Of a stretch of 64,000 nt of DNA, positions 1 to 64,000 are shown in pieces (the first letter of the stretch is position 1; every line of letters begins with the position of its first letter). Source of the stretch: Leucoraja ocellata (taxonomy: Eukaryota); contig JAWMAR010000197.1 in NCBI GenBank assembly GCA_036785375.1, positions 1,240,001 to 1,304,000 of the forward strand, in the 5' to 3' direction. The position numbers and the translations under genes were made by a program. Under the pieces are notes generated by a model. That model did no database searches. It saw only the letters and a program-made list of their open reading frames with translations, and had not been told where the DNA came from.

Positions 1-300
1 AGAGGGAGAGCAAGGGTTACTTGAAGTTAGAGATGTCAATGTTCATACAGCTGGGGTGTAAGCTGCCCAAGCAAAATATTCCTCCAATTTGCGCTGGACC
101 TCACTCTGGCAATGGAGGAGATGCAGGATGGAAAGGTCAGTGTGGGAATGGGAGGATGATTTAAAGTGTTCAGCAATCTGGAGATTAGGTAGGTTTAGGA
201 TGATTGAACGGGAGCATTCAGCGAAACAATCGCCAAGCCTGCGCTTGGTCCAGCACTCTCTGGAGTAATTATATAGGAGTCCACACTTGGAACAGCACAA
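1..300 (-). mobile_element. Penelope-like element fragment, GIY-YIG endonuclease C-terminal region (degenerate)
   Basis: ORF 43..300 reads CSKCGLLY...TKRRLGDCFAE...IAEHF..SHS...QRKLEE, the pattern of the Penelope GIY-YIG domain; homologous to 31145-31400. Confidence 0.8.
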
Positions 301-629
301 ACAGGATTGTTTTCCTTCAGCCGTGCAAGATTAAAGCCTTGAATCTTTGGTGTGCTTTTAAAAACATTTCTTAACCAATACTAAACCTGGTGCACAAGTT
401 GCCAGCAAGTGTAGTTTAAGCCCAATTTGTAGGTCCAGTCTGAAGATGTGGTGATCTGATCATTATTGGAATTCCAGAAAATATGGAAACCTTCCGACAA
501 TTGAACGAAGATTGACAGGGGGACACAAGTTGCTTCTAGTATTTGGAAAGATTCACCCAAGATATGATATAAATATGTGCTGATCTTTATAGACCACAGT
601 TATTCGGTGCAAACAAACTTTGGGTATCA

Positions 630-1030
630 CAGTGCTGCTGCCTCATACTGTAGCTCCAATGCCTTGAACTCAATCTTGACTTATGTTACTGTATTTGTGC
701 GGTTTACGCATTCTCCCTGTGACTGTGTGAGTTTCCTCCAGAGGTCCTGGTTCGTTCCCACATTCCAAAGATGTTCCAGTTGGCAAGTTAATTGACCATT
801 GTAAATTACCCTGAATTTATAGATGGGAATCTAGGGGGAGTTGATGAGAATCTACTGTAGGATGAATTAAATAGGATTAGTGTAAATGGGTACACAGGAG
901 ACATGAGAAAATGCACAGGGAATGAACTGACCTGCTGAGTTCCTTCTTGTTTAATGTAACAAGTGTTTGAAGATGAGAATTGACATGGTAGGTCAAAGGG
1001 CTGTTTCCATGCTGTATCTTTCATTGACTA
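630..1030 (+). mobile_element. Degenerate tRNA-derived V-SINE (HE1-like)
   Basis: V-domain-like core (ttctccctgtgactgtgtgagtttcctcc...cccacattccaaag) and CR1-type tail gggctgtttccatgctgtatct. Confidence 0.6.
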
Positions 1031-1303
1031 GAATCCCTAGTTTCTCCTCCTACCCTTTATTCAGCAATTAATTGTGATTTAAATGATTATATAATTGTTT
1101 CCTCCCATTACCAGTAACTCATTCCATTTATTATTTTCTCTCTTGAAGAATTTCCTGACATTAGAATGGAACATGGCTTGCCTGGTTTGGACCTCTGATG
1201 CATTGTTTCATGCTCAGAGCACTGTTCCTTAATTTTCCTTTAAGGCTCAAATCCTACATTGTTTATTTTCAGACTTCAGGCCAAGTGCTATCGAGATCCG
1301 AAA

Positions 1304-1358
1304 CACTTCATCACTTACTAATGCATCAAAATATGATCCATTAGTAAGTGATGAAGTG
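1304..1358. repeat. Near-perfect 55-nt inverted repeat (hairpin)
   Basis: cacttcatcacttactaatg (1304-1323) is the exact reverse complement of 1339-1358, followed inward by one mismatch, 4 bp and a 5-nt loop. Confidence 0.9.
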
Positions 1359-1519
1359 CAAACACAAATAAATAGCATATGTGCCTGGAACTATACAGAT
1401 CTCCATTCAATCTCAAAATAACATGACATACCTATAGTTCTAAAACATTATTTCCCGTCAGTTTTCTCGAAACCTTTACCTTGGATGATATTTTCTAAAA
1501 CTCAACATACTCCATTATA

Positions 1520-1728
1520 ACAAGGAAATGCAAATGTTGATATACACCAAAGATAGACACAAAATGCTGGAGTAACTCAACGGGTCAGGCAGCATCTTTG
1601 GAGAAAATGGATAGATGATGTTTGGGGTCGGGTCGGAAGAAAGATTCCGACCTGAAACGTCACCTCTCCATTTTGTCCAGAGAATCTACCTGACCCGTTG
1701 AGTTACTCAAGCATTTTGTGTCAATCTC
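1520..1728. mobile_element. Fold-back Penelope-derived mini-element with degenerate hammerhead core
   Basis: Arms gatagacacaaaatgctggagtaactca... / ...tgagttactcaagcattttgtgtc; centre ggaagaaagattccgacctgaaacgtcacc. Confidence 0.8.
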
Positions 1729-2249
1729 GAATATAACTTATTTTCCTTTCAATTTTCTGCCTGAAACAAGTTTCCCTTTATTGTGCAGATGGCAAAATGG
1801 GGACTCTTCATTTTCTTGGGTTTGGATGGAGCTGCACTGTCATTCTTTCTTTTCAATGTCCTGCAGAATTTATGTGTGATTTATGTATAATATAAGTATG
1901 TCTTTTGTGTTGTTGACTGAGCTTATGTACCCGCGTAATGCTGTTGCATGCAAGATTTTCACCGTACCTGTACTTCACTATATTTGTACATCATACAATA
2001 AGCTCGGCTTGACTTGACTTGACGTGACGTGATGTGACTATTTATTCATTAATAGTCACATCTGCTGTGAAAGTTTCATTTGATGTTGATGCTTCTGCTG
2101 CTGATTCACTGGAAATAATAAAATAGAGAGTAAGACGGAGAAGGATTCTGTTCCATCTCACCTGCTGGTCCAACTCTGTCTCAATAATAAATAACCTTGA
2201 GGTTCAACTAAATCAATACCTTCAGCTGCAAGCCAGGTTTTCATCAGTT

Positions 2250-2345
2250 GATAGACACAAAGTAACTCAGCGAGTCAGACAGCATCTCTAGAGGGAAAGG
2301 ATAGGTGATATTTTGGTTTCGGGTCGGGACCCTTCTTCTGAATCA
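2250..2345 (-). mobile_element. Penelope-derived mini-element, single arm
   Basis: Same family sequence, ending in antisense hammerhead remnant gtttcgggtcgggacccttcttctga. Confidence 0.7.
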
Positions 2346-2512
2346 GGGTTCAGAGGTGGGGGGGAGTGAGGGGTTGTGTACAGGAGAGGGGTCGTAGGGG
2401 TAACGTCGTTTAAAGAGGGAGAAGGCAAGCAGGACCCCATGGCACCATTATTGAGGTTCCTTGGGGGTTTTTTGGGGGGGGGGAGCTGTGGGACCCAGGA
2501 GAGTCAACAGGA

Positions 2513-2690
2513 GGATAGACACAAAATGCTGGAGTAACTCAGCGGGACAGGCAGAATTCCTAAAGAAGGGTCTCGACCCGAAACGTCACCCATTCCTTCT
2601 CTTCAGAGATGCTGCCTGTCCCGCTGAGTTACTCCAGCATTTTGTGTCTATCTTCGGTTTAAACCAGCATCTGCAGTTCTTTCCTACACA
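2513..2690 (+). mobile_element. Penelope-derived mini-element with short inverted 5' arm
   Basis: Core ctaaaga-a-gggtctcgaccc-gaaacgtc at 2560-2587 (G5 mutated); 2514-2554 is the reverse complement of the downstream arm. Confidence 0.8.
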
Positions 2691-3044
2691 AGGCAACAGG
2701 GGAGTCAGACATCATGGTGTTGGAGCCGACAGTGTGGAGGCTCTCGGCCTGAAGCTGAGCGTAGAACGGGGGAGAGCGGAACATCAGCTCACTAAATGGT
2801 CGCAGCCAGTGGGTGGATTGTGTGTGCACACTCCTTGCCCTCATACAACCTGGGTTACACTTAAGCATGGTTGTTATTGTATTGCGCTTATTTTTACTCG
2901 TACATCAGTCAGTACCAATCTTCTTGGTCATGGCGGTGATGTACAGAATTTTGCATGACAAAGTTGTCCTTTACTTTCTGCCGTTCAGTGGCTCACCTGA
3001 TGATTTCATGTCAGTCTATAGTGACCAGAAGAAAAGGCTTGGAT

Positions 3045-3178
3045 TGTGTAGGAAGAAACTGCACATGCTGGTTTAAACTGAAGATGGACACAAAATGCTA
3101 GTGTAACACAATGGGACAGTCAGCATCTCTGGAGAGAAGGAATGGGTGAAGCTTCGGGTCAAGACCCTTCTTGAGACT
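3045..3178 (-). mobile_element. Penelope-derived mini-element, single arm
   Basis: Family consensus in reverse orientation ending cgggtcaagacccttcttgagact. Confidence 0.75.
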
Positions 3179-3995
3179 TGGCTTCAGGCTTGGATTTACA
3201 TGTGTCTCTGCATTTGATAATGGTCCTCTCGATTGTTTTGCTCTGTCTCTATGAAACTCTGCCCCCCTGCATCAATGTAGGAAAAGGGTTTCACTTTGCA
3301 ATTTCTCTTCTGATGAATTGGGAACTATTGTCATGCAGCTGTTTCTCAGAAATCACTTCTTCTGCAGACAGGATGCAGACTGCAGTGGTAATTGTTGTGG
3401 TTCTCAGGCCTTTACTACTCTAATGAAGGAAATCATTTTCTTGGTAGTTTTATAAACAAACAGCTCTGATGATTTTGCATGGGTTGGTGATATCTCAGCT
3501 GTCATCTGTTTTTATTGTCTATTTCTTTACTGGAAAACAAAATAATAAATATCTTTGTGCATTATCCTTTATTCTGTATTGCATCTCTCCAAAATTCCTA
3601 CCAAAATGCATCATCTCAGAATACTACACATTAAACTTCATCTGCCACAAATCTACCCATTCCATCTCCCGGTTTATTGCCACTTGCATTTTATCGCTGT
3701 CCTCTTGTCAGATGCAACCTTTCTCGTCTTTATCTTCCTGCACCTATTCATTATCCAGGGATTTTTTTGCCGTTCAAGTCTAAACTGCATGTGAACCATC
3801 TTATCATTAGAGGTAACTTCACTATTATAATTTAGCCTAACTCTGCATTGCACTTGGAGACACACTGGAATGTATCAGGCCCAACAGTTTTTGGCAACTT
3901 CAGTGAGCAAGTGTCACAAATTTTACATTGCTTTATATATTTCAATGCCAACTTTCCTGGTGAGGTGCAAACATTCCAAAAGTTGTGGTGGAGGT

Positions 3996-5175
3996 AGTTT
4001 AGTTTAGTTTAGTTTAGTTTAGAACTAGACTAAGTGGGACCCTTTGGGTCCCATGTTCACACTGGAGGGCTGGTCCCCCAACGCAATATTCCACCTCTCC
4101 ACCAATTCCATGATTGCTGGCCAGTGTGGTGGGGGGGGGGGGGGGGGGCTTTCTGGAGCATGGGTGTTGTGGGCCAAAGGGACTGGTTTCCAGAGGGATA
4201 GTATGGTCGTTGTGGGCTGAATGGATTCTTGAGCTGGCAGCTCAGTCACTCAGGCCTGGCAGCTCAGTAACCCAAGCCAGGCAGGCTAGCTCAGAAACTG
4301 CCAGAAATTCTGCCGAAAACAGGTGAGAGACTGAGAGAGAGAAAGGGGAGAGGGTGGACAATCAATTTTAGACATTTTCATCTTGTTTTACAATTGCAAA
4401 AGGCACACAGTTGCAAAAGGCACACAATTGCAAAAGGCACGGTTGAAAAAGTCACACATTTCAATAGCCACACAGTTGCAAAAGGCACAGTTTAAAAACA
4501 CATAATGGGCACTCACAGGTCAGTATTCTCAGTGTTTTGTAGATTTCCAGCTCAGACTGAGAGTTGTGACCCTCTCCCTCCCCCATCTTGCAGAGACTGA
4601 GCCACGCCAACACTTCCGGGTGTTATAGTCCCTCCCCCTTCCACCGGAAGAGGCGTGGACTTCATGGCGTGATTGACAGGAGAGAGAATCTCAACATTTT
4701 TTAAACATTATTATGTCTTTTATTTTTCATCGATGGGAAAAATCCTCTGGGCCTGACTGCTGGAGGGGGACTCTGAGTAAGATGGCCAAAAATCACAGCC
4801 GTAAGTGGTAGTGTTTTTGTAAAATTAATATGCAGTGCAAACAGGAAGTGGTCAAGTTTAGACTTTTAATTATATAGATTACTGCATGAAAACAGGTACC
4901 TCTGCCCACCGAGACCACGCCTACCATCAATCGCCTGTTCATATTATGCTATCCCAATCTCTCATCCACTCCCTACATATTGGGGGCGACTTACGGAGGC
5001 TAATTAACCTACAAACCCGCACGTACTTAGCATGTGGGACGAAACCGTAGCACTGAGGAAATTCACAGGGAGAATGTGCAGACTCCACACAGACAGCACC
5101 CCAGGTCAGGACTAAACCCAGATCTCTGGCACTGTGAGGCAGCAGCGTAACCAGCTTTACCACTGTGCCGCCTGC
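3996..5175 (-). mobile_element. V-SINE (HE1-like) interrupted by a Helitron
   Basis: (gttta)n tail at 3996-4023, body resumes at 4879-5175 with V-domain and tRNA-like head. Confidence 0.8.
4025..4878 (-). mobile_element. Non-autonomous Helitron
   Basis: On the minus strand: 5' TC, 3' CTAG preceded by hairpin tgggaccc-aaa-gggtccca, inserted between A and T with no TSD; internal acaattgcaaaaggcac-like repeats at 4390-4500. Confidence 0.8.
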
Positions 5176-5812
5176 CTAATTAAATACAAATGGGTGAGCA
5201 CTGTGAGCAATTGGGCCTTGGCACTGGGCTAAAAAATCCAGTATCAAATTTATCAATTAATTATATAGCTGTATGAAAATAATATTATTCCATTCAAGTG
5301 ATGACATTTTAACTTTTTATCAGGTTCTATTCACTAATTTTGTCCTACCTTTTCCAATTAGGGGAGAAAACCAAAGAGATATAGGGGACAGGTTTTTAGT
5401 TAATAGACTAACAATGAAACAAAACTTAATTATTGTTCTACCTCAGAAAATATATCAGAAGCCACCTGAGGCCATAGCGGGAGTATATTTCAGATCACAA
5501 AATAGAGCAAAATGAAAAACCGACATTTGTATGTAAATTGGAAAAGCTTATCAGAATAAAATATATACATGGAAGGGATTTTCTTTATCCTTGAGCTCAT
5601 GGTTAAAATTGGAAGCAGCTGATAGCAGGCACTAAAGATTACTTCCTTTATGAACATTTTGCAAAACTAACAAGGAAGTATGCAGTGTCAGATTTAACTA
5701 CCTGTATTACTAAAAAAGAAGTAAAATTAGTGACCCAGAGGGAAATTGTGACCATAATATAATTAAGTTCATGATGAAAAATAAATAAGAGAAAAGAGCA
5801 ATCATAAATTGG

Positions 5813-6023
5813 AGAAACAAGGAACTGCAGATGCTGGCTAATACACAAAAGGGCACAATGTGTTGGAGTAATTCAGCATGTCAGGCAGCATCTCTGGAGA
5901 ACATGGATAGATGATGTTTCGAGTCGAGTCTGAAGGGGGTCTCAACCTGAAACATCACCTATCCATGTTCTCCAGAGATGCTGCCCGACCTGCTGAATTA
6001 ATCCAGCACTTTGTGTCCTTTTA
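5813..6023. mobile_element. Fold-back Penelope-derived mini-element with 13-bp TSD
   Basis: aatcataaattgg at 5800-5812 and 6024-6036; long inverted arms; centre gtctgaagggggtctcaacctgaaacatc. Confidence 0.85.
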
Positions 6024-6314
6024 AATCATAAATTGGCAGAAGCACAAAATGGGCCAGATCTATTTGTTAGTCAGCTTTGAGTCACCTAGATTCTTCTGTA
6101 TTGGTTGCTGGTATATCTCGCTGGTTCTCCAAGCTAAGACTTCTGTAAGGCAATACAAAGTTAGAAGTTTCGGGACACGACTGAAAGTGCTTTAATTTGT
6201 CCAGCAAATATTGTCAGTTTAAAAAAAAATTATGATTAACCTGAAGTAAAATATATATTTATTAAAACTGGCCTTCCATTTTGCTGCCTAATCTGCAGGC
6301 CTAAAATCTTATTG

Positions 6315-6600
6315 AGTTTAGTTAGGTTTAGAGATACAGCGTGCAACAGACCATTGAGCCCTTCGATCCCTGTATACTAGTTCTATCCTACACACTAGGG
6401 ACAAGTTACAGAACAAATTAACCTACAAACCTGCACACGTTTGGAATGTGGGAGGAAACTGGAGCACTCAGCGAAAACCCATGCGGTCACAGGGAGAACG
6501 TACAAAGTCCGTACAGACAGCACCCGTAGTCAGAGGTCGAACAAACCCAGGTCTCTGGGGCTGCAAGGCAGCAACATAACTGCTGCTCCATTGTGCCATC
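6315..6600 (-). mobile_element. V-SINE (HE1-like)
   Basis: Reverse complement of tRNA-like head, V-domain and (taaac)n tail. Confidence 0.85.
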
Positions 6601-7029
6601 CATAGTTCGAGCAAAAATAATTACTTAATTTTTCCTATGATTGGCAGAAGGTTTGAACACTGACCTGATTAGGTTTTGGGAAGCTGGGCCAAGGCTGACA
6701 TATGCAGCATCTGAGGATGATCGGTTATGTGGGATTGTATAGGGAGTCCAGTGGCAGGTGGACTGACATACTTGCTAGCAACATCCACCAACACACCACC
6801 CCCCCCCACCCCTCCCCCAACTCTAGCCCACAACTAACACCACATCTGTTAATAAATGTGAGACGCCCAGTTCATACACCCTAGTCGAAGGGCTTCTTCA
6901 GTTGTGATGTTTAAACTTTGGAAGTTCTGTTTGGAAGTAGTTACAGCATTACGCAGCGCACTGTCACTGGGGCAACCTATCAAATCCCTTACCCTTGACC
7001 AAGAAGGGAGAGCTTGCCATTGTATGTTT

Positions 7030-7135
7030 TGATAGGAAGGAACTGCAGATAATGGTTTACACCGAAGATAGACACAAATGCTGCAGTAACTCAGCGGGAA
7101 CAGGCCACATCTCAGGAGGAAATGAATGGGAATGT
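7030..7135 (-). mobile_element. Penelope-derived mini-element, partial arm
   Basis: ggaaggaactgcagat...gaagatagacacaaatgctgcagtaactcagcggg. Confidence 0.7.
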
Positions 7136-8378
7136 CTTGTAAATATTTTTGATAGCCTTCCAATCATTATGACATGAACATATAAAAACGACAAGCAGGA
7201 GAAGACCAACTGTTTCAGCTAACATATCACATAATTTTGTACACGTTTCATTTCATTTCATTTCAATTCATTTCACTCATGTGACGAATAAAATTGACTT
7301 TGATTTTGACGTTTCAAAACACAATCAATATCCACACAGGACCATGGACAAGGCCAAAAATCAGTAAAAATCCAGGCCACATACTGAATTTTTCCATCAC
7401 TTGTTGTTGACTTTCAAACAATTAAAAATAATATTTTAAAACACTTTTCCTTGAATTGCTGAGAATATATGGTATTGAACTAAGATACTTGACCTAACTA
7501 ATTTTATGTCTTTCCTCCCAACATTGCTGTCCTAACCAGGGAGAAGGTCTAGTCTTAATGCCCTCATACTCATCTGGTCTCTCTTAAATGCATCTGTAAT
7601 AACATGCATAAATAACTTGATCACTCCCTTTTGGGTTATTATTTAATTGGCGGTAAATGAAAGCTATTCTCGAAAAATTTTGGTTTGCAAATTTTTGGAA
7701 ATTAAGCCAGGTATTTCCAATCAGGAGTTGTACTTGAGCCGATGACACAGTTTCCGTATCAAGTGACATCATGCCCTGTACAACTCGCCGTTAGATACCT
7801 TCCACTTTTCTGGAGCAAAGCTCATCGCTGGGCACTCGAGGAAGATGTGTGGTCTTTATTCCAATGACAGCTACAGCAATGTAATGTAATGGGGTGTCAT
7901 CCTGAGCATACTCCCAGCCAGCACTATGGACCTGACTATTTGTCTGATTATCGTACCAGTTCTCCCCAAAAATCCCTAACCCTTACAATTCTACTAACCT
8001 CCACACTCTCCAATCTGTTACATACCGCTCACTTGATAATATCCTCTCCCAAAGATCATGCACCAAGCTCCCCCACAAATCCAGGGCCCCAACTTTGACT
8101 AAACCAGACTGTCAAGCCCTGATCCAGCAGCCTCCCTAGTCGCTGAGTAAATATCAGGCTTTCCTCCTCCTAGGGCTGCTGACCGCTGACTGCTTGGCTT
8201 CTCTCCTGTGCATTGCTCCACCCTTGGCCTAAGCCTTGTACTTACCTGAGAGTTTCCTTTGTATGTTCTCTACAATGACATAACACACATTCCTTTATGT
8301 GTAAAGGTCATTCACGAGTATCCAATGTCTTGGGCTCAAGTATCATTGAATTTTCATGCAGCAGACACATAATCAAAA

Positions 8379-8490
8379 GGGCAGCACAGTGGCACAGCTG
8401 GCAGAGCCACTGCCTCAAAGCACCAGAGACCCAGGTTCGATCCTGACCTCGGGTGCTGCCTGTGTGGAGTTTGCACGTTCTCCCTGTGAC
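8379..8490 (+). mobile_element. V-SINE 5' part (tRNA-derived head)
   Basis: gggcagcacagtggcacagctggcagag (A box) ... ggttcgatcc (B box), then start of V-domain. Confidence 0.8.
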
Positions 8491-9359
8491 TGGAGGGTAT
8501 GGAACTGGGGTGGGGGGGGGGGGGGGGGGTGTACCTGGGATGCCAGGTATCACCGTTGAGCCCTCTGGAGATGTTGTGGGCTTGTCAATGAAACGTCAAA
8601 GAAGGAGGGTCCCCACCTGATGACCCCAATGATGTACCTACCCCACCTTTCACCACTCCAATCCCACTGCCAATATCAAGAGTGCTGACTTACTACAGGG
8701 TTTGAAACATCAAGTCCTATTAGCTCTACTCTACTGTTATAATTGCTGTGATTTTTCATTATTTTTATTTTTGACATTACTAACCATTGATCAAAATTAA
8801 GCTGATTAATTTTATCAGCAACATGTACCTAGAGTTCCCAGAATGAAAATTGAGTTAGTTACGTTGAAGTGTGCCTTTTAGAATCTTGATCTGCAGAGTA
8901 GCTTTTGTTTAATGAACATCCATTTTTAGATATCAGGTTTCTTCCATACTGTTGTTAATTGCAGGGCTGCTACGTTTATTGAGCGGTAGAAGATTAAATG
9001 TCTGTGGAAATATTTTTATACCACTTAATTATATGTTGGAGCACTCAAGGATTTACAGAAAGACATTAATAATAGTGTGAAATGGAAATGATACAAATTG
9101 TTACAAAATCAAAGGACTGTGTGTGTTGGAGGAATTGTGTCAGGCATTCCCACTTCTACCCATCTGTATCCATAGAATCTGAAGAAAAATCCAAGGAATA
9201 CCACCCTGACTCTGGGCTCTGTGTTAAATTTTCATAATTTCAAATCACAACCACTGCTGTTTTTCTTCTGCGAGAGCATGGGCTGAAATTTGGTCAATTG
9301 TTGGCATTTACTGTTCCCTCTGACTCACTTTTTTTCCTTGCACCACTGCTGTCTGAGGT

Positions 9360-10285
9360 CTAGGTTTATTATTGTCACGTGTACCAAGGTACTCGCTTGT
9401 ACTCGCTAGAATTTAGAAGATTGAGGGGGGATCTTATAGAAACTTACAACATTCTTAAGGAGTTGGACAGGCTAGATGCAGGAAGATTGTTCCCGATGTT
9501 GGGGAAATCCAGAACAAGGGGTCACAGTTTAAGGACAAGGGGGAAATCTTTTAGGACCGAGATGAGAAAACCATTTTTCACACAGAGAGTGGTGAATCTC
9601 TGGAACTCTCTGCCACAGAAGGTAGTTGAGGCCAGTTCATTGGCTATATTTAAGAGGGAGTTAGATGTGGCCCTTGTGGCTAAAGGGATCAGGGGGTATG
9701 GAGAGAAGACAGGTACAGGATACTCAGTTGGATGATCAGCCATGATCATATTGAATGGCGGTGCAGGCTCGAAGGGCTGAATGGCCTATTCCTGCACCTA
9801 TTTTCTATGTTTCTATGTACAGTGAAAACCTTTGTTGCATGCTATCCAATCAGTTCAGATAATATGTACATAAATACTATCAAGTCAAACTCATGTACAA
9901 TGGATAGAGCAAAGAGGAAGATACAGAGTGCAGAATATAGTTACCAGCATTAAGGCGCACCAGTTCTACAGACAAAGTCCAATGTCCACAATGGGATAGA
10001 GGTAAATCAGAATGAACCTTAGCTCATGGAAGGACCATTCAAAAGCCTGATAACAGAGGGGAAGAAGCTGTTCCCGAGTCTGGTGGTGTGCACCTTTTGT
10101 ACCTTCTGCTGGACAGAAGCAGGAAGAAGAAGGAATGACCAGGACCAACACAATCTTTGATTATGTTGGCTGCTTTTCTGAAGCAGTATGTAGATGGAGT
10201 CAATGGTGAGAAGTCAGGTCTGTGTTATGGACCGGGCTACATTCACAACTCTCTGCAATTTCTTGCAATCTTGGGCAGAGCTGTC
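9360..10285 (-). mobile_element. Rex1/Babar-like LINE 3' fragment, interrupted by CR1
   Basis: tttattattgtcac tail motif; ggaagaagctgttcccgagtctggtggtg is antisense of TTRLGNSFFP; similar to 48105-48400. Confidence 0.65.
9392..9816 (+). mobile_element. CR1 LINE 3' end
   Basis: LYSLEFRRLRGDLIETY...FFTQRVVNLWNSLP ORF2 C-terminus; ttctatgt tail. Confidence 0.95.
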
Positions 10286-10424
10286 ACCGACATGTAGCTA
10301 CATAAGCTTTTACTAGTAAACAAAACATGGAGGATAGAACTGTGCAGCACAAGAACAGACCCTTCAACCCACAACTATCAGGCTCTTGAATACTATGCAA
10401 AGCTAACCTCAACTATGAATTGAC

Positions 10425-10950
10425 TTTGGAGATGCAATGTGGAAACAGGCCTTTCAACCCGCTGAGTCCGTGCTGACCAGCGATCAATCCTGTACACTAG
10501 CACTATACTACACAGGGACAATTTGCAATTAACCTACAAACCTGTACGACTCTGGAGTGTGCAAGGAAACCAGAGCATCTGGAGAAAAGCCATGTGGTCA
10601 CAGGGAGAATGTACAACCTCCGTACAGAGAGCACCCGTAGTCAGGATCGAACCTGGGTCACTGGCACTGTAATGCCCCTGTCCCACTTAGGAAACCTGAA
10701 CGGAAACCTCTGGAGACATTGAGCCCCACCCAAGGTTTCCGTGAGTTTCCCAGAGGTTCCTGGAGGTTTTTGTCAGTCTCCCTACCTGCTTCCACTACCT
10801 GCAACCTCCGGCAACCACCTGCAACCTCCGGGAACCGCACGGAAACCTTGGGTGGGGCGCAAAGTCTCCAGAGGTTTCCGTTCAGGTTTCCTAAGTGGGA
10901 CAGGGGCATAATAAGGCTACTACTCTACTACTGCACCACTGTGCCGCCTC
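10425..10950 (-). mobile_element. V-SINE interrupted by a MITE
   Basis: SINE head sequence ctggcactgtaa|ggc is split by the MITE. Confidence 0.8.
10673..10908. mobile_element. PIF/Harbinger-like palindromic MITE
   Basis: Long TIRs tgcccctgtcccacttaggaaacc... / ...ggtttcctaagtgggacaggggca; TAA on both sides (10670-72, 10909-11). Confidence 0.85.
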
Positions 10951-11509
10951 GAATTACAGACTGGTTGCACTTAGAACTTTAGGCTTTTTTTGCATTAGTA
11001 TTACGGTTCTTAAATATTGATTTTTTGTTTATTGTATATTATCTGCAGGCCTGTCATGCTGCTGCAAATAAGAATTTCAGTGCTCTGTTGTCGGTACGTA
11101 TGACGTTGATGGATAGGGATCAAATGCTCTTAACTCTTGAAATTATTCGGCTCTAGGTCTGTAAAGGGTTTGCTTCTGTCACTGAAGGCTAACTCGACTG
11201 TTCATTTACAGCTGCATGCAGTGTTGGCCAGGGCAGCAATCTAGTGTTCTTCAGCAGTGTGACTAATGGCCTGCTAGCAGATCAGAAACAAATCTAAGTT
11301 TATGCCTTCAGAGTGGTTTCACCCACAATGATTGTGTCAGCAGTTTTTACCATCGATCTCAGTGGGAAATCAACATTCACTCTGCTTCGGATCCTGTCTA
11401 CAAAACCCCGAGTTAGATTTTAAACAACTCTATTTCTACTATTTTAGTGTAAAACAGAACTGGTTATTTAATTCATAGTGTATTCATGAACGTAATTGAT
11501 TATGAAGAG

Positions 11510-11655
11510 ATATTTTGATGTCAGGGGTGTTAAGGTTTATGGGTAGAAGTCAGGAGAATGGGGTTGAGAGGGAAAGATGGATCAGCCATGATTGAATGGC
11601 GGAGGAGACTTGATGGGCTGAACACTTAATGCTGCATCTAGAACTTATGAACTAT
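11510..11655 (+). mobile_element. CR1 3' tail fragment
   Basis: ggtgttaaggtttatgggtagaag...atcagccatgattgaatggcgg...gaacttatgaac. Confidence 0.75.
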
Positions 11656-11699
11656 GTATCTCTCAACTCAATGCCTTATAAATACTCAAATCACTGGTT

Positions 11700-12342
11700 G
11701 GCATCCACAATGGTCGCCTCGCCAACAGTTTGTCTCCTCCCTTCCTTCTTTGTTATTATTTAGTATGTGTTAAATGTATGTGTTAGTGTTATTGGCTTGT
11801 TTTCTCTAACCTCGACGGAGATGCGATTTTTTTTCCGTGTTGTATCTCCGTCCGCACTGCAGCCTAACATCGAGGAGCTGGTGGCCTCTGCTGGAGACCG
11901 ACTTCGGGAGCTCCAACTGCAGGAGCCTGTGGGCCTAACATCATGGAGCTGGCAATCCCTGTCGGGGATCGACCTTGGAGCTCCAATCGGACTTAACATT
12001 GTGGAGCTCGCGGTCCCTGATTAGAGACCGAATTCGGGAGCTCCAGGCCGCAGGAGCTTCGACCGCCCCGATGTGGGAGCGATCGCCGGATGCCCGCGGG
12101 AGCTTTGATCGCCCCGACTGCGGATGGTTCGACTCTCCCAATCGCGGGAGAACAAAGAGGAAGAGGATTAGACTTTATTGCCTTCCATCACAGTGAGGAA
12201 TGTGGGGAATCCGCGGTGGTGGATGTTTACGTTAACTTTTATGTAGTTGTGTGTCTTGTTGCTTTTTTTTAATATGGCTATATGTTAATTCGAGTTTCAC
12301 TGCACCTTAATTAGTACACGTGACAATAAATTGACCTTTGAA
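11700..12342 (+). mobile_element. GC-rich non-coding retroposon-like element with internal hairpin array and gtgacaataaa LINE-type tail
   Basis: Three aacat..ggagct...agctcc units at 11866-12044; tail resembles the Rex1-like tails in this window; a partial inverted copy lies at about 19045-19175. Confidence 0.55.
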
Positions 12343-12377
12343 ATCATTTAATCATATTCATTGATGATGAGTAATTG

Positions 12378-13050
12378 GAGACACAAGAAACTGCAGATGC
12401 TAGTATCGTGCGCAAAAAAAACAAAGTGCTAGGGGAACTTGACGAGTTAGGCAGCACCTATGGAGGGAATAGGCAGGAATAGACAGATGATATGATTAAC
12501 ATAGAAACATAGAAACATAGAAAATAGGTGCAGGAGTAGGCCATTCGGCCCTTCGAGCCTGCACCGCCATTCAATATGATCATGGCTGATCATCCAACTC
12601 AGTATCCTGTACCTGCCTTCTCTCCATACCCCCTGATCCCTTTAGACACAAGGGCCACATCTAACTCCCTCTTAAATATAGCCAATGAACTGGCCTCAAC
12701 TACCTTCTGTGGCAGAGAGTTCCAGAGGCTCACCACTCTCTGCGTTAAAAATGTTTTTCTCATCTCGGTCCTAAAGGATTTCCCCTTTATCCTTAAACTG
12801 TGACCCCCTTGTCCTGGACTTCCCCAACATCGGGAACAATCTTCCTGCATCTAGCCTGTCCAACCCCCTAAGAATTTTATAAGTTTCTATAAGATCCCCC
12901 CTCAATCTTCTAAATTCTAGCGAGTACAAGCCGAGTCTATCCAGTCTTTCTTCATATGATTAGCCTGAAGAAGGGTCCCAATTTAAAATATCCTCTGTCC
13001 ATTTCCTCCACAGATGCTGCTGAGTTCCTCAAGCACTTTCTGTTTTGATC
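12378..13050. mobile_element. Fold-back Penelope-derived mini-element split by CR1, 11-bp TSD
   Basis: atgagtaattg at 12367-12377 and 13051-13061; core remnant cctgaagaagggtccc at about 12964. Confidence 0.75.
12499..12953 (-). mobile_element. CR1 LINE 3' end
   Basis: ORF 12599..12850 (HSLRIKGKSFRTEMRK...WNSLP); (acatagaa)n tail; atatgatta repeated at 12490 and 12954. Confidence 0.95.
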
Positions 13051-13819
13051 ATGAGTAATTGTCGGGAAGAATCATCATTTTTTTAAACAATAATTACTTT
13101 TAGTCTTTGAGTTTATGAAGTTCTCTTTTAATGTAATTCCAATTCTGGGTCATACCCTAATTGATAAAACAACCCCAATGTACATTAGGGAAATTGATTT
13201 TTATTAATTAAAGCCAATTCTATATATTGTAGTGCATATTAATTATTTGGTGAGTCATAATATGCAAAAGAAAGTCGGGCATGTATTGTGGTTCAGTTTA
13301 GTTTCTGTGGATATTTGGTCAAAATGCAGCTGAAGCAAAAATGGCTGCATGAAGTAACACAGAGACAGGAAACATGATGTAATTTGGTTGTGTTCTTGAT
13401 AACTTTGAAATGATTTCCTCTGAAAAATCGAATATTTAAGTCTGCAAGGCTTTGTTTTGACTTAGGCTGAGCCTCTGGGTAAGTTTACATTGCAAAATGT
13501 ACCATTCAACAATTTATTGAGCATGTTGCTGATGACAATACATCTTCTTATTGCTATTTTACTTGTCAGATGGCTGCAGTTGATTGACAGTTTTGTGGTC
13601 AATTTTCAGTTTTGGCATTTTCACAGCCTCATGCGTTTGTTCCCATTTACTGCCATCGTACAAACACAGGTTCAACATTCTGTTTGATAAAATGGAATAC
13701 GAGTCAAACAAACATAAATATGCCAACTGAATTTGGACTGGCGGAGGTGCATGTATTTTTATCCGTACCAGTATATCCTATGTCATTGCTCACAGGTAGT
13801 TCACAACTTCACATGTTAT

Positions 13820-14012
13820 AAGAATTAGGCCATTCGGCCCATCGAGTCTACTCTGCCATTCAATCATAGCTGATCTCTGCCTCCTAATCCCATTTTCCTG
13901 CCTTCTCCCCAAAAGCCTTGACACCCGTTTTAATCAAAAATATGTTTATCTCTGACTTAAAAATATCCACTGACTTGGCCGCAACAGCCCTCTGCGGCAA
14001 TGAGTTCCACAT
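13820..14012 (-). mobile_element. CR1 3' tail fragment
   Basis: ggccattcggcccatcgagtctactctgccattcaatcat...ccctctgcggcaatgagttccac. Confidence 0.75.
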
Positions 14013-14169
14013 ATCAGTCTATTATTGGTCTGTTATTGACATGCGTACCGAGATACAGTGAAAGGCTTTGGTTTGTGTGCTAACCAGTGAACCATACTTT
14101 ACGTGATGTGTATGGTAGTCTAGGATATAAACCATAAAGCAGAATTAACAAACATGAAGTGGTACCTTT

Positions 14170-14310
14170 TCTTGATTAGTAAGGGTGTCAAGGGGAATGG
14201 GAAGAAGGCAGGAGAATGGGGGTGAGAGGGAAAGATAGATCAGCCATGATTGAATGGTGGTGGAGAATTGATTGGCTGAATGACCTAATTTTGCTCCTAT
14301 AACTTATGAG
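14170..14310 (+). mobile_element. CR1 3' tail fragment
   Basis: Same subfamily as 11510-11655. Confidence 0.75.
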
Positions 14311-15085
14311 CTGACTCATCTAGAGTGGAAGCAAAATGAATGGAAAACAATCACGTGGTTAAGAATGGAAATTGTTGGACAAAGTTAGAGAGGGTATGGG
14401 ACGCACCAAGGCTAAATCCTTGTATGTATATATGCTTGTTTAATAAAATGTATTCAATTCAATTCAATGCAATGAAGTGGGTGTTAAACTCCAGGGGGAA
14501 GTGAAACAAAATTGGCAGAGCATTATTTCTGCATATGCAAAAATGTGATGTGGAGGGCCATAGACCTGGTGCTGAAAAGCGGGATTGGTTTGGGCAGCCA
14601 ACACACTGGTTCCACCAAAGTGTGGCATAGAATGCCACAGGAGATCATTTTCCCCTGTGGCTATCAAACTGTACTATTCCTTCTCCTTCTGTCGTGGGGT
14701 AGACTGATTACCCTCCCACCTTTGCACATCCCCAATCCTTTCCACTCGTCCCTTTAATTTCACGTTTCATTTATCTTGTGTTTTATGACTGTTGGCAGAT
14801 CAATTTCTCTCCTGGGATAAATAAAGTTCTACCACATCGTATCATATTATATCGTGGCTCTTTTTCAACTGGCACAAGCACAATGGGCTGAAAGGCCTCC
14901 TTCTGCAACATTATCTTTCATTATTTCTGACATGCTTGGGCAATGAAGCATTCCTTGTTGTAAATTGATAACTTGAAAAAGAAAGCTGGTGAGCAGGTTG
15001 TTTAATTTCAGTGAAAATTTGGTTGCCACATGTACTGAATTCAAGTTTATTTCATCTGGAGATTAAATAAATTTATTCCACCGTG

Positions 15086-15376
15086 CAAGAGCAGAACTCG
15101 CTATCAAAACATGGAGGGGACGGCGGCCACAATATTCTTGACACACACGCGTGCGAGGCTTCGGAGGCTCAATCCAGCGCTAAATGCAGCTCAACTCTGC
15201 CTGTCTCACCAGGTTAATTACAGCCCTGTCTGGACTGACGGGATACCAGCGCTGCTTCTCCATGTTGGCCATATTTCCCGCAAGCCCAGGCAGGTTAACC
15301 TGGCGGGGATGTCGCCCACCTCTCAAAACATGGGGGGGACGAGCCCCCTCTGGCCCCCCCGGGTTTTCCGCCCCTG
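15086..15376. mobile_element. hAT-type MITE with 8-bp TSD
   Basis: ccaccgtg at 15078-15085 and 15377-15384; imperfect TIRs caagagcagaac / ttccgcccctg. Confidence 0.8.
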
Positions 15377-16717
15377 CCACCGTGTACTGGTCACATTAAA
15401 CAGATCCATTGGAAAAGTGGTTAATGTTCTCAATCCAAATCTTTTTTAGAAATAAATGAAACGTCTTAACATGGGGCTACTTCAGTAACAGTTTCAGGGT
15501 GATGAGGATAAACAAATAATACACAAAAGCAAAATAGTGCATCTGCTGGAAATGTTAACTTTAAAAAAAATGAAAACAGTGCATGCTCACGGAATCACTG
15601 CATTTTACTACAGATGGTATGGATAAAAATTCCAAGGAGGATTTTAAATAAGATGATCTGGTAAAGTTGTTCATTGCCAAAAAAAGGTTCAAGCATTTCT
15701 TTTGTTAAGTCTGATGGATTGAGAAGCAACTGATAAAAATAAAACAAAAGCCTTTCTTCAGCGGCATCGTTGGCAACAGACCTTCCTATCAGCTGCCGAG
15801 CTTCCTTCCTGTTCCTACTCATCTGTAAGAGGTGATGATCAGTAACTTGTCAAACCATGAGCACATTGTAGTAGCGATGAATGGTTGATTTTTTCCAGTT
15901 ACATGGCAGTTGGTTGTTTCCTAGTCCCTGCTAAAACCGACAATGGATTTTCTGTTAGATTTTCCAAGCCAAACATATCCTAGAATCTTCATAGGAAGTT
16001 TACCATAATACCTCCTGTCAGCTAAGACATTTCCTTTGGGTTTTTTGGAAGTTTGTTTCCTAAACACTTGAGGAGTCTGGGTTTGGCATAATCTTTCAGG
16101 GCCATTTTGTCACTTTCTGTAGTTCTGTAAAACAGTTTGACTCCAATTTAATTTGCCCAATCTGGATTAATATTGTGTGGGAAATGAATAGCTATCCAGT
16201 GGATAGAAATGACTGAGGTTTGAATGTAACAGAACGTAATGCTTTCCCTAGTGTTATCTGTGGATAAATTCAACGTTTCTTATTAAATTGGAATATCTCA
16301 CACACGGATTTGAGCAAAAATTGCCAGTTATTGAATGTGACAGAAGCAAGGAACTGTTTAATTCTGTACATTAACGGAGGCAATGAAGAATAAAAATAAC
16401 TCTGGCTGTCAATTTTGTGCATTTACATAACGTTTATATTCTTGACAAAGAGCTTGATGATAGTTATGAGGGAGCAGTAGTTAATGTGTTGCCTCAGTAG
16501 AGCTTGTGACTAACTTAATCTACCTCCGTGTTGAAGTGATTGCTGGTAAAATAAAAAAAAATCATTGTCAGCATCTTGCAGAGTAAAGAGGAAGAGATGT
16601 GGTTACATCTTGTATGTAAGAAAAAGAGATTACTGTGCTATTATTGTCAAAGTTGTGGAAATCTAGTATGCCAGAAGCAAAAATTTACATCATTGAGATT
16701 TATAGGAAAAGAAAATG

Positions 16718-16968
16718 TAAACTGCAGATGCTGGAAATCTGAAATTTAAAAAAATAGAAAATGCTGGAAAGACAGCAGGCCAGTCAGTATATGTGGAAAG
16801 TGATACAGATAATGTTTCAAGCCTGGTGTCCTTTGTCAGAGCAGGGAAAGAGACACTTGCTCTTTTTCTTTCCAAGATTTGATGAAGGGCGCCAGGCCTG
16901 AAATGTTAAGCGTTTCTCTTTCCATGGATGCTGCCTGACTTGCTGAGTCTTTCCAACCTTTTTGTTTT
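16718..16968. mobile_element. Fold-back Penelope-derived element, second (more diverged) subfamily
   Basis: actgcagatgctggaaatctgaaa arm; degenerate hammerhead cores on both strands (about 16808-16840 minus, 16879-16907 plus). Confidence 0.65.
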
Positions 16969-17059
16969 AATTTCATTTTGTTTGAATTGTAAATTTACAA
17001 AAATATATAACAGCAATTGGCACCCAAATGCAATGAATGTAAAGGGGAATTTTTGGAAA

Positions 17060-17792
17060 ACCTTGAGCTGGATCAACTGTCAGCGTTGAAACCGCGAGCT
17101 GGATCGACCGACCGCACGCACACACACACACACACACAAATAGATTTATTTATTGAAATCATATTCTATGTCGCTCTTCCAGGGAGATGCTAACTGCATT
17201 TCGTTGTCTCTGTAGTGTACACTGACAATGACAATTAAAGTTGAATCTGAATCTGAATCTGAAACACATCGCAAAGGCGGAGGCCAGGGAAAGCGGGGGA
17301 GCGCTGTCTGAAATTCACACCCGCGATGAAGACGAAGGTAAAATACGGCTGCACAGTGTACAGTAAGTATTTTAGAGAGTGTGGAGGGGGGGGTGGGGGA
17401 AGGGGAGAGAAGGGGGGGGGAGACACTTTTATGGCATTTTATGGCAAAACCAAGGTTTTCCTTGGTCCTGAAAACTCCAATGAGCCAATCAAAATTCCTG
17501 GTCAGCGAAGGAGATTGCCAACGACTGCCCTCGACTGCCTGTAACTAAATAGTGACCCCACTCCACTGCATTATGAGTTAAAAAGAACCATGCCGACCAA
17601 ATTTTACTCGCGGAAAAGTTTCCGCGACCTAGCTGAAGCCGTGAGTATTCGGGAACTTCCCTCGAGCATGAAGGAGAGTTCCAGTGACCTCATAGGACCT
17701 CCTATAACCACGTGTCGACCATGCTGCGAGTTTGAGTTGAGGGCAAACTCGTCTAAACTTGCAGATTAGGTCGCCGTAGTGGGACAGCCCCT
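17060..17792. mobile_element. Harbinger-like non-autonomous DNA transposon, right part
   Basis: Ends gtgggacagcccct+TAA; CpG-rich interior; short LINE-tail insertion at about 17138-17262; left end not seen. Confidence 0.6.
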
Positions 17793-17924
17793 TAAGTGTT
17801 ACTGTAGTTAAATTGAATCCGAAGAATGGATTGTTGTACATTTGTACTTTAATATGTAAACCAGCATAGTTTTGGGTCAGATTATGCTCGATACAATCTG
17901 CCACCCATATTCAGTCCCCACAAT

Positions 17925-18052
17925 GTGTAAGAAGGAACTGGAGATGCAGGTTTACACTGAAGATAGACACAAAATGTTGGAGTAACTCAGCGGGTCAGGC
18001 AGCATCTTTGGAGAAAAGGAATAAGTGACATTTTGTGACAAGACCCTTCATT
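17925..18052 (-). mobile_element. Penelope-derived mini-element, single arm
   Basis: Family consensus in reverse orientation. Confidence 0.7.
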
Positions 18053-18309
18053 AGAACCTTTCACAGTAATGTGATCACAAGGATCACACTAATTATTTGC
18101 TTGCATTTACACACTGTAGCATCCACTAGAGTCCTTCACGCACCAGACCTAACATTTTAGTAGAACAGGGTGGTTGGTGGCCAATGGTGGCCAGGCCTTG
18201 GGCCTAAAAACCTGAGTCCCCATCCCAAAGATAGTCCTGTTGGCCTTTGATTGCTGTTGTCAAGGGCATTTAAGCTATTTTTAAATTAAGAGTTTTGTAA
18301 AAGTAGTTT

Positions 18310-18585
18310 AAAGGACACAGGACCTCCGGCCCAACTTGCCCACACCGGCCAACATGTCCCAACTACACTGGTTCCACCTGCCTGCGTTTGGCCCACATCC
18401 CTCCAAACCTGTCATATCCATGTACCTGTCTACCTGTTTCTTAAACAAAGAGATAATCCCTGCCTCAACCACTTCCTCTGGTAGCTCGTTCCATACACCC
18501 TCCACCCTTTGTGTGAAAATGTTACCCTACAGATTCCTATTAAATCATTTCCCCTTTACCTTAAACCTATGTCTCCTGGTCCTCA
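18310..18585 (-). mobile_element. CR1 3' end
   Basis: ORF 18308..18505 VWNELPEEVVEAG...FKKQVDRYMD. Confidence 0.9.
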
Positions 18586-18662
18586 AGGAAACTGAGAACC
18601 CACTGTAAAAGTAAGCCCACCTCTGGCTGTTTACCACATCTGGGACCATATACTAAATAATA

Positions 18663-18790
18663 GTGTAGGAAGGAACTACAGATGCTGGTTTAAACCAAAG
18701 ATAGACACAAAAAGCTGGACAGGCAGCATCTCTGGGGAGAAGTAATGGGTGACGTTTCGGGCTGTGATCCTTCTTCAGACTGGTTAGGGA
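18663..18790 (-). mobile_element. Penelope-derived mini-element, single arm
   Basis: Family consensus; aataatag present on both sides. Confidence 0.8.
18747..18781 (-). ncRNA. Putative minimal hammerhead ribozyme motif (core nucleotides intact)
   Basis: Minus strand gt-CTGAAGA-a-ggatcacagccc-GAAA-cg-TC-ac; stem II has one mismatch; activity untested. Confidence 0.6.
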
Positions 18791-19334
18791 ATAATAATAA
18801 TAGCAAAGGGCGTTATTGGCAAGACTAAGACCAGATTTATTTGACTTCCCTTCAGCAACAAAGTTTAGAACAGTAGTCATGTCAAGTTAAGTTTATTGTT
18901 ATTTGCCCAAGTACTGTGAGGTACAGGTTCAATTAAAATCTTGCTAGCAGCAGCTTCACAGGCAAGTAGTCTCAGACAATACACTTAACACTAGAAAAGA
19001 AAAAGGCTGCAAAACAAGAATTCTGTGCAAAAATAGATAGATAAATACTTTATTAATCTATTTTCAGGGAAATTCAAAGTCAGCAGCTGTACAATGAGAA
19101 AGAACACACAATACACAATAAAAGTTTAACACACACATCCACCACAGCATTCATCACTGTGGTGGAAGGCACACAATTTGGTCGGGACCACAAAAATGTA
19201 CAATTAGCAAATAAATCCATGGTAGTGCAAAAGGTGCATCGGTGGCATTCCATTGCCGAGGTAGGATTAGGTTTGTGCAGGTCTGTCAGAAAACCTGATA
19301 GTTTGTAGGAAAATAGCTGTTCCTGAACCTGGTG

Positions 19335-19675
19335 ATTTAGTTTAGTTTAGTTTAGTTTAATTTAGAGATACTGAATGGAAACAGGTCTTTCGGCCCACCG
19401 AGTGCGCAACAACCAGCGATCCCCGCACATTAAGTTATTAACACTAACATTAATATCTAAACACACTAGGGAGAATTTTAAATGTACACCAAGTCAATGA
19501 ACTTACAAACCTGTACGTCTTGGGAGTGTGGTAGGAAACTGAAGATCTCGGAGAAAACCCACACGGTCACGGGAAGAAGGTACAAACTCTGTAAAGACAG
19601 CACCCGTAGTCAGGATCGAACCTGGGTCTCCGGAGCTGTAAAGAAGTAGCTGTACCGCTACACCACCCTGCCGCC
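19335..19675 (-). mobile_element. V-SINE (HE1-like)
   Basis: Full head, V-domain and (taaac)n tail. Confidence 0.85.
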
Positions 19676-20728
19676 CATTTATCAAAACGTAATCTGACAC
19701 TTCATGTTTCTGCAGACCCGGCCCGATGATATCAGCGAGAAGCGGGCTTGACCAGGATAGTGGGCCCTTTAAATTGCTCCCTTAAAAATAATATTTCATA
19801 TTTTTTGCATATCTTTCATGCGAAGAAAATTTATACAGGGTATTTGAGCACTGGCAACTCAATAAATAATGAGTACTGGCCAATGCTTACACATTCATCT
19901 TAACACATTTCAAAGACCCAGAATGGTTTACAACCATCATCTGAAGGCCAGGAAGAGATTGTGATCGTGAATTAATTCCTTGGTTTATCCATTATTTATT
20001 TCAATGACATACAGATCAGTTTTGGCGGTTGTTTTATTGAGCTTTTTTTTTAGTCCTTGTCCTAATCCCAAGATGTCATAGAAATATTGAGAGCACATTG
20101 TTTCATGTAATGCGAATAGAAATGTCCATTGTCTTGCAAAGTCCTGTGCAGTTTACCAGCAGAGTGATAGAACATGAAAGGGGAGATTGTTTTTGAAAAC
20201 CAGTGCAAGACTGAGACTGAATGAGGTTAATGTAGTCTGAAGTCTGAATCATGAGATGTGTCATTCCAAATGCATTATAGATTTATTTTATAGTAGATTC
20301 ATGGTAAAGAAGGTCAAATTGAGAATTTTCTAATTGCCAAGTCTAGCAGATTTTTAAAATTGCTACTACATAACGAAAGCTCTATTTTAAAGTAGATCAA
20401 AAAAGTCATCTGAAAATTGCAGCCATTATGGAGCGTGGTTTTAATGTAACAATAAAGGGATAGTCAGAAATCCTCACGTATTTTTATTATTCAAACTGCA
20501 TTCCCATCTGAAAATTATTAGTACCTTGCTGAATTAGTGCGAGGTTAAACTCCTGATATGAATACATATAAAGTAGAATAATAACTGTTTCATGTAGCTT
20601 CATCCAAATTAATATTGTTTTGGTTTGCTTATAACAAGATAAATCCACTTATGAAATGTTTGCTAATTAGTTTATGGACTATGTTATAGTGCAAAGCCTG
20701 CAAAGTATTAAAAACAGATGACCAACAA

Positions 20729-20875
20729 GATAGACACAAAGCGCTGGAGTAGTATAGCGGGTCAGGCTGCATCTCTGGGGAAATCCAGAGATGCTGCCCG
20801 ACCTGTTGAGTTACTCAAGTACTTTGTGTCTATCTTTGGTATAAACCAGCATCTGCAGTTTTTTTTCCCTACATT
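20729..20875. mobile_element. Fold-back Penelope-derived mini-element, centre deleted
   Basis: Inverted arms meet at gcatctctggggaaatccagagatgc; no hammerhead core left. Confidence 0.8.
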
Positions 20876-21531
20876 TTGACAAACAAAATCATTGAACTGT
20901 TTTAAGGTACAAAAATTACTGCACAATTTTAAACTTGATTTTTTTTTTTTCCCTTCTAGTTTTTAAATCACAGAGGACCTAGACGGACCATTTGCGTGCC
21001 ATGTTAGTCATTTTTAGAATTTTTTCCCTGCTGGTAAAACCAGGAAAATGATATGTCCCATATTTCCAGCCCCACTTCTTCCCCCTGCCCAAATCTCTGT
21101 ATGAATAGGGAGAGGCAGCCAGTAATGAGATTGACCCAGATTGTGTGTGGTGACCATCATGTTTTTGGACGCGGGCCCAGAATTTGCTGCACAGGGACAG
21201 CGGGCTTTGATCATTTGACTGTCTGTCACTCTGAAGCTCAACTGTTTGGAGCCTCTAGTTGCTGCAAGGCAAGCTGTATTTCTCGACTGGCATCTGGGAT
21301 TTTGGCAAACGATGTTTAATTGTCAATTTCATTAACCATTGCGATGTAATTATAAAGAATTAAACAACAGAGTGAAGGTGAAGAAAGGGGGTGAATCAGT
21401 TACAGAAAATAAAATGGAGAGTAGAACATTTATTTTTCTGAAAGAGAGAAAAAAAAAGTAGGAATGAAATTTGGAATCAACTGTTCCCCAATGCAGAAAC
21501 AGAAATCTTGTCACTGTAAAGTTATTAACAC

Positions 21532-22659
21532 CAGTGTTGCGGTGCTATTTTTTTAGGTGCCGGAGCTGTCAAACAGGGGCATCATTTCAGGTTTTGCTTG
21601 GGAGGGGCGGGCAAGCTAGTCTCCCAAGAGGGTCAAACAAGATTATAGCCCATAATTACATCCCAGTGTATAACTAGTACAATAAAACAGATAATACTTA
21701 ATTTAATAATATGACAAAATATTGCACGGTTGCACTCACTAATTATCATGAAATATAATTATCAAGTAAAGAAAAAGACAGTAATCGTGTATTTTTACAG
21801 AGGTGCCGGCCCGGCACCAACTCGCCCTGACTCTTCCGCAGTTCCCACACACTCACACACATGCTCACACTCACACTCACACACACTCACTCACTCATCC
21901 ACTCACCCACTCACTCACCCACTGCAATGGACCACAACTCTCCTTCATTCGACGCCAGATCCACACCCTCAACAAACGCTTCTTCGCCTATCTGGACTCT
22001 ACCAAGGATCATAAGCTTGCCCTCCTCCAGATCGGTCCCTCCACCGATACTCCTCGACTCGACCGCCCGCCCGCAGGCCAGGAGCTCCTCCGCTGGACCG
22101 CGGCGCTGCTTGCCCGACCACCACGAGGCCGAGATGGGCAACACGAGGAGCAGCAACAACATCTGCTGCCTCTGCGACCCTCACTGCCTTCCCGGCCAAA
22201 CCCAGGCCTGGACCACCAAAACTGCCGCGGCTGCCGACTCTCACCGCCTCCCCAGGGCCGCCACCGCTGTCGCCAACCTTCACTGCCTCACCGGGGCCAC
22301 CGATGCTGCTGCCGCTGACCCATATCTCTACTCCAGCCCCCCACGGGCCTCCACCAGTGACTCCGCCGACCCTCGCTTTTCCACCGTCCACCAGCGGGCC
22401 AGAGCCGTCACCTCACAGGAATTCCAGGCTCAGCACCAGGCCCACAGCCTCCACGATGCAGACAGCATGTGGTCTGACTCTGCTGGGTCCTATTGCACCT
22501 TCCCCTTCCTACAGGGAACCTCAGTAGTGATGGATCTTCCTCTTCTCACTTTTTCAACCAGATTACCCCAACCACACACTCCCACTGATTTTTTGGCTTT
22601 TTTTTTTACAGAGGTGCCGGAGCGGTGCTCCAGTGAGCTCCGGCAGCATTGCACCTCTG
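21532..22659. mobile_element. Non-autonomous hAT-type DNA transposon (1128 bp) with 8-bp TSD
   Basis: attaacac at 21524-21531 and 22660-22667; CAG...CTG ends with 11/15 TIR match; aggtgccgg repeated at about 21555, 21800 and 22612. Confidence 0.85.
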
Positions 22660-23244
22660 ATTAACACCACTCAGTGCTGGCCCTAACTTTGTGCAATGAT
22701 TTTAAATGAAAATTAACGAGCAAGAACACTTATTGCAACTCATGGAATGAAAGAGGTGAAGATGCCATTTTTTTACGCTAATAATGAAGTGATGCCAATT
22801 GCAATTCACAGGAAAATTACTCGGCACAAGCAGCTGGATAGTTAAATATTAATGTTTTGTGGCAGGAAAATCTAGGTCAGTTCTGATGTCTGTTTATTAT
22901 TGGTGGACTCTGGTGTAGATTTATGTTTCAGGGCCCAGATTAGTTTGCACTAGTGAAACAAATTGTTTTAGAATTGTACATCTATCTCATTTGTCCTGGC
23001 AAAATATATCCATCTACTCTAACTAACTGAATGACTGCTGTGATGTGGAGGTGGTTTTATTAGCAGAGTTTAGTTTACAGTTGAGTCAGGTCATCCTCTG
23101 AGCAAATTTCAATGGTTATCTTCTTTAATTTGGAGTGAAGATATAGTGAATTTATATTGTGATAATTAAAACAAGTCATAAATCTGTTCTGATGAATCAT
23201 TAATATGATTATTTAAGATTATTTAATTATAATTAACTCAAATT

Positions 23245-23436
23245 ATGCGACGTCCAAATTCAGTCGGCCCGCCTCCTGCCCAGCTGATTGGTGAGTATGA
23301 TGTTGGGACCAGCCCCGCACAACTCCATACGTCTCCGCGGTTCGAATTGGGACCGGCCCCGCGAGGCCGTACGCCTCAAGCGACCACGTTTGGTCACGCT
23401 AGACGCATGCAATCGCATGCTGGTGGGACAGGCCCT
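23245..23436. mobile_element. Harbinger-like MITE, right half
   Basis: Homologous to 27695-27831; ends gtgggacaggccct+TTA. Confidence 0.75.
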
Positions 23437-23884
23437 TTACCACTCCAATTTATTGGACCTAGTTTTAGTACCTGATTTTTCTATAGTTCATTTACACTGC
23501 AATGGTTTTCTGCTTTATTTCAAATCATGTCTTATGCTTTAAGAAGTCAAATCCCCTACTGTCGAGTTATCTTGTCCTGCAGTTGATTAAAGGGAATGTT
23601 TTAACTGGTGAGTAACAAAGTAAATTGGAGATATGAAATAACAAAATAAAGATAAACTGGTTGAGGTCTTCATCAATTGGTTGAAGATTAGTTTTGGATA
23701 AAAACTATTTCCAACTTTTTTGGCAACTTAAAAACAGCCCAGGCCTCATTTATGGCTGATCTGTGACCTAAGTATATATACCCACCATTTCCTATATTCT
23801 GCATTATCTTTGCTTAAAGCTACCAATTTTAATTAAAAAATTAACAATTAGTCTAGCTTCAGTTGTCATTTGCAGAAGAGTCGT

Positions 23885-24270
23885 TGCAGTAGGAAGTATC
23901 ATCACTTTTCTCTCTTGGACCATCTGGGAGAAGATACAAGCACTTGAAAGCCAGGATGTCCAGATGTAGGAACAGCTTCTTTCCCACTGTTACCCAACTC
24001 CTAAACCAATTGCCTCTTTCATAACCTCTTTAGTGGAGGTATTAGCAAATAGTTTTTAATTCAACTTTGGTTGAGTTGAATTTGGTTATTCCATTTGTGT
24101 GTCTTAAATGTTGTTCACTACTCAGATTGCACAACAATGTTGCACCATTCTGCTGATTTGCATGTACTTACTGTTGTATTTATTATTGCTGAATATATAG
24201 TCTTTATTCTTGGAGCTTCATGAGAAAAAGGAATTTAATTCTACCATAGTGCATATGACAGTAAACATCT
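23885..24270 (+). mobile_element. Degenerate Rex1/Babar 3' fragment
   Basis: ccatctgggagaagatacaag...aggaacagcttctttccc encodes PSGRRYK...RNSFFP. Confidence 0.6.
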
Positions 24271-24489
24271 GAATTAGAATTGATTCCTGTCATTTTCTGT
24301 ATATATATTGTTATTTCCTAACCTATTAAAAGGCATGCCTTTGGACTTTGCCCCAGGAGTCAGATTCCGCAACTAAGACCAATAGTTATTCTCTATCTAT
24401 TCTGTCTTCTTTACCATGCTGAATATTTTGATCAAGCAACTCCTTAACGTTCTGAATTCCAGTAAGTTCAACGCTTGTTTGTGACATGT

Positions 24490-25920
24490 AAGTCAAAGTC
24501 AAAGTCAAAGTAACTTTATTGTCAATTCAATTATGCAACAGTAGTTACACATAGGATCGAAATTACGTTTCCCCATACTCCAAATGTGCAAGTAATATTA
24601 AAAACACAGACAGACAACATATCAATAAAAATAGACAATAGACATACATTATTTAAAATATTAAAATATTCACAGTATGCCAAAATGTAGCAAAATCTTT
24701 GAGGTATTTTAAACAGGGTGCAACAATGAAAGGTGCAATATAGAAAAAGTGCAAATTCCGTACTGGAGACATTGAGCCAAAGTTATTTTCACAGTTTGTT
24801 GTCTTTGTTTGGGTACTCTTCATGGAATTTACTTAAGTGTGTTGAGTAGTCTGATGGCCTGATGGCCTGAGAGAAAAAGCTGTTTTTGAATCTGGTGGTT
24901 TTGCTCCGCATGCTGCGGTAGCGCTTACCGGAAGGTAGGAGGGTGAACAGTTTGTGTGCTGGGTGAGTGGTGTCTTTGATAATATTGCTTGCTCTCTTGC
25001 GACAGCGAGAAGGGTATAGGTCCTGGATTGCTGGTTGGGGTGATCTGGTGATCTTCTCCGCTGTCCTCACCACTCTCTGTAGGGCCTTCTGGTCAGCAGC
25101 AGAGCAACTGCCATACCAGACTGAGAGACTGCTGGTAAGAATGCTCTCAATGGCACCCCTGTAAAAGGTCGTGAGGGCAGAGGGGGGAGGTCAGCTCTCC
25201 TCATCCGTCGAATGAAGTGGAGGCGTTGCTGTGCCTTCTTAACTAGGGAGATGGTGTTGGTGGACCATGTCTGATCATCTGTGATGTGCACTCCCAGGAA
25301 CTTGGTGCTTTTCACAGACTCCACTGCACTGCCATTGATGGTAAGTGGGGTGTGTGTTGTCTGTTTCTTCCTGAAGTCCACAGTTATTTCTTTTGTTTTG
25401 TTGACATTGAGTTGAAGGTTGTTGATATCACACCAGTTGATGAGTTGTTGAACCTCCTTTCTGTAGGCTGAATCGTCATCGTGGCTGATGAGGCCCACCA
25501 CTGTAGTGTCATCTGCGAACTTGATGATGTGGTTCGAATTGTGCTTGGCACTACAGTCATGAATCATCAGCGTGAACAACAGAGGGCTCAGCACACATCC
25601 CTGTGGGACCCCGGTGTTCATGATGGTGGTCTCTGATGAGTTCTTGCCAACTCTTACTGTCCAGTAACCAGTTGCATAGTGGGGTGCTGATGCCTATTTC
25701 GCCGAGTTTATTCACCAGATGTTGGGGGGTGACTGTATTGAAGGCGGAGCTGAAGTCGATAAACAGCATCCGCACGTAACTGTTTTTGGTTTCCAGATGA
25801 GCCAGGCTTAGGTGGAGTACTGTTGCTATGGCATCATCAGTGGAACGGTTGGGACGGTAAGCAAACTGGTATGGGTCAAGTGTAGAGGGGAGACTGGATG
25901 TTATATGGGCCTTAACCAAC
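24490..25920 (-). mobile_element. Rex1/Babar LINE, 5'-truncated, frameshifted RT
   Basis: ORFs 25557..25919, 25067..25621 and 24789..25073 with [41 protein letters not shown]; (ctttga)n tail. Confidence 0.95.
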
Positions 25921-27349
25921 CTTTCAAAGCACTTTCAAAACCCGTCAAGCTGTGTATAATTTTGTATGTCTTAATGACATATCCTGTCATTCTGCTAAAT
26001 TCCCACAGTCTCAGTCCACTGAATATCTTCTCATAGAGAAAGTGCATCCTTGTAAGAGACAATCTAGTGAATCTTTGCTACAATTCCTTTTGCAGCAATT
26101 AAATCCTTTCCTGGGTTTTATAGTAGGGTCTTTCAAATGGCATTAATATCCTAACTGACATAAAATACTTACCCCAGGTGACGATGTAAAATACTTACAC
26201 CTGTCGTAATAATGGCTGCACCAATTAATCATGCAAAGATGTTGTCTAAAATTTGTCCATTTTGCTGCTGATTATTTTTTACCTTGCCAACCTGCAAAGT
26301 GCATTATAGAATGGATGGTGTCACAGCAAATAGTAATAAAAATAGGATGCTGAGTGCTACAGAAATAATACATTTACACATAATAAATCTTTGGAATGTT
26401 ATACAGAGTGGTTTAATTTTTTATGCGATGTATTGATGATGGAAAAGCAATGGCACTCAAAATGAGCTGAAAGAATACATTACTATAAGATATGTGGGTC
26501 ATGCAAATGGATTTAATTTCAGCTCAAAATATTAACGCTGCTAATTTGTCATTATAATTTATTATTAAGTGAAAAATAAGTTAGCTGTGAGATGCATTGG
26601 ATAAAATTGCATGAAGAGAACAGCTCCATGTCAGTGTTTCAGCTCTACAAGAACCTTCCCTGCCTATTTTTCATTTGCCCTATCAATGGATTATTTTATT
26701 CCTAACTATTTATTAGGCTTTTCTTTGGAAAGTATTCCAGTTTGTCAAAGTAAGGATTTGTTTAAGCTTCTAGATGAAGTTCACGATGAATTTGGTCCAA
26801 TATAAAACAATTTTTTTTTAAATTACTATTAATAGTACAACTAATAATTTCTGAAATCATCAATGCTGATAATGGGCATTTGGCAGGATTTTTCATGATC
26901 TAGCTATGGCATCTGTTTGCTTTGCTAGCAATGAAATCCACTGGAAAACAATACTGCTGACCGGCTGCAATCAACCATATGGTATGTTGCTTCTTGATGT
27001 GGCATTTATAACTAAAGGCTCTGAATTCCTTGGATGGGGAGCACAATTCAGTATTTTCATCATGTGAGGGAAAGAATTTGGCGTGGGATCAGTTTGCTGG
27101 ATTGTGGCCCAAACATAATTCAGTATGAATTTGAGTGAGTGCTAGCATCTCAGAATGCCAGCCACATGGAGTAAGCATGTGATTGTAAAGGAAGACAATG
27201 GTTGTTCAGCCCTTATTGTATAACCATTATAAAACACTGTACATTTCCAAATTATTGTATCTAGGTGCATGATAAATTATTTTTTTCACATCCGGTATTT
27301 TTCATGGTTCAATCTAAGTGTTGAACACGCTATATGATTCATCACCAGA

Positions 27350-27860
27350 CATCTGAAAGTCTGAAGTAAGGGTCCCAACCCGCAACGTCACCCATCCCTT
27401 TCTCCAGAGAAGCTGCCTGGCCCAATGAGTTAGGGCCTGTCCCACGAGCGTGCGACTTGAATGCGGCAAGCACAACCAAACCGGAAGCGGGGGGCGGCGA
27501 GGAGGTTGAGTGATCCCCGTACAGGGCCTGTCCCACCAGCATGCGCCTGCATGTGGCGAGCGCGACCAAACCGGAAGCAGGGGCCACGCGGAGGTCGAGT
27601 GAGTGATGTGAAGTTCGAGCCAATCTGCGCGTGATGTACAGGCCGTTGCCGCGCGGAATTTTTGAACACGGTCAGTTTTTCAGAGCCCCGCGCGATGTCG
27701 GGACCAGCTCAGCACAACTCCATACGGCTCCGGCGATCGAAGTGGGACCGGCCCCGCGAGGCCGTATGGCTCAAGCGACCACGTTAGGTCGTGCTTGCCG
27801 CATGGAGTTGCATGCTCGTGGGACAGGCCCATTACTTCAGCACTTTGTGTCTATCTTTGT
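27350..27860 (+). mobile_element. Penelope-derived mini-element split by a MITE
   Basis: gtctgaagtaagggtcccaacccgcaacgtcacc...gagtta|cttcagcactttgtgtctatct. Confidence 0.75.
27433..27831. mobile_element. Harbinger-like MITE with duplicated left end, TTA TSD
   Basis: gggcctgtcccac at 27433 and again at about 27523; right end gtgggacaggccca; tta on both flanks. Confidence 0.85.
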
Positions 27861-27914
27861 GAATGCCCACATGGCATGTAACAAGGCAAATTGCCTCAGC
27901 ACCAGCTGTTTTAG

Positions 27915-28155
27915 CTTTAGTTTGTAGTTTTAGTGATACAGCGGGCAAACAGGCCCTATGGCCCTGCAAATCCATGCCAACCATTGATCAACCATACACT
28001 AGTTCTGTCCTACACACAAGGGGTAAACTAGGGCACCCACACGGTCACCGGGAGAATGTACAAATTCCGTACGGACGCCACTCATAGTCAGGATCAAACC
28101 CAGGTCCCTGGTACTGTAAGGCAGCAACTCTACCGCTGTGCCACTGTGCTGCCCC
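27915..28155 (-). mobile_element. V-SINE, internally deleted
   Basis: Head and tail present, V-domain shortened. Confidence 0.8.
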
Positions 28156-28929
28156 TAATGCTTTAGCCACCCAGCAAAACGCTCCTTTAAAAAGAAAGAC
28201 AATCAAAGAGTTTCAGTTCAGGGGGTAATGTGTCTATCAATCTGCTTGTAAGGATATTAGGATCTCATAAATGCCATTTGGGTTCCTATCTTTACTACTT
28301 GGAGAAAAGCAATAAAATTATCCAGTGTTCTGCAATTGTGCTTGAATAAAATTGGCTGGAGAATGCTGATTGAATTTAGTCACAGTTAAATCAACTAGAG
28401 CATGCTAAATTAATAGCAAAGTCAGCTGTACTGAGAGCTTGGAATTACTCAATTTCATAATGTAATTTTATCTTAGTATTCCTAATAGGAACCTTACAAT
28501 TTCACACTGCCATGTTGATTTACAACTCATATGTAGATGAATGGATTTGAACTCCTATACTTTTTAAAAAATCTATGCAGATACAGTATGCAAGGCCACA
28601 GTTTTATAAGATGATGTCTCTGGTTTTCTCTGGAGCATAGCAACATGCTGATAGCACTTCATTTAAAATCTGTTAATCAATTTGCTTTTTTGAATAAAAA
28701 TGTAATCTGGTGGACTATATTTTCTCACCTCTCAAACTCTGTCATCTAGACATTGTTAACTTTCAAAAACCACAAACCACACCAGTTATAGATAAAGATG
28801 GTGTAAGTGATGCATTTTGAAGCACAAAAATCTATAAATAGAATTACTTAGAACCCCTTTCAGATTGTGAAGCATGGTTTCTACCGGCTACATACTTCTG
28901 TTTCCACCTCTTCTTAATATATATTTTTT

Positions 28930-29188
28930 TAGTTTATAGTTTAGAGTACCTGCCAACCACCGATCACCCATACATTAGTTTGATCCATCACTCCAGGGAC
29001 AATATACAGAAGCCAATTAACCTACAAACCCGCACGGGTTTAGAATGTGGGAGTAAACTGGAGCACCCGGGGAAAACCCAGCGGTCACAGGCGAAATGTG
29101 CAAACTTCGCACAGTCAGCACCCGTAGTCAGGATTGAACCCAGGTCACTGACGCTGTAAGGCAGCAACTCTACCACTGCGCCACCCGT
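28930..29188 (-). mobile_element. V-SINE
   Basis: Head plus V-domain in reverse orientation. Confidence 0.85.
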
Positions 29189-29300
29189 ATTGTTCATGGC
29201 TATGTTACATTTAACTTATTGTTTAGTAAAATTACAAATATGAGTGCAATTTATTATATTAACTTAGTTTTAACTCTGCAAAACGTGTTATTTGCTATAA

Positions 29301-29448
29301 CATCAGTCATAGATCAGTCTGAAGAAGGGTTTCGGCCCGAAACGCTGCCTATTTCCTTCACTCCATAGATGCTGCTGCACCCGCTGAGTTTCTCCAGCAT
29401 TTTTGTGTACCTTCGATTTTCTATCATCTGCAGTTCCTTCTTAAACAA
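29301..29448 (+). mobile_element. Penelope-derived mini-element (148 bp) with 13-bp TSD
   Basis: ttatttgctataa at 29288-29300 and 29449-29461; core CTGAAGA-a-gggt-ttcg-gccc-GAAA-cgct at 29319-29346. Confidence 0.9.
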
Positions 29449-30128
29449 TTATTTGCTATAATGTGGTTGTATTCTATAAACTGACAAATAAAGAAAACTA
29501 ATTCCACATAATTAAATTGTAATATCCACCAACAATGTTACACTTGACGGAATAAAAAGGTACAAACAAACTGCCAATATTTCTGTGCTGTCAGCAAATA
29601 CTGTCAGCCCATTCAGAATTAATACCAGAGCACTTTTGCATTATCACCTTGAACAGTACAAGAATAAGGTTTTCTTTTTTGTCCACTATACAGTTTTATA
29701 AATAGAAATATTCTACCAATGTTTTATTCGCACATTCCCCAATATTTACTATTACTATTTGCAGAATATTAATTTTCATTTTGTCACTCCACTCTCCACG
29801 TAATTGGAAAGGATCTGTTTTGTGGCTTAGGATTTAATTAACTTTATCTCACTGTATTTATATCAAAATATATCATTTATTGTGATTGCTGCTGTGAAGA
29901 GCCTTCCGCATGCAAAGGTTTAAGATCGGATTGGGAAATAATAAATCACAGAATATTCCGTTTCATAAATATTAATTTTACTGGTGCTTCCAGTTCTGTA
30001 GCTTGCCTGATCTCTTGCTGCAGCAAGTTGATATTGCAGGTCAGGGGAGCAGATGGGAAGAACTAACAAAGATTTTTGTGGATTGCTGCTGGGAATGGAC
30101 TGCTAGCTTGTATTTGACAGGGAGGCAC

Positions 30129-30413
30129 TGGGGCGGCATGGTGGCGCAGCTGCCTTACAGCTCCAGAGACCCGGGTTTGATCCTGACCATGGCTGCTGTC
30201 TGTATGGAGTTTGTACGTTCTCCCCGTGACCTGCGTAGGTTTCCTCCGGGTGCTCCAGTTTCCTCCCACATTCCAAGGATGTACAGGTTTGTATGTTAAT
30301 TGGTTTTGGTAAAACAAATGATTTACTAGTGTGTGTAGAATAGTGTTAGTGTGCTGTGGACTTGGTGGGCCGAAGGACCTGTGTCTGCGCTGGATCTCTA
30401 AACTAAACTAAAC
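30129..30413 (+). mobile_element. V-SINE (HE1-like), near full length
   Basis: gggcggcatggtggcgcagc head, B box, V-domain, tctctaaactaaactaaact tail. Confidence 0.9.
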
Positions 30414-30964
30414 TTGTGAATTGGCAATGTGTTTGTGAGTCCTAATTAGGGTTGGAAGAATTCACAAGGATCCGGGTGTGGATAGATAGCAATGTTTGCC
30501 AGGAGAAACAATGAGAACCAGCAGGATGTTGTGAGAACTCTGTCTAGGAGTGATGGGAGCTGTGGTGAGGTGGGGACAGAAATGCACACATATGAGCAGT
30601 TGAGATCAGAATGAGCAAGCACTATTGTAGAGATTTTTAGCAAGAAATCAGATAATGTTTTCTTTCACGTGTAAAATTCCGGTGGGTTGAATTGACATTT
30701 CAAAGGTTAGGGTTAAAAAATTGGAAAACTATGGATTTACTGGGGATAGTCAGTATTGCTTTGTGTAGGGGAAGTTCTGTCTCATACATTTGTTTGAGCA
30801 TTGTGAGAAAGTGATGAGGATGCTTGATAATGGGAAGGCAGTTTATATTGTCTACATGGAGTTAGGTACCAACATGGAAACAAGCTGGAGAATCTGCATC
30901 ATTTGCTTCTGTTGTTATGCCTTCACCAATGAGAAAGACACAAATGACAGTGAGATAAGGGGCA

Positions 30965-31485
30965 ATGTTTAAGAAAGAACTGCAGATGCTGGCAAAATCA
31001 AAGGTAGACAAAAATGCTGGAGAAACTCAGTGGGTGAGGCAGCATCTATGGAGAGAAGGAATAGGCAACGTTTCGGGTCGAGACACTTCTTCAGACAGAT
31101 GTCGGGGGGCGGGAAAAAGAAAGGAAGAGGCGGAGACATCTTCGATGTAACTTCTCCACATCGGCGAAACCAAGCGTAGGCTTGGCAATCGCTTCGCCCA
31201 ACACCTCCGCTCTGTTTGCACTAACCAACCAACCAGTGGCTCAGCACTTCAACTCCCCCTCCCATTCCGAATGATCTTTCTGTCCTGGGCCTCCTCCATG
31301 GCCAAAGTGAGGCCCAGCGCAAATTGGAGGAACAGCACCTCATATTTCGTTTGAATAGTTTACACCCCAGCGGTATGAACATTGACTTCTCCAATTTTAG
31401 ATAGACCTTGCTTTCTCCCTCCTTCTCCTCCCCCGTCCCAGCTCTCCCACAAACCAATTGTCTCCGCATCTTCCTTTCTTTTTCG
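30965..31485 (+). mobile_element. Penelope-like element fragment: inverted pseudo-LTR joined to GIY-YIG endonuclease coding region
   Basis: From about 31154 the sequence encodes LHIGETKRRLGNRFAQHLRSV...HFNS...QRKLEEQHLIFRL; 30965-31139 is the inverted terminal repeat, its end complementary to 31460-31483. Confidence 0.85.
31065..31096 (-). ncRNA. Putative minimal hammerhead ribozyme motif in a Penelope pseudo-LTR
   Basis: Minus strand gt-CTGAAGA-a-gtgtctcgaccc-GAAA-cg-TT-gc. Confidence 0.6.
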
Positions 31486-31544
31486 GATAGTTAAATGAAC
31501 AAGCAGTAAATAAAGGTTATGGGCCATCTGCATGTTTGTAGTCA

Positions 31545-31760
31545 CAGAGTTGTACAGCAGAGAAATTAGTCTTTTGACCCATCACATTCATTTGATCCAT
31601 CTGCATTAATCTCATTTGCCTGCTTTAGCTCCACATTCTTCTAGGATTTCCCTGTTCAACTGTATTTTTTAATTCTCTTAAGTGTTATGAATGTCCCTGA
31701 TACCACCACCTCCTCCAGCAGTGAGTTCCAGAAGTCAACCATACGCTGTTTAAAAAAAAT
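31545..31760 (-). mobile_element. Degenerate CR1 3' tail
   Basis: gtcacagagttgtacagcagagaaa...ccaccacctcctccagcagtgagttccag. Confidence 0.6.
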
Positions 31761-32159
31761 GTTGTACCGCTACCAAGAGAAAAGGGATTCCGAATATCTA
31801 CCCTCGTTAAAGCCAGATGTCCATCCATTCAAGCTTTCCAAGTCCTTTTCCATGCCCCAAGCTTTGGAAATCACAACCTCCATTCACCAGTCAGAAGCCA
31901 TCTTCTTCTTGAAGAACCTTGTTAAATCTAGGTTAGCCTTTGCATTATCCCTCCTAATATCACATAACTGGTTCAGTCCTCCTTCATTTCATTACAAAAA
32001 GTTTTGGAAACCTTTTCCAACCGGAAGTTGCGAGTACAAATACAAATTGTTAAACTTTTTTCTTATAAAACAAGGATTAGATTATAAATAGGATGAAGTG
32101 CTGGTGGCCCACTTGGCAAAGTAGTCACCAGTGGCTTCATGAGGCTCTAAAATTACTTT

Positions 32160-32333
32160 GATAGACACAATCTCTGGAGAAAAGGAATAGGTGATGTTTC
32201 AAGTCGGAAACATCCTTCTGAGTTACTCAAGCATATCGTGTCACCTATTCCTTTTCTTCAGACCCTTTGAGATACTTTAGCATTTTGCATCGATCTTCAG
32301 TATAAACAGCATCTGCAGTTCCTTCCTACACAT
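32160..32333. mobile_element. Rearranged Penelope-derived mini-element
   Basis: Pieces of both arms: gatagacac...ggaataggtgatgtttc / tcacctattcc...gcatctgcagttccttcctacac. Confidence 0.65.
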
Positions 32334-32521
32334 ATCTTGTAGGCAGTTGATTGTCAGGAAATGCTCTGTCTTCATGATGTGATATTCCTTGGTTTGCTCC
32401 AATGTGCACACTTGCCAAAGGCACCATTCAAAGAAGAGCAAAGAAGAAAGATGTAGATAGACACAAAATGCTGGAGTAACTCAGCGGGACAGGCAGCATC
32501 TCTGGAGAGAAGGAATGGGTG

Positions 32522-34379
32522 TAAAAGGAATGTAAAAAGAATCTCAAGAAAGAAATTAGAAAAGCTAAAAGAAAATATGAGGTTGCTTTGGCAAGTAAGG
32601 TGAAAGTAAATTCAAAGGGTTTCTACAGCTATATTAATAGCAAAAGGATAACGAGGGATAAAATTGGTCCATTAGAGAGTCAGAGTGGACAGCTATCTGC
32701 AGAGCCAAAAGAGATGGGGGAGATATTGAACAATTTATTTTCTTCGGTATTCACCAAGGAGAAGGATATTGCATTATGTGAGGTAAGGGAAACAAGTAGA
32801 GTAGCTATGGAAACTATGAGATTCAAAGAAGAGGAAGTACTGACACTTTTGAGAAATATAAAAGTGGATAAGTCTCCAGGTCCGGACAGGATATTCCCTA
32901 AGACATTGAGGGAAGTTAGTGTAGAAATAGCAGGGGCTATGACAGAAATATTTCAAATGTCATTAGAAATGGGAATAGTGCCGGAGGATTGGTGTACTGC
33001 GCATGTTGTTCCATTGTTTAAAAAGGGGTCCAAGAGTAAACCTAGCAATTATAGACCTGTTAGTTTGACGTCAGTGGTGGGCAAATTAATGGAAAGGATA
33101 CTTAGAGATAATATATATAAGCATCTGGATAAACAGGGTCTGATTAGGAACAGTCAACATGGATTTGTGCCTGGAAGGTCATGTTTGACTAATCTTCTTG
33201 AATTTTTTGAAGAGGTTACTCGGGAAATTGATGAGGGTAAAGCAGTGGATGTTGTATATATGGACTTCAGTAAGGCCTTTGACAAGGTTCCTCATGGAAG
33301 GTTGGTTAAGAATGGGAGATGCCAGAGAGTAATGGTGGATGGTTGTTTGTCAGGTTGGAGGCCAGTGACTAGTGGGGTGCCACAGGGATCTGTGTTGGGT
33401 CCACTGTTGTTTGTCATGTACATCAATGATCTGGATGATGGTGTGGTAAATTGGATTAGTAAGTATGCAGATGATACTAAGATAGGAGGGGTTGTGGATA
33501 ATGAAGTCGATTTTCAAAGTCTACAGAGAGATTTATGCCAGTTGGAAGAGTGGACTGAAAGATGGCAGATGGAGTTTAATGCTGATAAGTGTGAGGTGCT
33601 ACATCTTGGCAGGACAAATCAAAATAGGACGTACATGGTAAATGGTAGGGAATTGAAGAATGCAGGTGAACTGTGCACAGTTCCCTGAAAGTGGAATCTC
33701 ATGTAGATAGGGTGGTAAAGAAAGCTTTTGGTGTGCTGGCCTTTATAAATCAGAGCATTGAGTATAGAAGTTGGGATGTAATGTTAAAATTGTACAAGGC
33801 ATTGGTGAGGCCAATTCTGGAGTATGGGGTACAAGTTTGGTCGCCTAATTATAGGAAGGATGTCAACAAAATAGAGAGAGTACAGAGGAGATTTACTAGA
33901 ATGTTGCCTGGGTTTCAGCAACTAAGTTACAGAGAAAGGTTGAACAAGTTAGGGCTTTATTCTTTGGAGCGCAGAAGGTTAAGGGGGGACTTGATAGAGG
34001 TCTTTAAAATGATGAGAGGGATAGACAGAGTTGACGTGGATAAGCTTTTCCCACTGAGAGGAGGGAAGATGCAAACAAGGGGACATGACTTGAGAATTAA
34101 GGGACAGAAGTTTAGGGGTAACATGAGGGGGAACCTCTTTACTCAGAGAGTGGTAGCTGTGTGGAATGAGCTTCCAGTGAAGGTGGTGGAGGCAGGTTTG
34201 TTTTTATCATTTAAAAATAAATTGGATAGTTATATGGACGAGAAAGGAATGGAGGGTTATGGCCTGAGCGCAGGTATATGGGACTAGGGGAGAATACGTG
34301 TTCGGCACGGACTAGAAGGGTCGAGATGGCCTGTTTCCGTGCTGTAATTGTTATATGGTTATATGGTTTATATGGTTAT
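32522..34379 (+). mobile_element. CR1 LINE, 5'-truncated, ORF2 reverse transcriptase with internal deletions and a frameshift
   Basis: ORFs 32588..33688 and 33673..34287: KSPGPD, NYRPVSL, QHGF, DFSKAFD, GVPQGSVLGP, YADD; (atatggtt)n tail; atgggtg duplicated at 32515 and 34380. Confidence 0.97.
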
Positions 34380-34502
34380 ATGGGTGACATTTCGGGTCAA
34401 GACCTTCTTCAGATGGGTCTTGCAGCGTCTGATCAAAGTAGTCCATATTGTCCATGTAGACAATATAAAGTGCCTTCCCCTTGTCAGTCTGTTCAGACAG
34501 AC

Positions 34503-34537
34503 GGGTCTGAAGAAGGTCTCAACCCGAAACGTCACCC
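34503..34537 (+). ncRNA. Putative minimal hammerhead ribozyme motif
   Basis: gggt-CTGAAGA-aggtctcaaccc-GAAA-cg-TC-accc: 4-bp stem I (gggt/accc), intact core, GUC cleavage triplet. Confidence 0.65.
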
Positions 34538-35506
34538 ATTCCTTCTCTCCGAGATGCTGCCTGTCCCGCTGAGTTACTCCAGCATTTTGTATCTATCTTC
34601 AGTTTAAACAAGCATCTGCAGTTCCTTCCTACAAAGAAAGATGTGATAGCATATAGACAAAATTGACATTGTGACTAGGTCATGTTTTAGTACATTGTCT
34701 GGGCATGCTGCCAATTTGCTGTCTCATTGGTCTTTCAGTCCACTTGCAAACACAATGTCAGTAAAAGCTTTTTGCTGTGAATTGACTGCATGCAGATTTA
34801 CTCTGAACTGTGACAGTAAATGCCTTGTTAAAAATTAGTGAGCTTTCTATATTTGTATTTTATCATGATTTGCCTCGACTTCCAAGAAGATTTTTTTTAG
34901 TTTTGTCAAGAATGTTAAAAGGCAGCAGTTTCTGAAAAATTTTGAGTGGTTCCTAAATTTTGTGAAATATTAAATCTTTGTTTGCAAGTTTATTTCAGGA
35001 ATATTCTTCAATTTCAGAATAACCCTGCTGCAAAGAATTCATGTGACAAAGAATTGAACTGGTTTCCTTAAGCCTAGTCTTTTGCTTACTGTTACAGTTT
35101 TTTTTTACATTTCATTTTGAGTGAAGTGGATTTAAAATGCAGTGCAGGAGTCGGTGTGTCTCTAAAGATGAATAATGAAACATTAGGCAAGGCTTTGCTG
35201 ATGCAGTTTTCTTGTGCTGTGCTAAAAGCATCTGTCATTTGAGCTGTTAGAATATAAGAACAGTTCCAACAAGAGCACTAGAACAGTCATCACTAGGGCA
35301 AATAAAAGCATTTCTATTGAAAACTGCTCCTTGCAATGATGTTTGATCTTTTCAGCAGTTATTTTCGAGTTAAAATTAATTAGCCCGTCAAAAAACACCA
35401 ACACATTTTAACAATGCCTATTGCAGACTTTAGGATTTTAATTTATTTATATTTGATGCATTTGTTTGTTTTTTCCGAAATGGCTAAAGCTCAGATTTAT
35501 AACAAA

Positions 35507-36561
35507 CTAGACCAAGTGGGACCCGTTGGGTCCCTGTCAAACGGAAGGCCTGGTCCCCCAACGCAATCTGTTCCCCCAACGCAATATTCCACCACTCACC
35601 CAGAGCCCGCACTGGAGGCCTATTGCACCACTCATCCATTCCCCCAACGCAACCCGTTCCTCCAACACAATATTGAAGTTACGTTGAGGGGGGTTGTGGG
35701 GGAGAGGGGGATTTTTGGGGCAGGGGTTGTCGGGGGAGGGGGGGATGTGAGAGAGAGGGGTGTGTCGGCAGGACGGGTTGTGGGGGGGAGGGATATGTGG
35801 GCGGGGGGGTGTGGTGTTGTGGGTGGGGCCATTGTGGGGGTGTGTGGACAGGGGGGTTGAGGGCGGAGGGGGGGGTGTGGGAGAGGGGTGTCTGGGCAGA
35901 GAGGGGTTGTGGGGGAGAGGGTCATGTGGGTGGGAGGGATGTGTGGGAGGGGGTTTGTGTGGGCAGGGGGAGGGTTGTGAGGGGTGTGTGGAAGGGAGGG
36001 GTGTGTGGGAGGGAGGGGCGTGTGGGAGGGAGGGGCGTGTGGGAGGGAGGGGCGTGTGGGAGGGAGGGGTGTGTGGGAGAGGTATGTGTGGGGTGTGTGT
36101 TGGGGGGGTGTGTGGGTATGTGTGTGGGGGGGCATTGTGGGGGGGAGTGGTGTGCGGGTGGGGGAGGGGTGTAGAGGCAGGTGGAGGTAGCTGAGTCGGG
36201 CCGTTATCGCTCCCTCCCTCCAAAAATTGTATTGCCTCTGCCGGCCATCCAGAGCCTCCCACAGCTGCAGTAAAGACGCAATGGAGCAGGAAGGGACGGA
36301 CCATCCCGCGGAGTGACAGTAGAAGGGACCAATCTGCACGCTGCTGAATGGCAGGAGAGGCAATCGATCTGCGCATGTGTGGTTTTTAAGATTTTTAAAC
36401 CTTGATACTCTTACCAGCTTCCACCGATCGGAACGAAACTTGGTGCAATCGCAGTACAGGTGAACGGTGAGTAAGCTGGCAAACAATTGTAGCACTATCG
36501 CGTACCATTTTTGCGTAAATAGAATGACAAGATCAGAGTTTTAGTTGTGTATAGATATAGA
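35507..36561 (-). mobile_element. Non-autonomous Helitron (related to 4025-4878)
   Basis: Minus strand 5' TC(tata), 3' hairpin gggaccc-aac-gggtccc then CTAG, A|T insertion; shares ccccaacgcaatattccacc with the first copy. Confidence 0.8.
35685..36180 (+). repeat. G-rich low-complexity/minisatellite tract inside the Helitron
   Basis: Tandem 17-bp gggcgtgtgggagggag-like units around 36000-36080 amid G/T-rich sequence. Confidence 0.9.
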
Positions 36562-36811
36562 TGCAAACAACATTTACAATATCATGGGTCAAACATGACA
36601 TTTGGCAGTGTTGTCTCTAGAGCAGCTTATGGCCCACCATTACATACAAATTTGACTAGGTTTTATAATTTATTGAATACGATGAATAAACAATGATTTG
36701 TTTATTGGCTATCTTTCTTTTCTACTGTTGCGATGGGCAACTTTTGTTTTCCTAGAATGGAAGGTTTGCCATCAATGTCCCACGGGTATGTTGACCACCA
36801 ACACATATTAA

Positions 36812-37000
36812 GTGTTGGAAGGAACTGCAGACGCTGGTTTACACTGGAGATAGACACAAAATTCTGAAGTAACTCACCAGGTCAGGCAGCATCGCTGGAG
36901 AAAAGGAATAGGTGATTCCTTTCAGACCCGAAACGTTACCTATGCCTTTTCTCCAGACACACCGCCTGACCCGCTGAGTTACTCCAGCATTTTGTGTCTA
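36812..37000. mobile_element. Fold-back Penelope-derived mini-element
   Basis: Inverted arms; centre retains only gacccgaaacgttacc. Confidence 0.8.
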
Positions 37001-37574
37001 CCCAATATTGGTTTCTAAAACCAGAAGTAAGTTTACATCAACCAAACAAGTAGCATGAAATTAATATTTTATCGTAAAAGATGCAACTATATCATAATTT
37101 GCAGTAAGTATTGAATGAAGACGTGTTCAAATCTGGTACTTGTTAAACTACATCACTTATATTTGTAGAGTGGCTTCTTTTCATATTCTGCTGATGTCAT
37201 TTCCATTGTCGTTTAAATATGCCTTCATTCATTTTTCAAGAACAACGCTTCAAGCATAATCTTACAGTGGTTAACTATCTTCTGAAACATTTTAGCACGA
37301 TAGTACAAACACAATAACTCATTAAAACAGAGAGATTACAATTCAAGATGTGACCCAGACTGCAGAAATATTGTGTACAGATTACAGCCACTTCCTGTGC
37401 AATTCTGGGTATATGGTATGAGCTTGACATCTTGTGCCCAAGCACAATGGATATTGAGGTTTGGGTCTCACTTCCACAGAGATGGGTGGGATGTGCAGAT
37501 GTGTCAACATTCTCACTAAAGTTCGACCATGTGTAAAAAAACGCTTCATGACAGCACCAGGAACGATACTGTTG

Positions 37575-38145
37575 CACCACATGAAACCAAGAAATCAATA
37601 AATGGAGACCAGCTCGTTAAGAATTGGTCTTGTTTGTCTATTAGCAGGAGTCTAATTTCTTCCAAGTGGGCTGTGTCCAACATATTACTGATCCATATTT
37701 TAAATGTTGGTATAGTAGCATTTTTCCAAAATTTAAGTATAAGTTTTTTTGCTGTTATTAAACCATAATTAAAAAATGAATTTTGGGGTATATTTAATTT
37801 GTTCCCATCTCCCATTACTCCAAATATAATCATTTCAGTATTAGGTTCCATTTTTATCTTAAATAGATTTGTGAATATATCAAATATATCACACCAAAAT
37901 ATATGAAGTTTTGTGCAAGAAACAAAAGAGTGTGTGATATTGGCATTTTGAGAAAGACATTTATCACAGATGGGAGAAATATTTGGATAGAATTTATTCA
38001 ACCTAGTTTTTGAATAATATAATCTATGTAATATTTTAAATTGAATTAAATTGTGTCTAGCATTAATCGAACATTTATGTATATATATCAAATACTTTTC
38101 CCACGTTTCTTTTGAAATTTTTATCATTAATTCTTTTTTTGATAT
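37575..38145 (-). mobile_element. L1/Tx1-clade LINE ORF2 C-terminal fragment (zinc-binding region)
   Basis: ORF 37546..38253: LIQFKILHRLYY...CDKC....HSFVSC..LHIFW...AKKLILKFWK. Confidence 0.85.
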
Positions 38146-39046
38146 CTGCCTTCCTTGGATCCCTAGTCCATCTCCCACATGACTAAAGCACAATCTGAGA
38201 GCATCAGTGGACAAAATTTGGCATTGTGTCAAATCGGAGAATCTTATGTTCATATTTATTATTCTGTTTTCCTGAAGATTGGGGCTTCCAGTACCTCAAA
38301 CAACCGATTAAAAAAAAAAAGATCCAGCATTTCTAAACATAATCCCTGAAAGTAGGATTTTCACAGCTGTAGCTATGATGCAACCCCCCTGCCATTAAGT
38401 TTAGTGTAAATGCAGCCTGGATTCAGAATTGGTTCCTTCCCTGCAAGTAGAATAAAGCTTATCCAAATCCCCAATATCTGCTTCAGCTTGGTTCTTTGCA
38501 TTCAGTTTACTCCAAATAATTTGCCTTTGATGTGAACCTAAATTATATTGCATGGCAGATTACATCTATAAATAACTAATGCTTGGATGCTTAATTGTAG
38601 CATACTTAAAATCGAGCTCTTGCTAAATGTTTAAAAGGCAATCTTTTTTTTTGTTGCAGTAATGATATGATAGTCCATGGTCCTATAATTTTTAGAGCTA
38701 TTTTAAGTGCCTATTCATATTGTTTTACTCTTAAGAACATGGAATGCAGATTATAAAATATTACAAATAGCACATATTTAAATGGCATGCAGGGCCAGCA
38801 AATTCTGGGTGTGTATGACTATTAATCTTTGAAGATCGCTGAACAAATCAAGAAGATTGCTTCAGCATATTACTGACATTCATTTTTGTTAAAAGGACAT
38901 TTGATACACAATTAGATTAAACCATTCTAAATTATTACATTGGTTTCAGTTTGTGTATTTTGTCTAATCTAGGCACTGCACTTTAAGAAGGATGTCAGGG
39001 CCTTAGAGAGAGGACAGCAGATATTTACTGGAATGGGACTAGACTT

Positions 39047-39350
39047 GCAGTGGGGTAAAACAGTTTTTACCCCACTGCTATAAAAGCACTAAATGTAGCC
39101 GCCAAGGAACGCAGGGGCGAGACATACTAAGGGACTGTGGTACACTGTGAAATCGACAGAAGGATGGAGGGTTGGGTGTTTATGCGTGCTATTTTCGTGA
39201 TATTTATTTTAGTTGTTTATCTTTTAATATTTTACCTTGTATGTATCGTTAGCTTTTAGAAATGTTTGAATGGTGCACTGACTGGCTGACATTTTTAAAT
39301 TTTGTTGTACATGGTTCATGTTACAATGACAATAAAGAAACCTATTCTAT
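39047..39350 (+). mobile_element. Short LINE-tail insertion with a 5' hairpin, inside a degenerate CR1
   Basis: 14-bp perfect hairpin at 39047-39078; tail gacaataaagaaacctattctattc; CR1-like sequence on both sides. Confidence 0.55.
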
Positions 39351-39789
39351 TCATTTATATGGAAAAAATGGAAAAACTGGGATTGTTGATCCTGGAACAA
39401 TAAAGGTTATTGTGAGATTGATAATTATGAATGGTTCTGACAGATTAAAGAAATGGAAGCCATTTCCAACATCATAAGGATCTGTAAAATATGAATGTTG
39501 ATTTCAGGTAGTGAGCGAAAGAATCAGTGCTGATTATTAATATTATTGTGCAATAAAATGTAATGATCCAGAATACACCGTCAAAAAGTAGTGGAAACAG
39601 TTTTGGTAATAAATTAGAAAGGATCTTAGGTAAACTAATTATAGGGAAATGTTTCAGGGAATAAAAGGGAAAAATAAGTGAATGAGAGTAGTTTGATTGC
39701 TCTTTCAAATAGCAAATATTACCACAAAGTGTAAAATAATCTCCAGTGCTATCTGTTTCTAAGATTGTTAACATAAAACTGTTTAGTAT

Positions 39790-40500
39790 AGGAACAGGCC
39801 ATTCAGTCCACAATGTCTGTGATGAACATGATGGGAAATGAAACTAATCCCCTTGCCTACACGTGATCCGTATTCCCTTCATTTCCGGCAAATTTATGCG
39901 CCTGACTAAAGGTGTCTTAAACATCACTATCAGATCTGCTACAACCACCATCTCTGCCGTGCACTCCAGGCACCCACCACTTTCTGAGTAAAACAAATAT
40001 TGCCCCATACATCTCCTTTAAACTTTCTTCTTCTAACCTTAAACCTATGCACACGACAATTTGACATTTCCACCCTGAGAAAAAGGTTCAGACTGTCTAC
40101 CCTATCTATGCATCCCATAGTTTCATAGATTTCTTTCAAGCCTTCCCTCAGCCAAAAACAATCCAGGGAAAACAATCCAACCTCTCTCTCCTTATAGCTA
40201 ATACTCAGGCAACATCCTTGCAAACTTCTTCTGCACCCTCTCCAAAGCCTCCACATCCTTGCTGTAATGGAGCAAGCAGAACTGCACACAATGCTCCAAA
40301 TGCAGCCAAACTAAAGTGCTAGAAAAATGCTACATGACTTTGTGACTCATACTCACTTCCATGACTGCTGAAGGCAAACGTACCATTTGACTTCTTTACT
40401 GCTTTCCCTAGTCGTGTTGCTACTTTCAGAGAGTTATGGACTTGGACACCAAGATCCCTCTGCACATTAATGCTGTGAAGGGACCTGCCATTAACTGTAT
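39790..40500 (-). mobile_element. Degenerate CR1 3' region
   Basis: ORF 39939..40289 ...GLFSLD...IDRVD..NLF...FTQKVVGAWS. Confidence 0.85.
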
Positions 40501-40944
40501 ACAGTTAATAAATAAAAATGAAAAATAATTTGAATTTATCTCCATTCTCTCAATTATTTAGTTGCATAAGTACAAACAACTATAAAAAAAAATGCTGCAG
40601 AAATGTGGACAGGCCGAAACTATTAATGTGCTTGCTCCAATTCTTTTTATTGCAGAATTCTTACTTGGCAAGTGACATTTGTCATGAAAAGTCACATTTT
40701 CTTAGCTGTGATTAGAACAATTGAACAGTGATGTTTTGTATAAGGGGTTTCACCTATTCTTTCAAATGTTCAGCAGCTTTAAATAGCCTTCTGGTTTTTC
40801 CAATCAAATTAATTCTGTAAGAATGATTTTTGTGTAGTAAAACAAAATCTTCGAATAAAAGAGTGACTAGGACTGGAATTGTTGGGGCTGACATTTTTTG
40901 ACATTTGTCATTGAGGTAGAATCGACAATTTTATTTTATTTATG

Positions 40945-41105
40945 ATAGTGGCATTTAAGAGGCTTTTAGATAGGCACATAGAATTACAGGAAATGGAGGG
41001 ATATGGATCATATGTAGGCAGATGAGATCAGTTTGGCTAGGCATTATGTTCAGCACAAACATTGTGGGCTGAAGGGCCAGACCCTGTGCTGTTCTGTGAT
41101 CTATG
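40945..41105 (+). mobile_element. CR1 3' tail
   Basis: gcatttaagaggcttttagataggcac...gggctgaagggcc...gtgctgttctgt. Confidence 0.75.
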
Positions 41106-42534
41106 TGAAACATACTGATTTTGTATCAAATAAACATTTTTATTGTCTCAATATACCCATGATCTGAATACAGCAAAATTATTTAACCTGCCTTAATCTA
41201 ATCCTAAGTATTGATCTTGCAAGCAGGGTCAGTGTGCAATGATCTGTGTACTTCTGCATACTTTATTGATCAAAGAATATGTTACGTTAATTATGTGAAT
41301 CTAGAGTATGCACTAGAGTAGAATCCTGCTTTTAACGATTTATACTGTTTCATCAGGGACTGGATTGTTTTTATTGTTATTATGTGTGAAATGTTTTAAG
41401 TTTCATGTGCGATGCTCCAGTATTCCCTGGGAAACGTCTTCTCATTTTGCACTGTACAACTGTTGTTTTGCAAGATGACAATAAAGGTTGATTGATTGAT
41501 TGATTCAAGCATCTGTAACCCTAAAAAATGTCTAAATTAAGTTTTTGAATTTGTATTTGCTTTGTTACTGTTACAGGATAATGACATAGATCCATTCCCT
41601 TGTGTTCTTCCTGAAGTACATGTTTCAAATATGCTTCAAATATTACTCAATGAGAAAAATATTTAGTTGATGAAAAATAATGGAGCTACAGCTTTCGAAA
41701 ATTGCCTCATGATCGTTCAAAGCAAAAAGGTGGCAGCAATTCTACCAAAGATGAAGCTTGACGTTTTCCGGTTATGAATTGTGTTCTTCCATGCATTAAA
41801 CAAATAACATCTGCAAATCCCTGATGCAGCAAAAGCCTCCCCACGGGCCTGTGGCCTTCAGCATTAAACTGCACTTTTCATCAACAAAGTATTTGTTCAG
41901 TCTCTCAGTATTCCCCAATTACAATTACCAACAGAAGATAAAAGAATCAGTGCACTCCAATATATATTGTAACTGCCGCAAGTCAAATTAACTTTTATTT
42001 TCTGGTGATTAATGATGACATGAAAATCCATGACACAATATATTCAGCCGGAATCGATGAAATCAGTGAATCAAATGCATCACTACAACACTCTTCATTT
42101 ACTGTAAGTTCATCAACTGATGATCATTGTCAGCCACTGCCTAACTGTTTATTACCAGCAATGATGTCACCTGGACTTTTGCAAGGTTCAGTGAAATCTA
42201 GAAATATCTACCGTAGTTATTGATGTAAACAATGCTGCCCAAAAGATACTGCCCTAGAAATGCAACTGCATCTGGAACATGGCGCACATAGGAAGGGATG
42301 TTTATAGGATGGTGGTGTTGGACTAGGAGGATCAACTTTGCAACAGTGTAAAGTGCATGGTTGGCTTCCCTACTGCAATTTAGCATGGAAATCCAAGGCT
42401 GTGATTGCTTCCTACCATTTGCCTTGAAGAATTTGCACAAACGTCCTGCACCAGATTATGACACAGAGTGCTGGAGTAACTCAGTGGGTCGGACAGCATC
42501 TCTTGAGAATATGGGTAGATTTTTTCATATAGTT

Positions 42535-43035
42535 TAGTCATAGAGTGATACCCTTCAGCCCAACTAGCCCACACCAGCCAACAATATCCCAGCTGCACTA
42601 GTCCCACATGCCTGCACTTGGTCCATATCCCTCCAAACCTGTCCTATCCATGTACCTGTCTAACTGTTTCTTAAACGATGGGATAGTCTCAGCCTCAACT
42701 CCCATCTCTCGCAGCTTGTTCCATACATCCACCATCCTTTGCGTGAAAACGTTACTCCTCGGATTCCTATGAAATCTTTTCCCCTTCACCTTGAACCTAT
42801 GTCCACTGGTCTTTGATTCTCTTACTCTGGGCAAGAGACTTTGTGCATCTATCCGATCTATTACTCTCATGATTTTCTGCACCTCTATAAGATCCCTCCT
42901 CATCCTCCTGTGCTCCATGGAATAGAGACCCAGCCTACTCAACCTCTCCCTATAGCTCTAGTCCTGGCAACATCCTTGTAAATCTTTTCTGAACCTTTTC
43001 TTTCCTATAACATGGTGCCCAGAACTGAACACAAT
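42535..43035 (-). mobile_element. CR1 3' end
   Basis: ORF 42598..42942 RLGLYSMEHRRMRRDLIEV...FTQRMVDVWNKL. Confidence 0.9.
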
Positions 43036-43059
43036 TCATTTACTGTATTGTGATCAAGC

Positions 43060-43345
43060 CGTGCGGAAACAGGCCCTTCGGCCCATCAAGTCCATGCCGA
43101 CCAATGATTTCCATACACTAGCACTATCCTGCATGCCAGGGATAATTTACAATTTTTCCTGAAGCTAATTAACCTATAAACCTGTATGTCTTTGGTGTGT
43201 CGGAGGAAACCGGAGCACCCAGAGAAAATCCACGGGGTCACGGGGAGAACGCACAAATCCGGTACAGACAGCACCCGTTGTCAGGATCGAACCTGAGTCA
43301 CTGGCGCTGTAAGGCAGCAACTCTACCACTATGCCACCATGCTAC
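43060..43345 (-). mobile_element. V-SINE
   Basis: Head, V-domain and CR1-type tail in reverse orientation. Confidence 0.85.
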
Positions 43346-43367
43346 CCTATGATGTTTCTTCAAACAC

Positions 43368-43625
43368 AAAACATCACCTTTCCATGTTCTCCAGCCTGAT
43401 CCACTATGTTACTCCAGCACTTTGTGTCTTTTTCTGTAAACAAGCATCTGCAGTTCCTCGTAGAAACAAAGAACTGCAGATGTTGGTTTATATCAAAGAT
43501 AGACACAAAGTGAAGAAGGGTCTGAAGGGTCTGATGAAGGGTCCTGACCCGAAAATATACCAATCCTTTTTGTTCCAGAGATACTGCATGACCTGCTTAG
43601 TTACTCCAGCACTTTGTGTCTATCT
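43368..43625. mobile_element. Two adjacent Penelope-derived mini-elements
   Basis: Core CTGATGA-a-gggtcctgaccc-GAAA at 43531-43554 preceded by tgaagggtc stutters. Confidence 0.75.
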
Positions 43626-44139
43626 ACAGTCCCTTGATTCTGTGCCCAAGAACTGGGATATCTGTTGATTTTAATGGCTGCATGAGACTGAGATAAGTAG
43701 CGGTTAAATGAGAAATTTTAATTGTTTCATTATATGTATATATCGTGTTTTGCATTTATTATTTTTTAGAAGCAATAATTTGAATAGCTTTCAATTACAT
43801 TTATCTTTGATGATTTTGATGATCCAAAAGATTGAATGTTTTGAAGGTTTATGCTAAACCAGGAAGAGCTGTCTAGCTAGAACAATCAAAGGCTTTCTTG
43901 ACATTTTGTGAGCAAGGCTGGTTCTGTTCTGGACTGATGGAGCTAAGTTGTGCAAGGCCCCCAACACATGCAGGGAGCCAGCATGATAATTGGAGTTGAA
44001 TCTAGACCGCACGTTCAGGTTCAGGTTAAAGAACAGAAAGTGTTGTAAATAGACATCAGTTCGAGAACATCTGTGGAGAGAGAAATAGAGTCAACGTTCA
44101 GCTTTCGTCAGAACTGTGTATGTGTAAAGGAGGTAAGGA

Positions 44140-44492
44140 ATGGATTGGGTAGACGCATAGAGTCTCTTTCCCAGAGTAGGGGAATCGAGAACCAGAGGAC
44201 ATACGTTTAAGGTGAGGGGGAACTATTTAATAGGAACGTGAGGGGTAACTTTTTCACACAAAGGCTGGTGGGTGTATGGAATGAGCTGCTGGAGGAGGTA
44301 GTTCAGGCAGGCACTATTGCAACATTTAAGAAACATTTAGATAGGTACATGGATAAGGCAGGTTTAGAAGGATAGGGGTGAAATGCAGGCTGGTGGGACT
44401 AGTGTAGACAGGACACGATGGCCAGTGTGGGCAACTTGGGCCAAAGGCCCTGCCTGGTTCCACATTGTACCACTTTTATGACTCTATGACTA
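44140..44492 (+). mobile_element. CR1 3' end
   Basis: agaaccagaggacatacgtttaaggtg...ttcacacaaaggctggtgggtgtatggaatgagctg; (tatgactc) tail. Confidence 0.85.
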
Positions 44493-45072
44493 AGTGTAAA
44501 TCTTCTTCTGAAACCAGTGGCGAATACAGGAACCTCACCAATTTATTCGAACTCTGGTCCAAAGGGGATTGAGAACAAATATGGTCCTGATAAGCACATG
44601 GAAGTGCAAAGAATAGAGGGATACAGATCATGTACAGGCAGATGCTAGCAGTTTAACTTGGCATCAGGTTCGGTGCAAACATTGTGAGCTGAAGAGCCTG
44701 TTCCCATGCTGCGCTGTCCTATGTTCTACGACATCATTTAATGCAGGACTGGGACTTGGTCCCTATCAGTTGGGACAATTGCCGACTAAATAGAGATAAG
44801 TGGTCACCTGGTGTTTCCGGTTAACTAGATCAGCATTTAAACTTGATGCTGCCTGGTATTTCAATTAGTTAAAAGTGTGCAACGTTATTCGCTATCTACG
44901 CGGACTTTGGGTTGGACACCAGATATTAAGTGTATCTAACATTATGATGTAGAATGTATCCTTTATAGCAAAGATGCACTCTGGTAGCAAGCAGGAACCA
45001 ATGGACAGAGATTCAAGAAGATGTTTGTTGAGTTAATATATATTAACTATATAAATATTATATTTAATTCAT

Positions 45073-45215
45073 TGGAGAAACTCAGCGAGTGAGGCAGCAT
45101 ATAAGACCCGAAACGTCACCTATTCCTTCGCTCCATAGATGCTGCCTCACCTGCTGAGTTTCTCCAGCATTTTTGTCTACCTTCGATTTTTCAAGCACCT
45201 GCAGTTCTTTCTTAA
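45073..45215 (+). mobile_element. Penelope-derived mini-element with short inverted arm
   Basis: ggagaaactcagcgagtgaggcagcat / gacccgaaacgtcacc...atgctgcctcacctgctgagtttctcc. Confidence 0.8.
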
Positions 45216-45911
45216 ATTTTTTATTTGTTTGCATGCTTTTTCATTTCATGATGTTTAGAATAAAACTGTAATCTCAATATTACTGGCACCTATTTTTACA
45301 CAGGAGTAAATATAGGACCTCTGCCCATTTGAAGATAAACACAGAAGTTGTGAAATTACTGAGGAAGCTGGAATACTGCACATAGCAAATAGTTCTGAAA
45401 ATAGCAAATATTCAATTTATCAGGTTTCAGCTCTTGTTAGATAGTTCCTGGATTTCTGGGGCTGAAGAAGGGTTTCGACTCCTATTCCTTTTCTCCAAAG
45501 ATGCTTCCTGACCCACTGAGTTACTCCAGCTCTGTTTTATGGGAACATGTTTGGGCTGTAGATTGTGCTGTACTGAATAGACAGTCTGGGCAATTTTCAA
45601 TTTCATTTGCGAGCTGGGCTGGCGAGAGAAATATTGTGCCGTGGTCATTTCTTAATTTCTACAAGCTGGAAGGTCCACCTAGTTCCCAGGGGTCAAAGCT
45701 GCAAACGTTTGTGCTTCCTCCAGAGGATTAATTCCTAGCAAGATTTGATATAGACTCCAGAACCATCTTTAAGGCTCCATTCTTAGACAACCACCATGCA
45801 GCTACAGGCCAGAAAAGACTGCTATTGTATTTTGGTTCCCAGCACTGTGTAAAGTGGCCAGATCATGAAAAGCTAGCACCTCTGTATCAGAACTTTGGAC
45901 AAGATTCAAAT

Positions 45912-46032
45912 AACCATATAACAATTACAGCACGGAAACAGGCCATCTCGGCCCTACAAGTCCGCGCCGAACAACTTTTTTCCCTTAGTCCCATCTGCCT
46001 GCACTCATACCATAACCCTCCATTCCCTTCTC
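45912..46032 (-). mobile_element. CR1 extreme 3' tail (same subfamily as 32522-34379)
   Basis: aaccatataacaattacagcacggaaacaggccatctcg is the reverse complement of about 34322-34360. Confidence 0.8.
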
Positions 46033-46699
46033 AGGAGAAATGATCAGTTCTGGGATGTAGTATGGGTCAGGGAAAAATTGACCAGAAAAAACTTAGAGCA
46101 ATGCAGATAAAAGTTCCCTTATCTAATCTTGGAGTCACAATATTGTTGCACTGCTATTGCATGAAACATCCACAGAATAACATAGAACAATCAGTACATC
46201 CTTAAACTGTTAACTGAGGTAATTTTTCAGAAGATGAAGCCTTGCATCATTGCTGATGTCCTATATTTTTCCCAGTCTATTTTAATTCCAATGGGAATGA
46301 AATTCAGAGTTGTCAGAGGTGTGAGGTAGTTAACATCTACAATAATTACTGAGTTAAAGGATTGCTTTATCAATTAATTAAACAAATTATTTTTTTAATG
46401 GTATTTCCCATGTTTAATCTCACAATGTGAGAACCCAGCATGAAGGAAATGCCCACCAGTTTTATTTTATGGAGATATTTTATTTTCTAGGCCATATGAG
46501 GTGTAACCTGTAAGAGTTGCTTTTATCCCCATCGAGAAGGAATTCAAATACTTTGCAGCTCATATTTAAAATTTTCTACAGGAAAATCTTTGCAATACAA
46601 AATCATTGATCTTTTGTATTGCTTTCAAAGATGCATTTGCTGGAACCCACTCATTTACAAATTTCCCAGTGCCTCTTTGCAGAAGGTCTTGGATAATGT

Positions 46700-47005
46700 C
46701 TCCAGTGTTTGAGCAAAGGCATCAACCAACCTCAACCCAAGTGCGGAACAGAAACATAAGGCTTTGCAGAAATGGACAAACTACTGTGGGCACCTCACAT
46801 CATTGGAGAAGCACGAACAATGCAGTTTCTAACAAACCTTCCACATCCAATGACATGTTATACCACATCATCTCCTAGCCAATGTCCCCAGCACCGAAGC
46901 ACTGATGGTGGGTCGATCACATTGTCAGTAATGGCGAGGAGGACGGAGAAAGTGCTTTAAGGATGTCCTCTGCATCTCCTCGAACAGTGTAACACCTTCA
47001 CTGAC
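46700..47005 (+). mobile_element. Highly degenerate RTE-clade LINE 3' fragment
   Basis: cgaggaggacggagaaagtgctttaaggatgtcctc encodes RGGRRKCFKDVL, resembling the RTE/BovB C-terminal motif. Confidence 0.4.
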
Positions 47006-47009
47006 TCGT

Positions 47010-47930
47010 AACTTTGGTGGCAAAAACAGGAAAGTAGACTATTATCTGAATGGTGGCCGATTAGGAAAAGGGGAGATGCAACGAGACCTGGGTGTCATGG
47101 TACACCAGTCATTGAAAGTAGGCAAAGTGTTCAGTCTGAAGAAGGGTTTCGGCCCGAAACATCACCCATTTCCTTCGCTCCATAGATGCTGCTGCACCCG
47201 CTGAGTTTCTCCAGCATTTTTGTGTACCATTGAAAGTAGGCATGCAGGTGCAGCAGGCAGTGAAGAAAGCAAATGGTATGTTAGCATTCATAGCAAAAGG
47301 ATTTGAGTATAAGAGCAGGGAGGTTCTACTGCAGTTGTCCAGGGTCTTGGTGAGACCACACCTGGAGTATTGCGTACAGTTTTGGTCTCCTAATCTGAGG
47401 AAAGACATTCTTGCCATAGAGGGAGTACAGAGAAGGTTCACCAGACTGATTCCTGGGATGGCAGGACTTTCATATGAAGAAAGACTGGATAAACTCAGCT
47501 TGTACACGCTAGAATTTAGAAGATTGAGGGGGGATCTGATAGAAACTTACAAAATTCTTAAGGGGTTGGACAGGCTAGATGCAGGAAGATTATTCCCGAT
47601 GTTGGGGAAGCCCAGAACTAGGGGTCACAGTTTAAGGATAAGAGGGAAGTCTTTTAGGACCGAGATGAGAAAATCATTGTTTACACAGAGTGATGAATCT
47701 GTGGAATTCTCTGCCACAGAAGGTAATTGAGGCCAGTTCATTGGCTATATTTAAGAGGGAGTTAGATGTGGCTCTTGTGGCTAAAGGGATCAGGGGATAT
47801 GGAGAGAAAGCAGGTACGGTAGGTATACTGAGTTGGATGATCAGCCATGATCATATTGAATGGCGGTGCAGGCTCGAAGGGCCGAATGGCCTACTCCTGC
47901 ACCTATTTTCTAAGTTTCTATGTTTCTATG
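47010..47930 (+). mobile_element. CR1 LINE 3' fragment
   Basis: ORF 47230..47730 VKKANGMLAFI...LVRPHLEYCVQFWSP...RRLRGDLIE; ttctatgt tail. Confidence 0.95.
47125..47227 (+). mobile_element. 103-bp hammerhead-bearing Penelope-derived insertion with 15-bp TSD inside CR1
   Basis: cattgaaagtaggca at 47110-47124 and 47228-47242; core CTGAAGA-a-gggt-ttcg-gccc-GAAA-ca-TC. Confidence 0.92.
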
Positions 47931-48546
47931 TAACCCTTGATCACACAACATTATATGTAGCCTTGGCTGAGGTTTGTGCTTGATATGATTCAGCCACATT
48001 TGGTGATGTATATTGTGCTTATGCATGAGGCTTACTCAACTTTACAATTCTTTAAGTTTTGAACAAAGAAAATGTTGACCCCCCAGAGAGAATTGTGAGT
48101 TTGAGTTTGAGTTTTTGAGTTTGAGATTAGTTTATTGTCACGTGTACCGAGGTACAGTGAAAAGCTTCTGTTATATGCTAACCAGCCAATGGAGAGACTA
48201 TACATGATTACAATTGACCACCCACAATGTACAGATACATGATAAAGGGAATAACGTGAATAAAGTTTAGTACACGATCAAGCCAGCAAAGACTGATCAA
48301 AGATAGTCTGAGAATCTCCATTGAGATAGATAGTAGTTCGGGATTGCTCTCTAGCTGTTGGTAGGATTATGCAGTTGCCAGATAATAGCTGGGACGACAG
48401 TAAATTATACAGCAAAAAGCAATGCATTACTTTGTTTGGTGGCAAAGTCAGACTCGAAAAACAGGTTGGGCAGGAGGACAGCAGCAGCAATGTCAAAACG
48501 GCTGCACAGCCTGACAGACAATGGGAGGGAGCTTGCAAGTGACTTA

Positions 48547-49579
48547 TGGGCCTGTCCCACTTAAGGGTTTTTTTCGGCGACTGCCGGCGACTGTCATAGA
48601 CGTAGCAGATCGCCAAAAAAACAGCGACTAGACCCCCCAACGACAATGTCTACGACAATGTCTACAACAACCTGCCACCTAGTCGACGTCAAGCTACAGC
48701 AAGCTACCGACAACCGGCGGCCCACTAGGGTGTCCACCTACGACCGCACCTACGACAACCTACGTCCACCCGCGACAAGCTACGACTAGGTAAGACAATT
48801 CAGTCGCCGGTACCTGTCGCCGGTTGACATAGGTTGACGTAGGTAGTCGCCAATGGAATTCACCAAAGTCAGCACCGGTGCCAACGTATGTCACCTGGCG
48901 ACAACCTACAACAGCACCTACATCAGGAGAAGACAAGTTACGATCATTGGCGTCAAGCCCACTGTCGCCAAGTATCGCCGAGAAGTTTTGAACATTTCAA
49001 AATCCAGCGACGACCAGAAAAACACTACGACTTGAAAAGACTAGGCTTGTATTCACTGGAGTTTACAAGGATGAGAGGGTAGATCTTATAGAAACATATA
49101 AAATTATAAAAGGACTGGACAAGCTAGATGCAGGAAAAATGTTCCCAATGTTGGGTGAGTCCAGAACCAGGGGCAACAGTCTTAGAACAAAGGGGAGGTC
49201 ATTTAAGACTGAGGTGAGAAAAAACTTTTTCACCCAGAGAGTTGTGAATTTATGGAATTCCCTGCCACAGAGGGCAGTGGAGGCCAAGTCACTGGATGGA
49301 ATTAAGAGAGAGTTAGATAGAGCTCCAGGGGCTAGTGGAGTCAAGGGATATCGGGTGAAGGCAGGCACGGGTTATTGATAGGGGATGATCAGCCATGATC
49401 ACAATGAATGGCGGTGCTGGCTCGAAGGGCCGAATGGCCTCCTCCTGCACCTATTTTCTATGTTTCTACGACTCTTTGGGCAACTTGAGGAGATCATACA
49501 GGCATCACCCCGCGACCATGTGGGGACAGCCTAGTCACCTGCAGCCGCCTAAAAAAATCGTCTAAGTGGGACAGGGGCA
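48547..49579. mobile_element. Harbinger-like non-autonomous element with TTA TSD, containing a CR1 insertion
   Basis: tta|tgggcctgtcccactta...taagtgggacaggggca|tta; internal ctacgacaa repeats. Confidence 0.85.
49033..49465 (+). mobile_element. CR1 3' end with 8-bp TSD
   Basis: ctacgact at 49025-49032 and 49466-49473; ORF 49139..49378. Confidence 0.95.
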
Positions 49580-51278
49580 TTAATGGGACACATGTAGGCT
49601 TTTCACTCCACGGTTTAATTTTTTTGATGTTTTCGGTATATAATCAATTTATATTGATGTCATAATCATCTAAGTAGTAGAAAAAAATGTGGGTGTTCTG
49701 AATTTTATTCACATGTGGATTTTGCAAAACCTATAAACAGTAACACCCACAATATTTTTTGATTCCTTTCAGTTGCACATATTGCAAAAGCCAATGTTCG
49801 CACGCTCGGCCTAATCTCCCCAATGACGTACATTGTGTTACATGCTGCAGTTAATGTTAGCAGACGAGGCTTTTTATTTGGCGGGTCAGTTATTGTTTTG
49901 CATCCGTGGACCCACTGCCTCTGGAAATAAAACGCTCTTTCATTCAAGGCACTATCTTTCTACAGTGGCCAGATGGCTTTTGTTTTCTCCACTCAAAGGA
50001 AAACAAAGACTGCAGCCTGTCCTTATCAGGACAGCAGATTGATTATTGATGGGGGGGGGGGGGGGGGAAGAAATCTGACAAATGGGATAACCTGCCTCGT
50101 GTTTCCAGGGCACTGTTCATTGTTTCTGCTTATTGGTGGACACCAGATATCACAATCCCTCTCCCTTAATGGAATGCCCGCTTAATATTCAACACACAAC
50201 AGTCATATTTGTACCTTTACATGTGCATGAAAACTTGTCCTGTTTTTCTTTTGAGCTTCATCACATCCTCTTTAAATTGCAAGGCACTTTTTTTTTAACA
50301 AAAACCTGCTTTTTATTGGTCAAATTTGCACACTGAAATAGCTGTGTTGTACATACGCAACCTGCATCTTCAATCCTGTGAGCTTTTGTACAATTCGTGG
50401 GTGTAAATATTTGGGCAGTCAGGCTTCCTGCACTTCAGTATAGTCACATCAACATCGTAGTGCACTTGTCAAGACCCTGCATCTGTTCATCGAGTTCCCT
50501 TCATAATTCATCGGTTACAATTCTTGCAAACTCAAAGCATCAGAGAATGTGCTCGGAAATGAGGTTGGAAGAGACGTTTAGCAGCATTTGAATATTCATG
50601 CCCCAAATTAACGTTGTCTATTGCCAGTGGGCCGGAACCAAAATTTCAGGTAATTTCCGTCAAAGTGGAAACGCTGATAGCGCTCCAATTTTTTTATCTC
50701 TGGATTTTTTTTGCTCTGGGGAAAAAAATCACCTTGGTCGGAGGCCCCCTAGATTTTGAGGCCCTAGGCTTCAGCCTATGAAGCCTATAGGTGAATCCGG
50801 CCCTGCCATTCACCATGACCCTCTGTTGACGGTTTCTTAGTCGACTTTGTATCCATGCTCCGTGTCCCTTCTACAGTATGCCCTGCACTTCGGCATTGTT
50901 GAAAAGCTCTTTACCAGCTCTTTGAAATAACTATTCAAATTATCTCAGTTCCTGCTTTCTTTTCCTGAAATGTCTTCCTTTTCAAGATTTTATCCAGGAC
51001 TCTTTTGGAACTTATTTTTGAATATGCATCCACCACCCTTTCAAACAGGCATGCCGGTAATTCGCTGCATAAAAATTACTTTTCTCAGTTTATCTTTGAT
51101 TATTTGGCAATTACCTTAAATTTGCGCCCTCTGCTCCATAATGCCAATGAAAACAGTTCACCTGTAGCTAGCTCAAAAGTGTGTCGAAATGTTAACGCCT
51201 CTTTTAAATCTTACTTAACCATCGCCATTAGAAGAACAGGTAACTGGCCACTCAGCATAACTGAAATTTCTAGTATAA

Positions 51279-51502
51279 TTCCCCTGTCCCACTTAGGAAA
51301 CCTGAACGGAAACCTCTGGAGACTTTGCGCCCCACCCAAGGTTTCCGTGCGGTTCCCGGAGGTTTTTGTCAGTCTCCCTACTTGCTTCCACTACCTGCAA
51401 CCTCCGGCAACCACCTGCAACCTCCGGGAACCGCACGGAAACCTTGGGTGGGGCGCAAAGTCTCCAGAGGTTTCCGTTCAGGTTTCCTAAGTGGGATAGG
51501 GG
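51279..51502. mobile_element. Harbinger-like palindromic MITE (second copy of 10673-10908)
   Basis: Near-identical sequence and TIRs; TAA at left. Confidence 0.85.
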
Positions 51503-51941
51503 AACATTCTTCCTGCATTAACCCACTGAGTCCCGTCAAAATGTCATATGTTTCAATGAAATCGCTTATTCTTCCACACTGTAATGAATATAGGCCCAAT
51601 GGACCCTGTCTCTCCTCATATTAAATGTTTTGCCCTCTGAGGAATGAGCAAACATACATTACACCCCAGTGGTGAAAAGTATATACTTTCTTCATTAAGG
51701 ATCTACGTACAATACTCCAAGTATGGTCTCACATGCATGCACTGTACTCAAAGCTTCTTACTCAAAGGCTGCCTTACCATTTGTTGTAGATAGGCACAAA
51801 GTGCTGGAGTAACTCAGCAGGTCAGGCGGTATCTCTGGAAAAATAGGATTGGTGACGTTTCTGGTTAGGAGTCTTGTTCAGACTTCTTTTATTATCATAT
51901 TCGGGTTACATTTGTCACTCTCCGATCGGCAGGAACAACCA

Positions 51942-52255
51942 GGGCAGCCTAGTGGCGCAACTGGTCGAGCTGTTGCCTCATAGCGTTGGAGACCTGAGTT
52001 CAATCCTGACGTTGGGTGCTGACTGTGTACAGTTTGCATGTTTTCTTTGTGATCGCGTGGGTTTCCTCCAGGTGCTCTGGTTTCCGCCCACACCCCAAAG
52101 ACGTGCGGGATTGTAGGTGAATTGGCCTCTGTAAATTGCCCCTAGTGTGTAGGGAGTGGATGAGAAAGTGGGTTAATGTAGAACTAGTGTGAGTGGGTGG
52201 TCGAGAGTCAGCCTAGACTTGCTAGGCCAAAGGGCATGTTTCCAAGCTGTATTTC
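51942..52255 (+). mobile_element. V-SINE, near full length
   Basis: gggcagcctagtggcgcaactggt head, V-domain and CR1-type tail. Confidence 0.9.
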
Positions 52256-52519
52256 AAAAACTGAATTATGCACATAGAATTTTGGAAGCTGACAACCAAC
52301 GCGTTGCTACAGCCACCTTCCATTAGTACTCCAGGATGCAGATATTTGACCCTGGGGATTAGCAATTTGTGGTGCCATTGATTTCTTCAGAACATTTTTT
52401 TTACTAGATCCCTTTAGTTCCTCCATTTCATTGGCATCGATTTCAGCACTGATGTTGTGTGCTGAAGGGTTTGTTCCTGTGCTGTACCATTCTATATTAT
52501 TTATTCTCATAGTTCCTTG

Positions 52520-53430
52520 TATTTCTGGGAAGTTATTTGTTTCCTCTTCTGTGAAGACAGACCAAGTATTTGTTGAATGTTCTGCTATTTGTTGTTCTCC
52601 TTTATAAATACTCTATTTTCTGACAGTAAGGAACTTACATTTGCCTTCTCCAATCTTTTTTATTTTGAGCAGTTGTAGAAGATTTTGCAGGCCAATGCTC
52701 AATTTGACTCTCTTGATCAATCTGTTGGTTCTTTTTTGCTTACTTCTTAACTGCTCCCAAACCACAGGTTTCCTGTTCTTATGGCCTTTCAATGAAGCTT
52801 ACCAATCTATAACATCCAACTCATTCCTTGTGCTTTCATAGTTTTCTTTGTTCAAATAAACAACCAAGGGTAGTATGTGCCCCATAAACAAAGACCCCCC
52901 CCCCCCCCATTTCCGTCTTCTTCTTGCGTTTGAGTCAGTAGAAGTCTGCAGCTGGGTGATGCCATCCAGTTTGACATCCGTAAGTGCCCGCCCTAAAAAG
53001 GGCGCATGCTCCGGGGCCTGATTTCAGTCCGAAGAAGGATCCCGACCCGAAACATCTCCAGCCACACGCTAAGATTTGTCCTCCAAAGTATAATTGCTCA
53101 TTTGTTTGATTAAAGTCATCCATTATTGCTCTAGTCCCCTTGTTTCACACATTCCTAATTCCCCTTATGATGCTGCCCCTTAATTACATGACTGTTTGGA
53201 GACCTGTAGATAACTCACACCAATGTTTTTTGCCCTTTGCTGCTTCCTAATTCCAAATCATGATTTTCTGGACTAATATCCTTCCTGACTATTACTCTAG
53301 TTTAATGTCATCTTTTTACCCAACAGTCCTCAGTCCTTTCCCCTTAAATTCTTAAATATCAAATATTCTTGGACATTCAACTCCAGCCTTGGTCACTCTG
53401 CGGCCGGTTGCAAAAAGGCATATATATTAC
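52520..53430 (-). mobile_element. Old, fragmented CR1 ORF2 relic
   Basis: ttcctcttctgtgaagacagac is antisense of the SVFTEEE motif; the rest is heavily decayed. Confidence 0.45.
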
Positions 53431-54699
53431 ATCCTTTTCCCTCTATTTGTGTTTTTAAGTTGCTATCTTATAACAAATGCCTCACACGTTCAAGTACAGC
53501 ACCAAATATTGGAGTATTTAACAATGTATACATCTTAACATTTCTTGCACCTTGGCCCAATTTGTTATATTATTCTGAAGAAGGGTCTCAACTCAAAATG
53601 TCACCTCTTCCTTTTCTCCAGAGATGCTGCCTGACCCGTTGAGTTACTGCAGCATTTTGTGTCTTATCATCTTTTCTTATCTGGACACTATTTGTAAGTG
53701 CGCTCGCTTGACTATATGCTCTGTACTTTCCCTCCTTAATTATTCCCCTGTACCTTCCTGGTATTTTTTTCTGTTTTATTGGAGATTCCTCTCCATCAGG
53801 AGTGACCACCCCTGCCCCTCTCAGCCACTTAACATAGAAACATAGAAACTAGGTGCAGGAGTAGGCCATCCGAATTCAATATGATCATGGCTGATCATCC
53901 AACTAACATCTTATGTAGTTTGGGGAAACATCAGCCTTGTCATGCAACTATCACAATCTATGGAATTCACATTCAGAAATGTATTAAGTGAAATAAATAA
54001 CAATTCAGAGCAAGTTTGAACTTGCATTTTTGAACCTGTTTCATCAACGTAAAGCATATTTCCACACTAGGCATAGTTAGTGAGGGATTATATGTCAATA
54101 GCACTGACAATGCACTTTTACTGTTCACATGCCAAAAACAGACTGCAAAATGATGTGCAGTCCCAATCTTCCAACCTACCTCATTGCAGACTTGATATTT
54201 TTTACCTGCACTCTCTTTGAAACTAGAACGTAATATTGATGAATATTCAGCATTCCTGTTGCACTTGTATGCATTGGTTGTTCTCATGTGTAGTATGATT
54301 TGACTGGTTAGCACACATGCAGAGATTTTCACTGTATTTTGGCACACGTAACAATAATAAACCAAAAGGATGATTTTAGGAAGAAATTAGCCAATTCTGC
54401 ATTCTTCTTGCGTGAACAAGAAATTTTATTTTTAATTTGAATATAGGTGAAATAGAGGAAAGACAGTGGCTTGTCAGCATGTGACAAGATAAAAGGTGGA
54501 AAGAACTTGTAAAGTAACATTCTCTGGATCCTTGTGTTATCCGGAACAGTTTCGCTTAGTTTAGCTTAGAGATACAGATACAGCACGGAAACATGCCTTT
54601 CAGCCCACCGAGTGCGATTCCCGCACGTGAGCACTATCCTACACATGCTATAATTTACAATTTACCAAGCCAATCAGCCTACAAATCTGTACGTCTTTG

Positions 54700-55225
54700 G
54701 AGTGACGTCTGGACTGACATCTTCAACCTGTCACTTGCCCAAGCAGTTTTCCCACGTGCCTTAAAACCACTTCCATCGTGCCGGTGCCAAAACACTCCAC
54801 TGCGGCAAGCCTCAACGACTTCCACCCAGTTGCACTTACCCCCATCATCACCAAGTGCTTCGAGAGAATGGTCCTGGCACACCTCAAAGGCTGCCTACCC
54901 CCCACATTGGATCCCTATCAGTTTGCCTACTGCAAGAATAGTACGGAGATTGCCATCTCAACGGCACTTCACTCCGCCCTCTCCCACCTCGACAACAAAG
55001 ACACTTACGTAAGAATGCTGTTCATCGATGACAGCTCAGCATTCAACACCATTATACCCTCAAAACTGATCAACAAACTCGGTAACCTGGGCATCGACCC
55101 CTCCCTCTGCAACTGGATACTGGACTTTCTAACCAACAGACCCCAGTCTGTTAGGTTAGACAAGCACACCTCTTCAACCCTCACCTTGAACACCGGCGTT
55201 CCACAGGGCTGTGTGCTGAGCCACC
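54700..55225 (+). mobile_element. Rex1/Babar RT fragment
   Basis: ORF 54778..55266 PVPK...[36 protein letters not shown]. Confidence 0.92.
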
Positions 55226-57268
55226 TCTACTCGAGTTACTCGAGTGGTTTGCTGGTCTTATCGTAACTTTGTATCTGCGCGTCTCGATTGGACTGTACCC
55301 GCTTTTGTACTACAGCGGGGGTGACGACTTTCAAATGATCCTGGGCAACGGGCAATGGAGGTCGCATTCGGCGGGACATCAGGCGCTGGACTGGAGAACC
55401 TAGAGCGTTATCTCTTGCAATATTTCTTAGGTTCAGCAGGTCCAGGTAGACATCAGATTTTGCTAAGTAGGAGCGCTCCATGAGTTGCTTAGTGCTCCGA
55501 ACAGCATGCTCAGCAAGTTCATTGGACTGTGGATATTCTGGGCTGCTGGTGACATGCTGAAAGTTCTACCGTTTAGCAAAGTCTTTAAATTTCTGGCTAG
55601 TGAATTGGGTCCCGTTGTCAGTCTGAAGGCGAGCTGGAATTCCATGTGCAGAGAAATGGGTCCTGAGCTTTTAGACGACTATCTCTGAAGAAATGGTTGG
55701 CAAAAAGTTAATTTCAAACCAGTTATAGTACGAGTTGCTTTCCGTGCCAGTCAAAGATATTGGCAGCCACTGATGACCATGGTAGAGAGGGAGCTGGTTG
55801 GGACAGCAGGGGTTGTTTTTGCTGGTGAGGTGCTTGTCTGTTACGGATCGCGCATAATTCTATTTTCTTCGAATGTACTTGGTCATTCTGGGCCAGCAGA
55901 TCATTTCTTTCGCACGCTGCAAGGTAGCCTCCACATCCGAGTGACCACCGTGGAATTCCTCATAGTACTCGTTTCGCAGGGATGGGGGAATGACCTTCTT
56001 GTGACCCTTAACAATCACTCCATCCTGTAGTACTAGTTCGTCACGTACCAGGAAGTAGGGTCGTAATTCAAAAGGGGTGTTAGACTGTTTGTTTAGCTAC
56101 CCGCCTTTGATGATGGAAGTTAACAGTTGGGAGGATTTATCTGCTGCGGTGCGTTTGGGAAGGCGGTGCAGGAGGTAGGTGGGAACAAACGAGATGTTCA
56201 GGATGGAGATTTCGTCCTGTTTCAGAACTTGGTTGGACAATGTAAAATAGCAGGTTATTTGTCAGTTCATTGATGGTGCATTTCAGATCAGCTTTACCCA
56301 GTGGGTGTAGAATTTCCCCTCCATGTAGGGTGGAGGAGTCTTTTTTCATGAGCTCTTGTTTTTTAGTTGTTCTTATCATATTGAACACTTTGAGTGACAT
56401 GACGTTTGCTCTGGCGCCGGAATCAACTTTGGCGATCAGAGGTTTGTTATTGATTATCATGGTCACTGCTAGATCAGTCACTTTGCCTGGGATGCGCAGG
56501 TTTAGGGAAAGTACGGTAGACTCAGTGTCTGTGTTATCAGGGTCGTTCCCGTGGGACGATTTGTCCTGTTCATGGGAATCGGAATCGGACGTGTCTTGTT
56601 GAATGAGGTGCAGCTTCATCCTTGAAGCTGTACTCCCACTAGATCGACTACAATTAGCAAAGTGATTGAGTTTCTTGCAACTATGACATACTTTCCCATG
56701 GGCTACGCAAAATTGGTGCCCCCTCGGGTGGAAATAGTTACAGTTAAAGCACCTCGTGGCAGGCACATTCTGATCTTTGCGGGACGCATTGAGAAACCTT
56801 TGTGGAGAATAGCTAGCCAGATTCACATTAAGTTGTTGATTAGTATTAGTGCTATCAAAGTCAGCAAGTGGTGCAACAGTCTCAGCCATCCGACAAGCAT
56901 GAATTGCTTGCTCCAAAGTCAGTTCAACGTTCCGCAGCAGTTCGGCTCTTAACTTACGGTCACTCATTTCTCCCACAATTTTATCACGTACTAACTCATT
57001 TGTCAACTCACAAAATCTGCACCGAGAGCTGTTATGTCTCAAGTCACTGATAAATCGTTCCACAGCCTTATCAGCCTGTTGCATGCGGGCAAAAAATCTC
57101 GTCCTCTTGAGGATCCTGTTGGACAGTAAGTCACACAGTTCTCTAAACTTCCTCAGCAGAACCATCGGGTTATCAATAGTTTCATCCAGCACCACTACCA
57201 GACCATTCGCGTCTAGGTGCAAATTCAAAAGTGTCGGCGCGGATCATGGCTTCCGGACCCGCTAAATT

Positions 57269-57965
57269 CAACATCCGATCCTGTGGATAGGGTGAACTGT
57301 TTTAAATATCTGGGAGTCCACATCTCTGAGGATATGACATGGGCATCACACGCCTCAGCACTCGTGAGTAAGGCAAGGCAGCGCCTTTACCACCTCAGGC
57401 AATTGAGGAAATTCAGAGTGTCTCCAAGGATCCTCCAGTGCTTCTACGCAGCGGCGGTGGAAAGCATCTTGTCCGGGGACATTACCATCTGGTTTGGGAA
57501 TTGCTCTGCCAAGGACAAGAAGGCTCTGCAGAGAGTAGTGCGTTCGGCTGAACGCACTATGGGAACTTCACTCACCCGCCTGCAGGAACTATACAACAGG
57601 AGGTGCAACTCCAGAGCAAACAAAATCATGGGAGACCCCTTCCATCCCTGCAACGGACTGTTCCAGCTGCTACGGTCAGGCAAACGCCTCCGTTGCCATG
57701 CGGTGAGAACGGAGAGGTTGAGAAGGAGTTTCTTCCCAGAGGCAATTCGGACTGTAAATGCCTATCTCACCAGGGACTAACTCTACAGAACGTTTTTCCT
57801 TCCATTATTTACTATGTAAAAGAATATGTGTGTTATGATTGTGTTTATAATTTGTTTGGTTGTTTGTTGTTTGTCTTTTGCACAAAATTGCCACTTTCAT
57901 TTCACTGCACATCTCGTATGTGTATGTGACAAATAAACTTGACTTGACTTGACTTGACTTGACTT
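57269..57965 (+). mobile_element. Rex1/Babar 3' end inserted into Gypsy gag
   Basis: ORF 57217..57780 FKYLGVHI...KARQRLYHLR...VESILS...SFFPEAIR; gtgacaaataaa(cttga)n tail. Confidence 0.95.
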
Positions 57966-58159
57966 GAGTAGCAATGCTTTCAAATCGTCGGGATAATGAG
58001 AGTAGTCCTTCTCAAACATTCGCCATCGCTCGGCGATATCGGAATCAAACACGAGCGGGCTAGGCTTTCGACATGAGTTAGCCATGTCATCAAAATCACA
58101 CAAATAAAAACTGATAAACAAAATAAATCGCGGTAAACAGACATGGGGTAGACCTGATT

Positions 58160-58170
58160 TTCTGACACCG
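58160..58170 (-). promoter_or_regulatory. Primer-binding site (tRNA-Leu type) of the Gypsy element
   Basis: Minus strand ...tttaCA|cggtgtcagaa, one mismatch from TGGTGTCAGAA, directly after an LTR-like CA end and upstream of the gag ATG. Confidence 0.7.
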
Positions 58171-58734
58171 TGTAAAGAGCTCAAACTCACACAGGTTGAA
58201 ACACAAACATCTTTATCGTTCAGGTCATAATCTTCTCAGCAGGTCATTACACGATCACACTGGTATGGCTACTGCCAGGCAGTGGGCAATTTCTTACACT
58301 ATGAATGTTATAATTAGGCAGAGTTATAATTACTAAGCATTCTGATTGACTAACATGCAATAGCCAATCTACAGATTCTAATTTGGATATTATATAGCCA
58401 GTAGAGTGAATGTCAAATAGTGAAACTTCTGCCAAAGCCAAAAATACAAGTAAACCAAGGCAAGTAGAGTTTAGCTGGAGGAAATGGAGAATAGATTTGG
58501 CATGACAAAAGCATGGCTGAAAGGTTTGGTCTCAGGTGAAATGAGACAGGAGGTGGAAGTAGACAGACTTTGTGATGTAGATTATCTTTGGTCAGAAAGT
58601 TGAATGAGAAATTGAGAATGTGAAGATTCTGATTCAAAGAGAGAAAGTTGTTGGCGGAAAAGATGCTATTAATTTTGAGAATCTAAACAATGTGAATGTG
58701 AAGAGAAAGTGTGATCCTTTCGGCTCACATCTGT

Positions 58735-58972
58735 TGCTCTGGCCTTTGTCCAAGAATCTGTCTATCAAATAACCCCCCTCACCAGTGTTCATCTATTACT
58801 TGCCATGCTCTCTCCCAACATTCTTTCCCACCTCACTACAATCAATCTGAAGAAGAGTTCTGACCCGAAAAGTCCCCTATCCATGTTCTCCAGGGATAGT
58901 GCCTGACTCATCGAGTTACTCTAGCATTTTGTGTCTATCTTTGGAATAAACCAGAATCTGCAGTTCCTTGTT
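58735..58972 (+). mobile_element. Longer Penelope-derived fragment including sequence upstream of the hammerhead
   Basis: Pyrimidine-rich leader, then ctgaagaagagttctgacccgaaaagtc and the family arm. Confidence 0.75.
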
Positions 58973-59244
58973 ATTTCATTGTGAAATAAAATTGATGGCT
59001 TCACTATTAATGTTTTACCTGGAGGAAATTGCAGTTCATTCGATGCTAAGTATTAGACAATCATTTTGACAACACACATATAGTGAAGCTAATTTAAAAA
59101 TAGTTGATCTTTCGTCACCTCCGTCCTACGCAATAAGTATTCATTGAACTCTACTATTCCTTATTGTCATCCTGCATATTACAAAGGATAGAATCCAATC
59201 AAGTCAACCACATTGCTGTGTGTCTAGAGTCACATATAGGTCAG

Positions 59245-59550
59245 ATTTAGTTTAGTTTACAGATACAGCATGGAAACAGGCCCTTTGGCCCATCCAACCA
59301 TCACCCATTCACACCAGTTCTATGTTATCCCACTTTCCCTACACATTAGTGGCCATTTACAGCGGCCAATTAACCTACAGGACCCCTCTTCTGTGGGATG
59401 TGAGTGGAAACCAGAGCACCCGCAGGAAACCCACGCAGTCAAAGGGAGAACGTGCAAACTCCACACGGACAATACCCTAGGTCAGGATTGAACCCGGATC
59501 CCTGGCACAGTGAGGCAGCAGCTCTACCAGCTGTACCACTGTTCCGCCCT
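59245..59550 (-). mobile_element. V-SINE
   Basis: Full reverse copy. Confidence 0.85.
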
Positions 59551-60109
59551 TGGGGGAAATATCTTTGAAGCACATGAGATGCTTTCAAATGACAATCCAG
59601 TTATTTCCTGGTCATGATTAGAAAGACTAGCTATATTTAAAGAAAATTTCGGATCATTTAATCAATTTAAATCCACCTTGGTTGTATTTGAACTTATGCT
59701 CAGGGTCAATAGTGAGCTGCTCTGCTGTGAATCCTTTGATGCCATAATTAAAATGAGAGTTGTCTCTTTCCCTTCTCTTACATAATTAATGGGCCAGTTC
59801 TTGCTGAGCCGGTTTCCTCACTGAGAAAAGCTGCCCCACTTTGAATGCTGTTCTGATGTTCACAGAAATTAAAAATTATTAAAATTGAAATAGATTATTG
59901 TAAAAAATAAAAAATATATTATTTTAAATATAAAATGTAATCCAAAAATATATATGAACAAATATATTATTTACGTTATTCCCTTTATCATGCTGTAGAT
60001 GTTTCGATTATAATCACGTATTGGCGTTCCGCTGACCAGTTAGCATGCAACAAAAGGTTTTCACTGTACACGTGACAATAAACTAAACTTCAACTAAAAA
60101 AGACAGGAG

Positions 60110-60353
60110 ACATTTTGACTACGAGCGCTGTCTGTACGGAGTTTGTACGTTCTCCAGGTGACAGCATAGGTTTTCTCCGAGTACTCTGGTTTGCTCTCGC
60201 ACTTAGAGGTTTGTACATTAATTGACTTTGGTAAAGATTGTAAATTGTCCCGAGTGTGTAGAATAATGTTAGTGTATGGGTACCGCTGGTTGGAGCGGAC
60301 TCAGTGGGCCGACGGGCCTGTTTCCACGCTGTATCTCTAAACTAAACTAAACT
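60110..60353 (+). mobile_element. V-SINE, 5'-truncated
   Basis: V-domain plus tatctctaaactaaactaaact tail. Confidence 0.8.
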
Positions 60354-60354
60354 A

Positions 60355-60735
60355 GACAGGCTGTTGTTCAACTCCAGCTTGGTGTTCCCAACATCATTCT
60401 CTCCAAACTTATCATCCAACTCAGAGAACTGTGTCTCTGTTGGTTCCTTTGCTATTGGCTCCTTGACTTCCTCATCGGCAAACCACAATAAGCACGACTT
60501 GGCAACACTTCCTCCTTGATAGCCATCAACACAGGAGAACCTCAAGACTATGTGCTCAGTACCCTGATCTGCTCTTTCCACACCATGACCATGTAGCCAG
60601 ATACAGCTCTAATGCCATCTTTAAATTCGCCAATTATACCAGCGCAGTTGGACGAATATTGACAAACGTTAAGTCAGAGTACAGGAGGGAGATTGATAAT
60701 GTGATTGAATGATGCCACAACAACAATTTTGCTCT
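60355..60735 (+). mobile_element. Degenerate Rex1/Babar RT fragment
   Basis: Remnants of NTGxPQ.VLS and FKFA motifs (aacacaggagaacctcaag, tttaaattcgcc). Confidence 0.55.
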
Positions 60736-61339
60736 TTGAAAATAGAGACAAAGTGCTGGAATAACTCATCAGGTCAGGCAGCATTTCTGGAGAACATTGA
60801 AAAGTGACGGTTCGGGCCGAGATCCTTCTTTAGTCTGAAGAAGGGCCCATTTTGTTTGTGAATTTCTTCAGCACTTTTGTCCTTTAAATCATATTTTTTT
60901 CACATTTTATTTTGTCACAACATAGAATGAGTCCATGCAGCCCTTTGAGTCTATGCCATCTCTTGGGACAAATCCATTCTATCACTTATTTACTCCCCAT
61001 AACTCAATCTCTTTCACATTCTATTTTTTATCATCTTGATTCTCCCACCAAAAATCCGCATTAGGGTTAATTTGCAGTGACTAATTAACCTGATGCAGGA
61101 GGGGAAAAAAAGCACCCAGGGAAAACCAATGTTGTCACAGGATAACATGCGAACTCCACACTGACAGTGCCTGAGGGGACTGATGACAAATCATTGGAGC
61201 TTAGAGAGAGCTTTGCCTCCTGCTGAACCACTGTTTTACCTGCACCTTTTTCACCTTCAACTGATTTGGTGTAAAATCTAATCCTGATAAACACATGACT
61301 TTCTAATTTATTTTGTGTATCCAACATTTTTTAGAGACA

Positions 61340-61553
61340 ACGGAACAGTGGATGCTGGTTTACACTGAAGATAGACAATGGACCATTGTGGGCACTTCAG
61401 CTATCGGTGCCAGTTCTGATTTGTTCCTTACCTTTTCATCCCTCCCCCCTGACACTCAGGTCAAAGGGTCTCGACCTGAAACGTCACCTATTCCTTTTCT
61501 CCAGAGATGCTGCCTGACCTGCTGAGTTACTCCAGCATTTTGTGTCTATTTCC
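61340..61553 (+). mobile_element. Penelope-derived element with inverted 5' piece and 10-bp TSD
   Basis: tttagagaca at 61330-61339 and 61554-61563; agggtctcgacctgaaacgtcacc remnant. Confidence 0.8.
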
Positions 61554-61574
61554 TTTAGAGACAGCTCAGCAACC

Positions 61575-62200
61575 CAAGTTCAAGTTCAAGTGAGTTTATT
61601 CTCATGTGTCCCTGTATAGGACAATGAAATTCTTGCTTTGCTTAAGCACACAGAAAAGAGTAGGCATTTACTACAAAACAGATAAATGTGTCCATATACC
61701 ATGATATAAATATATACACACATGAATAAATAAACTGGTAAAGTGCAAATAACAGAATAATCAGAGTTTTGTCCGAGTCAGGTTTAATAGCCTGATGGCT
61801 GTTCCTGAACCTGGTTGTTGCAGTCTTCAGGCTCCTGTACCTTCTATCTGAAGGTAGCAGGGAGATGAGTGTGTGGCCAGGATGGTGTGGGTCTTTGATG
61901 ATACTGCCAACCTTTTTGAGGCAGCGACTGTGATAAATCCCCTCGATGGAAGGAAGGTCAGAGCTGATGATGTACTTGGCAGTGTTTACTACTTTTTGTA
62001 GTCTTTTCCTCTCCAGGGCGCTCAAATTGCCGAACCAAGCCACGATGCAACCGGTCAGTATGCTCTCGACTGTGCACCTGTAGAAGTTAGAGAGAGTCTT
62101 CCTTGACAATCCGACTCTCCGTAATCTTCTCAGGAAGTAGAGGCGGTGACGAGCTTTTTTGATAATTGCGTTAGTGTTCTCGGACCAGGAAAGATCTTCA
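61575..62200 (-). mobile_element. Rex1/Babar 3' end
   Basis: ORF 61642..62109 FYRCTVESILTGCI.AWFGN...LLPSDRRYRS; (cttgaa)n tail. Confidence 0.93.
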
Positions 62201-62854
62201 TTAAGTAAACGAAAGATGTATTGAGCAGCCAGGTGAGATTAGAGCATCAAACCTTAGTTTTAATATTAAAAGAGTGACAACAAGCAAAAGAGCATTATCT
62301 GCCCCATTACCCCTGCCGCATACACTCTGCCTTCCTCAATTATCTACTGATGACTAGTCTGTTGCCGACTTCCATCATTCTCTGGTTTAGTTTCAGTTTC
62401 CACGCATCTCTGGTCTTTTAGTTTTTGCATCACTTGGCTTCTAATTAACACTCTCTTGACTAGTGGATTTAAGCCATAGTACCATGAAAGATTATCGATC
62501 ATTGGTGTCCAGGATATAGTGCTGCAGTCCGCAAGAACACATTTGTATCTCATCACAGGGGTCGACATGCCTACAGTACTATCCTCGGGCATCAGTTCTC
62601 TTTAAGTACCTTCAGGCCCTGACAGGAGTCAGGATCTCTCGTCATAATGGATGTTAATTAGGTGAATTCCCTCACTTTTTCTAATTTGCAGGTAAATTAA
62701 GACAACATATATTGTTCTCCAATCAAGACATTTCTTGCAGCTTGAGAAATATGTTTTCCCTTGTAATTGTTGCTGCAGTCAATAAGTAAAATGTTATTAT
62801 TTTATTGTGGGGCTCACTTCCAGAAATTTATGAACACACACTTGAAGTAATCTT

Positions 62855-63116
62855 GGGGCAGCACAGTGGTGCAGTGGTAGAGTTGCTGCCTTACAGTGCC
62901 AGAGACCTGGGTTTGATCCTGACTACAGGTGCTGTATGTACGGGCGTGTGTACATCACCCTGTGACCGCTTGGGTTTCCTACGGGTGCTCCGGTTTCCTC
63001 CCACATTGTAAAGACGTGCAGGTTTGTAGATTAATTGGCTGTAAAATTGTCCCTCGTGTGTAGGATAGAATTTGTGTCCTGGTTCCATGCTTTATCTTTA
63101 AATTAAACTAAACTAA
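62855..63116 (+). mobile_element. V-SINE
   Basis: gggcagcacagtggtgcagtggtagag head, V-domain, taaactaaacta tail. Confidence 0.88.
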
Positions 63117-63564
63117 TCCGTCCCACCAAAGTGGGCCAAGAAATTTGCAGTTGCACCTGAAGCCTATGGTATTTGTGCTGCTGAATCGTTCTCTCACAAA
63201 GGTAGAGTCATTCCTTTTGGCATGATGTCAATGCAGAGCATGTGAAGGTCAATCATCAAATGGAGAGCAATTTCTGTGTCAGAATGGTTTGCAATTGAAA
63301 GAGGACATGGATTAGGGAGAACCATGAACCAGAGGAGAGGAGATTGACATAAGATTCAATACCCAGTGGGCCTGTAGTTGGGGACTTGCAATTGATGTTC
63401 AGTATAAAATGAACTCTCGCGGGGGGTGGAGGGAAAGGGGAGCGGGGGGGTGGGGGGGGAGAGAGGACCGCAAGCAGTGTCAATGGCCTGTGAAGTGTGA
63501 TGTGGATGGGGTAGTTGGTGAATTTAAATCCTGCAATTGACGAGTTCAGGACCTGTGATTGTCA

Positions 63565-63768
63565 AAAACAAAGAACTACAGATGCTGGTTTACAAAAATG
63601 GACACAAAGTGCTGGAGTAACTCAACAGATCAAGCAGCATCACTGGAGAAAATGAATAGATGATGTTTTGGGTTAGGACCCTGACGAAGGTTCCTGACTC
63701 AAAACGTTACCTATCTATGCTCTCCAGAAATGCTGCCTGACCCCCAGAGTTACTCTAGCACTTTGTGT
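63565..63768. mobile_element. Fold-back Penelope-derived mini-element with imperfect 13-bp TSD
   Basis: cctgtgattgtca / cctgtgatcggca flanks; core CTGACGA-a-ggttcctgactc-aaaa-cgtt. Confidence 0.8.
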
Positions 63769-64000
63769 CCTGTGATCGGCAGTCAGGCAGATGAGCTGAT
63801 GAGCAAGTTTGCAGATGGGTAGTTGGTTTGGAGGGATTTGTTTGGGTGATTTGGCCCTGGGAATCAGAATATCAATGGTCGGGAAGATCAAGTGAGCGTG
63901 AATTAGGTTGGATGAGGGGAAGGAGGTCAAAGCAGAGCAAATACATAAATAAAGGGCTCAGCTCCAATAGAATGGAGTTCCTATTGTCAAGTGGAGATGC

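Follow-up and report, generated by a model that had tools for sequence, protein, structure and literature searches.

The window analysed here, a 64,000-nucleotide stretch of the Leucoraja ocellata genome (contig JAWMAR010000197.1, positions 1,240,001 to 1,304,000), is strewn with copies of one short repeat and with a few protein-coding remnants of a Penelope-like element (Table 1). With a profile built from nine window copies and the reversed window as a control, 47 segments were matched at E ≤ 0.1, against none in the reversed window; at E ≤ 0.01, 45 segments made up 35 insertions, that is, one per 1.8 kb. This agrees well with an earlier sequence-only reading, which had put the family at about 30 copies of 100–250 bp and roughly one per 2 kb. 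The insertions comprise 26 single copies of about 100 or 135 nt, eight head-to-head arrangements and one mixed; inverted pairs measure about 140–220 nt. In 60 other 10-kb stretches, the density is one per 2.6 kb, and the family takes up about 4.7% of the bases sampled. Extrapolation from these stretches gives about 1.3 million loci genome-wide.

Table 1. Repeat copies and element fragments in the window (pLTR, pseudo-LTR; C3, position of the hammerhead residue C3)
Feature	Position	Strand	Remarks
Penelope endonuclease domain fragment	2–330	−	continues past the window's left edge; tblastn E = 3e-18
Head-to-head inverted pair	1516–1735	tail arm −, inner-end arm +	
Head-to-head inverted pair	2511–2689	inner-end arm −, tail arm +	
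Solo pLTR end with tail	3046–3181	−	core decayed
Head-to-head inverted pair	5816–6020	tail arm −, inner-end arm +	within one 13-bp target-site duplication
Solo pLTR end with tail	17925–18060	−	core decayed
pLTR end with tail, internal 14-nt deletion	18664–18784	−	C3 18778; core and ACGU intact; one stem II mismatch
Inverted pair	20725–20864	both	each arm truncated before the hammerhead
N-terminal ORF region fragment of Penelope element	21902–22039	+	tblastn E = 4e-10, 60% identity
Solo pLTR end with tail, young subfamily A	29311–29446	+	C3 29319; U16.1 to C; 13-bp target-site duplication
pLTR end with tail, preceded by ~40 nt of UTR	30963–31135	−	C3 31094; core and ACGU intact; one stem II mismatch
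Inverted GIY-YIG endonuclease C-terminus fragment, same element	31154–31425	+	adjoins the copy at 30963–31135
pLTR end with tail	34500–34633	+	C3 34507; core and ACGU intact; 1-nt deletion in stem II
Inverted pair	36813–37014	tail arm −, inner-end arm +	hammerhead truncated
pLTR end, inner 3' end	43525–43630	+	C3 43531; stem III lost; inverted partial arm 43465–43512
Inverted pair	45073–45216	both	hammerhead truncated
Solo pLTR end, subfamily A, inner-site end (no tail)	47130–47228	+	C3 47136; ACGU to ACAU; 15-bp target-site duplication; host site a CR1-like fragment
Solo pLTR end	53569–53697	+	G12 to A
Solo pLTR end with tail, older class C	58841–58974	+	
Solo pLTR end, inner 3' end	60736–60837	−	core decayed
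pLTR end, truncation inside hammerhead	61464–61552	+	
Head-to-head inverted pair	63568–63769	tail arm −, inner-end arm +	C3 63681; G12 to A; degenerate 13-bp duplication flanks the entire pair

The hammerhead motif

The sequence-only reading had recognised a Penelope-type minimal hammerhead in the repeat and named seven sites; the motif is present at all seven, with C3 as listed in Table 1, and the identification stands. A generic minimal-hammerhead descriptor, run over 664 kb, gave 52 matches, every one within the repeat family, and none in the reversed sequence. The CUGANGA, GAAA and UH core, the G10.1-C11.1 pair and, as had been claimed, the additional A preceding stem II and the ACGU palindrome are each the majority state in all five sequence classes. 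Among the five class majorities, all 11 core columns are the same, while 19 of the 65 downstream columns vary (Fisher p = 0.03, a value inflated because some downstream columns helped define the classes). Stem II, 4 bp long, differs among the classes by U-A versus U·G and by loop changes; all stem changes are one-sided and compatible with pairing, and two-sided changes number zero. Stem I is a 2-bp helix, with G-C and U-A or U·G next to the core, as in the D. virilis variant, instead of the 4–5 bp typical of a PLE minimal hammerhead (PMC4209133).

Other parts of that reading fared less well. Of 208 copies, 90% have A at the N of CTGANGA (N7), which had been taken to vary freely; conservation at core positions is similar (90–96%). 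Within the core, G12, part of a CpG, varies most (74%). Nor was the description of cores as intact or nearly so confirmed: of the 24 window segments that cover the motif, only 6 keep all 11 core bases and H17. Core, H17 and ACGU survive together in three (C3 at 18778, 31094 and 34507), and core, ACGU and all four stem II pairs in none, which, with a stem I of 2 bp, makes the idea of many self-cleavage motifs in a transcript through the window an overstatement. Most copies are mutated and likely inert. In a random sample, 26 of the 169 segments that cover the hammerhead have it fully intact.

No hammerhead family appeared among the 15 hits of an Rfam scan of the window at E ≤ 5, a PDB sequence search returned no matches, and five copies of the 130-nt unit gave no signal of a stable fold (z-scores −0.8 to +0.6). 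The alignment fold favoured an alternative helix over stem II. When monomer and dimer were folded, the active hammerhead fold was not favoured, as expected because stem I has only 2 bp, a length at which such folding is uninformative either way. The 130-nt unit also holds a conserved 7-bp helix, AGAUGCU/AGCAUCU, without covariation. An ‘ACGGG’ leader, spliced on or separate, that would complete stem I was considered as a subfamily and rejected, as its 43-nt pattern has only six exact genomic copies, five of them at inverted-arm junctions.

A Penelope-like parent element

Judged by alignment, the repeat is the last ~130 nt of the pLTR of an autonomous Penelope-like element (PLE) with reverse transcriptase (RT) and GIY-YIG endonuclease (EN) in the same genome; the entire repeat unit aligns to the pLTR. 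The full-length element, L062, has a 4,011-nt unit and is ordered as a partial upstream copy, a hammerhead unit, the ORF and a second hammerhead unit with a tail, thereby containing the partial tandem that forms pseudo-LTRs; its two repeats show three differences across the 398 nt compared. Element ORFs of 753–844 aa matched Pfam RVT_1, two of the three at or above the cutoff. The GIY-YIG match was weak (E 0.003–0.007, below cutoff), and YCVRC...YIGET is readable in the translation. Between RT and EN, elements L061–L063 carry C-x4-C-x2-C, a motif common to Neptune and Nematis, and the clade is likely Neptune; among the 120 homologues listed, none bears a clade label. When the L062 and L064 frames are joined, the predicted full ORF reaches about 1,200 aa, and its N-terminal half is rich in proline. 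Counted from C3, the ATG that comes first in the long frame lies at +164.

Copies in the window tell of the same parent. The one at 29311–29446 is 93.5% identical to the pLTR of L062 over 139 nt, and the one with C3 at 31094 is joined to an endonuclease fragment matching residues 669–752 of the L062 RT-EN (tblastn E = 5e-25, 71–84% amino-acid identity). The hallmark of EN+ PLEs, an inverted 5'-truncated arm with an optional 30–40-nt tail at one end, is found as well.

Ends of the copies and the origin of the short ones

Ends were counted from C3 in 90 young perfect-core copies, a sample that is not fully independent, since it includes some assembly duplicates and some cases where both arms of a single insertion are counted. 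Forty-five of them have at most 15 nt upstream of the core, against 0.64 expected from the density of longer ends. The pile-up is sharp, at 2–3 nt before C3, with its peak at G(−2) and not at the initiator A(−3); in 22 copies, the match to the element extends exactly 2 nt beyond C3 on the 5' side. The remaining half of the sample, 45 copies, reaches 29 to at least 1,500 nt upstream, into UTR and ORF. There are two 3' end points, about +94 and +131, 37 nt apart, and 86 of the 90 copies end at +88–105 or +129–136. Among 46 inverted pairs, 34 were classifiable, and 29 of these combine one arm bearing the 37-nt tail with one inner-end arm (p = 2e-5). Several copies (L223, L266 and L279) share the 5' boundary of the short ones and continue into the ORF start, so the boundary is tied to ORF-bearing RNA. 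All nine copies running more than 1.7 kb into the ORF carry upstream UTR, and none starts at −2. UTR-bearing copies amount at most to 86 of 258, an upper bound because the library contained other repeats; a rougher lower figure is 31 of 175.

We are fairly confident in the following reading: the repeat corresponds to the final ~130 nt of a PLE's pLTR, likely of the Neptune clade, and the short copies are likely run-off cDNAs that the element's protein made from its own RNA, with no separate SINE. In this scheme, the element protein would nick both target strands, and reverse transcription would be primed inside the element RNA, at two sites. The RNA would have its 5' end just before the hammerhead, likely by transcription start at an initiator-like TCAGT, such that synthesis would run off after ~100 or ~135 nt; joining of one or both cDNAs to the target would then give solo or head-to-head copies. 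Long copies would likely derive from tandem or circular templates without the hammerhead-proximal 5' end. The ribozyme is likely functional only in the master element, protein-assisted or dimeric, while genomic copies decay. For PAc, the Poseidon element of the lizard Anolis carolinensis, two internal initiation sites, extension of both strands and a protein-assisted ribozyme have been reported in vitro, with a template that must include the ORF start (PMC11167929); for D. virilis Penelope, the accessible part of PMC2377424 describes an initiator plus downstream element. Solo copies are predicted to be dead on arrival, because they lack the ORF-start region which the anole protein needs on its template, a requirement taken from a Penelope of a different clade.

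The claim of a SINE-like, non-autonomous family is not supported, since the unit is the terminal part of a full-length autonomous element and half of the young copies continue into UTR or ORF. One could still imagine a self-propagating unit, its solo copies being transcribed from an internal promoter and recopied in trans through their priming sites. The sharp 5' end and the two fixed 3' ends resemble a discrete unit, the head bears the initiator-like TCAGT and a downstream ACGT, and rotifer pLTRs, in the accessible text of PMC3846280, are cis-acting and able to mobilise other sequence. Furthermore, one variant column of subfamily A is enriched in short copies (15/36 versus 2/38, p = 2e-4), which a short-only master could explain. 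However, the short copies have no private sequence, and all five classes have endonuclease-linked members; divergence is similar in young copies of both kinds (3.5% in short ones, 2.7% in long ones); most short copies lack the TCA of the putative initiator because they start at G(−2); and no tRNA, 7SL or 5S head, the SINE hallmark, was matched among the window's 15 Rfam hits at E ≤ 5. We regard such a unit as improbable. A point against the run-off origin is that UTR-bearing copies are fewer in the older classes (8 of 38 in class C). A propagating internal-deletion master was also considered and rejected, as, of about 20 junctions examined, none was shared by independent loci.

The boundary may have another cause than transcription start. 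With the same parent, the RNA could be trimmed by a nuclease to a folded or protein-bound hammerhead, or RT could fall off there. G(−2) is the exact outer base of the 2-bp stem I, and templates appear to end heterogeneously on the 3' side, at about +230 to +290, as if a core were protected. The signal for a cap-derived G is weak as well (G/T 0.85 versus a background of 0.73 at −2). Against this, some of the excess ends lie at A(−3) preceded by G (G/T 1.46 versus 0.73, slippage artefacts being possible), and all nine long copies traverse the hammerhead without a stop, which disfavours simple RT fall-off. Taken together, trimming or fall-off seems to us somewhat unlikely. Cleaved RNA was considered as a template too: at the ribozyme cleavage site, 598 raw genomic 5' ends were counted against 377 at one control site, about 1.7-fold, and internal changes rather than junctions accounted for 8 of 30 and 9 of 30 rows inspected.

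PLE insertions are typically 5'-truncated in the literature, half of the young copies have scattered 5' ends, and rotifer solo pLTRs are ascribed to recombination or deletion in the accessible text of PMC3846280. Yet random truncation is at odds with the 45 ends near the core, and after pLTR–pLTR recombination one would find differing lengths of upstream UTR and no tail/no-tail pairs inside one duplication; both are very improbable explanations. We give equally little credence to a 3' splice site, by which host transcripts would be spliced onto a hammerhead exon. In the ORF-linked copies examined, the upstream UTR is pyrimidine-rich and ends CTRAY...CAG, and a D. virilis intron ends at helix I according to the literature; nevertheless, in several copies (L199, L200, L204, L207 and L245) the target-site duplication abuts the 5' end with no captured exon, and no GT-AG joint falls at the boundary among the RNA-read joints listed. 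Those reads come from the poly(A) library of a relative, in which 13,827 of 12.9 million reads, about 0.1%, belong to the repeat family. They cover repeat and ORF on both strands, most continuing into unlike sequence, and show no start or end peak, which counts against the run-off origin. In a search across sequencing runs, none of the matching runs listed was registered as RNA.

Beyond the run-off origin, we would tentatively entertain a bolder reading, though it falls short of an even chance: that intermediates of Penelope reverse transcription have been kept in the genome as fossils, about a million of them, the solos being ‘strong-stop’ cDNAs, the long copies stemming from hammerhead circles and the ribozyme acting as a switch. 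If so, solos would mark the RNA 5' end at the ribozyme's first base pair, inverted pairs would record two-strand priming at different internal sites, jumps to +230–290 would generate retrozyme-like tandems de novo, and the ribozyme would decide whether a template is a dead end or productive.

Young copies offer, in their junctions, in-genome support for the internal two-site priming seen in vitro for the lizard element, and these junctions make the role of the PLE hammerhead in the replication cycle a testable question, for which L062 is a young, nearly intact master. There are tens of thousands of exact intact cores in the genome, and the scale in bases, cores and reads makes effects on host transcripts testable too.

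Comparison with known systems

As a ribozyme finding, this is of an already known kind. Minimal hammerheads in pLTRs of metazoan PLEs were described in 2014 (Cervera and De la Pena, PMC4209133). In the accessible text of that paper, as here, they have a type-I core, an unpaired base before stem II, G10.1-C11.1, palindromic 15.2-16.2 and no loop 3; occur mostly as single motifs, ascribed to truncated PLEs, and as opposite-strand pairs; and are known from fish Neptune and Poseidon elements. Copy number is far higher here: two subfamily patterns alone have 22,899 and 19,905 exact matches, whereas coelacanth has about 4,000 motifs and Xenopus 9,000. That text does not mention cartilaginous fish. 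We found no earlier description of the family or its 5' pile-up in the accessible literature; Repbase, Dfam or preprint supplements may have it.

Non-LTR retrozymes, too, are short, non-coding, hammerhead-bearing and related to PLE pLTRs, but, in the accessible text of both sources (Cervera and De la Pena 2020, PMC7229834; Li et al. 2026, bioRxiv 10.64898/2026.07.22.740005, which surveyed one chondrichthyan genome), form head-to-tail tandems of mostly canonical ribozymes, whereas copies in the window stand alone or head-to-head. None of the window's 35 insertions is made of head-to-tail units that each carry a hammerhead; outside it, head-to-tail units occur as rare one-off insertions (L242, L262–264, L268 and L284).

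The Neptune EN+ PLEs (Craig et al. 2021, PMC8557442, in its accessible text) share the order RT, CxxxxCxxC linker and GIY-YIG, the partial tandems, the inverted 5'-truncated arms and the 30–40-nt tail on one end; our predicted ORF differs from theirs in its length and proline-rich half, and the sharp pile-up at the hammerhead is not described there. In PAc (Frangieh et al. 2024, PMC11167929), which belongs to a different clade and whose ORF starts inside the hammerhead rather than beyond it, both target strands are extended in vitro, a step proposed here from genomic sequence. As proposed for our element, two internal priming sites delimit the tail, and the hammerhead lies upstream of them.

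The parent element and its abundance

A GIY-YIG remnant lying upstream of one genomic copy (L027) was used in a protein search (66,023 first-look candidates, 150 scored), and 15 of the longer ones were fetched. The locus L062 is a full-length partial tandem with a unit of 4,011 nt, in which a truncated upstream copy is followed by a hammerhead unit, the ORF, the endonuclease, a pyrimidine-rich UTR and a second hammerhead unit with tail. Frames of 753–844 aa hold a reverse transcriptase (RT), a CxxxxCxxC linker and then GIY-YIG, which is the layout stated for Neptune and Nematis in passages of PMC8557442; among the matches listed, the closest named protein relatives come from sharks and rays, at 65–73% identity, pointing to a cartilaginous fish as the likely host. 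The pseudo-LTR (pLTR) of L062 is 93% identical to the window copies at 29319 and 47136, an inverted endonuclease fragment is joined to another window copy, and endonuclease-linked copies were found in each of the five sequence classes. Taken with the layout of L062, these facts show that the repeat is the end of an autonomous element's pLTR. The sequence-only reading had seen a SINE-like, non-autonomous family, which is not supported, since all five classes include endonuclease-linked copies, and is unlikely; its other proposal, a Penelope with a minimal hammerhead, is borne out. The element belongs to a known class, that of Penelopes with minimal hammerheads; it is probably of Neptune type and occurs in very high numbers. 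In the ORF-linked classes, the UTR closes, ahead of the hammerhead, with a pyrimidine tract, then CTRAY and CAG (L062:6434-6480, for example). By its sequence, this end resembles a compact splice acceptor and could permit exonisation within host introns.

At E<=0.1, a profile built from 9 window copies matched 47 segments of the window and no segment of its reversed sequence. At E<=0.01, the window holds 45 segments in 35 insertions, namely 26 single copies, 8 head-to-head pairs and 1 mixed case, and the motif is present at all seven positions singled out earlier from the sequence. The window belongs to one contig (C197) of a 3.44-Gb assembly; in sixty 10-kb stretches sampled at random from large contigs, 299 segments make up 235 insertions and cover 4.7% of bases, with no segment in their reversed controls. 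Extrapolation from these stretches yields about 1.3 million loci in the genome, although the haploid number may be lower, given that some haplotypes seem to be present twice in the assembly. Genome-wide, a 38-nt subfamily-A pattern has 22,899 exact matches and a 26-nt B-type core with non-T at -9 has 19,905, while the reversed versions of both have none. Many loci occur as twins with near-identical flanks (L001/L002, L004/L005, L007/L008, L020/L021 and others), which may reflect haplotypes retained in the assembly or segmental duplication. A twin of the window region at 34500 lies ~351 kb off on the same contig.

Features in the window (positions are those of the window)
Feature	Position	Strand	Remarks
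Inverted endonuclease fragment of the element	31154-31425		Joined to the 31094 copy
Further ORF fragments of the element	2-330; 21902-22039
Head-to-head pair of the repeat	5816-6020		Whole pair within one 13-bp duplication
Older, more distant hammerhead-bearing repeats	16719-16841 (-); 16877-16965 (+); 44006-44114 (-)		Different stem II; U or C at N7; may be other Penelope families that could serve in covariation analysis
Second dispersed repeat family	4983-5172; 6397-6533; 10522-10707; 19491-19676		Presumably resembling elasmobranch V-SINE/HE1
Second dispersed repeat family, further copies	28996-29194; 43148-43347; 59349-59548
CR1-like LINE reverse transcriptase fragments	32525-34287; 9364-9818; 12500-12959; 47140-47931; 48992-49478		Label from translation; 9518-9818 and 12507-12807 form an inverted pair (96%)
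Fragments of another LINE-type RT	24789-25934 (-); 54560-55266; 57217-57780; 61642-62238		Probably L2/Rex-like
368-aa LTR-retrotransposon-like frame	56137-57243	-	Gag-protease-like, by eye
Palindromic element	10672-10909; related copy 40 kb away, 51274-51364		97-nt arms, 92% complementary; possible MITE; weak Rfam match to Dictyoglomi-1, far below cutoff

State of the hammerhead motif

Among the 24 window segments that cover the motif, all 11 core bases and H17 are kept in 6, ACGU is kept as well in 3, and the four stem II pairs in addition in none, so that the cores had been described too favorably as intact or nearly so. The same successive requirements leave 67, 41 and 26 of 169 segments in the random sample. 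Stem I has 2 bp only. The position thought to vary freely, N7, has A in 90% of copies and is no more variable than the core positions; the most variable core base is G12 (74%), which sits in a CpG context. Together, these two facts point to neutral decay after insertion. Between the five classes, the core is uniform in all 11 columns, while 19 of the 65 columns downstream differ (p=0.03, in a comparison that is partly circular). Thus, the motif seems to be under constraint in the masters and to decay in their copies. The class differences within the motif (C17/U17, A or G at 1.1, U-A/U.G, and the loop) are all compatible with pairing; no two-sided change was seen across the five classes.

Insertion ends and a proposed mechanism

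On contig C1, junctions were read in 90 of the first 100 perfect-core matches listed for subfamily A; some of the 90 are duplicates or represent both arms of a single insertion. Counting from the core cytosine C3, 86 of the 90 have their 3' end at +88-105 or at +129-136, corresponding to an optional 37-nt tail. The 5' ends form two equal groups: in 45 copies they are scattered from 29 to at least 1,500 nt upstream, and the other 45 stop within 15 nt (0.64 expected); in 22 of the latter, exactly 2 nt before C3 match the element. Target-site duplications of 9-16 bp surround many copies, some abutting the 5' end and some with short filler. Head-to-head pairs number 46; of the 34 that could be classified, 29 combine one tail arm with one inner-end arm (p=2e-5), single copies standing at 73 versus 77.

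The lizard Penelope protein described in PMC11167929 nicks both strands of the target and extends them. It initiates reverse transcription internally, at two sites that delimit the tail, and requires a template with the ORF start; the hammerhead of that element cleaves only when the protein is present. We propose that solo copies are probably run-off cDNAs: their RNA template would begin 2-3 nt before the core, with priming at +94 or +131, and in inverted pairs both target strands would have been primed, one at each site. The enrichment of one variant among short copies speaks against this reading. The template's 5' end might be a capped transcription start or a trimmed end; G is enriched at the junctions slightly at -2 and about two-fold at -3, with confounds. 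An initiator and a downstream element form the internal promoter of Penelope in D. virilis (PMC2377424). Cleaved RNA would be at best a minor template, since 5' ends at the cleavage site exceed one control position by at most ~1.7-fold. Long copies read through the hammerhead without stopping and therefore likely stem from tandem or circular templates.

Of 30 loci with an ORF start, 9 continue into the ORF, all nine with the upstream UTR. In most of the remaining loci, the sequence passes from a truncated pLTR straight to +261-292, a range bounded below by the query; three unbiased cases land at +232-250. Four insertions (L242, L262-264, L268 and L284) repeat one junction head-to-tail in two to three or more units of ~290-510 nt (1059-1633 in L242), each made up of the end of the UTR, the hammerhead, the tail and the beginning of the ORF. 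They resemble retrozyme-type tandems that have only just arisen. Among about 20 junctions, none was shared by independent loci. Separately, L037:2203-2500 carries short head-to-tail repeats of ~66 nt from the part downstream of the hammerhead core.

Poly(A) runs that carry the label of a single related organism have 13,827 of 12.9 million reads on the pLTR region, with a maximum on the 130-nt unit. Of these, 95% continue into dissimilar sequence, and neither their starts nor their ends form a peak; ORF reads occur on both strands. This fits passive transcription inside host RNAs, and bears on transcription, not cleavage.

Comparison with known systems

The literature searched gave no prior description of this family or of the 5' pile-up. 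Minimal hammerheads in Penelope pLTRs were reported in 2014, mostly as single motifs from truncated elements, along with opposite-strand pairs (PMC4209133). Inverted arms and a one-sided tail are Penelope features according to parts of PMC8557442, PMC3846280 and PMC8969392; hammerhead dimer cleavage is summarized in a review (PMC6765202, in part), and retrozymes are treated as Penelope derivatives in sections of PMC7229834 and a 2026 preprint. A Penelope expansion has been described in whale shark introns, and a further paper in this comparison is PMC6155905. Set beside these systems, the value of the present finding lies mainly in its scale and in the mechanistic record kept in the junctions.
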